NCBI GenBank assembly: GCA_950097015.1
Contig: CATNEN010000003.1
Location: 620,001-684,000 of the forward strand
Direction of reading: 5' to 3'
Length of the DNA stretch: 64,000 bases
Source: Macrostomum hystrix
Lineage: Eukaryota > Animalia > Platyhelminthes
Shown: positions 1 to 64,000 of the stretch, piece after piece
Position numbering within the stretch: position 1 is the stretch's first letter
Layout: each line of letters opens with the position of its first letter
Made by a program: the position numbers and the translations under genes
The notes under the pieces: generated by a model
The model's input: the letters and a program-made list of their open reading frames with translations, nothing else
Database searches by the model: none
What the model was told of the DNA's origin: nothing

Positions 1-135
1 CCCGAATCTCAGAAATCCCGAATCTTAGAAATCTAAATTTCAGAAATCCCGAATATTCAGAATTCCCAATCCAATAAATCCCGAATCGTAAAGATCGCTT
101 AAATCTCAAATCCCCTAGTAATTTCGAAATCCCCT
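1..135. repeat. Degenerate ~16-17 bp tandem repeat (CCCGAATCTCAGAAAT-like)
   Basis: Recurrent ATCCCGAAT / CAGAAAT units at the window start. Confidence 0.6.
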
Positions 136-221
136 AGACAGATCCGGAGACCAAGTTCTCACAGCCCTAGGCTGAGCTGCCGCTCAAGTTGAATCCGCAA
201 ATAAAAACTGCTCAAGCTCAC

Positions 222-383
222 CTGCGCCCTCTTCGGTCGGGAACTGGCCGCCGGCGATAGAGCCGCGCAGATCCTCAAGTTGAGCATCCCGTCTAATTAG
301 CTCAAACACCTGGCCAGTCAGGCCGGTCAGTTCAATGAGCAGCTGCTCAGACTTCAGCACCGGATCCTCGCAGTCCATGCTGT
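222..383 (-). CDS. Internal coding exon of an unidentified gene (DSMDCEDPVLKSEQLLIELTGL...EEGA)
   Basis: Minus-strand acceptor TTTTTTCAG at 384-392 and donor GTGAG at 217-221; 162 nt, phase 1-1, open frame, GC-rich codon usage. Confidence 0.6.
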
Positions 384-489
384 CTGAAAAAATAGCAGTC
401 AGTAAGTCGGTAATGAGACTGAAAACATAGCGGATTTTATATCTTTATTTGTAAGCCTTTCGTACATGTGTTGTTAATAAGTCGACCAT

Positions 490-565
490 GACAGACAGTC
501 AGATAGACAGACAGACAAACAGACAGACAGACAGTCAGACAGACAGACAGACAAATACAGACGAC
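490..565. repeat. (GACA)n microsatellite
   Basis: Visible AGAC/GACA run. Confidence 0.9.
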
Positions 566-1046
566 TTCAATCGATCAGCTTTAGGACCCTAATCTAGTGC
601 GCAAATCTAAATTTATATTCTTCTAGCAGGCAAAAGCAGGTATTTGTCCAGATTTAGCTAACTATCCACACTGGGCCATACGCGGGGCAGCAGAGCATAG
701 CTGAGGACAGAATATAAAGCCGTGGGATAAAGGGGAGCGCAGGAGGAGGGAGGGGGAAGAGGAAGAAAGGACGAATGGAAGACAAACGCGCGCACTGCAC
801 CGACGATTCCCACGGCCTGTTCCGATCCCGAGCGCAGTCCCTGAATTCCTCCATTGCGGTTGGCTGGTCACTAACGCTACTGGCTAGGAGTGAGGGCTAG
901 AAAAAAACTTAAATGAGCGTTGGGGAGGACTGGGGATTTGGGAGACAAGCTTGCGCGAATACAGAATTCAATGATGTCCGGCGATGATAGAGATTTAATG
1001 ACCATCACAAATATCTGCAAGGTTTTAAAGAATAGTTTTTAAGAAA

Positions 1047-1855
1047 TGAGACACGGGACACGGGAGAGATGACACGGGATAGATGAGACACGGGATAGAT
1101 GAGACACGGGAGAGATAAGAGACGGGATAGATGAGACACGGGATAGATAAGACACGGGAGATATGAGACACGGGAGAGATAAGAGACGGGATAGATGAGA
1201 CACGGGATAGATAAGACACGGGATAGATAAGACACGGGAGAGATGAGACACGTGATAGATAAGATACGGGATAGATAAGACACGGGATAGATGAGACACG
1301 GGAGAGATAAGACACGGGATAGATAAGACACGGGATAGATAAGACACGGGAGAGATAAGAGACGGGATAGATAAGACACGGGAGAGATAAGAGACGGGAT
1401 AGATGAGACACGGGATAGATAAGACACGGGATAGATAAGACACGGGATAGATGAGACACGTGATAGATAAGATACGGGATAGATAAGACACGGGATAGAT
1501 GAGAGACGGGATAGATGAGACACGGGATAGATAAGACACGGGATAGATGAGACACGGGATAGATAAGACACGGGAGAGATAAGACACGGGATAGATAAGA
1601 CACGGGATAGATGAGACACGGGAGAGATAAGACACGGGATAGATAAGACACGGGATAGATAAGACACGGGAGAGATAAGAGACGGGATAGATGAGACACG
1701 GGAGAGATAAGACACGGGATAGATAAGGCACGGGATAGATAAGAGACGGGATAGATGAGACACGGGAGAGATAAGAGACGGGATAGATAAGACACGGGAT
1801 AGATGAGACACGGGATAGATAAGACACGGGATAGATAAGACACGGGAGAGATAAG
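1047..1855. repeat. 16-bp minisatellite (GACACGGGATAGATAA), ~50 units
   Basis: Directly visible; it generates the repetitive minus-strand ORFs. A degenerate inverted relative lies at ~32560-32800. Confidence 0.95.
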
Positions 1856-2234
1856 CAAAGTTTTCGCGCTTGCAAAAGTGCACAGCTTTTTTGAGTATGA
1901 CCAAAATGTTAGACTAATTTTCTATCTGCTGTATCTGTTCCAGCTCGGTAAAGTCTTGGAGATTGTCCGATATTTAGAGCGACAAAATTTCTCGAGGGAA
2001 GCTGACTATTATATTATTTATTTCGAATTGTGCAACGAAATGATCATAACACTTGCAAAGAAAGCACTTTAAACAACCATTGGGATCAAACAAAATGACA
2101 AAAAACAATACTTCCCATTTACAAGTAGCAAGGGTGCTTTGACGTGGCGGTAAAGTCCCACGGGAAAATGACACCACTAATTGACCTATATCGGATAAAT
2201 GATCTCAATAGCGTAGATTGATCCGTATTTCTAA

Positions 2235-2306
2235 GGAGGCTGTAGCCTAGCGGTTAGAGTATCGGAATCACGACTTGAAGGTCGGGGGTTCGATTCACGA
2301 CTCCAG
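2235..2306 (+). mobile_element. tRNA-derived SINE head (Pol III A and B boxes)
   Basis: TAGCCTAGCGG A-box and GGTTCGATTC B-box; the same head recurs at ~4228 (+) and ~14430-14494 (-). Confidence 0.75.
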
Positions 2307-3860
2307 TGGAACAAATTGTGCCTAATACATAAAACACTTTTTATGCATCTGCAAAATATTTTCCTGCTAGTAGTGTTAAAATGACAGACTAAAGAACTTT
2401 CTATTTTAGTTCTTAACGATCAGTTTTAACGGAGTTTTAATTAACGATACAAAATAACGACGCCCCACCACTAATAGCGAATTGTGTGATTTAAAAAGGC
2501 AGATTTTTTCACAGCAGAGAAATTGCGATAGAATGGAATGAAACCAGAGTTTCGTTACACACATATATATATATATATAATATTATATCATATTAATATC
2601 GATATGCTTATCTGCAACTTCTCATCGCGTGAGCAGATCGGATTCCAGGAAAAAAGCCGCAGTTAGAAATGTAACACCGCCTACTCAGCGACTCTGGCTA
2701 GTTTAGAAATCTGCGATCGTCAGCAACTGCAAATTAGAGTTCTTGTGCACAAGAATTCCTTTATAGTAGCTTACCCTTAGTAATAGACAAGAAAGTAACG
2801 AAATAAAAAAGTAACGTCGTTGTCGTTACTTTTTAAGTTACTCATTTTTTGTAGAAAATAGCTCGTATTTTTATTTTGATTCCGCGGCTAGGCTACATTC
2901 ATTTGGGGCGCAGCCGCAGAGAGAAGGCTTGGGGGCTTGTCGTGCAATTTACTTCCTTGAAGGCCAACCTCCAAGGCACAATGTGTACAGTGTGATAGTG
3001 TACACTGCCTGACGATGAGAAAGTGAGGGCAGATGTACAAATTTTTTATTCTAATAACGGTAACGGTGAATGTAAAATAGTACCTATAGTAACTAGTCAT
3101 CATTGAGTTAATGACCAGCCACAGCCACAAAGCAATAGACCCCAGTTACCAACCACACTAGGGCCGAGCATAAAGAAGCAAAAATCCGGGCAGACAGAAG
3201 ACAGTTGAGCAGTACAGGCACGCCCAGTCAAATGCGAGAGACAATGCGCTTTTTTGATTTTCCGATGACCATCAATAAGCGGGGATGATTATGACTAGAT
3301 GATTGATGACAAGACAGTACTCAGTACTACATATATAGTCTCCACCTCTGTGTCTCACTCTATCACTGCACCAAAGAAATATGAGACTCCCACACGGGGA
3401 TGGAATAAACAGCATTCATAATGCACTATATATAATCCCGGCCATGAGTCAAGCTCTCTTGTCAGTTCAAAGGCCCTGTTGGCTATAATGCTTAATATGT
3501 GATTTTGTCAATTTTACACAATTTTTCTTTTTTTATATTTTAATCTGATTAGGCAAGCAGTATTGCGTCGCGCACAATTTGATTGTCGAGATTTCTGCAA
3601 CCAAATTGCCTGAACAGATGAGCTGTGGCTAAAACCTACTAGCCAATCTAATAGCACTAGATGCAGGCTCTCAGGTCACTCTAGAGGGAATCTTTATGAC
3701 GCAAAACGCAGGTAGCTTTAGGCTGCTCAAACACACACAATCTGGGGTAGTTGCTGGGTAGGATTAGGGTAAAACATGGTGATAGGTTAGCTGGCTAATA
3801 AATTAGAGCCTGCTCTTATACCTAGACCAGAAAGTCGTGTAACCCCAAAGGACCACAATA

Positions 3861-3901
3861 GCATCAGCATCAGCATCAGCAGCAGCAGCAGCAGCAGCAG
3901 C
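3861..3901. repeat. (GCATCA)n/(GCA)n microsatellite
   Basis: Visible. Confidence 0.9.
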
Positions 3902-4227
3902 GGATACACTATTTGCTTTAATTAAGCCAATAGCTGAGATGTCAGATGTCAGAATGCGTGGGCGGTAGTAGCAGCTGAAACAGGACAGCAGGGTAAGTGT
4001 TAGCCAGCTAAGCTTATCTACGGCGAACACGCCGGATTCTGTGCCAAACCCAGTTGGTGCATTGGCACTGTGTACTGCACTCTAATGAAACACTCCAGCT
4101 TACAATTGCTAGGGGGGTACACGGGACCGATGGCAAGTCTATCCGTCTATTTTAAGCCGATCAGAAGTCAAAATAATCCTTCTATCAGCCATTCTTAGCT
4201 TATTACGAGCTAAATTTCTAAAGGCGT

Positions 4228-4450
4228 TGAAGGTCGGGGGTTCGATTCCGGACTCCATTAAAAATCTTATTTTCCGTTAGCTCTTTACCTTAACAATTTA
4301 ATTCTGCATTGCTTCAGTTCACCCAGCTCTTAAATTAATACCAGCATTAGCTGAGGTAATTGAGGGTGGGTATGGCGTCCCCCAGTCCATGGACTGAACA
4401 GCCGCACACAGAAGCGCCGCGCAATAGCAGCTACTGTGCTTTATAGTGTT
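4228..4450 (+). mobile_element. 5'-truncated tRNA-derived SINE copy
   Basis: TTGAAGGTCGGGGGTTCGATTC B-box region identical to the 2270s copy; body contains GCATTGCTTCAGTTCAC and the palindrome CAGTCCATGGACTG shared with other copies. Confidence 0.75.
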
Positions 4451-4744
4451 TTATCAGTTGTATCTAGAAACAAACACTACCGCAGTTCCGCAAAGCAGAC
4501 CAGATCCGTTTCGTTACAAAGGCCAAGTCAAGCATTAGATTAATTGAAAAGTCAGACCCAACTATAATCAAGCTACTCGCTGACGGACTTTGTCACGATA
4601 GGCACTGAAGAGTCAAAGCGTAGCTTTCATCCACTAAATTTGTAGGGTTTCAGATCAATCGATGGACTCGAAGGACAACACAAAACCATACAGATGAAAT
4701 GTACAGTTTACCCAAGGAAACAGAAACTAAAAATCATTTCTGCA

Positions 4745-5930
4745 TTCTGCATTCCACACCCTGATTCTAGACATCCATTCTGCATTCCACACCCTGAATC
4801 TAGACATCCATTCTGCATTCCACACCCTGAATCTAGACATCCATTCTGCATTCCACACCCTGAATCTAGACATCCATTCTGCATTCCACACCCTGAATCT
4901 AGACATCCATTCTGCATTCCACACCCTGAATCTAGACATCCATTCTGCATTCCACACCCTGAATCTAGACATCCATTCTGCATTCCACACCCTGAATCTA
5001 GACATCCATTCTGCATTCCACACCCTGAATCTAGACATCCATTCTGCATTCCACACCCTGATTCTAGACATCCATTCTGCATTCCACACCCTGAATCTAG
5101 ACATCTTTTCTGCATTCCACACCCTGAATCTAGACATCCATTCTGCATTCCACACCCTGAATCTAGACATCCATTCTGCATTCCACACCCTGAATCTAGA
5201 CATCCATTCTGCATTCCACACCCTGAATCTAGACATCCATTCTGCATTCCACACCCTGAATCTAGACATCTATTCTGCATTCCACACCCTGAATCTAGAC
5301 ATCCATTCTGCATTCCACACCCTGAATCTAGACATCCATTCTGCATTCCACACCCTGATTCTAGACATCCATTCTGCATTCCACACCCTGAATCTAGACA
5401 TCCATTCTGCATTCCACACCCTGAATCTAGACATCTATTCTGCATTCCACACCCTGAATCTAGACATCTATTCTGCATTCCACACCCTGAATCTAGACAT
5501 CTATTCTGCATTCCACACCCTGAATCTAGACATCTATTCTGCATTCCACACCCTGAATCTAGACATCTATTCTGCATTCCACACCCTGAATCTAGACATC
5601 TATTCTGCATTCCACACCCTGAATCTAGACATCCATTCTGCATTCCACACCCTGAATCTAGACATCTATTCTGCATTCCACACCCTGAATCTAGACATCT
5701 ATTCTGCATTCCACACCCTGAATCTAGACATCCATTCTGCATTCCACACCCTGAATCTAGACATCCATTCTGCATTCCACACCCTAAATCTAGACATCCA
5801 TTCTGCATTCCACACCCTGAATCTAGACATCCATTCTGCATTCCACACCCTGAATCTAGACATCCATTCTGCATTCCACACCCTGAATCTAAACATATAT
5901 TCTGAATCTTTCACCCTAAATCTATACATA
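4745..5930. repeat. 33-bp minisatellite (TTCTGCATTCCACACCCTGAATCTAGACATCCA), ~35 units
   Basis: Highly homogeneous tandem array; explains the FCIPHPESRHP repeat ORF. Confidence 0.95.
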
Positions 5931-6319
5931 CAGTTTGAATATCATCAAGAATCTAATCTCCGATATAGAATCTCTCATCAAGAATCTAATCTCCGATTCA
6001 GAATCTCTCATCATGAATTTTGTCTCCGATCCTGTCTCTACTTTCTATTTTAGATCACAAAGCAGACATGTTTAAGATAATTAATCGATTTTCAAAAGAC
6101 AAGACTTTTCAATTTCGTCAAAGCTGATTTGAAACACAAGAAACCGTTTACGGTACACACCTGAAGTCAATTCCGGGCAGTCTTTTAGCATTAGTTGGGC
6201 GTCCTAAAACAGTATAGCGAGACAATTTTCGACATTTTTTGAATTCGAAAGCTTCATGTGGAGACTGATAGACAACTAAGACTGGCTCATTAAAAGTACA
6301 TTTCACCTGTTCCTTGGCA

Positions 6320-6962
6320 CATCCCCCATATTCACCAGTCTCTCCCTCCGTCTCTACTCTCCCATATTTATCTGTCTCTATTCTCCCCTATTCACCTGTC
6401 TCTATTCTCCCATAGCTCGTATTTACCTGTCTCTATTCTCCCATATTTACCTGTCTCTATTCTCCCATATTTACCTGTCTCTATTCTCCCATATTTACCT
6501 GTCTCTATTCTCCCATATTTACCTGTCTCTATTCTCCCATATTTATCTGTCTCTATTCTCCCATATTTACCTGTCTCTATTCTCCCATAGCTCGTACTCG
6601 TATTTACCTGTCTCTATTCTCCCATATTTATCTGTCTCTATTCTCCCATATTTACCTGTCTCTATTCTCCCATAGCTCGTATTTACCTGTCTCTATTCTC
6701 CCATATTTACCTGTCTCTATTCTCCCATATTTACCTGTCTCTATTCTCCCATATTTACCTGTCTCTATTCTCCCATATTTATCTGTCTCTATTCTCCCAT
6801 ATGTACCTGTCTCTATTCTCCCATATTTATCGGTCTTTATTATCCCATATTCACCTGTCTCTATTCTCCTATATTTATGTCTTTATTATCCCACATTCAC
6901 CTGTCTCTATTCTCCCATATTTATGTCTCTATTCTCCCATATTTACCTGTCTCTCACTCTCC
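6320..6962. repeat. 24-bp minisatellite (ATTTACCTGTCTCTATTCTCCCAT)
   Basis: Visible tandem array. Confidence 0.95.
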
Positions 6963-7786
6963 CGTCCCAGTTATTTTTTAGGATCTAAAGTACAAACAAT
7001 GCAAATAGAATCCCAGTTCTATAGGTCGCAGACACTGCAGCACTACAATTGTTAAATAGTTCGAGGCATTGCGAATTGATTCTAGCATATATCAGTTTAC
7101 TAAATCAGAATTCACAGCTCTGGTACCCATCACAACTTTGCCGCTTACCAGCGTTATTCTCATGGGGGGAAGTCATTATTAACGGCCTGGTGGTCAGGGC
7201 CCAAATCCCCAATTCAAATTAGCACTTGATCAGCTGCAGTAGATAGTAACAAAATACGAGGTATATCAGCCAACTAAGAGAGAAAGTGGGAGGAGACGCA
7301 GATCTGATCGACGGAGGGACGAGTTGCTAGGGGGGGGGGCGTGGACGAGAAGGAAAGTAAAATTTCTTGGAGAAAATTTCTAGATAAGACACACAGCATG
7401 CTGGGAATAAGCAAGTAAGTCGAGTTACTCATTTCTAAAGCATAGCAACTGTAGTTAATGCTACTAATAACATTAAGCCGGAACAGAACTGAAATGCTTG
7501 AAAATTGAAGAGAGAATCCCATTACAGACGAGAAAATTTTTAAATTAATAAAGTCCGCAACTCAAATGCCAGGCTCTATCTTTTAATCAGCTATTCATTC
7601 ATGATTTTCCTCATTTTATCTGCTGCTAATGCTGGACACGAACGGGCTAAGAATTAGCTAACGACCAAGTTCTGAAGAATTTCACCGCATCACGACTGCT
7701 AATCCATATTGGAAAAATGCAAAATTCATATTTCATCTAATCGGCTTAGATAAATTCTCTGAATAATTCTAATCTAGGTCAACAAC

Positions 7787-9518
7787 AGGGTGCGAGATTC
7801 AGGATAGAATGTGGGATTTAGGGTGCGAGATTCAGGATAGAATGTGGGATTTAGGGTAAGAGATTCAGGATAGAATGTGGGATTTAGGGTGAGAGATTCA
7901 GAATAGAATGTGGGATTTAGGGTGAGAGATTCAGAATAGAATGTGGGATTTAGGGTAAGAGATTCAGGATAGAATGTGGGATTTAGGGTAAGAGATTCAG
8001 GATAGAATGTGGGATTTAGGGTAAGAGATTCAGAATAGAATGTGGGATTTAGGGTAAGAGATTCAGGATAGAATGTGGGAGTTAGGGTAAGAGATTCAGG
8101 ATAGAATGTGGGATTTAGGGTGCGAGATTCAGGATAGAATGTGGGATTTAGGGTAAGAGATTCAGGATAGAATGTGGGATTTAGGGTAAGAGATTCAGAA
8201 TAGAATGTGGGATTTAGGGTAAGAGATTCAGGATAGAATGTGGGATTTAGGGTAAGAGATTCAGGATAGAATGTGGGATTTAGGGTGAGAGATTCAGAAT
8301 AGAATGTGGGATTTAGGGTGAGAGATTCAGAATAGAATGTGGGATTTAGGGTAAGAGATTCAGGATAGAATGTGGGATTTAGGGTAAGAGATTCAGGATA
8401 GAATGTGGGATTTAGGGTAAGAGATTCAGAATAGAATGTGGGATTTAGGGTAAGAGATTCAGGATAGAATGTGGGATTTAGGGTAAGAGATTCAGGATAG
8501 AATGTGGGATTTAGGGTGAGAGATTCAGAATAGAATGTGGGATTTAGGCTGAGATATTAAGAATAGAATGTGAGATTCGAGTGAGAGATTCAGAATAGAA
8601 TGTGGGATTTAGGGTGAGAGATTCAGGATAGAATTTGGGATTTAGGGTAAGAGATTCAGGATAGAATGTGGGATTTAGGGTAAGAGATTCAGAATAGAAT
8701 GTGGGATTTAGGGTAAGAGATTCAGGATAGAATGTGGGATTCAGGGTGAGAGACTCGGAATAGAATGTGAGATCCAGAGTGAGAGACTCGGAATAGAATG
8801 TGAGATTCAGAGTGAGAGACTCGGAATAGAATGTGAGATTCAGGTGAGATATTTAGGATAGACGATTCAATTCAGGGTGGGAGATTCAGAATAGAATGTG
8901 AGATTCAGGTGAGATATTTAGGATAGACGATTCAATTCAGGGTGGGAGATTCAGAATAGAATATGAGATTCAGGGTGAGGGATTCAGAATAGAATGTGAG
9001 ATTCAGGGTGAGAGACTCGGAATAGAATGTGAGATTCAGGGTGAGGGATTCAGAATAGAATGTGAGATTCAGGGTGAGAGACTCGGAATAGAATGTGAGA
9101 TTCAGAGTGAGAGACTCGGAATAGAATGTGAGATTCAGAGTGAGAGACTCGGAATAGAATGTGGGATTCAGAGTGAGAGACTCAGAATAGAATGTGGGAT
9201 TCAGAGTGAGAGACTCAGAATAGAATGTGGGATTCAGGGTGAGAGACTCGGAATAGAATGTGGGATTCAGTGTGAGAGACTCGGAATAGAATGTGAGATT
9301 CAGAGTGAGAGACTCGGAATAGAATGTGAGATTCAGAGTGAGAGACTCAGAATAGAATGTGAGATTCAGAGTGAGAGACTCAGAATAGAATGTGAGATTC
9401 AGGGTGAGAGACTCAGAATAGAATGTGAGATTCAGTGTGAGAGACTCGGAATAGAATGTGAGATTCAGAGTGAGAGACTCGGAATAGAATGTGAGATTCA
9501 GAGTGAGAGACTCAGAAT
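7787..9518. repeat. 33-bp minisatellite with two variant blocks (GGGTAAGAGATTCAGGATAGAATGTGGGATTTA, then GAGTGAGAGACTCGGAATAGAATGTGAGATTCA)
   Basis: Visible tandem array; unit type shifts near 8750. Confidence 0.95.
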
Positions 9519-10053
9519 AAACGTTACTTTCAAGCGGATGCGAGTTCCACTAGCCTAGAACCGGTCTCCCATCAAATCCCATGGGACTTTGTGTGCCGAT
9601 TTCATCCCGCTCACCCCTGTTAATCCTTTAAAAGTCGGGTTTAAAGGAACCAGTTCTCGCACCGCTAGGTCGCGAAGCATCGATAAGATGAACTAGACGA
9701 ACAAGGGTGTTGCAGAATGATGGTGCAGTGCAGTACAATGCAGTACTGTTCGATATTAGTGCATCGGCAGTGTTCTATAATTATTCCGTCCTGTGATCAG
9801 TACTAAAGCGCTATTTCCTTGCTTTGGCCCACAAGCCGCAGCGAAAGAGAAATATTTCTCTAGCAGAGTTTAAGGGGAAATTCCTAGCGGCTAAAAATCA
9901 CCAACCTTCACAGCAGAAACGTGCCCTCTTCACTATTGAATTAACAATTTCTAAGCTGCAAAACTGAGCTGTAACAATCACACAGATTTTTCTAGGAAAT
10001 GCAAGTTCATTTTAGAGAGTTTTGATCCTAAAAAAGCCTTTGAAAAGACATAG

Positions 10054-10245
10054 AGTGAATATGGATTTCAGTGAATATGGATTTCAGTGAATATGGATTT
10101 CAGTGAATTCAGATTTTAGTTAATATGGATTTCAGTGAATATGGATTTCAGTGAATATGGATTTCAGTGAATATGGATTTCAGTGAATATGGATTTCAGT
10201 GAATATGGATTTCAGTGAATATGGATTTCAGTGAATATGGATTTG
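10054..10245. repeat. 16-bp minisatellite (CAGTGAATATGGATTT)
   Basis: About 12 visible units. Confidence 0.95.
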
Positions 10246-11049
10246 GGATATTAGTGCATTGGGACTTTAGCGGATGGTATTTTAAGGTGATGTGATTTCG
10301 GTGAAGTATTTATTTATATTAGCTACTTCGCAGTGAAAGTAATTTCAGTGAGTAGTGATTTCATTCAATTGGATTTCACTGTGTGGCAGATCTGATTTCT
10401 GTGATTTTGTTGTATTTTAGGTCAGACAAAAATTTCCAACGTCGTCATTCTCCGTAGAAGTAATTTCAGGACAAAGGAGAAAGCTGGCGGCAGTTCTACT
10501 ACAGCTAGTAACTGACTGAAATTGAACAAATTAAAACGACGGAGCAGAGTAGAAGACCAAGTTGCGGAAGGAAATGATAAAGAAATTAAAAGCAAATACT
10601 GTCAGAGAGTTGCGTCTGAAGTTTCTAGTCACCAACCAGCGAACTCACCCAGCGAACTTCGCAATCCGGGCTTGAAGTCGGGGCTTGGTCGAATGGGCGA
10701 AGAGATTTGCGCAATTTGGGAGACGAAAGCGAAATTAAAGTTCGTTTACACTTGGTCATCGATGACGGACAAGTAAAAAAAGCTGCTGGTCGGCCCGCGT
10801 GGAATGTCTGCAGATTAGTTTTGGATTCGTTTTTTACTATCCAAGTTTACTTTCACCTTAAATATAATAGAGAAAATGATATTGGCAGCGAAGTGGAAGG
10901 AAGTTTAGAAAATAGGACTGCACATTTGCATGGTTGAAACCAAAAGTAAATAAAATCAAAGACAGACAGAAAATAATGAATATTTAAAATTGATGCAGTC
11001 TTAAAACTCAGAAAACACAGACTAAAAATATATTTGGAGACAGATGGTA

Positions 11050-11817
11050 TACAGGGTGAGAATACAGGGGACAACGGGTGTGAATAGGGGGAAGACAAAG
11101 GCAGACAGGGGGTGAGAATACAGGTGACAGGGGAGAGAATAGGGGGAAGACAGGGGGTGAGAATGCAGGGGGGAAGACATGGGGTGAGAATACAGGGGGA
11201 GGAAAGGAGAGAATACAGGGGAGAGGATACAGGGGAGAGGACAGGGGGTGAGAATACAAGGGAAGACTGGGGGTGAGAATACAAGGGGAGGAAAGGAGAG
11301 AATACAGGGAAAGGGGTGTGAATAAGGGAGAAGACAGGGGAAGAGTGGGGTGAGAATACAGGGGGAAGACAGGGGGTTAGAATACAGGGGAGAGAATAGG
11401 GTGAAGACAGGGGGTGAGAATGCAGGGGGGGAAGACATGGGGTGAGAATACAGGGGGAGGAAAGGAGAGAATACAGTGGAGAGGATACAGGGGAGAGGAC
11501 AGGGGGTGAGAATACAAGGGAAGACTGGGGGTGAGAATACAAGGGGAGGAAAGGAGAGAATACAGGGAAAGGGGTGTGAATAAGGGAGAAGACAGGGGAA
11601 GAGTGGGGGTGAGAATACAGGGGAAGACAGGGGGTTAGAATACAGGGGAGAGGACAGAGGGTGAGAATACAATCGAAGACAGGGGGTGAGAATACAGGGG
11701 AGAGGACAGGGGGTGAGAATACAGGGGAGAGGACAGGGGGTGAGAATACAAGGGGAAGACAGGGGTAAGAATAAGGGGGAAGACAGGGGGTGAGAATACA
11801 GGGGGAGGTAGGGGTGG
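11050..11817. repeat. G-rich ~26-28 bp minisatellite (GGGGGTGAGAATACAGGGGAGAGGACA)
   Basis: Visible degenerate array with a higher-order ~245-bp duplication. Confidence 0.9.
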
Positions 11818-12982
11818 CGATAAAGCACACAGAAACTGGGTCAGAGACACTTAACCATGTTTTATCTTTCTTTATTTTTTGAAAAATTAGTTTATATAAT
11901 GTTTATAAAATTAAAAAACAAGTTTAACGGTGTCTTTAAATAAAATAAAGAATACGAAAAGTCATAAATATTGCTGTGCTGAAGTGTCTTTATAAACGTA
12001 TATAAATATGATGATTGCTGTCAAATAAAACAAAACTTACTGAATTTAAATCTTGATAGGCTGGAATTTAACTCATTCAGTTTATTGTTGAATAAAAGTT
12101 TTAGCGATATTATTCAATATTTATAACATTTGTATGCTTTATAAGGAACAATATTATATCCATAAAGCGTTAATTAATTTAATAACTGAATTTGAAATTT
12201 AGCTTTTATCAAACAGAAACCATTAGTTTAAGGAATCAAGTGGATAGATAGGAACACTGGCTAATAAAATATAATAGTATGATAGAAATCATATTCAGAA
12301 AAAGAACTAATAAGGAAACAAGAATGATGGAATGAATACTTTAAATATATTGATTTCATTTTCTTTATTGGCAGACAGAAAACACTGAAGGAATCATGAA
12401 GCATGGAATTATAATTTAGTTCTTAACAAACAAAAATAGCATGAAATGACATTTAATTCATAGGGTATCTTTTTAATTCAAGACAAAGTAGGTCAATTAT
12501 TTGATTGTTCTAGAGTAGTACATATTCTCAGCTTTACTACTGACTGAATATAGAGTAGTAGCATGCGACTCTGCGTACAATAATTCTCGCAATAAATTTG
12601 AATTAATCAAACGAGATGGAAAATCACATCGAGATGGATTTCACTGGGCGGAACAGCAAACACGTGCGTAGATACGGCGCACACGATTTCCAAAGGGTTA
12701 ATTAATGCGAAAGCTGCAATTAGTTTCTGCATATCAAAGTTATTAATCGCGTCTATTCAGCAGGTTAAGTTGTAATTTTTTAACACAAAAACGTTTTTTA
12801 ACACTTTATTAGTTTTTTTTAGCGCGATTTTTATATAAAAATTAAATACGGTTTAAGTTTCTAGATAACATAAATAATTCCAGAGTATAGCTCGGAAGCA
12901 TGCACAGCCTTATATACACTGGAGTACGAAGCAAGGTGAAATTAATTAACTAATGTTACCCCAAATTTTTCTTTTATCAGAA

Positions 12983-13565
12983 CTAGTGTACATTTGAGGT
13001 GAGAGAATTTTAGCTGGCCTTTCTCAAGGCTAGCGTACATTTGGGGTGTGAGAATTTTAGCTGGCCTTTCTCAAGGCTAGCGTACATTTGGGGTGTGAGA
13101 ATTTTAGCTGGCCTTTCTCCGGGCTAGCGTACATTTGGGGTAAGAGAATTCTAGCTGGCCTTTCTCCGGGCTAGTGTACATTTGGGGTAAGATAATTTTA
13201 GCTGGCCTTTCTCAAGGCTAGCGTACATTTGGGGTGTGAGAATTTTAGCTGGCCTTTCTCCGGGCTAGCGTACATTTGGGGTAAGAGAATTCTAGCTGGC
13301 CTTTCTCCGGGCTAGTGTACATTTGGGGTAAGATAATTTTAGCTGGCCTTTCTCAAGGCTAGTGTACATTTTAGGATGAGAGAATTTTAGCTGGCCTTTC
13401 TCAGGGCTAGCGTACATTTTGGGATGAGAGAATTTTAGCTGGCCTTTCTCAGGGCTAGTGTACATTTTGGGATAAGAGAATTTTAGCTGGCGCGGAGCTA
13501 GTGTATTACTACATTTGGGGTGAGACAATTCTAGTGGGCCTTCCTCGGGGAAAGTGTACATTTGG
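12983..13565. repeat. 47-48 bp minisatellite (GCTAGCGTACATTTGGGGTGTGAGAATTTTAGCTGGCCTTTCTCAAG)
   Basis: About 12 visible units. Confidence 0.95.
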
Positions 13566-13951
13566 TGGCTATAGAGAGGAATTTGGCAGGCAGGAACTAT
13601 TGGGATATTTAGGAGATTGGGAGTAAGACTGGTGCATCCTGTCAGATCATGTGTAGTTATTTCAAACTATTTTTAAAGTATAGTTTCGAAAATTCCTTCA
13701 GAAATTATCAGATCAGTAATGCGAATCCAAAAAGTGAATATAAACAACCAAAACCAAACAACAGCGAAACAATGCCACAGTTTGTCACAGATGCGCTGAT
13801 TTCATTTTAAAGGTAAAATTAAAATGTGACAAACTAATTAGCAGGACTTGATAAAATAGTAATAAAAAACGTCGAAACAGTTAGAGCAGAAGTTAACATC
13901 AGAAGAATCCGCAATTTGGGATCATCGCTGCCCTATCGAAATCTCTCAGTT

Positions 13952-15642
13952 TCAGGCGGTGCGAGAGGCTGCAGCCGCGGCCGCCTTGCCGCCGATGACG
14001 CTGTTCAATTCCTCCTGGAGGCGGTTGCGATTGTCTCGCGTCTCCTTGGAAACGGAGGTGCGCATTGTCTCGACAATTCCATTTAAACCGTCGAAGTAGA
14101 CCTGGATCATTTGTTGACGCATGGAGCTCTCGGTTTCCTGGGAAATTCAAGGAATAGAATAAATTTATTTACCTACCTACTTAAAATAATGAAATTACAA
14201 AAAATAAAGCCGCCTTCGTCTCTAAATTAACCTGAGCACATTCGGCTGGATGTACAGCCGTAGCTATCGCGGGGCGTATCTAAAGGTTGCGCACGTATGC
14301 TCAGTCCATGGACTGGGAGCCGCCACACTCAACCAAATTTCTACCCTCTGCAGAAGACACTGTCTATACAACACAATGCAGTCGGTCTGACAAACTAATA
14401 AATAGATTGTAATGAGTTTAAGTATAGTCGGGAATCGAACCATCGACCTTCATGTTGTGAGTATGATGCTCTGACCGCTAGGCTACAAAGCTCCATACAA
14501 TCCAAAAAATATGAATAAATACATAAAAAATCACCTCAATCATTCGGCCAATAGTGAAGATGTGTTGCTGCATCTCGCCTACTGAGGCCTCCCGTTCAAC
14601 CTGGCGAGTCAGGCTGCCGCCGATGTCGAATTCGCCGGCCGCAGAGTCGGCAGTGCGCACCCACAGCATAGTGGTGGCAGTTAGCTTGTATTTGGCGCTG
14701 CGACCGCCAACTTTGTGAGCTACCTCAACAACGTGAATAGAGTCCCATTGGCCGCGGGTTTTAGCCGCATCGCCAACCTTCTTGATCAGTACAACACCGG
14801 CGAAACCGTTTTCCATGTCCCACAGGTAGGCAGACGAGATGCCGCCGCCGAAGTACAGGTCCTGGTACTGCTCCATGGCTGAGTTAAGCTCAATCTCTAG
14901 GGAACGAAGACGATCGGAGGGCACCGTGCCGTCCTCTAGTGGCGGATCGTATCTGGGGATTTTAGTGCGATTGACTGCCTTAGTTACTGATTATGAGGAT
15001 CTGCGATGATGAAGAATGTGAGGATCTGGGATGATTAAGAAAATGAGGATCTGGGATAATGAAGAACATGAGGATCTGGGATGATGAAGAAAATGAGGAT
15101 CTGGGATAATGAAGAATGTGAGGATCTGGGATGGTGAAGAACATGAGAATATGGGATGATGAAGGACATGAGGATCTGGGAATATAAGGACAACGAGGAT
15201 CGGAGTTGATAAAAACATAATGATGTGGGATTAAAAAAACATAAGGATCTGGGATATGAGGAAAATGAGGATATGAGATCATAAACACAGGAGAATTTGG
15301 GATTTTGATGAAAAAATTAGAATCTCAGATTAAAAAACACGAGGGACTGGGATTACGAAGAGGACAATTATTAGGGATTTTGGTAGAAGAAACTAAAGCA
15401 TACTTGTTGCTCCAGGGCGATCTGTAACTGTCAGCGTCTCGATTATAATCACACAGCAGATAGTCTTTGTTGCAGGTGGCGTCCCTAGCAACCTTAAGCG
15501 GTTGATCAACGGAGCAGAGCAGGTTCTCAGTCAGGTCAGGCACCAGATCGATAAGGCGAGCCAGATTGCCTTCAACCTGCTGCGGTGGCAGTCGGCGCAT
15601 CATGTCCAAGGCGCTATTGAGCCTGCGGTCTCCAGCGTCCAT
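13952..15642 (-). CDS. CAPZB: F-actin capping protein subunit beta; exons 15642-15404, 14952-14535, 14137-13952; 280 aa
   Basis: Hallmark peptides [77 protein letters not shown]. The GT-AG junctions join in frame (239+418+186 = 843 nt). The last exon ([15 protein letters not shown]...) is absent from the ORF track. Confidence 0.95.
14270..14494 (-). mobile_element. tRNA-derived SINE copy in CAPZB intron 2
   Basis: Reverse-complement A box (CCGCTAGGCTAC), B box (GGAATCGAACC) and the CAGTCCATGGACTG palindrome. Confidence 0.75.
14993..15300. repeat. Degenerate ~25-bp minisatellite (GAGGATCTGGGATGATGAAGAACAT) filling CAPZB intron 1
   Basis: Visible. Confidence 0.85.
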
Positions 15643-17697
15643 TGTTGCTGACTATAGCTAATTGCTTAATTAGTTTTTATTAATATTTGTTAAGGACGGT
15701 CCGTTTAAAACTCGCTGCAAGTTAAACACACAAAATGCTGAAGTAATATTCAGATAAATTGAAGCATATTATCAAACTGTTATAAGTTAATCAATATGCA
15801 ATTTATAAAATTATGCAATAGCTAAATAATAGGGACCTGCTTATATAATACTCATCTGTTTTTGTTAATAATTTCTTTACAACCTATATTGTCATGCATG
15901 GCTAATAATTTTTGAAACTTTTTATAACAAGTATTATTTTTATTTCATAGCAATTTAACCATGTACATTTTTCATTTCATAATACTGCCTACATTTGGTA
16001 ATTTGGCACCTCAAATTTTATTTTGACCATATTTTTCTAGATGTATATGTTTGACTAAGGATATATTTTAGGTCAATACCCATTATTTCAGATTTATTAT
16101 AGCACAAAAAACTGTTTAATTGCAATATGCACTTTATTGAGCCTTTGTATAATTTTACACATTAGAAAATTTCCAAACTGAAGCAAAGTCAAAGAAGGAT
16201 ATATTCCAGTTTCTGTCACACAATGGCACAAAACAAAAGATAAATATTTAGCTGTCTCTCACATAATGTTTGGCATAGTTAGTGACACTTATGAAATTGA
16301 TAATTATTATAAAAAGTTTTACATTCATATATGAAAATTTCTTGTGTCTAAAGTGTTTTTTCCTATTAGGACAACTCATTGGACAGAAATTTTGTGTATC
16401 TCTTTGTTCTCTGTTGGTCATGTGCTAATAATACTTAAATGGTTTTATCTGTGGTTTTATACAGAAAATGCCCACCTTATCTGAATTGCAGCATGACAAA
16501 ATAACTCTTGCCATGACTCTATTACATATAGTGTGTAAAAATGTGGCTGCTGTTGCTATACCCTGTAGCCCTAGCCCCAGGAGGCTAGCATACAACCCTA
16601 CCAGAGAAACAAGCCTGATAAATGATAATGAACGGGGGGCAAGCTAAAATCATTCCAGACATAAGAATGGCAGTTGTTGCTAGTGAAAGAATCACAACAA
16701 TACCTCTGGAGACAGCCAATGCATATATCATCTTAGAAATGCCTACCAGAAGACCATGTGTAACCATGCCCAGGGCATGTGCTGGAAAAGTTAGCAATAA
16801 GCTCTCCTGACAGCCCTCTTGTCAGCCTGATAGAGGGCCCAGTTCACTCAACCACAGCTAAAGACCAGACACTTGTTTTCCTGCTACCTTCTGCTAGGAC
16901 TACTTAAGTAGTGTGTTTATTGCTGGCATACTACAAGACTGGGTTATAAATTCTATTCAATTGAAACACCATGAGCAAGTTTATTGTGAGCCTGATATAA
17001 TTAAATATATACAATGAATAAATTATTAACTGATGAATCCATATAACAGAATTTTAAACCCTTCCAAGATTTATAGCCTTCTAGTTTATTCTAGTTTAGG
17101 CTAGATAATTAAAATAAATTAAACTTTATTTATAAATTAAAAAATTAAAAATTTAAATTAAAACAAAATTTAAATTAAAATATAAATTAATTAAAATAAA
17201 ATGTTTGCAATATTTTTTAAGTGAAACTGTCTATAACAATTTATTTTCTGATTGTAATAGGAGTTATAGGACCCTAGCTAGCTCCCTAATCTCTATTTTT
17301 TATTTTTAGCCATAGTCTTTTGATGCTGTATCTTTATCATATTTGCTTACTTTGTGAAGAGTTGTTTGCTACAAAAGTTGTTCTTATTATTTCATTATAT
17401 CATTATATCATTAAAAAGAAACAATACTAATCATGTTTTTAAGTGCTGCATCTTTGTGATAATAAAATATTCAGTGATTGGTCTCACCCTAGAATGAGAA
17501 AGCAGAAGGGAAACTGCCTAAGTTTATGTCAATTGGACATTTGAAAGTAATTTTCATGAGTTCATCTGGCATTGTGAGCATGGGAATGACAATGAAGCAA
17601 GATGCTATATGGATCCACCATTACTAGAGAATAGAACAAGTGTAGGCTCTGAATGCCTTTTGAAGTTGTGAGTTATGTACAGCACATGATTGCAAAT

Positions 17698-18945
17698 GGG
17701 TTATGATCACTTGGGCGACAAATCACTTCATCAATAGTCATTTTGGCGACAAGTCATTTTGGCTAATTGACTTCGGTGACAAGTTTTGATCACTTTGGCA
17801 ACAAAATGATCAATTGTTGACCATTTAATTGCAGGCGATAATTGTACTTTGAACTGGTTATAAAATTTGTTTTATTATTTATATTTTTATATTTGTTTTT
17901 GCTTTATTTGTTGTAGGCCACCTAAGTATTTCAAGCTGTAGGCAGAGCACAAATTAGGTGAATGGTCAACACGCTTGCTCCTAGAGACTTGTAGTTGTCT
18001 TAATGGACCTTAATTCTAACTCTAACAAGTGTGACCTAACTGACTCTAACACACTAGTGTGATCTGAAACTTTGTGCACAACATTGTTTTATGATCGAGT
18101 CTGGTAGGCCCCATAGTCAGGATGATGTACATTAGGGCCTACACCAGAAATTTCAGGCATACAATTGGCATAAAAAATGAGGCAAAATATATTTGGCGTA
18201 CCTTTTGGTGTGACGCCATGGCATAGCCTATATACGCAAAGCAATGTATGCCAACTCCAACCTTAATGCCAAAGTTAATATTACCAATTGTTGGCATAAT
18301 GCCATAATCTCAGAATCTTATTATAAAATCATAAAAACCGTAAAACTTGTAAGATGAAATGAAAGTTCATAACTATTCGTGCTTTATAAAAATTTAAAAT
18401 TGTATGCAAACTAATAGTGTAATTTTCTAAAAAAACTTTTTAAAATGGATTTTTGTTGGCATTAACTGTAAGCCAATTTACTTTAAATGAAAACCACATA
18501 TTTGTTAAATAATTTAATTGAAGAAGAAGAAATCATTTACTTGTAATTTACTTGTAATTTGCTTGTTGTATTTGGTGAGTGAAGCGGATTAAGTAGAGGT
18601 GTTTATAAAGTAGGCAAAATGTGTAACACAAAAAAGGTCATTTATTGTCGCAAAGCCTAGAAAACCTGGCGTAAGTTCCTAGGACCTTGGCGTACATTTC
18701 AGTATGAAGTGGTGTAGATTTTTTAGGGGACTTTTTATTCCGGCGTATACCATGACATGATCCTGACTATGGGGTAGGCCCTATTATCTCTCAGGTATAA
18801 TTAGGGGCCTATAGCCTGTAATTAATTGTTGCCTAAGACAAAGTGATCAAAACTTGTCACTAAAGTCAATTCGCCGAAATGACCTGTTGCCAAAATGACT
18901 GTAGCCAAAGTGACTTGTTGCCAAAGTGATTGGTAGGGCCTACCC
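17698..18945. mobile_element. Non-autonomous TIR DNA transposon with subrepeat-containing TIRs
   Basis: GGG...CCC termini; ~110-bp imperfect TIRs built from TCA(C/T)TTTGGC(G/A)ACAAG units; 8-bp TSD TTGCAAAT at 17690-17697 and 18946-18953. Confidence 0.85.
18111..18772. mobile_element. Nested MITE inside the 17698-18945 element
   Basis: TIR CCATAGTCAGGAT(G/C)ATGT; 8-bp TSD GGTAGGCC at 18103-18110 and 18773-18780. Confidence 0.85.
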
Positions 18946-21059
18946 TTGCAAATAAACTATAGGCCTAGTAATATAAAAAATAATTTTGAAAACAATTATC
19001 ATACAAAGATATGTTCCCCAGCAAAGTTTATTAAACTAATAGAAATAAAAGCCTGCGCACTATCAAATACTTGAGTATACTAACACAACATATAAATTTG
19101 ATAGCTGCAGCCTGCTGATGCAAAAAATATGGATACACATTGCTAGTAAATTCAGTGCCACAAAAGGATTTTCTAAAGCACAGGAAGTTGAATATCAATA
19201 TATTATTAAGATATATAATATTAAAACATTTCAATCAGAGCACAGGTTTCTTCTGAAAATCTTAATCCGCCATCCACTATGCACACTACTACGCGGCCCC
19301 GAGAATTTCACTTAGAAAGCTTTTAAAGAAAAGTATATTCTCATATAAACTTTTTTTTTTCAAACTCTTTCTTTTTCTTTTTTCAAAACTTTTTCAAAAG
19401 AAAACTTTTTCTCAATTTCAAACTAGAACTAAGCAGAAAGCAGTACATTTTAACAAACAAGTAGTACTTTTTAAATCAATTAACTGTTTTGCGCAGACTA
19501 AATATTTTTAGAAAAGGACTATTTTTCCTTGTTATTGCGCTGCTTTTAATGCATTGAAATCGTAAAATATGCGCTAATGGTTGTACAATGAACAATGAAA
19601 ACAGAGAAGTATAAGCTGTTCAACTGTTCAATAGTTGGTCATTGACGCATCATTATGCCTATAAGCTTATTATTTGTTAGCCTAATGGTTAAAAGAAAAA
19701 TCATAGATCACTGGATTATGGCGACCTCTATTTTTAAATAAATATGTTTTCTAAGTTTTATCTCACGCAAAATTGTTTAAATTTTGTCATTGTTTGTTTC
19801 GTTAGGCCTACGATTGATGATAAGCAATTCAGTAGGCCCTAGGCTTCATTTTAACAGTCCCGGGTCACTTTTAACTAAGTGTAGGCTTCATTCTAGAGTA
19901 GAGTAGGCCTGTGTAGCTAGTAATTACTAGTTAGTTTATCATAGGTCTGAAGGTATATGCCTATTCTGTTCATATAGGCCTATTTAGAGGTTAAATGTGC
20001 ATTTTTGCTGTAGGGGCCTAAATCTGTGTAGATTGATGTCAATGGTCCATGAAAATAAACTACATAGGCCCTACCTGTGTAGCTGTGCTGAATTATATTT
20101 GTAATAAATGATTCTCTCTTTTTTTCTCTTTTGCTCTCTTTTGTTTTTTAAATTAGCTGTTTTTTTATTACATTTTGACTCATTGTTTATGCACATGGAA
20201 TACATTGAATTTTAATTTTTGTGAATCATGACTTGGCAGGAATCATTCAAGGCAGTGCTAGCATGGCACTATAAGATGTGTGTCTATGGTAAAAAATCTC
20301 ACAACTTATACAGTTGTTCATTCAAGTTCAGGTTCTTAATTAGGCCTATAGATGTGCTTTATTACTGAGCTATATCCTTCCTTTATAAGTCAGGCAAATC
20401 CTTTGTTTCAGCAGACTGCATCTTTTTTAGTAATTATTTCATCATTGTCCATTGTTAACAATAGGCCTAAAAGGGTAAAAAGTTATAAACAAAAGGAAAC
20501 ATGTGACAATTAGGCCTATAGAGTTCAATTTAATATATATTTCATTGTTTTTTATTCTTCAAACTCTTAAGTAAGCTTGCTTTATAAAGCTTAGTAGGCC
20601 TTAAGTTAAAGGCCTAGGCCTAGGCCTACTATTAACTAATAATGGCCTATTGGTTAGTTCCTCCGTTTTCAAGGTTAGAAATAAAATTGTATGAGTGAAA
20701 TATATGCTTGTAAAGTAAGTCATTGTTTTGATTAAAGTGTGGTTTCTAGGCCTATAACAAACAAAAATTATGCCTAGCCTATACAAAAACATATATAACA
20801 TTCACCGACAGATATTCCGCTCGATATTCTGATCGATATTTTTATATGAAACTAAATGTAGCAAAACAAATGAATCACCATGAGCTAGCCTACTTGGTTG
20901 GTCGCTGGAGAAAAAAAAATAAAAAGGGACAAACACTTACATTTGAAAAGAACAAGCAGATGAATGTTTGAACCTCTTTACTGCATAAATGCATTACAGA
21001 ACAAAATAAAAACATCTAGCTACAGTTCAGGATGATCAATGAACACCAGGGACAATGCA

Positions 21060-22035
21060 CCAACTGTAGGCTCAGGTCTTCAAATAACTGTCGGGATGAT
21101 TGATTAACGGTTGGGGTCGACAATGCAATAACAGTCGGGACAGGCCTTCAATTAACTGTCGGGATGATTGATTAACGGTCGGGACGATGCATTAACAGTC
21201 GGGACAGGCCTTCAATTAACTGTAGGGATGATTGATTAACGGTCGGGACGATGCATTAACAGTCGGGACAGGCCTTTAAATAACTGTCGGGATTGATTGA
21301 ATAACGGTCGGGACGATGCATTAACAGTCGGGACAGGCCTTTAAATAACTGTCGGGATGATTGATTAATGGTCTGGACGATGCATTAACAGTCGGGACAG
21401 GCCTTCAATTAACTGTAGGGATGATTGATTAACGGTTGGGACGATGCATTAACAGTCGGGACAGGCCTTTAAATAACTGTCGGGATGATTGATTAATTGT
21501 CGGGACGATGCATTAACAGTCAGGACAGGCCTTCAATTGACTGTAGGGATGATCGATTAATGGTCGTGACGATGCATTAACAGTCGGGACAGGCCTTTAA
21601 ATAACTGTCGGGATTGATTGAATAACGGTCGGGACGATGCATTAACAGTCAGGACAGGCCTTCAACTAACTGTCGGGATGATTGATTAACGGTCGGGACG
21701 ATGCATTAACAGTCGGGACAGGCCTTTAAATAACTGTCGGGATGATTGATTAATGGTCTGGACGATGCATTAACAGTCGGGACAGGCCTTCAATTAACTG
21801 TAGGGATGATTGATTAACGGTTGGGACGATGCATTAACAGTCGGGACAGGCCTTTAAATAACTGTCGGGATGATTGATTAATTGTCGGGACGATGCATTA
21901 ACAGTCAGGACAGGCCTTCAATTGACTGTAGGGATGATCGATTAATGGTCGTGACGATGCATTAACAGTCGGGACAGGCCTTTAAATAACTGTCGGGATG
22001 ATTGATTAACGGTCGGGACAGGCCATCAATTAACT
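21060..22035. repeat. 64-bp higher-order tandem repeat (24+20+20 bp subunits sharing TAACNGTCGGGA) inside the transposon
   Basis: Period of 64 bp (CAGGCC at 21141 and 21205); ~14-15 units. Confidence 0.95.
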
Positions 22036-22251
22036 AGCTAGTCTAAGATTGTGGAATTGTGGTCCTCTGTCACACTCACTTACCAAATCAATCATTAATT
22101 AGCGGGTTGTGTCTGAGTTTACTCCGTCATCTGGATGAGCATGGATGAAATGTACAAAGAAAGTAGGAGGAAATTTAATTTCAAGAAACCGAAGTGACTT
22201 TCGATACCATCACAATATAAATGCATCTGTTAAGCTGCCAGCTGAATGAAT

Positions 22252-24142
22252 TTATTTTCTTCGTTTGATAGGCACGTGCGAAACAATCATTCCACTTAAG
22301 TAAGAGGGTTTTGACACCCTTGCGGCCCATGGGTCACCCATAGGAACATGGGGTGCTTCTTCATACTGCTTTCGACGCTTTGCACGCCGGGGCGGTAGAA
22401 CTGACTGCTGGTCTTTCTTGACTCTTTTGATTCTATTTAGGACACATTCGAGCTGCCTGCGTAGAAAATTGCCTATGTACATTCGTGTGCCACTTTTTCG
22501 CCGTACTGTAGCTTTAACCCAACGAAACCATGATTCAACTGGCGCATTCGTGAGATGTTTACACACAGTTGTTCCTCGAAAAACGCACACGCTCCATAGT
22601 GGCAGAAGAGGCAAATAAAGTTTGTAGACTTTTTCGATGGCATTTGGGTAAAAGTTCGTGTTATTTTCACCGTCCGGTTGAATAATTGGCTCTGGCATGT
22701 CAAAAGTCTTAGCAAATGGTGAACTTGTTTGAAGAGTTCTCCCTTCTTTGTGAATGAGATCATCTGGAGCTTCCATCTCGCCTTCGTCTTTTAAGATTTC
22801 TTCAATAGTTTCATGGTAGCTGTTAGGCAAATAAGTGGCGTGTTGATGAAGGGAATCGTAAGCTTCATGAACACCAGGTGTCAGGTACTGACTGCAGAAC
22901 ACACGAATCATAGCCTTCCAGACAAAAATAACAGAGCTCAGTTTGCCTGCAGTGATTAGTTGAGCAAAAAAAGTAAAAACGTGCGCCTTGCCTCTTTGTT
23001 TTTTATAGCGACCGTCATTGCAACGCGATGCATTAGATGCGAGCTGCAAATAAATACAAAGGGATACGATTGAGGCCCAACGTCAGCAGCAGTTAGTCGC
23101 TTATGCTGCTTCTTTAAGTAGGTGGACAAATCCATAACAGCAGCAGCCCGAAGGATGCCATGTAGAAAGACCCAGCTGAAATCTACAACGTAGACTCGGG
23201 GTCCAGATTTTTGTAATTCCCATACACCTCGGTCTTCAAAGCGAGCAAAGTTTAACAGAAATGATTCTATCCAAGCAGTGACATATTCTGTTTTTGTGGA
23301 CTCTAGAACAGCCTCTGCTATTGGTGTTGTCACAACAGATCCGGTACAATGACTGACAACTGCACTGCAAAGAAAAACATTGTTTGGTATCACCTGAGAT
23401 TTTCGAACGAGACCACCAGTTGCATCGATGTGAATGGGAGTGTATGGATCCTTTCTTAGCAGCTTACTCAGAAGATGCTGCTGTTCAGCACAATACAGAA
23501 TGACTCCAAATGGCACAATGCTAATATTCTGAATAAATCCTGTCACACCTTCATCCACTTTCATTGACACTTTCCAATCATCCATTTGCATCATCAGGTC
23601 ATCTAGCTCATTTGGGCTCATTTTTTTTCATTCTGTTGGCGACTGCAGGACTGTCGCACTGCTGCCAAGGAGCAATGGCCCACTTCAAATTGCTGCAAGC
23701 TTTGTTCATAAATCTCTGTTGGTTTGGCATCCTTGCTTGCTGCCTTTTTTGCTACAAATTCTTGGCACTCACTAGAGCCATGTTCCCACAGATGCCAAAC
23801 ATTGGCAGTTGGCAATATGTCTCTGTGACCAATGTGCTTGTTACTTTTTCGTAAAATTAATTCTACACTCTGAGCAAGTGGTAACTCACTCATTGACAAT
23901 GTTGCAACTGCCTTACATTCTCGAGATTCTGCACAAACAAGGCGCAACAAATAAGCATAGCTACCTTTTCTAGAAAAAGTTGTGCGGATTACTTCTTTAT
24001 TCACATGGTAAATTCCATGCTCATTTGACTGTCTTAGAAACGGCAACACAACATCCTGAAGCCACTGTCTATTAAGCTGGCCTGTGTCTTTGCAAAAATA
24101 CTTTGAGAATTGGTCAACAGAAATGAGGATTTGAAGCTGATC
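22252..24142 (-). pseudogene. NOF-FB/Mutator(MULE)-type DDE transposase, split by two frameshifts
   Basis: Motifs IHIDATGG, VVDFSW, FICSSH (CxxH), LPLWS, LTNAPVESWF across three overlapping ORFs; acceptor TTTTTCAG before 24142 opens DQLQILIS in frame with the 24049 ORF. Confidence 0.8.
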
Positions 24143-25057
24143 CTGAAAAACAATATGGTTTGTTGCTTATAAGTTGGCAAATTTTGCATGTCTGTATAGC
24201 TCAGTGCATTTCAGGTAATCAGGAATATGCAACATTCATAGAGAGACAAGATTGGGTAAAGCTAGCAATATAGTAATCAACCTCAATATTTTTGACTTTA
24301 TACATAACATTACTAAACATTGAAGATGTACAACATTTGGATTCACATGGCTATTCCTATTGGCAACATATGTCACTATTGGATGAAATGGCAATTATGT
24401 GATAGCTCTGACTAGAAAACTACAAACCTGTGTATAGCTAATAGAAATGACCAGGGTGATTCTCAAAGCTATCCTCATAGTCATCCATGTAACCTGAGTA
24501 TATTTTGACAAGTACAGAAATGTAGGAATAGCTAAGTCACCCATATTATACAAAAGCAGACCCCACTTATAATTGCCTTTTATAGCGTTTAACATTTGGG
24601 TGACTGGCTCAAGTTGATAAGTACAACTACATTTGCTGGCTAGTGTCATTTGTATGTCTATATTCACATTGGCTTGCTAAGGTAGAAACAAAATTGCTAT
24701 AATAGAATATTTGATATACTAATATCACTTGACTTTTACACCCTCTTAAATATTTAGGGCAAGAAATTCCCAAAATAACTCTGTACAAGTATAAAGGTAC
24801 ATTATTTTGCTATAAAATGAAAGCTGAATAAAAAATAATGGCAATTCATTTACATCTCAACCCTAGAGGCCACTCAGTTGACAATGCATTAGAGCTTATC
24901 TCTCTCTCTCTATCTCCCTGCAGTGTACATAGCCATCAATGTCCAACAAATCAAGCTGCTATATCAGCTTGAACATCAGTCATCTACCCCCCCCAATGCA
25001 TACAGTTCAGTTAGAAGGTGCAAATCATCCAGACTTCTCTCCAATAACCCTAAAAAT

Positions 25058-25351
25058 TATGGATGGGGATTTATCAAAGGTTAGGGAATTGGGATGGGGA
25101 TTTCTGAGGTTTGGGATTACGAATGGGGATTGATCAAATGCTAGGGAATTGGGATGGGAATTTCTGAGGTCGGGGATTATGGATGGGGATTTATCAAAGG
25201 TTTGGGAATTGGGATGGGGATTCCTGAGGTTGGGGATTATAGATGGGGATTTACCAAAGGTGTGGGATAACAGATGGGGAGTTATCGAATGTCTGGGAAA
25301 TGCTTGCTTGGACAACTGTTTGGGACCCGCGAAGCGGGTTGGATCTGCTAG
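25058..25351 (+). mobile_element. Non-autonomous Helitron-like 3' end with a 60-bp G-rich tandem repeat
   Basis: Hairpin ACCCGCGAAGCGGGT followed ~8 nt later by CTAG|T. Confidence 0.6.
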
Positions 25352-26800
25352 TCTATTCTATTTTCTAAAGTTGACTATGTCTATTTGTCTGTGAAGTTCA
25401 CATTTTAAACAAAACCATATGACCAATCTTCACACGAGTTGCATTGTTGGTTTGCAAATTTTCTGGCAGTGATGTGGCAGATTTTGCTAAAACTTCTGGT
25501 AATGCCAAGGTTGTTTAATTTGCAGAGAGGGAAAGAAAGAGAGGGAAAGGAGAGACAGAGATTTGGGGAGGGAGATTGAAGGAGAGATGGAGAAGTGGGG
25601 AGGGAGATTGAAGGAGAGACGGAGAGGCAGATTTGAGCACTCTCTCCCCTAAAACATTCTGCAATGTGGGATGGGTGCGATCAGGGCAATTCAATTGTAC
25701 TGACTTAGGGGGATGGACACTGATGTACACCACACCTGATATACAGTCCACACAATATGATTGAGAGGTATATGTAGCCGTACAATGCTTTATTTCTCAG
25801 TCATAAGTTCAATGGCAATTTATTTCAACTGACTTGATGTTATTGGGCACACTTGAGTGAACCTGCCTCTTTGACTAAGATGGAGCCATTGGTGTAACCT
25901 GACCCTGACCTGATTTCACTTCAGAGTCTTTATAATTGGCCAATTTCAGTTCCCAGGATTCAATTTGGGAGATTTAGGATTTTTTGGTTCAAATCCTCAA
26001 AGGAAGAGTTCCATTAGTAATATATAATGCTAACAATTTACATAGACCTTGCAATATAGCTTAGCCATGGCAAGCTATGTTGAATGTCTATGTCGTGAAA
26101 AGTTGCCTTAAATATGGTTCTCTAATAAGCGTAAAACACATTGCCATTTTTGATTAATAACTTATTTACATTATTTTCATTTCCTTGAAATATTTTTTTA
26201 TATTCTTTATATCTTTCTATGTTCATTTCTTTTTTCTACTAATATTATTGTTTATACCATTTAAGATTAAGTACTCATTATTTATTTTAATTAAATCATT
26301 ATTATAAGTAAATAAATGACTTTATATATATATAGCTCAGTGAATAATGCTGTTGAATTTCACTATCTTTTGACAAATTCAATACCACTATGGGGGCCAT
26401 TTATTATTGATTGCCAAAGGAGCATCATGCTTTAATTGTAAATTTTAACATGCTAAATTTGAACTTATTCTTGCCAAAGTCTAGCTTGAAAAGAGCTATA
26501 TTATTTTTATATACTTTCTTTGTTTCCATTTAAAATACTTATTATATCTCTTAGATTTCATAAAGTTTAATCATATAGGCCTATATACAAAAATAATGCT
26601 TCTAGGCCTATTGCTATATATAGCTATTGCTAAAAATAATAGCTATATATACTTATTATAAAGCTATTGCCTATTATTGGCCAAGGCCTAGCTCCAAGGG
26701 ATTTTCAAGATTTCAAGGTAGGCCAACTAATGAAAAATGGAATGTCTCCCTACCATATCTTATCTGGTTTGACTAGAGCAATAATCTATGATAAAATCTA

Positions 26801-27013
26801 GGCAATCTTCTAGTTTTGCATGTTTAATTCAAAATGACAATAAAAAGAATGCTTTGGTCATAGATATCACATAGCTAGGCATTGCCATGTCATTTGAAAA
26901 CTTGCACAAGTTTAAGCATTTACTTATGCTAACTAAGGGTAAGGCAGTCATTATCTTTAATAAAAGAAGCAAAAAAGAAAATAATAATTAAACATGTGAA
27001 ACTAGAAGATTGC
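26801..27013. repeat. Inverted repeat pair / MITE remnant
   Basis: GGCAATCTTCTAGTTTTGCATGTTTAATT versus AATTAAACATGTGAAACTAGAAGATTGCC. Confidence 0.6.
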
Positions 27014-28284
27014 CAAAATTTATATGATAATTTATAGACCAAATAAATTTAAGTTCTTAAAATAGAGTAGGCCTAATTTCCTCAAATGCAATAATGTAGC
27101 AATTTGATCTCTTCTAGCAAGTCAAGTGCCTTTTGTGCTACAAAGTAATAAATATTGAGTCATTTTTGTCTTTTAAATTATGCTATGTATATATAATATA
27201 TATTATAATTATATATTAATAGGCCTATATAGTCACTATATGTCTATATAAATCTAATAGATGCACCTTAACAGCACAACAACATACATAGGCATAGCTT
27301 GAATATTTAATTTAGATCTACATATAACTTAAGGTCAAGCCAGGGAATTCAACTTCAAGGATTATTCATAGGCCCAGGTTAGTGATATTCCTTAAGTGGA
27401 ATATTAAATAGGCCTTATAATGGACCTATAAGTAATCTTCCATAAGTATGAGAGGCACTAAGACTCTTTGCACTGTAGGCCTAATACTATTTTGTAATGC
27501 ATATTATATTAATAATTAATATACATATCCATGACATGACCATTTGTATATTAGCATTAGTTGTTAAACTATTTAACGAAATCTAATCTGATTCAGCCTA
27601 AAAAATTAGCTACTAACTTAGATTATGTTTTTGCTAGTTAAGGCTTTAAAAGTTAAGCTAAGCTGAAAGGCTTAAAGCTAAGGCTACACTTGCAAATCAG
27701 ATCATCAGATAGATCTAGATCTAGACATTGACCGATAAAAAATTAAAAGAAAGAGATAAACATAGTGATTGGTATTATTTTCAGTTTATTTAAAGTAAAT
27801 ATTGCAAAACTAAATATACTTCCTTCCTTCAACGACCAACAGCAGAATCCTCTGTGAATCATTTGTTTTGCTACATTTTGTTTCGTATAAAAGTATCGAT
27901 CGGAATATCAAGCGGAATATCAAGCGGAATATCTGTTGGTGAATGTTATATACATTATACAAAATGTCTCCGAAAGCCTCCAAACTTCTGAATTTAATTT
28001 AAATTCAGCTTTACATTTAAAATTTACAGACAAAAATAGCATGAATTCCAGCTTAATTGTAGGTAGCTAGGTTATTTCAATTTAGGTGCCTAAATCAAAG
28101 GAGCTAGCATCTTATTGTCAGATATCAAGAGTTGAGATTAACTCACCAACTCTCACAGGAGTCCTGAATTGAAATGAAATCCATGGAACTGAAAAGCAAA
28201 ACAAAAGTTGTTTTAATTGTGGCTTCTACTATACCAACTTAATCATACTGTGATTTCATAAATTTAGCTTGAGATAGCCCTCTG

Positions 28285-29759
28285 CCCGACCGAAAATAAA
28301 TGTCCTTTAAAAGCGTCAAATGGCACATAAAAAATGAATTAGAGCGAAGCGCAAAATAACTGTCGAAACGTCTGGAAAATGGGCTTTTTCGACAATTGGT
28401 GGCACAGCATGGCACAAATTTTACTGTGCCAAGCTGTGCCATATGGCCTAAGTGAGACAATTAGAAATCGATCATTTTAATTGTGCACTACTATGCCACA
28501 ACTGTGTCAGTCGTCCTAGTTCGTTTTGAATACGTATAATTGCGCACAACTGTGCCAGAAATGTGCCATTTGGCATAGATACCTGACAAGTAAATGTGCT
28601 GTTTGAAGCAGTCAAACTGTGCCATTTGGTGTAGATACACCTGATGAGTAAATGTGCTGTTTGAAGCAGTCAAACTATGCCATTTGGTGTAGATACACCT
28701 GACGAGTAAATGTGCTGTTTGAAGCAGTCAAACTAGGGGCGCAAATGTGCCATTGATGCTGCTATAGGTGACGCGTTAAAGTACATGAAGTAGCCAGCAT
28801 GTTGTGAAAAAGTACATGCTTAAAGGAGGGAACACAAATTGTAAAATTTTGCCAATATAAATTAAACATTGAAACAATCGCGCGAAGGCGTACTTGAAAT
28901 TAAAACGATCTGGAAAGTAATCCGGATGCTGCCCATACATATATATTTGCTGGAAAATAGAAAACATGAATAGCGACGAAAAAATACGCAAGTATCAAAG
29001 CTATTATGACAGTAACTGGTATGGTTAGCAGCTAGTTTATTTAATCCCCAGCTTGGCCCAGCCAGTTGCCTATCTCCACAGTGTATTTTCATTTAACTGG
29101 CCTAAGCCAGTCATTTAACAGCCTAGGCCGATTAAACGTATAGTCTTCCTTTTCTTTCTTTTTCTTAATGATTTCTTAATGATTTGTCTATGGCAGTACC
29201 ATGTGGGGGCTTCGCCCCCACACCCCCAACATTTCGTCTATAGCCAACTAATTCAGCAAGAGAGCAAAAATAACAAGCCAAGGCCGAGATAGCTCGTACT
29301 GGCAAACAAACAGTCAATTATATATTTCGTACCTAAAATATAAGCTTTGTTTACTATGCCTGGTGGGCACAAAGAGGACAGACAAAGACAGTTATAACTG
29401 TGCCAAAGGGCATATTTGTGGCACAACGGGCACATTTGTTACTAGTGCGCCATGTGTGCCAATTGGTTTTCGTGGTCAATTAGCAATAACAATGTTAAAT
29501 GTGCCAATTGTGCCAAGAGGGACAGACAAAGACATTTACAACTGTGCAAAAGGGCATAGCTGTGGCACAACTGGCACATTTGTTACAAGTGTGCCAAGTG
29601 TGCCAATTGGTTTCAATGGGCAATTATCGTACAAAAGGTTATTTGTGCCACTTGTGCCAAACAGGACAGACAAAGACAGTTATAACTGTGCCAAAGGGCA
29701 TATTTGTGGCACAACTGGCACACTTACTGTTTTTGAGAGGACATTTATTTTCGGTCGGG
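28285..29759. mobile_element. Non-autonomous EnSpm/CACTA-like element
   Basis: TIR CCCGACCGAAAATAAATGTCCT; 2-bp TSD TG; many subterminal TGTGCCA/TGGCACA motifs. Confidence 0.8.
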
Positions 29760-30025
29760 TGTATAAATTACCTGTCAAGAGAATGGACCATTGCATTCAG
29801 CAAACAGTTTTTTGTCCAAAATTAAGGTGCAATTTGTGACCTTGTGGCCTTGGTTGAAAATTTAGGTGCCAATTAGTGTATCAAATGTAAAAATAATGTA
29901 ACAAACCATATAATAAAGCATTTTCAAAAGCTGCTCAGATGCTGTAGGTTTTTAAAAAATTAGAAAAAAGAAAGTTTTCTAAATTAATATCTAATAAAAT
30001 ACTTTTTAGCCTGCCTATTATGTAG

Positions 30026-30979
<954 letters not shown>

Positions 30980-30981
30980 TT

Positions 30982-31436
30982 GACCAGCCTCCAAAACACA
31001 CACTCACCCAACTGGATTGTTAGACCAGCCTCCAAAACACACACTCACCCAACTGGATTGTTAGACCAGCCTCCAAAACACACACTCACCCAACTGGATT
31101 GTTAGACCAGCCTCCAAAACACACACTCACCCAACTGGATTGTTAGACCAGCCTCCAAAACACACACTCACCCAACTGGATTGTTAGACCAGCCTCCAAA
31201 ACACACACTCACCCAACTGGATTGTTAGACCAGCCTCCAAAACACACACTCACCCAACTGGATTGTTAGACCAGCCTCCAAAACACACACTCACCCAACT
31301 GGATTGTTAGACCAGCCTCCAAAACACACTCACCCAACTGGATTGTTAGACCAGCCTCCAAAACACACACTCACCCAACTGGATTGTTAGACCAGCCTCC
31401 AAAACACACACTCACCCAACTGGATTGTTAGACCAG
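30982..31436. repeat. 41-bp minisatellite (~11 units) starting 3 nt after the GOLPH3 stop codon
   Basis: GACCAGCCTCCAAAACACACACTCACCCAACTGGATTGTTA in near-perfect copies. Confidence 0.95.
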
Positions 31437-33097
31437 TTAGACCCTCACCTAACTATACTCGCCTCATATATATATGCCTATGAGCCCTTAGCATGGCAAT
31501 ATTCTAATTTGTAAACTGTATGGAGTTTGTATTAGATAGCATCGCTTTATAATTGTATCTTTCTGATTAAATGCGGTATATTTTGTTATAAATTGTATTC
31601 ATTAATCTTATTATCATATTTTACCAGGTTTGTTTACCATAGAAATCATCTGGGGATTAAGAAATTGGAGTTGCTTACTTTTTCTCAGCTTTAATTCATT
31701 GCCACAGAGTTTTGTCACATTTTTGATTAGCTTAAATTTTGTTAGTTTTTTGCTAATCATACTACTGTTTTAATACATTTGTGCGCTATAGTAGTAGGGC
31801 AGTGCTTTTTTTATTTTGCTGATGGTACATTAAAGTCTTGCAATTGGTGTTTTCCGGTATTTTTTGGTTTGGTTTGTTTAGTCTTCCTCAAATTAATCAT
31901 GGAGCTAACTGTAAATTATTGATTTAACAGTGAATCTTTAAACTGGAATTGTATTTTTATCAGATATTAATTTGTAAGATCTGCTTACGAGTATGTCAGC
32001 CAATAGTAATGGTGTAAAATATTTTTTTCTTATTTATAGTTTTGTGTCCAGTACTTGTTAAATGGTGAGTGCGGCTTTTAAAATAATTTTTTGTTCTTTA
32101 CATTTGATCAAATGTCTGTTTTTACTGCAGTGCAATAAATTATATTCATGCTATCCATGCTAAAAAGGTAGAAATGTTGTTGCTGAAGCTTTACGCGGTT
32201 CTGTCTTATTTTTGCCTTCTTCATTCTTATGTTTCCAACCTCCAGTCTATGGGCTTTCTTCTAGCTCGTCTATGGATCTGTCGATGTCTTCAAATCGTCT
32301 TCTACATATATATATGTGTGTGTGTCTATGGCCGAGAAAGTCCTGTCCTTTCATATTTTCTATTTTAAACGAAAAGCGTGCAGTTAACGGATGTCTATGG
32401 CAATAAGGGAGACTAATTCGCGTTCCTAAAATACGAAGCGCCCTCGTGCCAAGACGTCAACAACACTCTAAAGTTAGAGTCAATCATACATTCGTATTTG
32501 TCTTATCTCATTGTTGTATCTCACCCTTTTATGATACTAGATAGCTTAGCTCTCCTATTTCCTATCTCTCCCGTGTCTCATCTCTCTTCTATCTCATGTC
32601 TAATCTCTCGCGTATCTCATCTCTCCCCTTTTCTCATCTTTCTCTAGCATTATCTTGTCACTATCTTATCATTCTCCAGTATTATCTTTTCGCTGTGTTA
32701 TCTCTCCCCCGTCTCATCTCTTTCGTGCCTTTTCTCTCCTCTGTCTTAACTCACCTGTCTCACCCCTGACCTGTTTCACACGTATTCCCTTATTTCTATC
32801 TCCCATCTAGTCAAAGTTGTGTGTTTAGGTTTTGTCTTTGGCTCGCAAGTAACATATGAGTAAAAATGCCAAGTAACTTCGTGTATTATATATATTGTAC
32901 TTTATATTTTAGTATTTATATATAGTATTAAATTATATATAGTATTTATTTATATATGTATTAAGTCAGTTAAAAATTGTGTTACTATTTTGTGTTGAAT
33001 TAGTTTTGAATCATATAAATCGAGCCGAAAATCGTCATCTTCGAATGGCGATTAATCCGCGTAATTTCCAAGGCAAGACCCAATTCCAAATCAAATC

Positions 33098-33228
33098 ATA
33101 GGCAGCGCCATGGCAAATCCATGGCAAATAAGATAGTGACAAGATAATTCCATGGCAAATCCGCGTCCATATTTTGAATCATATGGCAAATCCATGGTAA
33201 TCCATGGCAAATCCATGGCGCTGCCTAT
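33098..33228. mobile_element. Small MITE-like element
   Basis: 16-bp perfect TIR ATAGGCAGCGCCATGG; internal CCATGGCAAAT repeats. Confidence 0.65.
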
Positions 33229-34857
33229 AGAATTATCAATATATAGTCCCGGCACTAAAATAATGTCTGCAATCGAATGGATTGGAAAAGTAATTGTGAG
33301 CGTAAATTGAGTTAAAAAGGCATTATTTACTATTGCACTATATGCACTGAAGTGGGACTTCCCTTCGTTAAAATGCTGGTAAGTATTATATCAACCATTT
33401 TTTTCAATGAACATCGCATTCGGCAGAACAACTTCCGAAATCCCCGAATTTTATAAAATCCCTAAACTTCAGTAGCCCCAAACTCATGAATTTTTGGGTA
33501 ATTAAAACGCCATGTAATTAGTGTTCCTTCCTGATGCAAAATCGTGTAATACATTTCTGAAATGTTTCTTCTCTTCGATACTGCCTTAATCGTTAAGTAG
33601 CCAAAGCAAATATCTGAGTTCAGCGCTTTTAAAGCACATAGTCCTGTTGACAAAATGCCGCGGATATTCCGCGGAATTTCCACTATCCATTCGCGAGTCC
33701 AAAACCGCCCCGCTCTGAGGCAAGCCTTGCTCCTCTTGTCTCCAACTGGGGACTTTTGCACACGATGGCGCCTCCACGGACTTTCCGTGGATTTCCAGCG
33801 GTTCGACCTGTTTGACTGCAGTTTTTCAGCACTCCTCGTGCATCAGTAATGTCATACCTGCGGCTTAGATATGCAGAATGACGAAGCAGGGACTTATTAT
33901 TCCTACATTTCAAGGGCGACCATGACGGGGACAGAGTAGCCTGTGCTGATTTTATTCCTGCGTCGCACATTGATCGAATAGATTTTGCCGCAGTTCTTAA
34001 TTCTTGTGGTTGCTCTAGACAATCATTCGAGTCAATCTATTAAGGAAATTCCGTGGCTTCGCCACCATGCATCCTGTGTCACTAAGGATTTCCATGGCGC
34101 ATCCAGGGAATTTCCGCGGTCTCGCTGTGGAATTCTCATGCAGATCATGCAGTTCGACTGCTCATTCTCTACCACATCAGCAGAAGCTGTCAGGCCTATA
34201 GCCCAGTCAATCAAGCCAATTTTCGAGATCGACCTCTGCAGCAAAGGACACTCAGCCAACTGCATCAACAAGCTGACAGGACATGAAGGTGAAATGGAAC
34301 TGACGCTGAACTCATTAAAATTCATGGTGTTAACTAGAGCAAGGCTACATGTAATCCAGTTACAGCTTAGTTTCTTGCGCAAATATTATAGGACATCTTA
34401 ATACTGATCTGATATCGGTTCCTGGTGTCACACATGCATGCAGACGTTAATAAGCGCATTAAAATGTGGCAGTAAAATCTAAAAATAATCTCGCGTGACC
34501 TCCAGCGTAGCACCTGAACATTTCCAGACAATAACGTACTCACAATTCAATGGGAATGCCCGTTGTGCTGTAACTGCAGACTCAGCTATGCTTTATAGAG
34601 CATCAGAAGTCTCGTACAAGCAGCCATTTACATGTACCAGTGCTCTCTTTGAGCACTTTATTGCTAAGAGTACTTGCACCGTTATTAATCTTTCTTATTT
34701 AACACATTATTGTTAAGCTCCGCATTTATCTGGTTAAAACATTGCAGTTTTCTAACCTCGGCCAGTCATTTTCTCTGCTGCTGCTGCTGGTAATGTTAAT
34801 TAATCTGTAAGCATCTTTGCTCTTCCTTTCACTTTCTGGTTACTGAGCACACCTTAG

Positions 34858-36981
34858 GTCCTCTTTAATCATTCGCTGTTTAAACTCGGGTTTCAGAGCA
34901 TCTGGTGGCACACACTTCTGCGACTGCAGCGGACATCAGAAAGTCTTTGACATTGCATATCGCACCGACGAAACCTTTCAGCCAAGGTGCTTCTTTCCGT
35001 CTGCCGCCACCGCCAATTCCTGCATGATTTCTACAGCTGGACTGACGTCCAACCACAGTCGGTTGCTGCTGCTGGCAGTTGTTGCAAATGACTCCGATAA
35101 AACCGTCCAGCAGATGAATTATTACATTCTGGAACATGAGTTCAACATTGTGCCAGGTCTGATGCATGCCGTGTGCCTGCTAAAGCTCAGGTGAGTTGCT
35201 GATTGCTGATGCCTGATAGGGTTAAACGACCAGTGTCATATGGTGAACTGAATGAGTTGGATTTCTTGCATTACAGAGGCAGCCCGATTTCGATCTCAGT
35301 GCAGCCGGTTGCCAGGGAAGCCAACGTCACCAGTCTCCCAGTCAGCCTCAGAGCAGCGCTCATCAAGCCTGGTTACTGCGCCAGAGACATGCTCAGTTTC
35401 CATGGCAACTGCTACGCCGTCAGCGCAGTTCACATGAGCAGCACAGACGCCTTGTCCAAAATCGGCGGCGATGCAGAACTGGCTCGCTTCGGCAGCATGT
35501 CCGAGATCAGTCAGCTCCTCGCTGCCAGTGAGTGCGTTCACTAGGGCTGCTAGACTAGGCTTGAGACGCAGCATGTAGTGGAATTTGCTGCTAGCTTCGA
35601 GTCTAATGTGCACCAGTAAGCCACAATGTCCAAATCCGCATTCCAGACGCAGCCAGGACAAAAAAGTATCCGTACAAGCAGCCGCTGAGCCTTGGCAAGC
35701 CAGTCCGCATCAACCTGCTCCTCCGCACAGCCGACGGCGCCCAGCTGTCCGCGTTTCGCAACGGCAGCCGCTGCGAGCTGCGACGCGTCGCCTCGCTAAG
35801 CCCAGACCAGTTCAGGTGAGAGAGTAGCGGCCGGTTGGTGTAATGTAGAGTGAGTAGTTTTCATCAAGACACCAATTTATGTTCTAGAGAAGTAGCCACA
35901 GAATATTACACAGAATGCTCAATCGAGCTCTCTGCTTGAAAATCGCTGTGCCAGAAAGATGCGCCATTAAGCCTACTATTGGGGTGAAGAAAAGTTAGTA
36001 GCATACTGCTATGAAACTCTAGGATCTGTGCCACATACGATTTTTCACAAGGCATTTTTTGTTCTTATTGTAGTCTGCAAGCATGACTGCAACTAACTGC
36101 GTATTTTCCTGTTTTTGCGTATCCTTATTCGTCGCATTCCTTTTACCGCTATAATAATGTCACTACCCAGTGTCAAGCGTCGTTTCATCGTACTTCATCT
36201 ATACATACTCGTATTTACAAGTTTGGATATTATGGGCCAATTTTCCAAAGCACTGTTCTAAAGTAGAACTATACCAGTAATACAACTTAAATAAACTTTT
36301 ATTGCACGTGCTTTCATTGACTTTAGGTTGTCTGTGGTTAGTACTACAGCTAGTAAAGTTAGTAATACGCTCGTAATCTGCACCCCAAGAGTAGGCTCAC
36401 GGCATTTAAACTCGCCCAGATAGTTTTCTCGTGATAGAGGATTATGTGTAATATTCTGTGGAAGTAGCAGGGACAAAATCTAGCTTCCGTGCTCTTTGCG
36501 TCGCTTCAGAGTGCTCGACGGAGTCCCAGGCGCAGTGCCAGGCGGAGTGCCAGCTCTGCTGTGTGCGTCTGTGCGAGTGCCCTCAGACTTGTTGAAGGCT
36601 AGCGAGCCGATGATCGACTTCGGTCGCTGCGACGCTCCAATGCAGTCGCTGGTGAGCTTTCCGGAGGCGGCCACCGAGGGCTCTCTTCTAGGCTTCGTCG
36701 AGCCGTGCGACATCAACCAAATGTCTGCTGTCCGAAGATCGACGATGCTGCCAAGTGAGGCGGCTGCAAAGCAGGGAGAAGCAAATCCTGGTCTTGGCTT
36801 GAGTGTTGTTGCTATTGCTGCTGCTGTTGCTGCTTTTACTGTTATTGTCGTGATTTTCGGCCCCTATTTTAGAGCGCGTAGCTCAAGAAATAGGGCTCAA
36901 GGCAATAGTGCTCAATCAGTTGAGCTTGATAGCCAAGCGGAGACCCAGCTAAGTGACCAGTCATCGGATTCACCTGTCTAA
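34858..36981 (+). CDS. Receptor gene A: single-pass membrane protein with a C-type-lectin-like domain; exons ~34858-35190, 35276-35527, 35648-35815, 36510-36981; 5' end uncertain
   Basis: In-frame GT-AG exons; CARDMLSFHGNCYAV...AELARFGSMSEISQL resembles a CTLD N-terminus; TM LSVVAIAAAVAAFTVIVVIFGPYF followed by RAR; exon-by-exon similarity to gene D. Confidence 0.7.
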
Positions 36982-37517
36982 CGCTTCATTGGCCATTGCT
37001 GCGTTGGAAATGAGCAAATTATATTGTAAATTAATTTCACCAGCTAATTGTGTAATTCTTTGCCAACTTGGAGTTGTGTATGGATTTGAAAGGTTGTGCA
37101 TTATAGTCTATCCCAAGTATTGTACATAGCAACGAAATACAAAGCGTGTATATTAGCTACATTAAGTATACGAGCTAAGTTTCCTTTATTTTGATAGGCT
37201 TTTGTAATTCGCAAAACCTTCCGAAAATTATTTTGTGTTTGTAAAGAAAACGGTTGCGCGACGAACTCTTCTGTGGTTCGCAAATTTTTCCTTTGATTTA
37301 TAATTATTTACAAAACAGATTTACATATTTACAAGTGTGACAGCATCACAATTACATGAATTTGTAACAAGCCAAGTCAAGTATGAAATAGATACTTGTT
37401 TTTTCAGGGTTATTGCTGTCAATCATCTATATTTATATTTCGTTTTTGATCTAGCAAAATAAGAAAACAATTCTTTCGCCCTCGAGCCTCATAATCGAGT
37501 TGATGCAGAAAGCTATT

Positions 37518-38435
37518 TGTAGTGAGCCACTGCTTAGGGGCCTATTGGTGTCTCACTAGCTGTCAGTAGCCCCACCTGCAAGGTAGCTTAGGTGTCCCCT
37601 TTTTATGGCATTGAGTGGCTGCCCGGCCCGCCCTATCTGTCTGGTCTGTCCCTCTCTGCCCCTCCCTTCCCCGGCCGCGCCTGTACTTTGAGTGTGCTGT
37701 CTCCTCCCCAGGGATGAGTCATCACCTCTTTGTCCCGCGCTGTCTTCGCTGTTCCCTGTCCCTTTTCTTTGTGTGTGCTTGTCTGCCCTCAGTCAGCACG
37801 TGATTCTCCTCATGTGACTGGCCTCTCTCTTTGTCTATTAAAGTGCACGTAAACATGTTTACTGCACTTGGGGCTTTGATTATGGGACAGGAGCTTACGT
37901 AGGAGTGACGTTTCTGGCGACACTGACGTCAGTTGCTATTTTTAGAAACCACGTGATTCCATCACTCTGCTCTGACCCTATGGGAGGCCCTTGCCTATAA
38001 AAGAAAGCCCCGCTCGATCCTCTGGCTCTTAAAGTTCAGGTTCGGTTCAGTTAGGTTCTTTTCTAATAGCGATACTCCGACCTTGTTATATTCACAGTGC
38101 CATCAGTGTCTAAGTTCCCACTTCAGTCTCTGCGTGTGACTGCTCGCAAGCTCAGTTCTGGCTAAGTCCCGAAACTAACTTAGCCTTCCCCCCACCATCC
38201 GAGCTACGCAGGACACTGACAGCCTTTAACTGCAACTGAAACTCTGCACGGTGTGCGCTTCTCAAGACTTCGTGACTTTATCTCTTTCGGGCCAAGGATC
38301 CTTCACCTCACCGAAGGCAGAAGTCCTGACGCCCTGGTGGCAGCGCTACTACGAGTACTACACTACCTAGAAATCTTGGACTTCATATTGGAGTTCGCCG
38401 GATCCCGCATTGTTAGCAGGACGACCGGTACAACA
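37518..38435 (+). mobile_element. Solo LTR
   Basis: TGTAGT...ACAACA termini, 4-bp TSD TATT on both sides, internal TATAAAAG box near 37996. Confidence 0.75.
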
Positions 38436-38619
38436 TATTATTAAATTGGTTTCTTGAGAATATTCCGCGGATTTTGCACGGATGTTTCGCGGAAAAAAAT
38501 AGTTTAAATTATGTTTGAGTTTGAATTATGTACTGCACTAGAGTAAAGCATTACAAGGCGTTCAAATTTCATCAGCTTTTCTTTGCGTCATGTTAGCGTT
38601 AGACGTGCAAGCACAGAAT

Positions 38620-38925
38620 CTTCCAGCTTCTATTTTCTAACTATCTTCCAGCTTCTAGCTTCTAGCCATCTGCTATTTTCTAGCTATCCTATCTTCTAGG
38701 TTCTAGCTATCTTCTATTTTCCAGCTATCCTCTAACTTCTAGCTTCTAGCTATCTTCCAGCTTCTAGCTTCTAGCCATCGTCTAGCTTCTAGCTATTATC
38801 TTTTTCTAGCTATCTTCTATCGTCTAGCTTTTAGCTTCTTCAAGCTATCTCCTATTTTCTAGCTATCTTCTAGCTAATAGATATCATCCAGCTTCTTCTT
38901 CCAGACTATCTTCTAGCTTGAAGCT
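38620..38925. repeat. Degenerate (TTCTAGC/TATC) tandem repeat
   Basis: Visible. Confidence 0.85.
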
Positions 38926-39704
38926 TCGAAGCTGTTGGAAGTTAAGCTACATTCTAAAGTAACGAATTCCAAAGTAACTAATTCCAAAGCCGAGATGCTT
39001 TGTTATATTGCGAAAAGGTTAGTAAATTGCGTTACAAGGCAATGAAGTCTTCAAATATTCGACGCCCATTACGCTTCTACAAGTGAGCAGTATAGTAGAG
39101 GTATGAGCGAAGAAATCTATAAATGTACAGTCAATCACAGTATACGAACTTTCATTTTGTTCTAAATAAAGAAATATCTGACGATTTCACTAGATATTTG
39201 TCAACCAAAAACAATTGATCAGGCAATCAGTCGTACCTATCTTAATGTGTCATGACTCATGTGTAATAATCAACTTCTTTTCGAATGCCCACTAAGTAGC
39301 CAAAATTGCCTTCGAGCTTGCAAACTTCTTTGAACCACTAACCATTTCTCGGATGGAATAAAATTCATTTAAATTGAATTAACCAATAAAAGTTAGATGA
39401 ATTTCAAGATTAATTTTCTACATCTTGTTTAAAACTCTGTTTAGTAACGTTATATAAATAGGCGTTTCGATTGATTGTCAAGTGGATAGACTAAGCGAGC
39501 TGACACAGCACAAACCATGTACAAAAGTTTTACGCTATAAACATCGTGTTTAAATCAGAAAGAAAAAATTCGCTTGGCATTGCCCGATGAGGCAGCACTA
39601 GCCGTGGTGTTTACTCCACACTGGCCCAACTCATCCGGGCTATTTCTCTGCAGGAATTTTGACAAATACGAGTGTAACACGGCACTGACAACCGCCGTCA
39701 AAAC

Positions 39705-42700
39705 ATGCGACGATATTCGCTGCTACTGCTGCTCCTGCCGAACCTTCAAGCTGAAGGCTACGTCAGCGGCTGCTTTGAAGGTCGCCGCTCAGGTAAATGC
39801 AGATAGGTGTACAGTGTGAGCTCCGCAATGTAAGGAAAAAATGGAAACAATTCGCACAGTTAAATCGATAACTTTGCGATTACAGTTGAGCTGAACAAAC
39901 AAATTGTGCGCACCTGGCAGCCGGACGGTGACTGCCAGCGGTGGCAGAATGGCCGGTCGGAGACAAACCGATTCCCAGCTGCTGTGCGGTCCGGGCCTCG
40001 GTGGCTTGTGATGCAGCTGAGGCAGCCGATGGTGCTGGATCGGGTGAGCGTGCGAGGCTGGGGTGAGTGACGCTGACCTTCATTTGTTCTCATGACCGAT
40101 GCTGAGACAGTCAGTCTGAGACAGTCAGTCTGAGACAGTCAGTCTGAGACAGTCAGTCTGAGAGCAGCAGCATGGCACTCGTGTTGCAGATGGCCAGTGG
40201 CAAGCAGCAGGTGCGGTCGGATCGCCCGTGTCGGCGGTCGGAGCCGCGAGCCTCCCGCTGGAGCTACAGATGGAGGATCCGTGCCGCGCCAGCTGGGAGG
40301 CCTTCAACAGCAGTGACCGCTGGAGGCAGCTCGGAGACCCAGGAGGAGTGAGACACTGGAGTGCTGATCAGTGTTTAGCTCATGAAAATAAAGTGGCATT
40401 GAAAATCTAATTTAAATTGCAGTCAGCGACATCGTTTCTTCTGATGAGCAGCACTAGGCCTCTGCAGTGGACGAGTGTCAGTGTGACAGGTAGAACATTC
40501 TTAGCTTTCGCAGCTCTGCCAGTGCGATAGTTCTCATCGTGAATTGAACTCAAACTTCAGGCCGAGCCGCTGCTCTGCAGTTTGCGTCGACAAGGTCCAC
40601 TTCGACAGGGCTTTGTGGAGATCTGGACTCAATGGAGTCTCGTGAATCTGCTGCGCACATTTGCTTCTCAGTTCTCAGCTGCCACCCGAGCCCGCAGCAG
40701 TCGAGCGTGAGCTGCAGCATAAGAGGGCCGGACGGCGAAGTCTCCACCGTATCTCAGGTGAGCTTTCTCGCTGAGCCGATCTAAAAATCATTTTTGCCTC
40801 AAAGTCCTCACAATGTAACCGCCGAAACTGCAGATGAAACAAAGCAAGTCGGGGCGACACGAGGAATATTTATTTGAGTTTGCTTCGAGCAGGAAGCTCC
40901 ATGGCTCAGTGCTCAGCTGTACTCAGGGTCCTCTGCAGGCCGACAGAGTTGAGCGAAGCCTTTCAGTGAGAAGTGAGTACTTTTCATCAGCTGATGAACT
41001 CGCAACATAGCCAGAATATTCACCTTTATTTGTGTCATTCATTCTCCAGTTCCAGCAAGGAGCTCTGTTATTTCAACATCCCCTGCTGTGTGGTTGCCGG
41101 GTCGCCCCGGTTTCGTGAGCATTGCCACCGTGGAATCTTTCCCGGAGCCGCGGCACCTCTGCTGGATCGGAGAACGGGACTCACAGACTCATGAAGCACC
41201 TGGGAGGGTCTATTTGAATGCGACATATTTAGTGAGGGGCAATTTTCTCCTATCTGCTGAATTTCTTTTAAATCAATATTCGCGCCCGATTTTTTCTTTT
41301 AGCATCGATCGATCGTCGCCTCTCACAATGGGCCAGTTTTCACGATGCGGTCGAATTTTAGCTTGATGGTTTCCATGGAGATGTCTAAGAAAACGATTTA
41401 TTGTAGAGAGTCGTCGGCTTTTAGCTCCGTATTGATGTCGCTCGACATTCCTGCAGTTAGCGGTAAGCCATGCCAGTGCTGAAGCTTAGCAAATCGTGAT
41501 AGTCACCAGTCAATAACTCACCTGATCGATAAACTAGTCACAGACGGCTACAAACTAGTCCGAGTGACGTCATCAAAGTGCAGCTACTGGAATGGGACTC
41601 ACAGCTCCAGGCTGAAGAATTCGGACACCCACAGCTCAGTACGTGTGCTCAATAAAACTCAGGTACCGACTTGCATTTTATGCATCTGTTGCACGAAAAC
41701 CTCAGGAAACGTTTGAGCATATTAAATTCCACATTAAAGCAGGAGAGCTTCAGCAGCGAGCACTGGCTGCCAGTGAGCCGATGGATGAGTCGGCGGAACT
41801 GGCTGTTGCGGTGTCAGCTCAACCAGATTGGCCTGGTGTACCCGGATGTGAAGTCGCATTCAGGGCAGCCGGAAGTTTTCTGTGAGTGAGCAGCTACGCA
41901 ATGGGTGTTACACGTGTGGAACTCAATAATAGAGGCAATGCGAACAACCCATTTCAGACAAGGGAGACCTGAAGATTGGGGAGCCCATGTGTAATGCGTC
42001 TCACATGAGTATTAAAGTCAGCATTACCGGTGGGAATCCAGTGTCTGTATCAAATGAGACCTGCAGTTTCACAGATACTCAAAGATTGAGATCGCAAGAG
42101 CTTGTAAGTATCCTGAAAGAAAAATTTTAGACTGTTACAAATCTATACTCAACCTCAAACATTGTACTCGTATTACATTCGCCATATTTTTAGAAATTTC
42201 ATAAACTAGCAAGTCACTGGGTGGCTGAGCTCCCATCGCCCAGGTCCCGGTCAGACAAAAGCTTCCATGCAGAAATCAAGTGCACTGCAAGTCAAACTCA
42301 CAACCACAAACCAATATTTAGCTTGCGCGCAAATGCAAATGTTTCGTGTATCCAAATGAATCCAAATGCAAAAGAAAATAGCAGAACTGATACTCAAAGC
42401 AAAGCTAGTGTTAAATTGATCGCCGTATTCAGCTTCGTCGTCGTGACCATTCTATTGCTTGTGATCATCGCTAAATACAAGTGCGCCCTAGTGGTCCATC
42501 GACACCTGCCACAAAGACAGCAGATTCCGCTGCAGCTCTGCAGAAGACCTGAGAATGCACTCACAGCAGTCTCTCCATCAAGTGAAGACTCGCCTTACGA
42601 CGAGCCGGGCTCGTTTACCGTCACTTCGACCGCTGACCCAGCTGTGAAACCACGGTCTGCAGCCTCTCCGTGCGAATGGCGAGCCCTTGCCAATCATCCA

Positions 42701-42886
42701 GACACTTCGGACGCGGCAGTCGCTTCGGATTCCCTGTACGATACGACAGATTCTCAATTGGACGTCCCAAGTGGCTTCCTTAGCGTACAGCTGGCTCAAC
42801 GTAATCATGGCTCAGAGCCACCCGCGCCTAGTGGAGGCCATACGTACATCAACTTGATGTCAAAGTGGAACAACTCAATGAAGTAG
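39705..42886 (+). CDS. Receptor gene B: signal peptide, discoidin/F5/8C-like domain, Ig-like domains, TM and Tyr-motif tail (multi-exon)
   Basis: Exon 1 39705-39792 MRRYSLLLLLLPNLQA; exon 2 39886-40062 PRWLVMQLRQPMVLDRVSVRGW; exon 3 40190-40347; Ig-like strands SRKLHGSVLSC and NWLLRCQLNQ; last exon ~42194-42886 with TM LIAVFSFVVVTILLLVIIA and tail motifs SPYDEP, SLYDTT, HTYINL. Confidence 0.75.
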
Positions 42887-42914
42887 GCTGATAGATAATG
42901 GATAAATGAAGCTA

Positions 42915-43150
42915 TTGCTCAGCCCTTCTGAAGGCTGCGCACAGCTTTTCAGTCCATGGACTGGAGGGGGCCGCCATATTCCTAAACTCTAGCCCATTTG
43001 ATTTGTTTACAACTGAGTGAACTGAAGCAATAGCAAATTGATTTCCAGTAAACACACTAATCGTTTTACCGTAGGCTGAAATTCGAGCTCAGTTCGATTA
43101 ATTCGAAGACCTCTCTATTAATATTCCGAAGCTCTAAAGGCTTGCTATAC
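42915..43150 (-). mobile_element. Diverged SINE copy immediately 3' of gene B
   Basis: CAGTCCATGGACTG palindrome and GTGAACTGAAGCAAT (reverse complement of the SINE body at 4307-4321). Confidence 0.65.
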
Positions 43151-43501
43151 ACTGCTATTACATGGCTAGTTTATATTTTATGTTTAATTTTGTTTTATGC
43201 TCAAACAAATAGTCAGAAACTCATTTAAAATCGGGCGTTCTGGCTTTGACGACAGTGTGAACGATCATTATCAGACTGTTCTATATCATGTCCTATTCTG
43301 TTTCATGATTTTGTATTTAATTTCGTTATGAGATTTTTTCATTTTTTAGTTTCCTAAAAGTAGAACTCAATACTGAATCAATTTTTTTTCCATTTTTTAT
43401 TTTTAACAAATATAAGCGGAGAACAACTATTTCTTCTGTAGACACAGAAAACGCGTTTAACAGTAGAAAGACCAGTTATTTTTCCACTGGGGGAAGAACA
43501 C

Positions 43502-43979
43502 GGGGTATTTCAAATACCCACTGCCAACTTCACGATAGCTCCAAAACGGAATTACCGATTTTCATGAAAGCCCACCATATGGATCAAATTTTTCCGCCCT
43601 TTTACAACAATGAACTTTACTTTCGAATCCGATGAAGCAACTTCCAGAATCACGAAACATCGGCATAGTCGAGATATTCAGCGATTCTTGTCGAAGACCG
43701 TGAGTGCCAAAGACAACTAAACGTGCAACAAACACATCGAATCATTTTGGCTCAATAAAAAAAATAACAATATAATCAGAAAAATTTTGCCCATATTGGT
43801 TGTTTTCGCCACCAGACACCCGACGAGAATCGTTGAATATCTCGACTATGCCGATGTTTCGTGATTCTGGAAGTTGCTTCATCGGATAGAGTGGAAAAGT
43901 TCTGCCCGTATTCTAAATTTTTTCGGCGATTGGTTGAATATTTTAGGAGATAAAAAATTTTGGTATTTGAAGTACCCCC
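43502..43979. mobile_element. MITE with terminal and internal inverted repeats
   Basis: GGGGTA(T/C)TTCAAATACC TIR; 66-bp internal inverted repeat at ~43628-43693 and ~43821-43887. Confidence 0.75.
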
Positions 43980-44729
43980 GTTGTCTCTCTATTGTTGACC
44001 GTCTGACGAAGATCTAAAGGTTTCACATTAATTGCCCTGGTATTTACAGTATACGATCATGTGGGCCAACCCCAAGGCACAGTAGTGAGATTTTAGACCA
44101 TCCGAAGGTAAAAAACTCAATTAAGGCAGTTGTACACACCTAAGTGGGTGTGTGCTCCGGGTGAGTGAAATGTGTTTCACTGTCGCTTCGCTTGCAGTTG
44201 ATCGACTGTACAGGGACCTTTCAGCCGTGTTTCCGTTCTGCTTCAGAGAGTTATGACTCATTTGGAAACGAAAAGATCGAATCTACAACAGCATTGTCTA
44301 CTGGTCTGGAAACCTCACATACAAACACCTCGTTCTATAAAAAAATGCTACATTTACAAAATTTGCTTACATTTTTTATTTCAATTTACTTAAAAGACGC
44401 TCGCGGCTTCAAGGTATTCTTGCTTCGCAGCAAATCTGACAGGTAAGAGTGGAGATACAGGCAAATGTTGACATGAGGTGCAGTGTTTCTCTACGTGCTT
44501 TCAAAACGTACTTTTATTTCGTGTAGACATCGATGTCTTTCATTCTACTGGCAAACCCCAGGGCCTTAAGTTGGCGTGCGATAAGTTTCACAGAACTACG
44601 AGAATATTTTTCCTAATATATAGCTTCATTAGTTTCCCTGAAATTAATCGCTAATTGAAGGTCGCAAGTCTGATCTTCAATTGCGAAAAGTAAAGCAATT
44701 TTTTAGACTACGCGTGCAAAAAAAGATCA

Positions 44730-46300
44730 ATCAATTGTCACTGATTTATTTCTGATCAGCTGCAAGAGAACCCAGTCAGTCTGCTGGTTTTCGGGTTCTG
44801 GAAGGAAAGAATACGTCAGCATGTGAGTCATTCTGTCTTGTAGATGCTCTTGTTGTAAAAAAGAAGCAATAAAAATTTCCATATATTTATCACGGAGAGT
44901 CTTTTCTCCGCACCAAAACCAAGTAACTGATGTACAGAACACATTTTAAATGTCTTTGTTCGCAAAGAGAACCGCCAAGTATTGCTGCAGTGCGGCTTTG
45001 ACAGAACAGGCCGAGTTCTGCTTGAGGAACTGCTGCACTCCTGTCATTTATTTCATTTCTTTTATAAAGGCACACTAGAGCATCGAAAAGTGTCTCCGTT
45101 TTTGGCTGTCGGATATGCTAGTGTGGTCAGGGTCTCGTCAGATTCACCTTTCGAGTCAACACACTGTTGTGTCTCTAGACCTCAAACTTCACTGAAAGTG
45201 AAGTAATTTGATATTGCAAGGTCGACTGGTGGAACCAGTTCAAGAGGGACAGTCGATACCCACGCCAAAGAAGTTAGCAAAAAGGGTGGCTACCCAGCAA
45301 TAATGTTTCTTAGGAAGTTTGCAGGATTCCGAACCGTCAAATTTAAGCAGCTAATGTTGTTCTGCACAGCCATGATAGAAAGCATAGTCCTGTATGCCTC
45401 AGAGGCCTGGGGAGTCTTTGTTTCCTGGAACTTGGGACCCTGGGATCGAGGCTTAATAAAGAGAATTAACTTCTTATTAACTTAATTGATAGAGGAACTG
45501 CAAGGCAATACTACAACTCAGTCAAAATACTGACAGCAGTGGGGCCCGATCAGAACTTTCACGGCTTTGACAGAACTGCTGCTGTTGTCAGGATTGTTGC
45601 GTCATGAAACTTTGCAAACTATTGCTCTGTAGATGATAGATCGATTGGATAAATGCTAATACGAGAGCAATACGATTTTAATGTTTTTATGAAGCTACAC
45701 TAAAGAATCGAAAAGTGCCTCCGTTTTGTGTCCCTAGATCTCAAACTTCACTGAAAGTACGAGCAAAGTTACGAGCATAGAACTAAATTTAAACTTTTAA
45801 TGAATGAGAGCAGAATTAGCAAAGTTGTGCGTCCATTTTTCTGTTCTTTTACCAGGATTAGACAACTATAATCGACGACTCGAATCGAACTCTTATCAGA
45901 GTTCATTCAGACCGTATTTTTATCACCGTCTCCCAGAACCATGAAAGCAGTGAAATCAACTGCTTCTTCGCCATATGTTCACCGCATTACGAAGTTGTTC
46001 ACCAGACAGCGAGTATCATGGATGTCACGGGTACGCTTGAGATGCATGCTGCGGTTTGATCATTTAGTTGTCTTTCTTGTTTTAAAATGCACCAAAAAGT
46101 CAGCGCGAAACCCCAAATTTACACGGTCAGAGCCGTGCCAAACGGATATAGATTTCGGAGGGCAAGATTTCTGGAGAGAATACGACGTCGGTTCAGTCCC
46201 GGAAGTCAACTCCAGCCGCTGTCGCTCTCGCAAGGTCACACACAGGTGCTGGCTAATTTACCTGACCGGGAATCGTTCGATGCAACTCACAAAGACTCAG
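44730..46300 (+). pseudogene. Decayed third paralog of receptor genes B/C
   Basis: Colinear peptides LISCKRTQSVCWFSGSG, LLQCGFDRTGRVLLEE, NRTLIRVHS..ESSEINC and EPCQTDIDF..WRE..VTHRCWL match gene C exons; no TM exon seen; LINE fragment inside. Confidence 0.65.
45230..45530 (+). mobile_element. LINE reverse-transcriptase C-terminal fragment
   Basis: MIESIVLYASEAWG matches the common post-RT LxY..E.W motif of non-LTR elements. Confidence 0.6.
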
Positions 46301-46397
46301 GTATTAACTCAAGAATTTAGAGGTAACGAGCTTGCGTGACTACGGGTTTCGATTTAAAGTAAAAAGCGCTACCTCTGGGGGTTGAGTTGTGGAGCAG

Positions 46398-46671
46398 TGA
46401 TGCATCCGATTGTCGTACTAAAGTCACTGAGCACTAAAGCCGCTGGGAGTAGGCTTGGGGACTTTGTCGTGCAATTACGCCTGCGAGAGAACACCCACAA
46501 TCATAGACAGGTGTACAGTACAGCAGAGTAAACAGATGTACAGTAAAACCAAATGAGTGTGCTTGCGTGCGTCTCCGGGGTACTATGTCCTCAGTCCTTT
46601 GTTAATATATGTAAATATACATTTATACATATTTATTACTTGTGCTGTCTCGTCTTCAGGAGCGTGCATCA
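46398..46671. mobile_element. Probable short solo LTR
   Basis: TGATGCA...TGCATCA termini; imperfect flanking duplication GCAG/GCAA; AATAAA on the minus strand near 46632. Confidence 0.5.
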
Positions 46672-48613
46672 GCAAAATGTTGGTTATCGCAAATCGTTAT
46701 CATAACACTCGAGTTAGCATGATTCAGGCCTACCTTCTATGATCGGTTAATGCACATTTAGTGTCAATCATACTATCCTGACAAATATTCTAGATTTGTA
46801 CTCGATTACGTACTGGGAAGTTTTGATACAAGCAAAAATGCTTTTCCTTATCTATAAACTGGTATGGCTGGTTGTTAAAAATATGTCTATTAGTTCAGTA
46901 CCTACACATGCATGTTTTTTCATATTTGCTTTTGAATACTTTTTGCTTTGTGCATTGTGCTTCTGTGTCGATGTCAGCTTTTCATTTGTAATCGCGAAAC
47001 GAAAAATTGCAAGACTATTATTTTTATTCTGAATTTGATTTGAATTTTCTAATCAGCGCTTGTTACAAAACTGCCAGAAAAATTAACCATTGACCAGTTA
47101 ATTGTTTTTGAGTTGGTGACCGATAAATGTACTTTTTTCGCCTATTTTTATTCAAGCACTTATTAGCTTATATACTTAAACAAATTGATATATAATGAAA
47201 GATCAACAGAATCACCGATTAGTTCAACTATGTGAGCCCATCTATTCATTTTAGGCATGGCTGTATGGCTTTATTTGAAACTTTTTGACCAATCATCCGT
47301 GAAAATATTGACACTGTTTTATAACGTAGCCTTCCGAGCAATATGTCTGTCGATATTAATAAGCTAATGTTAACAATACGCCATCCTTTATTAGCCTCTG
47401 TTGGTTACGGTGGTTACAAACTGCTGTTGGGAAACAACGGACTCAAAGAATCGTAATATTCATAAAAAATTTTGAAGGGAGACCATGAGGTCCTTGACAT
47501 GGTGCATGGGGTGCATGACCTTAGCTTGTTTGTCAGTCACCTCAGCGCAATTTCTCTGGAGAAATTTCTCAGGACTCTGGCGAAGCATCAATGATCATTC
47601 GGCTGCATGGCGTCCCAGACGAATGTGCAAAGATCTCGGGTATTGTTTGGGGTCGTCAGCTCATTCACCGCGTCGAATAACCGATGATATTCAGTCGCTC
47701 GCAGCAGGGGCAAAGTATAGATTTAAGTCATAGGCTTCGTATGACAATTGTGAAGTCTGGTTGTAATCTCTATACAGCCAAAAATCCTCGAGAACATCCA
47801 AGTCATCTGTTAGATTTTTCGAATCAAAATAATTTTGATTTTCAAAAGACAAAGTAGGCTAGATACTATATTTTGGTGTGAAAATGAGTCAGCCCTAATA
47901 ATCTGATGGGTCTGCTTTTAAGAAAGCAATCCTTAAAAATGATTAAACAATAGGCTAGTTACGTTTTTGATGGTTTGGCAACAAGCTCGTTCATTTTAAT
48001 TTGTTTATTTATTCAGAGAAAGCCAAAAATAGCCTCAACAGCCAATAATATTTAGTGTTAATTGTTTATAAAATGATTATAATGTTTATACTCGTATAAT
48101 GACTAATCATCAATTGATCGATGACGAACTGGTCTTACAGTAAAGTAAAAAGGCATATTTCAAGACAAAATCTGGCACATTATTACCCACACATGACGAG
48201 TTTACAGCAATACACACGACAAACGCTCGTATTGGGCAAACGTGCACAAAAAGTCATGCAGGGAACTTAGAAGAAACGAAACATATTTTAAAATTGTATT
48301 TCGCTTTCGCTGCATATTTCGTCCGATAGAAATAAATAAACACTGTTATTTATTCAAGATTTACTAATACAATGTTTCAGTTTATCGAGGTATTAAAGCC
48401 CAGAGAGAGAAATCAATATAAAGCCCTGCATTTTTCTTCGAATGTGCTGTAGCGAAAAAGAGACGCTTAAAAGTGATTGCTTTTGTAACAGAACTCGTAT
48501 ATAAAAACTACCAATAGGGATCGACATTGAAATTACTGTAAAATATTTTGCTACAGCTTCGAGAACACTTGCGTTTTTCTGTTCAGAAGCTAGAAGTGAA
48601 AAAAGTCTAAACA

Positions 48614-51600
48614 ATGCGTCGAATATCTCTCCTGCTGCCGCTCCTGCTGCAGCTGTTGAGCTGGCAGACAGCAAGAGTGATGCTGCGCACGTGCTATAAC
48701 GTTAACAGAACAGGTAAGCTGCTAGTCCTCGCTTGAAATTTAAAGACTACTCCAACTGCATTTGACTAAGACACATTGCTTCTGCAGTGACAGGACAGCT
48801 TTATTCCTCCGACTTTCTTCGAACCTGGAACCCAAATGGAAATTGCCAAAGAATGAATGCCGACCTGGAGTTGGGCCCGTTTTTAGAGGAAGCCCTACAG
48901 AGCAGGCCTAAGTGGCTCGTCCTGCAACTGAGATTTCCGATGGAGCTGGATCAGTTGCACATTCAAAGCTGGGGTGAGAAAAAAATGTTTGGTTTGAAAT
49001 TTGGATTGAGACAGTCGGTCAGTCAGTCTGAGAGCAGCAGCATGGCACTCGTGTTGCAGATGGCAAGTGGCAGGCAGCAGGTGCGGTCGGCTCGCCCGTG
49101 TCGGCGGTCGGAGCCGCGAGCCTCCCGCTGGAGCTGCAGCTGGAGGATCCGTGCAATGCAAGCTGGGAGGCCTTCAGCAGCAGCCATCATTGGAGTCCGA
49201 TCGAAGGGACTCGAAATGCGGCTGCGGTGAGAGCTCAGACTGTCATCTAAATGATACGACGTATTTGAGTTTATATTTGATTGTTTCGTTGAATTGGATT
49301 TCTTGTAATGCGAGGATACATTCATTTCAGTGCCCTCTATCATTTATTCGCCTGAGCAGTCAGACCAGTTTGAGCTGGAAAGCCTTAAATTTTACTGGTT
49401 AGTCGATTATCAATGAATAGTTTTGGCTCCGCTCCACTCATGCTGATGTAGCTCATTTTTACATCACATTTCTACTTTAGTAGCGATACTATAATCTACC
49501 TTGTGATGAAATTTTCCAGGCAGACACAGTGTGATGTACCTAAGACGATTCTACGTCACACGGCCGCCGAATTCAACAGAGATGAGCATATCTGAAGAAT
49601 TGCAAATCGAGTTATCCGTGATTTCCTGCGCTGCAGCTCCTCCGGTGTGCTGGTTTTTACATTCAGGCACGAAGCTTTATGCAGATCATGTGAGTGTAGC
49701 GACTTTTAGCTGATATTCAACGCGTCTTCTAAAGTCTTAAGCGATTTTATGCCTGATTAGCGCTTATTTATCATTTTAGACTGGCAGCGACACTTACTTT
49801 TATCGTATTCCTGAGCACAAATTTCTGATAAAGGTTCACAAAGACGAATTCAAGGCGCTGTTGCAGTGCAGCCTCTCTAGACAAGGCCACACATTGCTGG
49901 AGGAGGTGCTTCTGTGGGGAGGTTGGTCACATAGTCCAATTGTCTCGTTTATAACTTGTTCAAATAAGTGCGTATACTTGTCATTAAATTTCAGAGGCAC
50001 CAAAGAATCTAGCCGTTTCAATCTCACCAGCTCTTGTCGTTGGTCATGCGGCGGTGATTAGTGTGTCATCTGAATCGCTTCCAGAGTCCAGGCATGCTTG
50101 TACATCGTTCTTTTCACATTTGCACGAAATCAATCATCACGAAACTATGAAAAGACACTTAAAGGAAATAATCCGGGTAATTAAAAATATTCAAAAGTTT
50201 GGCTGATTGACCTGAAATTGGGCCAGTACTTTAAAACTAGCTATTCCTAAGAAATCCGTTCAAATTTCACTCCCTTTTCTCTGACAGAGCCGATCCGTCA
50301 TTCTTAACCAAAGGAATAAAGCTCTAATCAGAGTCCAGTCATATTTCTTGTTCAATGTCTCTGAAGTCTACCGGAGCAGTGAAATTCGGTGCTATGCATA
50401 CATCATACATTCAACAACATTTCATTACAAAAAAAAAGTGCGAACGAGAATAAATATTTCAGCAGTCAGTGGTAAGCTTATACGGCCCTGCTACATTGAA
50501 AACTTGATTTTAAGGTTGTTAAAGATTAAACAGTTTTTGCTTCTTAAGAACCCAACCTTCTTCCCAACCTTGCAGAACCGTGCCAAACGGCCATCAACCT
50601 CGGCACCAGTCGCTTCTGGCGAGTCGGTGAGATCAAACGGATATCAGTTATCTCAAGTAACTGCAGCATCTGGAACGTCAGCCACAAGTGCCAGCTAGCT
50701 TTAGCTCAAGATAACTCGCTGGTGAATCTACGAATAGTTAAAGTGCGTTTAACTTGTGTACTAGTATGCCATATGAGCAGCGCCAATTTTATCAAAACGT
50801 GCTTTTTCGTGCCTATTCGGATTTCAGCGGGGTCCTTTCCACAGTACACACGAGCTGTTAGTGACTAGAGCGATGACCACTAGCAGCTGGAGGGTACACT
50901 GCAGCGTGAATCAATCTGGCATTGTGTATCAAGACTCGCTTAGCGATTCGAGCTGCGCCCCTATCATCTTTGGTTAGTAGCATCTTAACTAGCATATCTA
51001 CTTTTGTTGACACAGATTACTATGCCACTAAAACCGTGAAATTTGACCTGGCAGAGCCCTGCGTGACAAGCATCGAATTCGAGCAAAACAGGCTCTGGCG
51101 AGAAGGTGAGTTGAGATCAGTGCTACTTAAGTCTCTTGGGTGCAGTTCCGGGCCACCAGTTACGCACAACTGCCAGCTTGTGATCTACGGTTCACCAAAA
51201 AAATACAGTTTGGTGCAGCTAAAAATTAACCAGGTAGGGATTAAAATACGTAATATATGCTTTCGTATATTATATAGCTATTAAAAGCCTTCCAATCTAT
51301 CCAGCAAGGTAACTTTAGCAGCGAGCACCAGCTAGTAGCGAGCAGACTGATGGGCCAGCGGAACTGGCTGGTGCGGTGTCAGGTTAACCAGTCCGGCTTT
51401 GGGTACCCGGATGTGGTGGCGGTGTCAGCGGCTACTGTTTTATGTGCGTTTTTATTTTACTTTTGTTAAACACCTGTGGGTTAATTTAGGTATATTTTTT
51501 AAACACTGTACATTTTCCCTGCAGACAAAGCTGATTTGAAGCTTTTCCATCAACAAATCGGCGATTCCCATACTTGCATCGAGATCGACAGCTCGGACGC

Positions 51601-52852
51601 CTATCCGCCAGTTTCAGCATTGAGTTGCAGCGCTTTTTTTGGTATCAATGAATCTGTAGGTTCTGTATACAAGTGCTGTACTTTTATGGGTGTACTGTTA
51701 GTTGAATTTCACACCCAATACTCACACGCCTTGTAGGTGACGCAAGCAGTCACACGAAAAAGTTTTTTTCACTGGACGGTCAATGTGAGTCTGCAGCAGT
51801 CAGAGAACTGTTCTACTAATCTGCTTTGCTCTGCATTGCAGAGCCTGAATTCCGAGGTCATTTTCAGAGCAACCAAAGCATTTATTATAAATTCATCCAA
51901 CTTGCATCAGTCCGATGTGCGTGCAATTTCATGTGTCGCAAAGCTTCCAAAAGCAAAAAAAGATCTACCACAGCACGTCATGGTTCCGCTTGCTGTTTTT
52001 TTCGGTGCTTTGGTTCTTTGTATTTTCAGTGCTGCCATGGGCGCATGTGCCACGCTTTGGAAGATGTCGAGACCTTTGCCAGCGCAGCACGACACGGCCG
52101 GAATTCAGTTCCAGCGGCAGGTGTCATGTTCCGTTTCAAAGCAGAGAGATGAACCTAGAGTCGTACGCATCGCGCCCGCGACAAAAACATTTTTTCATCG
52201 CAGTGCTGAATCACCGAATGAACATCTCTATCCAGCAGCACCGCAAAATCTAAGCGAGGCTTTACGAGTGACAGCCCAGTCTCGTGATGATTCATCTCCG
52301 TATGAAGATACAGAGTACATGAACTCAACGTCACGCCCGGCAACATCGGTTGCACAAATTACAATCCAGTCTCGCGATGAGTCATCTCCGTATGAAGATA
52401 CAGAGTACATGAACTTAACGTCATGCCCGGCAACATCGGTTGCACAAATTACAATCCAGTCTCGCGATGAGTCATCTCCGAATGAGGATACAGAGTACAT
52501 GAACTTAACGTCATGCCCGGCAACATCGGTTGCACAAATTACAATCCAGTCTCGCGATGAGTCATCTCCGTATGAAGATACAGAGTACATGAACTTAACG
52601 TCCCGGCCGGAAATTTCTGTTGTACCAGTGACGGCCCAGTCTCACGATGAGTCATCTCCGAATGAGGATACAGAGTACATGAACTTATCGTCATACCCGG
52701 CAACATCGGTTGCACAAATTACAATCCAGTCTCGCGATGAGTCATCTCCGTTTGAAGATCCAGAGTACATAAACTCAACGTCACGCCTGGCAACTTCTGC
52801 TCTACCATTGACAGCCCATTCTCGCGATGAGGATGAGAACATCTCTGTATGA
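48614..52852 (+). CDS. Receptor gene C: paralog of B with an expanded Tyr-repeat tail (multi-exon)
   Basis: Exon 1 48614-48713 MRRISLLLPLLLQLLSWQTA; exon 2 48788-48973 PKWLVLQLRFPMELDQLHIQSW; exon 3 49060-49226; same intron phases as B; last exon 51737-52852 with TM VMVPLAVFFGALVLCIFSAAMGACATLW-KMSR. Confidence 0.8.
52276..52830 (+). repeat. Coding 90-bp (30-aa) tandem repeat, 6 full units plus a partial unit
   Basis: QSRDESSPYEDTEYMNLTSCPATSVAQITI units in the gene C tail. Confidence 0.95.
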
Positions 52853-54237
52853 GGAACCGGACAGAGCCCCTTTCACTGTAGTATCTGTTGTATCTGTCGG
52901 CTACAGTTCAGTCTCGCGATGAGTGATCATTGTCAACTTGTATCAACTCGTCACCAACGCACTCTACTTCGTCACCAACTTATAGCTCGTATAAACTTGT
53001 AACCGAAGCACACATGGCAACAAACGAAAGATAGCGACTCGAAACGAACTTAGAACATAAAGCAACGAACACGTTAGAAATATTCAAGCTCAAGCCTATC
53101 GCTTTTATATTCAAGATTCTGCTATTAAGCACAAAAACTTATTTTTTTCTTCTTTCTGCCTTTGTTATTATTTCGACAGCATCTTTTATTCGAGTATATA
53201 TTCCACCGCATGGTCGGTACAAAAATAATATTCAGCTTGATAAGGTGCATATCCAAGGATAATTATTCAGAAAATTTTTCTAACAAAATCTCTTTTAGTA
53301 AATTCTTTGTTTGCTTTCGTTTTCGTATCAGCTTCAAGTAATTATACCTATCAAAAGTTTTATAATTATAATACGCAAATTACAACAAATATTTATTCCC
53401 AAGCCAAGTTTTGACTAAACTGGCGTTAAATGTTGCTAAAGTTACTTTGGCTACCTTGGAAATTACAAATAAGTACAAGCTAATACGCTAATGATAGTTA
53501 GACTTCAATGTAACTGAACGACTCAACTCAAAGACAAACAGTTGTGTCAAAGAGCTTTTAAGGTACGAAAAAAACGGATCTGATAATGGGCTTCTGACTT
53601 TAGCATAGAAATGCGTAGTATCGTAGTTTTGTACTTTTATTGAGGAAATTGTAAACTTAACTGTATAAACTTTCCTGAAAACATGCATGCAAAACCATCT
53701 GATTTATTGTAAGGTATTGTATTGTAAGGTCACTGTCTGGTAACTCACCGGTGGGTAAGCTTCACCGACTGAAACTATTCCAACGCCATTAAAATCTGGC
53801 AGAAACAATCGATCATCTAGATTTTTCGTTGAAGCCGTCACTCACATTAACTAACAATTAATAACACAAAATCCAACATAAAACTACTGATGTATGTAAT
53901 TGGCACATACAATAGATTGTAATTTATAAGTTCATCGTTAGAATTCGGCACGCTTATGGTCCACCACAAAAGCGTAAAGCCTCACTCACGCTTAGTTACT
54001 CACTGGTTTGTTTCAGTTTTAATTTGTTTCTACTAATAAAAAGTTATCAATCCACTAAACTATGAACATTCGCATAATTAATCGCACAGTTACTGTACGA
54101 CTGAATAGAAAGTACGCACCAGGCAAGCTACCTGCGACTTGGGCTAATCTAAGTCTTCTGGGAATTGCTTCGCTTATTCGGAGCTTAGATAATCAGTCTT
54201 AGACAGTCAGTTAGACAACGGGAAACAACGACACGAT

Positions 54238-55821
54238 GTAGCACGACAATTGCCTGCGCACAACTGACTGCGCGACAACTGACTGCGCGACGACTGCCTG
54301 CGCGACAACTGCCTGCAGCGACAACTGCCTGCACGACAACTGCCTGCAGTGACAACTGCCTGCACGACAACTGCCTGCAGCGACAACTGCCTGCACGACA
54401 ACTGCCTGCAGTGACAACTGCCTGCGCGAAAATTGCCTGCATTTCGTTAATGACGTTTACATGTAGGTGGCAGTGAATTATACCAATTCTCTATAAGTAT
54501 TAAATGGTACTCTATGGCATTGATTTATTGCTGCTTCCTTTTTAAATGTTAAAAACGTACAAAGGCACAAAGGACAGGCGACTAGTGAAACAAGTGAATT
54601 TTTTGTAGTTTATTTACTCGTAAGGAACACATCAACCTCATTACTAACGGTTATGATGGAAAATAGCTAGGATTGGATTGCGTCCTTATTTATTATTAAA
54701 ACTCAGTGCACAATAAATACATTTATAGACACATTTACTACAATGCGCTACTATTATTGATTTTGTTAATTTTAAAGCTATTTCATACATCCTTATTAGA
54801 TTTATGCGTAAGCCAACACAACGTGCAGAATCGTAAAAGCATTTATTTTTCTATGTATATATATATTTAACATAACTGCATAGTAAATCTATACAGTACG
54901 TGCGCATAAAAGACAATACTACTCCCAAAATAATCAATATATTAATTAGGGTATAACGATCGTTCAAAATACTTCAATATGCAACAAAATATTAACCGCA
55001 CAAAAATACTAAATACCACAATAATTCAAACGATTAACAGTCAATCCAACTGCAAATAAAAAAAGTTGTTCGATCGTTCCATTTGTATATGACGCGGTAA
55101 ATTATTCAAAACATTTCGCTTTTGTGCAATTTGTACAATCTTAAAATCAGCACTAAAACAAACCGCCCGCAGTTAGTATGTATTAAAATGGAAATTATAA
55201 TACATGTACCAATGTACACTGAATAATAGTTTGTTCTTAATAATAATAAGGGCAAATTAAAAATTAATTAATTATTTAATTAATTAATAATAATAATTAA
55301 TAATTGTAGCTTTAAAAAAGCTGAAAATTTTACTGCTGCTAAAAAGCATTTACTGGACGAGAATTAAAACTATTTCTGCTCCCCAAAGGAGGCAAACTTG
55401 CTAGTAACTACTAAAAATTCACTTGTTTCACTAATCGCCTGTCCTTTGTGCCTTTGTACATTTTTAACATTTAAAAAGGAAGCAGCAATAAATCAATGCC
55501 ATAAAGTACCATAATACTTATAGAGAATTGGTATAATTCACTGCCACCTACATGTAAACGTCATTAACGAAATGCAGGCAGTTGTCGTGCAGACAGCTGT
55601 CGTGCAGGCAATTGTCGCGCAGGCAGTCGACGCCGCAGGTAGTTGTCACTGCAGGCAGTTGTCGTGCAGGTAGTTGTCGCTGCAGGCAGTTGTCGTGCAG
55701 GCAGTTGTCGCTGCAGGCAGTTGTCGTGCAGGCAGTTGTCGCGCAGGCAGTTGTCGCGCAGGCAGTTGTCGCGCAGGCAGTTGTCGCGCAGGCAGTTGTG
55801 CGCAGGTAATTGTCGTGCTAC
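54238..55821. mobile_element. Foldback/Mutator-like non-autonomous element with ~370-400 bp TIRs
   Basis: Mirror-image arms made of (G/A)CGACAACTGCCTGC subrepeats plus a unique arm (54440-54610 versus 55410-55575); AT-rich core; no TSD found. Confidence 0.85.
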
Positions 55822-56715
55822 CGTTATTAAATAAATCGTAACTTGATCTGTTAAATAATCACATTTCATGCATCCGACTTCAGTCTTAATTCTGTCTTAA
55901 TTCTTTTCCCAGTTAGACTACAACTACTTCAGTAGTACAAATGGCAACCAAGCCCATATATAATTTCATTACAAATCATATTTTCAAAACTGCGCACAAT
56001 AGCACATCTAGAAATAAAAAGCATTAAAACAACTTTTTACCAGAATTCAGACGCACAAACTAGCCTGAAATAGCTCAAAAAGCTAGTCTAGTGCCATTTA
56101 ACAATACTATTATTGCAAATTTCATACCAAAAGCGCCTAAAATAAATTTTTGTCATTTATATTTTAATAAAACTCTCGTCTTATTGTTCGTGTGTCGTAA
56201 AATAAGCTAGGCCGTCTGTACTGGCACCTGTTTTGCATAAGCAAGAGCCAAATAGGAGAACTATAGCTAGCAGCTCTGTCCAAGCTAGAACTACTCTGAA
56301 GCAGAAACTTTTTTGAGACAGACTGTATGTCTCCCTATCCCGCTGCATTTAATTGGAGCCTTATAAGTAAGACTGTTGCGCTCAGAAGTGAACATCATAA
56401 TGGACAATTTGAAAAGCCATTTGAAAGTTATGTTTCAGTCTGACTCATCTCGCTATGTTTGGCAGCTTTGAGTTCGCACCAAATAAGTACCATAACTACT
56501 GGTGGTCCTTAGCTCGGATAATAGTGCGTTGGATTTTCCGTGGAAATTCCGGCCGTCCTTTATTTTCAGGCTCTGGATTTATGAACTCGCTTATTGCAAA
56601 AAATACAATTTAAATGCTGTCTACGCTCGTTGAAAGGCCTAAAGTTTTTGTGATTTCGCAAAAACGCCAGCAATCAGATTATAGCTCGAATTGAGATTAG
56701 ATTAGATTAAAATAT

Positions 56716-59700
56716 ATGCACCCGAGAATTGTGATCCTTTTTTACCTGCTGTTTCCGTGAGTAACTTCAGTAACTTCAGCTCACTCAATTTTGAATTCTT
56801 AGCAGCATTTTTTATTAGGGTTTTTAATCAGCGTTTTTACTACAGAAAATGTGTTTTTTACAGCACTCATGCAGGTGACTACTTTTGCCAAAACGGAGTC
56901 ACGATAGTTGACGAGATCAGTAGCGAGTCTGGATTGTTCTACCACCGTGTAATTCCGCAGCTGGACATGAACTATTCAACAAAAGGACTTACATGCAATT
57001 GGGATTTTTACTTTAAGCTAAATCAGGATTCGGTTATAGTTATCAGCGGATTTAATATCGACAAAGCAGATCTGAGCCTCAAGCGCTATATCAGATCAGC
57101 TGAAGGACAGGCAGGTACAAGGATACCAACGATGAAATACTACTTGGGTCCACCATTTGATGGAGGTGAGCACGGTTTATTTTAATGGGCACGTTCAACT
57201 TATAAACTAGTACTAGCTTTTTTTGCCCGTTGTTTTTGGGGCAGAAATTTAAAGCAAAGCAGTAAGCAATTCACGTCTCTGTATTAACTTTATAGTGAAG
57301 GTCACCATTTATTTATTTACTGCATTAATGAAAAGTGAAGAGTTTGTTTAAGGGCGTTTTAAGTAAAAAATAAGTGAAAAGTTTGTCCAAACAGCCCCCT
57401 CTTGATTACTTCTTTAGAAACATGTCTCTTAGCCTCTATACAGTCAGTGGCAGATCCAGGAGTTTTGTTTTGGGGCGGTCTGTCAGGGGAGCGCCATGAG
57501 AATCACAGAGGGGGTGCCAGCGGCCGAAAAAGGGCGCCAGGAGCCAAGAAAGGGCGCCAGCGGCTGAAAAACGGGAGCCAGCGGCTGAAAAAGGGGCGCC
57601 AGCGGCCGAAAAGGGGCATCTTATTTCCATGATTAAAATTGAGGGGGGCGACTGCCCCCCCGCCCCTCCCCCCTAAATCTGCCTCTGTATACAGTATGCA
57701 TGTACACGCGTATACATAAGGAAAATAGCCACGTGGCATAACAATAACAATGTCAAAGAAACAAAATTAAACTGTTTCAGAGTTCAGAGTTAGACAGGTC
57801 AAGGTCAATTCGTGACTACTTTTCTATTAATTGCTTGCGAGTCACCTCAAGGCCTGGGGATACACCACATTCTTCGTTCTTCCCCTTGGTGCGAAAATGA
57901 ATAGGCCAGCTGGAGTTCCAACACGGGAGCAGGCGACATAAAGCTGCCCATGCGAGAAGCAAGGAGTCTCCAGGTTGATGCCAGCCACCTTCAGCGACTG
58001 TCCCTGAGCCTTGTTAATAGTCATCGCAAAGCACACTCTCACAGGGAACTGCAGTCGCTTGAACTGAAATGGCAGGTCCGTGGGGATAATTGGAATCCGG
58101 GGAATGAACACAGACTCTCCTCTGCCAGATCCAGTCATTATCGTGGCCTCAATCACGTGTGGGAAGAGCCGCCTGACTATCAGTCGGGTGCCGTTACACA
58201 GCCTTGGCGCATTCAGGTTGCGGAGGAGCATAATTGGTGCCCCAACTTTCAGCTGCAAGTTGTGCGATGGAGTTGCAGGAGGATCTAGAGAGTTCAGAAA
58301 CTCAACAGGATACTCCACAGCGGTGTCATCAGTCAACGTTGTATCAATTGACTTGTAGGTGAAAACTGCACCTGGCAACTCCTGAAGCAGTTGGTAGTTA
58401 ATTTCGTTGGCGGCATCATTTCTAGGACACAGAATTGCCCTCTCTGACAGCCAGTCAACGTCAGCATATCGAACCATCAGGTTCGGGTAAACTTTTGCCT
58501 TGAGCTCCTGCACTGACTGCACAATGGTTCCGATTGTAGCGATCGATGACTGCCCATCCTCGGTGCTAATCTCCAGCAGACCATTGCCGATTCGCAATAG
58601 ATTGGCAGAGAACTCATGAGCTGTTTCGTCTCCTTGAATTGTAGCTCTCATGTTTGTTCGTAGGTGCAACTTCACAACCGATGGCCACAGGTGAGATGAT
58701 TTTAGGCAAGCATTAATCTCATCAGCAGGAGTGCCACGCGGAATCACAGGCAGCGTCTGTCTAAAGTCTCCAGACAGCAGCAGAGTGACACCACCCATCA
58801 GTTGATCGCCAGCCTCTCTCTTTCTTCTATCCCAGGCTGGCTGGAGAGAAATATAGACCGGAGAGCCCTGCGCACTGGGACGCCACCGCACTCACCGCAC
58901 TCAGTCTCAGTGCTGCTTGGGGGCCAGTAGACAGTCTAGGGGTTTGGGCTGTGTACATTCACGTCTTAAAATACAATGTACAGTCTGGGGCTTCGGCGCC
59001 CGGGGAAGGGAGGGGGTGGCTGTAATAAAATTTGGCCCGCAGAGTGGCGGAGGGGAGTTGGGGTGGCTGTCCTCGGAAAACAAAAAGTGACTCACTTTGA
59101 GATGATGCAGCTTTGCTCTGGATTGAGTAGAGATGTTCAAAATTGACAGCATTGTTGGAAAACATGTAAAGTGTAAGTGGATCAAATTTGGAGAAAATCT
59201 GACAAAGTGGGGCGACGATATGTCGAATTGAGTGATTTTTTGACGATTTTTGAGCAGTTTTTTGCACTTTTGAGCAGGAAGGAAATGATTTTTCGGGAAT
59301 TTGAGTAGCCTATTGCACTCAGCGTAGGTGGTTTTAGGTATGTGCAAAGTTTGGTGCGATTTGGTTGAGCGGTTTCGGCGTCTATAAAGACAAAAGGTTG
59401 CACACACACAGACAGACACACACACACACAGACAGAGTTTTCACTTTTATATATATAGATAGTAGTGTTTTATTTGCCGATTGAACTCTATCCGGCCAAA
59501 TTTCATTTACAGACGCATGCAATCCAGTCGAAAGCCGCAAGTGGGAGTCGATAGAGCTGGAAACATTCCGCATTATGCCTCTTAAAAAAAGGTCAGCTAT
59601 CAACAGTGAAAGTGGATCATTTTCCGTCACCTTATAAATCGAGAACAATTCATAAGTATAGCATGAGAGAAACCATCAATTGCAGAAGTCATCTTTCGAT

Positions 59701-61611
59701 TACGTTCCAAATAGTCGAAGGAGACGAATATGACCCCAGGACAGCCGGGCTTGCCATGCAAGTGATGATTCAGGGACAGTGCAGCAGCGAGATTGTGAAC
59801 TTTAATCGCAACTGTTACACCAGCATCCAAGCAAAGAGGTCTCTAGAAAAAGAGCTGGCAGTGCTGAACAACGGAAGCAGATTTGCACAGCTGGCCAGCT
59901 TTAGCAGTGCCAGTGAGCTGCAGAACTTCGTTGAGCAAAGTATGTTTGCTTCAAACTACAAATAAAACATTTTTATCATAATTAGATTGAGTGCGTTTCA
60001 AATTTTGCGGTTATCTTCCGCTTTTAGGCCAGAAGAAAACAGTTGGAGCTGGTCTAGACACTCGCAGCCAACTCCTAATGAACTTGACTCATCCGTTGCG
60101 TATAGGACTGTTCTTTGACAACAATCCAAAAAAGATCTACTACCTGAGCAAAACAGAAAGTGTTTGCAAAATCAAAGAATTTCCGGACGCCGAAAGACTG
60201 TAAGTCTAACTAATGAAAAAATAATTGAGTGTTAGTCAAATTGAGTTCGAAAACTAGATAATTTAAGCTAGATGGAATGAACGCACGGAAAAAATAAAGC
60301 TACTTTGGCATCACTCCTACCTTCAAATATATGTTAAAGTGCCATTCGCAAGAACATCCAGGTACTATACAGCTAAAGTCTAAACGCAGCTAGAGAACTC
60401 TGAGTCTGAGTTCTTAGGACAGTGGAATCAGAATGTAAAAAATCGGCCAAATTGAACCATAAGCACTCTTACCTTACAGTTGCTGACATTTACTCGTACG
60501 AGGCGTTTGTGATATAGAGAAAAGGTAAATAACAATAATCTCAAACCCAGCTAACACTAGCGCACCCTTTCCCAATTTCGAGTTGGCCTGTGAGACAATT
60601 GCTAGAGCTGCAATATCAAACATCCCCTATTATGGTCAGAACATGCCCAAAGTCTCAAGTCGAAGTAGAGAACGAAATTCATATTCTTTTTGGTGCGATT
60701 ATTTGTTTTTATTATGGATGAAATGAAACAGAAAAGCACAGACAAGAACCGAAGAAATTCTTTCTGTCTATTCTTTCTATTCTGTATATTTTAAGTTGTC
60801 TCAATCGAACGAAGTCTGTCCTGAGACTTTTAATTTTTAATCCCTGTCTTCAACGCTTGGGTTTCAATATTCTGAATTTTAATACTCAGCTTTGGAATTA
60901 ACTCTTGATCTTTCGCCATTTTGCAAACCAACTTTATGAATACTTTTGGAGCAAAAACTTTTATTAAAACAAAAAAACCAGCAGTCGGTGCGTACTAATT
61001 AATTACAAGAGTTCTTATGCTGCCTACCCTATCACAACTGCAGTCTGCACACTGTCCGGCCATCGTCGAACAATACAGTCACCTGTGGCTCCGTTAGAAT
61101 TCGACATAGTGCCCACGTGTCCGTCCCTGTTGTGGAATTCGGAGACTGCAATGAGCCGCTGCCAACGATGATCAGCTTCCGGGACACCGCGAACAAAGAT
61201 CAGTGCAACAACTGCAGTCATGACCTGCTGAGCTGGCTGAAACTAACCTCGAGTTCAAAGTCGTTGCAAAAGAAGGTCCAAGACACAGATCCAACGCAAC
61301 AAGTCAATAACATTCCGATCTTGCTCATTGTATTAATCGTCTTGATATCTCTGGGCCTAGCTTTATTGTTCTTCATTGCCATCTGCATCCTCAAAAGAAC
61401 GAAAAATTGTCAGGATGCACGTAGAACCGATATAGGGAATGAATTGCCACTTACCACAGCCAATGCCAGCACCACCAGCGCCAGCATCACAGATGATGAA
61501 AATTCTTCAAATCAGTGTGGCGCACGGGCGTCGGGCGTCGTTGAAGTGAACTCCGGACATCTAGTAGTGCACAAGCCTTTAATGGATCAACGGATGCCTT
61601 TGCTCAATTGA
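56716..61611 (+). CDS. Receptor gene D: paralog of A (signal peptide, possible CUB-like region, CTLD-like domain, TM); exons 56716-56756, 56864-57165, 59513-59939, 60028-60199, 61044-61611; apparent frameshift at the A7 run 59584-59590
   Basis: Spliced N-terminus MHPRIVILFYLLFPTHAG-DYFC; CSSEIVNFNRNCYT...AQLASFSSASELQNF; TCGSVRI..VEFGDCNEPLPTMISF; TM IPILLIVLIVLISLGLALLFFIAICIL-KR. Confidence 0.7.
57445..57687. mobile_element. hAT-like MITE nested in the Helitron
   Basis: TIR CAG(T/A)GGCAGAT; perfect 8-bp TSD TATACAGT. Confidence 0.85.
57842..58810 (-). pseudogene. Helitron PIF1-family helicase, C-terminal portion only
   Basis: GDFRQTLPV, NMRA, LLRNLNAPRLCNGTRL, FAMTINKAQGQSL, FSHGQLYVACSRV; Walker A/B and Rep domain absent. 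Confidence 0.9.
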
Positions 61612-62559
61612 TCTAATGCCTTTAATCAAGTAGTTAAACTTGATTAGGCAAAAGTTTAATATTCTTGGCATAAACGTGTTACTTTATTTAGTATTTTAAG
61701 GACTGTATAGTTTAGTAGGGGTTGAAAATTTTCTAGACAGATATCCAATACTGATACAGCAATAGCAGGTGTAGATATCTTTACTTGTTGACAATAATGT
61801 TAAGGTTGGACTTAAACACGTTTTGTAATAGGGCTTAAGTTTATACGCTGCGCAACTTCACTGTCTATTCACAAAATTATGTTGTTTATTTAGACAGAAA
61901 ACTGACGGACAGACAAGTCTAAACATCTTTTAACTACGAACTTTTAACTTGTAACTATTCTAACCTTTTATTACGAATACTAAATTGATAGAGTCTTTAT
62001 ATTACTTTGCACGAGCCGTCACAATGGCACTGCATGGTTCACAATTTACTGAAATTGATGAACCTCTTGGGATAAAAGCCGTGCGCGATTAGGCAACATG
62101 ATTTATGATCGACAGAACAAAATTAAGTATTGAGGGAGGTGGGTGTGCGATCTAAACAGAAGGATCAGAAAATATATTACTATATGTGCGCAACGGAGAG
62201 GGGTGGGATGGATTGACGTAAAAATGTCCAGGGTGAGTCATCGAGAAGAGAAGTATAATTATCCAAAAAATATTATTAAATATTATTAAAAATATATAAA
62301 AATATATAAATATATTAAACATTTTTTAATATTATTATTAACCCCCTAAAGTCGCCGATACATCATTTCGCTATACCACATATTTCTCAATCAAGAGCTT
62401 GATCTGCCTTTGATGATAACGAAGCTACCGGTGCTATCGAACTATACAGCAGCTACAGCTTATATTGTGCCCCTGGATGCCATAACAATTCAACAAAAAT
62501 ACTCGTACTCAGTACGAAAAATACGACAGTTTGTCGTCAAAAGGCATATGTTTCAAGGC

Positions 62560-63700
62560 CTGGGCGCGCACATCGGCAAGGCCTCCGGCAGTGTCCGGGG
62601 CGCCAGCGTCGGCTAACAGGCAGTCGAGTTCGTGCCTGCCCCCGCCGAAGTGGCGGCCTGTAGCGTTATAGCAACAGCACCTCCTGCGCAGGCTGGGGGC
62701 AGTACTCCTCGTCCCGGATCAGGTGGTCCGCCAGCTGTAGTCGCAGTAGGTTGCTTAGGTGGGTCAGGCCGGCGCGGCGATAAAGTGCCGCATTGGTGAT
62801 GTGCGCATCAAGGCCGATTTTAAAGGCAGCACGCAGCATGCCGGCGTGCGCTGCATCGACTTGACACTCCAGCGCCTCCGTCAGGGTCCATGTCTCGGCG
62901 TTGTAAAGCACGATGGTTTCGACCACCGCGTGGAACAGCGCCGCCTTTTGGCGGTCAGGTAGGGCCGCAGACTACACGATAACCCTCACAGAACGAATAG
63001 CTGCCCAGGCAAGCTCGGGGCGGCGCCGCAGATCGTCGCGGACGTCCGGCACCAGACCGTAGGTGACCGTAGTTCACCAGAGGTAGGTGAACTGCAGACT
63101 GCGCGGGATCAGTTCCGTCACCTGCCCGTCAGCGCTTGGCAGAAAATAATGACCTCGGTGTCACCCGGCACGCAGAGTACTGCGGTCTCTTGCGTGTTGA
63201 CCACGATGGGGCCGGAACGGGCTGTAACCGCGATAGCAGCATCCGGTTTAAGCAGCTTCGCTGAGCAGGACTGCAGGTAGATAACTCGGTGCTCTTCCAG
63301 CCATGCATGTGGTGCCCAGCTTTTCAGGAATGGCGATGATGTGCGCCATGGTCCACTACTTGTGTGCCGCCTCACCGACAAGCATACGTGCGATTCCGGA
63401 CGACCTCGTTGCCACGCAGTGGATCGAGCCGCAGCGCTTCGATGGGCACCTCATCCGGACCCAGCGCTTTGCCGCCCGATGACTTTTGGGCTAGCAGCAT
63501 TTTCTTTAATGACCGGTGCCATGCTAAAACTCTCTGTCGACGGTAACGGCGTCTTCGGCGGCAGTCTCATGTTCTCGGCAAGCGGGGATGGCGGTGCGTT
63601 GACAGCGGCGGCGAAGAACTCGCGCAGTTTGTTGCTGTGCTCCTCCGGAGAGTCGCCAGCCAAATTCAGGTGGCTTGAAAGCGCCATTTAAACAGCATGG
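62560..63700 (-). mobile_element. Decayed non-LTR retrotransposon (RTE-like) fragments
   Basis: VETIVLYNAETWTLT...LRAAF post-RT motif, preceded by frameshifted F.YLG-like and linker segments; GC-rich. Confidence 0.7.
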
Positions 63701-64000
63701 CTGCCATGATTCGAAATCAATAGGATACACGCGACTCCTATTTATAGTCGCAGGCATTTCTATAATGTAACTGTCACATTACTAGCTGCATGCATTTCTT
63801 TGTGGGCCGAGTGCAGGCAGCGGTAGTCCCATGGACCATCTGCTCGGGCAGGTTTATTACGACATGCATAATATCCTGATTTAATTCTAGGAGTAGTTTA
63901 ATTTAATTTAATTTAACTCGTCGGACCACAACGTCTCGCCAGACGCCGAGATCCTTTAGAACATACAAAAAGCGCAGTATGTTTGTAGATCTTTTGTGAA

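What the first reader, a model, noticed from the sequence alone, without database searches (positions are those of the whole stretch)
34750..61611. Same-strand cluster of divergent type I membrane receptors (CTLD-like pair flanking Ig-like, Tyr-tailed paralogs): candidate immune/allorecognition locus
Seen: five loci on the + strand in ~27 kb (A, B, a decayed copy, C, D). B, C and D have spliced signal peptides; A-D have Cys-containing ectodomains and one TM. Intron phases are conserved within each family although the proteins have diverged strongly. Known: clustered, fast-evolving single-pass Ig or lectin receptors with Tyr tails characterise recognition loci such as the Hydractinia Alr complex and vertebrate NK/leukocyte receptor complexes. 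Inference: this is an analogous, possibly undescribed, recognition locus in a likely flatworm.
Basis: partly seen in the sequence, partly recalled or inferred. Interest (0 to 1): 0.85.

Follow-up and report, generated by a model that had tools for sequence, protein, structure and literature searches.

The report
Flatworm surface-receptor gene cluster, two families
A free-living flatworm (Macrostomum hystrix) carries side by side four working genes and one wreck from two genus-specific families of cell-surface receptors, one with a CUB-like plus C-type-lectin-like outside, the other with a head that its 14 copies keep almost letter-identical by copying from each other; it is a real, undescribed receptor cluster, but nothing shows that it serves immunity or self-recognition.

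Summary
On the + strand of this Macrostomum hystrix window lie four intact genes and one remnant, from two genus-restricted families of type I membrane proteins.

- **A (34748-36981) and D (56716-61611):** signal peptide, CUB-like domain, C-type-lectin-like domain, TM, short Tyr-free tail. D starts 2.9 kb upstream of its lectin exon and has a Helitron fragment in an intron. A fold model of their M. lignano homologue matches CLEC5A/CLEC-2 at Z 13.8.
- **B (12 exons) and C (14 exons):** signal peptide, ~150-aa head, two-exon modules, TM, tails with SPY(D/E)(D/E) and YxN motifs (six repeats in C).
- **X:** a decayed middle piece of a B/C-type gene.

A, and the first six exons of B, are transcribed and spliced as modelled. 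The head is only weakly discoidin/F-lectin-like.

New here: a 430-bp cassette (head exons 2-3 plus an intron with a minisatellite) is about 80-100% identical in 14 paralogues that are otherwise 30-60% identical, all within 1 Mb. Gene conversion homogenises the head; it does not diversify it. Nothing specifically supports an immune or allorecognition role.

The scan had already met the CUB/lectin family and similar conversion cassettes elsewhere in this genome.

The parts
34748..34806 (+). Gene A exon 1: hydrophobic leader (FSNLGQSFSLLLLLVMLIN), no ATG of its own. It starts at an AG acceptor, in frame.
   Evidence: In one search the loose end before 34897 reads the last 30 letters of this exon. 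Frame analysis. SL-donated ATG is an inference.
34897..35190 (+). Gene A exon 2: start of the CUB-like domain (THFCDCSGHQKVFDIAYRTDETFQP...). The frame is open from the first base.
   Evidence: GT..AG joint 35190/35277 in 4 runs. Frame. The motif matches family N-termini.
35277..35527 (+). [quoted passage not shown]
   Evidence: Joints. 18 database relatives. 26 paralogous exons in the genome.
35647..35815 (+). Gene A exon 4: middle of the lectin-like domain (PVRINLLL...).
   Evidence: Joints. 15 paralogous exons.
36510..36981 (+). Gene A exon 5: end of the lectin-like domain (MIDFGRCDAPMQSLVSF), TM at 36790-36870, Tyr-motif-free tail, stop codon. The transcript runs on to at least 37371.
39705..42886 (+). 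Gene B, 12 coding exons: 39705-39792, 39886-40062, 40190-40347, 40423-40489, 40561-40757, 40834-40972, 41050-41231, 41303-41462, 41544-41662, 41740-41881, 41958-42103, 42194-42886. TM at 42410-42472. Tail motifs: SPYDEP 42590-42607, SLYDTT 42731-42748, HTYINL 42839-42856.
   Evidence: Model. RNA joints for introns 2-4 and the exon 5/6 junction. Motifs. Whole-gene paralogues L072 and L073 are 80-98% identical.
39903..40336 (+). Conserved head cassette of B: most of exon 2, the whole of intron 2, and most of exon 3. It is shared at about 80-100% DNA identity (over 90% outside the variable-length minisatellite) with paralogues that are otherwise unalignable.
   Evidence: blastn. 14 genomic copies at 97-100% over 160 nt. 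pS 0.025/0.079. Transcript contigs of paralogues break away exactly at 39899/39903 and 40336.
40102..40163 (+). 14-nt minisatellite (CTGAGACAGTCAGT, 4.4 copies) inside intron 2 of B. Copy number differs between paralogues, up to about 40.
44533..46303 (+). X: decayed partial B/C-type copy, with pieces like C exons 4, 5, 6, 7 and 9/11. It has lost donors and has no head, TM or tail.
48614..52852 (+). Gene C, 14 coding exons: 48614-48713, 48788-48973, 49060-49226, 49331-49397, 49520-49689, 49780-49921, 49995-50176, 50288-50471, 50576-50742, 50828-50972, 51016-51233, 51305-51443, 51525-51655, 51737-52852. Exons 9+10 and 11+12 are an internal duplication. TM at 51977-52060.
   Evidence: Model. Internal duplication. 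TM. No RNA check was possible.
52276..52794 (+). Six 90-nt (30-aa) tail repeats of C. Each carries SP(Y/N/F)ED(T/P)EY(M/I)N(L/S), that is a YxN motif that also reads TxYxxL.
56716..56756 (+). Gene D exon 1: ATG plus short signal peptide (MHPRIVILFYLLF), phase 2.
   Evidence: Model only.
56864..57165 (+). Gene D exon 2: CUB-like domain (AGDYFCQNGVTIVDE...LTCNWDFYF...VIVISGFNID).
   Evidence: The motif matches family proteins P0002/P0018.
57842..58891 (-). Pif1-type helicase ORF fragment (Helitron-like) inside intron 2 of D.
   Evidence: Pfam PF21530 at 1.3e-18 and PF05970 at 3.4e-17.
59607..59939 (+). Gene D exon 3: end of the CUB-like part plus the first half of the lectin-like domain (GQCSSEIVNFNRNCYTS...AQLASFSSASEL).
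60028..60199 (+). Gene D exon 4: middle of the lectin-like domain (PLRIGLFF...).
61044..61611 (+). Gene D exon 5: end of the lectin-like domain (VVEFGDCNEPLPTMISF), TM at 61312-61392, Tyr-free tail, stop codon.

Best explanation
The region is a small outpost of a roughly 1-Mb receptor-gene district on one Macrostomum hystrix contig. It holds members of two unrelated families of type I membrane proteins, both known only from the genus.

**Family 1 (A, D).** Signal peptide, CUB-like jelly roll, compact C-type-lectin-like domain without the Ca2+/sugar motifs, one TM helix, and a short serine-rich tail without tyrosine motifs.

**Family 2 (B, C, remnant X).** Signal peptide, then a head of about 150 aa on exons 1-4 (probably a discoidin/F-lectin-type sandwich; weak evidence). 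Next come three or four modules, each split over two exons (Ig-like by cysteine/tryptophan pattern only). Then one TM helix and a tail with acidic SPY(D/E)(D/E) and YxN motifs. The tail module occurs once in B and six times in C.

**Shown:**
- the anatomy of all five loci;
- splicing and expression of A and of the 5' half of B;
- the CTLD fold of family 1, via its M. lignano homologue;
- the restriction of both families to Macrostomum in the databases searched;
- gene conversion of the family 2 head cassette.

**Inferred:**
- Both families are ligand-binding surface proteins.
- Family 2 signals when tail tyrosines are phosphorylated and recruit SH2 adaptors of the Grb2 (pYxN) type.
- Because the head is kept the same in 14 genes while stalks, TM segments and tails differ, the family presents one binding specificity on many different signalling or spacing chassis.
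- Family 1, with an NK-receptor-like CTLD lacking sugar-site residues, more likely binds protein than sugar.

The biological process served (defence, mating, tissue interaction) is unknown.
For: **Organism.** G000 has 220,453,370 bases in 42 contigs. This equals the M. hystrix assembly in Table 1 of PMC10468722.

**Gene models.**. RNA joints for A and B.

**Family 1**
- Only M. lignano proteins are found among 1.84 billion representatives and 5.8 billion proteins. None has a Pfam hit.
- The AlphaFold model of P0021, built with a 70-row alignment that includes the A and D exons, has pLDDT 76 and pTM 0.68.
- Residues 158-310 match CLEC5A and CLEC-2 at Z 13.8, rmsd 2.4-2.5 A, over 116-117 of 118-120 residues. 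All 50 top rows are CTLDs. Foldseek gives probability 1.0 and TM 0.6-0.73.
- The N-terminal domain matches spermadhesin CUB (Foldseek TM 0.63; VIA Z 6.8). CUB domains of neuropilin, meteorin, TSG-6, Kremen, Neto2, MASP and cubilin fill the list.
- A and D align to the family over all lectin exons.

**Family 2**
- 14 copies of exon 2 at 97-100% DNA identity, all on contig C3 between 0.66 and 1.65 Mb. C is a 15th, divergent member.
- blastn similarity between B and nine paralogues is confined to 39857-40337.
- Stalk exons of the same genes are 29-64% identical in protein.
- pS is 0.025 (exon 2) and 0.079 (exon 3).
- An M. lignano fragment (P0019) keeps exon 3 at 81% identity.
- Tail motifs.
- The head exon resembles F5/8-type-C and F-type-lectin clusters in language-model feature space (score 0.92, all ten best hits in one clan).
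Against: - The fold evidence for family 1 comes from a homologue that is 20-48% identical to A and D, not from A or D themselves.
- The CUB match is middling (Z 6.8).
- The family 2 head has no Pfam hit. None of the 150 F-type-lectin hits in the genome lies in the family's loci. Profile-profile comparison with the genome's own F-type lectin domains is insignificant (probability 0.3%). The language-model hit is of a strength that shuffled sequences reach 4-10 times in 100.
- The stalk has no support beyond residue patterns.
- C and D have no RNA evidence. B's exon 1 to exon 2 junction and its exons 7-12 are modelled, not seen in RNA.
- A's start codon is unresolved.
- SH2 recruitment is inferred from motifs alone.
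- Many paralogues seem to have short tails without such motifs (crude ORF scan).
Confidence: 0.68

Rival explanations
1. One reading: an immune or allorecognition locus. On this view the clustered receptors evolve fast to tell pathogens or conspecific tissue apart, like the Hydractinia Alr complex or vertebrate NK/leukocyte receptor complexes.
For: - Clustered, lineage-restricted, duplicated single-pass receptors with a lectin-like domain or tyrosine-motif tails.
- The CTLD of family 1 is structurally nearest to NK-type and myeloid receptors such as CLEC5A, CLEC-2, NKp80 and Ly49.
- Gene conversion and pseudogene remnants are usual in such complexes (own knowledge).
- There is a small patch of amino-acid variation just after the head's cysteine: codons 8-29 of the cassette hold 8 of 9 replacement-variable codons.
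Against: - The head of family 2 is homogenised, not diversified. pN/pS is 0.83 and 0.56, both below 1.
- There are no data on allelic polymorphism. Four transcriptomes show no variant in A, but they probably come from one inbred line.
- No ITIM is present. The YxN motif points to Grb2-type adaptors, which are not immune-specific.
- Structural nearness to NK receptors reflects a compact CTLD, not kinship (11-21% identity).
- The animal is solitary, and allorecognition is not known in it (own knowledge).
Confidence: 0.12
2. Reproductive recognition proteins. On this view both families act at sperm, egg or the female tract of this hermaphrodite, where genus-restricted, quickly changing gene families are common.
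For: - Genus restriction, tandem expansion, strong divergence of most domains.
- CUB domains (spermadhesins, the top structural match for the N-terminal domain) and lectin-like domains are frequent in gamete-recognition proteins (own knowledge).
- The published M. hystrix annotation was built around reproduction-related expression (PMC10468722).
Against: - No expression site is known for any of these genes.
- The spermadhesin match is only the generic CUB fold.
- Nothing in the sequences is gamete-specific.
Confidence: 0.12
3. The two families are functionally coupled, as ligand and receptor or as co-receptors in cis. That coupling would be why they stay interleaved in the genome.
For: - The families lie together twice: A-B and C-D here, and about 12 family 2 genes and 20 family 1 genes interleaved, locally on the same strand, at C3 1.10-1.65 Mb.
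- Family 1 has no signalling motif, while family 2 has.
- A decayed family 1 exon sits 0.9 kb upstream of a family 2 gene (L067).
Against:
- Co-location can come from segmental duplication of a mixed block. Paired near-identical paralogues on opposite arms suggest this.
- No binding test was possible, because the head cannot be given as one chain.
Confidence: 0.07
4. Mostly non-functional DNA: recently duplicated, decaying gene copies without a present role.
For: - One clear remnant (X) lies in the window.
- A transposon fragment sits in D's intron.
- The surroundings are rich in satellites.
- pN/pS is close to 1 in cassette exon 2.
Against: - Four long open, correctly phased multi-exon frames (755, 1037, 471 and about 416 codons) survive with all GT..AG borders.
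- A and B are transcribed and spliced.
- Head exon 3 is kept at 81% identity in another species.
Confidence: 0.03

Closest known systems
NK-cell and myeloid C-type-lectin-like receptors (CLEC5A, CLEC-2, NKp80, Ly49, CD69, KLRG1) of the vertebrate NK gene complex
   Same: - The family 1 lectin-like domain superposes on them best (Z 12.8-13.8, rmsd 2.4-2.8 A).
- Like them, it lacks the EPN/QPD and WND sugar/Ca2+ motifs (read from the alignment).
- The genes are clustered and duplicated.
   Different: - Those receptors are type II proteins with the CTLD at the C-terminal end and no CUB domain. Here the protein is type I, with a signal peptide and an N-terminal CUB-like domain.
- Sequence identity is 11-21%.
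- The canonical C1-C4 disulfide is absent.
- No ITIM and no charged TM residue.
CUB + C-type lectin domain proteins of invertebrates (for example many Caenorhabditis elegans CLEC proteins; own knowledge, not tested here)
   Same: The same two domain kinds sit in one polypeptide, in large lineage-specific expansions.
   Different: - Those are mostly secreted and are recognised by the Pfam CUB and Lectin_C models.
- Family 1 is membrane-anchored and matches neither model.
- No detectable sequence relationship.
Lectin-headed Ig receptor clusters noted earlier in this same genome (F-type-lectin head + Ig stalk + TM + tyrosine tail; AI notes s1-332671, s1-306091 and others)
   Same: - Overall design of family 2: head, repeated stalk modules, TM, tyrosine-motif tail.
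- Tandem clusters, restriction to the genus, remnants among intact copies.
   Different: - Family 2 is not hit by the F-type lectin model that finds at least 150 exons elsewhere in the genome.
- Its head is split over four exons, whereas the genome's true F-type lectin domains are single-exon.
- Its stalk exons match only its own 15 members.
Neuropilins and DCBLD1/2 (CUB + discoidin + TM; DCBLD tails carry repeated tyrosine motifs that bind SH2 adaptors; own knowledge)
   Same: The same tool-kit: a CUB domain, a discoidin-type domain (if the head reading is right), a single TM, and repeated phosphotyrosine docking motifs.
   Different: - Here CUB and the putative discoidin-like head are on different proteins of different families.
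- The tail motif is YxN, not YxxP.
- No LCCL or MAM domain, and no sequence similarity.
Gene-conversion islands in multigene receptor families (KIR/LILR, MHC; own knowledge) and in other gene families of this genome (AI notes s1-842799, s1-840543)
   Same: A short tract, intron included, is kept near-identical among old paralogues. Its edges fall inside exons, not at exon borders.
   Different: In the immune families, conversion mostly shuffles variation into binding sites. Here it keeps the presumed binding head uniform across subfamilies, while stalks and tails diverge.

Membership tests
C-type lectin-like domain (CTLD) superfamily: A, D | CTLD fold (two helices, two sheets, double loop) | tested here: met
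   Model of family member P0021, from an alignment that includes the A and D exons: Z 13.8, rmsd 2.4 A, 116 of 118 residues of CLEC5A. All 50 top rows are CTLDs. Foldseek probability 1.0. Tested on the homologue, not on A or D themselves.
C-type lectin-like domain (CTLD) superfamily: A, D | Match to the Pfam Lectin_C model (PF00059) | tested here: not met
   No hit for the A or D exons at E<=1, nor for nine family proteins at E<=0.01, nor for P0021 at E<=0.1.
C-type lectin-like domain (CTLD) superfamily: A, D | Conserved cysteines C1-C4 (helix 1 to last strand) and C2-C3 | tested here: inconclusive
   Read from the alignment and the models.
- The N-terminal pair (GYC...GNCY) is present.
- The pair at strand 3 and after strand 4 (LLCASV...FGRCD in A; VTCGSV...FGDCN in D) is present.
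- Helix 1 (SKIGGD) and the last strand (SLVSF) have no cysteine, so C1-C4 is missing.
Pairing was not checked in the model.
Sugar-binding C-type lectins (CRD) | EPN or QPD plus WND Ca2+/carbohydrate motifs | tested here: not met
   The family has FG(D/R)C where WND stands, and no conserved EPN/QPD (alignment; exon translations).
CUB domain: A, D N-terminal part | CUB jelly-roll fold | tested here: inconclusive
   Best matches are CUB domains: spermadhesin (Foldseek TM 0.63, E 1e-3; VIA Z 6.8, rmsd 3.4, 85 of 109 residues), with about half of the top 34 rows being CUB domains. However, Z is below 8 and that model was of a truncated isoform.
CUB domain: A, D N-terminal part | Match to the Pfam CUB model (PF00431) | tested here: not met
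   UniProt's automatic name 'CUB domain-containing' on 4 of 16 M. lignano relatives is a lead only. Other names in the same list are plainly spurious.
Immunoglobulin superfamily: B, C stalk | Match to an Ig-type Pfam model or to solved Ig domains by sequence | tested here: not met
   Ten C exons gave no Ig family at E<=10. Profiles of two stalk exon types matched nothing relevant in PDB sequences. The language-model search was blank. Each exon is only half a domain, so the test is weak.
Immunoglobulin superfamily: B, C stalk | Ig beta-sandwich fold | not testable with these tools
   Each module is split over two exons and joined sequences were not to be used. No database protein of this family long enough to fold was found.
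F5/8 type C (discoidin) / F-type lectin: B, C head | Match to PF00754 or PF22633 | tested here: not met
   No hit for the head exons at E<=1. None of the 150 PF22633 matches in the genome lies in the window or at C3 1.1-1.65 Mb.
F5/8 type C (discoidin) / F-type lectin: B, C head | Profile similarity to bona fide domains, or the same fold | tested here: inconclusive
   - hhalign of the exon 2 profile against 17 F-type lectin domains of the same genome: probability 0.3%, though in the expected register. Exon 3: nothing.
- Language-model features of exon 2: best ten named clusters are all of this clan, score 0.92 (weak).
- The fold was not testable without joining exons.
ITIM/ITSM immune receptors | (S/I/V/L)xYxx(I/V/L) or TxYxx(V/I) in the tail | tested here: inconclusive
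   B has none (HTYINL, SLYDTT, SPYDEP). C's repeats read TEYMNL (TxYxxL), which is ITSM-like only if L is allowed, and every one is also YxN.
Allorecognition complexes (Hydractinia Alr, Botryllus fuhc/fester) | Extreme allelic polymorphism of the binding domain and a fusion/rejection phenotype | not testable with these tools
   There is one assembly and four runs of one study. Between paralogues the head is the most uniform part, which does not speak for diversification.

The most novel reading that the evidence does not exclude
The two interleaved families form one recognition system. The head of the B/C-type receptors, kept uniform by gene conversion, binds the diverse CUB/lectin-like proteins encoded next to them (or the reverse). 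On this reading, one invariant 'reader' mounted on many signalling chassis scans a variable set of neighbours. The system could serve self/partner or gamete discrimination in a self-fertilising, hypodermically inseminating hermaphrodite.
Probability: 0.06. Interest if true: 0.8.

Novelty: new variant of a known kind. Interest (0 to 1): 0.45.

Why it matters
Flatworms have no described families of clustered surface receptors comparable to vertebrate NK or leukocyte receptor complexes. This locus gives two concrete, expressed candidates in a tractable genus, since RNAi and transgenesis exist for M. lignano.

- **Family 1** shows that a compact, NK-receptor-like CTLD can sit on a type I chain behind a CUB-like domain. 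It is invisible to Pfam, so standard annotation misses about 26-60 genes.
- **Family 2** is a clean natural example of domain-specific concerted evolution. A 430-bp tract around a minisatellite-bearing intron is held nearly identical in 14 genes whose other parts have diverged to 30-60% protein identity. This separates 'what is bound' from 'how the signal is passed on'.

It is a useful system for studying conversion tracts and receptor modularity. It does not open a new category, and the immune reading remains a guess.

Tried and rejected
**Searches that found nothing**
- Pfam on all long ORFs and on single exons: no domain.
- The search for homologous proteins with C's head exon: no candidate. 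With B's exon 3: one 93-aa M. lignano fragment, too short to fold.
- Exon 2 profile against PDB sequences: chance hits only. Stalk exon profiles against PDB: chance hits.
- Language-model search with C's membrane-proximal piece: blank.
- Rfam and tRNA scans of the window: nothing.
- Papers: nothing on these families or on the M. lignano gene ids. The C-type lectin domain in Macrostomum adhesive protein ap1 is a different, secreted protein.

**Tests that did not support an idea**
- First fold model of family 1, with a shallow 15-row alignment: pLDDT 56 and no Foldseek match. It was superseded by the 70-row model.
- hhalign of head exons 2 and 3 against the genome's own F-type lectin domains: insignificant.
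- hhalign of head exon 2 against family 1, to test whether the head derives from the CUB-like domain: nothing.
- Positive selection on the head cassette: pN/pS is 0.83 and 0.56, so not supported.

**Explained away**
- The in-frame TGA reported in all paralogues of exon 2 is the conserved donor G|GTGAGTGA read through. It is not a recoded stop.

**Not available or not done**
- Complex prediction was not used. I make no binding claim that it could test, and the B/C head cannot be given as one chain.
All searches were exon by exon, by reference.

Full report
**Organism and setting.** The window is contig C3:620001-684000 of a 220,453,370-base, 42-contig assembly. These are exactly the figures given for Macrostomum hystrix in Table 1 of Wiberg et al. 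2023 (PMC10468722). Earlier notes of this scan had also called the genome 'Macrostomum-type'. The first 30 kb of the window are mostly minisatellite arrays. The receptor genes start after a single-exon GOLPH3 gene.

**Gene A (34748-36981).** Contigs of four public runs skip GT..AG introns, so the runs are transcriptomes. They lie on A and define introns 35191-35276, 35528-35646 and 35816-36509. They also show a further 5' exon whose last 30 letters are those ending at 34806, joined to 34897.
- Exon 2 is open in frame from its first base and starts with THFCDCSGHQKVFDIAYRTDETFQP. This is the N-terminal motif of the family (HYC..G.......D.F.HRDET.IP).
- Exon 1 reads FSNLGQSFSLLLLLVMLIN in the matching phase. 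It has no ATG upstream of this leader and begins right after an AG.
- The 35-nt spliced leader of M. lignano ends in ATG (PMC8629364). Its last 21 bases plus the GT donor occur 20 times exactly in this genome, against none for the reversed control. A leader-donated start codon (M-FSNLG...) is therefore a reasonable inference. One contig carries 155 letters upstream of the junction, more than leader plus exon 1, so an upstream exon or unspliced precursor cannot be excluded. The start is unresolved.
- The rest of A encodes the end of the CUB-like part, the lectin-like domain on three exons, a TM helix (36790-36870) and a 35-residue tail without tyrosine motifs.

**Gene D (56716-61611).**
- The matching exon is 56864-57165 (AGDYFCQNGVTIVDE...LTCNWDFYF...VIVISGFNID). 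It encodes the same CUB-like N-terminus as in family proteins P0002 and P0018.
- It is preceded by a 41-nt ATG/signal-peptide exon (56716-56756). All borders are GT..AG and the phases fit.
- The 2.4-kb intron between 57165 and 59607 holds a Pif1-helicase (Helitron-type) ORF fragment on the minus strand.
- A and D are only about 29% identical where alignable. They share the phases of three introns; the intron within the CUB-like part differs.

**What family 1 is.** A's exon 3 finds 18 proteins among 1.84 billion representatives. A profile finds 16 among 5.8 billion. Every true hit is from Macrostomum lignano, and none carries a Pfam domain.
- In the genome the exon has at least 26 relatives, all on C3, at 1.10-1.45 Mb and 5.04-5.09 Mb.
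- A first model from a shallow alignment failed.
- I then aligned 25 database proteins with the A and D exons and 37 paralogous exons of the genome, each by reference. This gave a model of the full-length member P0021 with pLDDT 76 and pTM 0.68.
- Residues 158-310 superpose on CLEC5A and CLEC-2 at Z 13.8 (rmsd 2.4-2.5 A, 116-117 of 118-120 residues). All 50 best of 48,161 chains are CTLDs. Foldseek agrees.
- The N-terminal domain matches CUB domains: spermadhesin TM 0.63 and Z 6.8, with many other CUB domains in the list. That support is moderate, not strong.
- The domain has the N-terminal cysteine pair and the strand 3/post-strand 4 pair. It lacks the helix 1/last-strand pair and the EPN/QPD and WND motifs. 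It is therefore a CTLD, not a demonstrable lectin.

**Genes B and C.** RNA joints fix B's introns 2-4 and the frame of exon 3, which the three-frame DNA conservation had left open. A contig of run X3 gives the exon 5-6 junction and covers exon 1. The remaining exons follow from GT..AG sites, phase and similarity to C and to two close paralogues.
- B has 12 exons (755 aa) and C has 14 (1037 aa). C's exons 9+10 and 11+12 are an internal duplication.
- Intron phases agree throughout.
- Both tails carry an acidic SPY(D/E)(D/E) motif followed by a YxN motif. It occurs once in B (SPYDEP ... HTYINL) and six times in C's 30-residue repeats (SPYEDTEYMNL). This agrees with note s1-840665. pYxN is the consensus of Grb2-type SH2 domains (own knowledge).
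- A and D have no such motifs.
- X (44.5-46.3 kb) keeps only pieces like exons 4-7 and 9/11, with lost donors.

**Folds of family 2.** This is the weak point. I was bound to work exon by exon, and the joined step was left out. No database protein long enough to fold exists: there is only one 93-aa M. lignano fragment.
- Head exons have no Pfam hit.
- The F-type lectin model, which finds at least 150 exons in this genome, finds none in this family.
- hhalign against 17 of those domains is insignificant, though in the expected register (PRWLVMQL on WWQAK, LDRVSV on ITSVTI).
- Language-model features of exon 2 point to F5/8-type-C and F-type-lectin clusters (0.92, ten of ten in one clan). That evidence is weak by the tool's own calibration.
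- For the stalk I have only residue patterns (C...W...C per two-exon module). All searches were blank.
- 'Ig-like' is thus neither supported nor refuted.

**The head cassette.** This is the most definite new result.
- B's stretch 39903-40336 begins 17 nt inside exon 2, spans all of intron 2 with its 14-nt minisatellite, and ends 11 nt before the end of exon 3.
- It is the only part of B that blastn can align to nine paralogues, at about 80-99.6% identity (above 90% outside the variable-length minisatellite).
- The first 160 nt occur 14 times in the genome at 97-100% identity, all on C3 between 0.66 and 1.65 Mb.
- The same genes fall into subfamilies whose stalk exons are 29-64% identical in protein. 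Only L072 and L073 are close to B over their whole length.
- Synonymous difference in the cassette is 0.025 (exon 2) and 0.079 (exon 3), with pN/pS of 0.83 and 0.56.
- Transcript contigs of paralogues leave B's sequence exactly at 39899/39903 and at 40336.
- C has escaped in exon 2 (44% aa identity). It shares exon 3 and the last 60 nt of the intron at 87% DNA identity.
- Edges inside exons, a conserved intron and near-zero synonymous change are the signature of gene conversion. Protein-level selection alone would not produce them. That an M. lignano fragment keeps exon 3 at 81% shows the head is also constrained between species.
- The scan noted similar conversion islands in other families of this genome (s1-842799, s1-840543), so the process is common here.

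**Genomic association.** In the window the order is A, B, X, C, D. One more family 2 gene lies on the minus strand 16-19 kb beyond the window's end, and nothing related lies in the 20 kb before the window. At 1.10-1.65 Mb, about 12 family 2 and 20 family 1 genes are interleaved, locally co-oriented. Family 1 also clusters alone at 5.04-5.09 Mb. The association is real. It may reflect only duplication of mixed blocks.

**Reading.** Both families are best read as ligand-binding surface proteins. Family 2 signals through phosphotyrosine docking and presents one conserved head on varied chassis. Family 1 has a protein-binding-type CTLD and no signalling motif. Immune, allorecognition or reproductive roles are all open, and none is favoured by the data. 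The uniform head argues against a diversifying recognition locus of the Alr or KIR kind.

No paper in the library describes either family.

Noticed in passing
window 1057-1855, 4743-5929, 6350-6963, 7787-9519, 11126-11808, 12983-13565, 21073-22019: The first 22 kb hold at least seven unrelated minisatellite arrays (units of 24-94 nt, up to 53 copies). This explains the extreme GC skew there and the long repetitive ORFs.
   Followed up: partly
window 30044-30979 (+) and 30982-31436: An intronless Golgi phosphoprotein 3 (GPP34) gene (Pfam 2.5e-47). It is followed at once by a 41-nt tandem repeat of 11 copies at 99% identity.
   Followed up: partly
window 54244-54440 and 55573-55818: Two arrays of a 15-nt unit in opposite orientation (CGACAACTGCCTGCG and its reverse complement) flank about 1.1 kb of AT-rich DNA between C and D. 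This is a foldback-like structure.
   Followed up: no
window 37518-38436: Between A and B, short transcript contigs lie at only 95-99% identity, with loose ends on both sides. They are probably transcripts of a dispersed repeat, not of this locus.
   Followed up: no
L067:561-724 (G000:C3:1364760-1364923, +): A decayed family 1 CUB-like exon (VNGLTLSINLDDFYSSDEVIVP..., with a stop) sits 0.9 kb upstream of, and on the same strand as, the head exon of a family 2 gene.
   Followed up: partly
L072:1747-2424 (G000:C3:1102447-1103124, -) compared with window 42194-42886: B's closest paralogue has an 80% identical last exon, but its TM segment and the stretch before it are replaced by unrelated sequence. 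The tail with SPYDEP, SLYDTT and HTYIN is kept.
   Followed up: no
G000 contigs C15, C17, C42 (for example C17:2763-120872): The 3' end of the spliced-leader sequence plus its GT donor recurs every 11.6-11.7 kb (mostly) in tandem arrays. The SL RNA genes therefore sit inside a long tandem repeat unit.
   Followed up: no
window 22252-23621 (-): Two overlapping ORFs (265 and 221 aa) without a Pfam match, next to a 64-nt satellite. Possibly a transposase remnant.
   Followed up: partly
UniProt names of M. lignano relatives (P0004, P0011, P0015, P0024, P0025, P0028, P0029): Automatic names of these family 1 proteins ('PilZ', 'VASt', 'MHD', 'ZP', 'Vitellogenin', 'WIF', 'Fibrillar collagen NC1' domain-containing) contradict each other and have no Pfam support. 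Such names in this proteome should not be trusted.
   Followed up: partly
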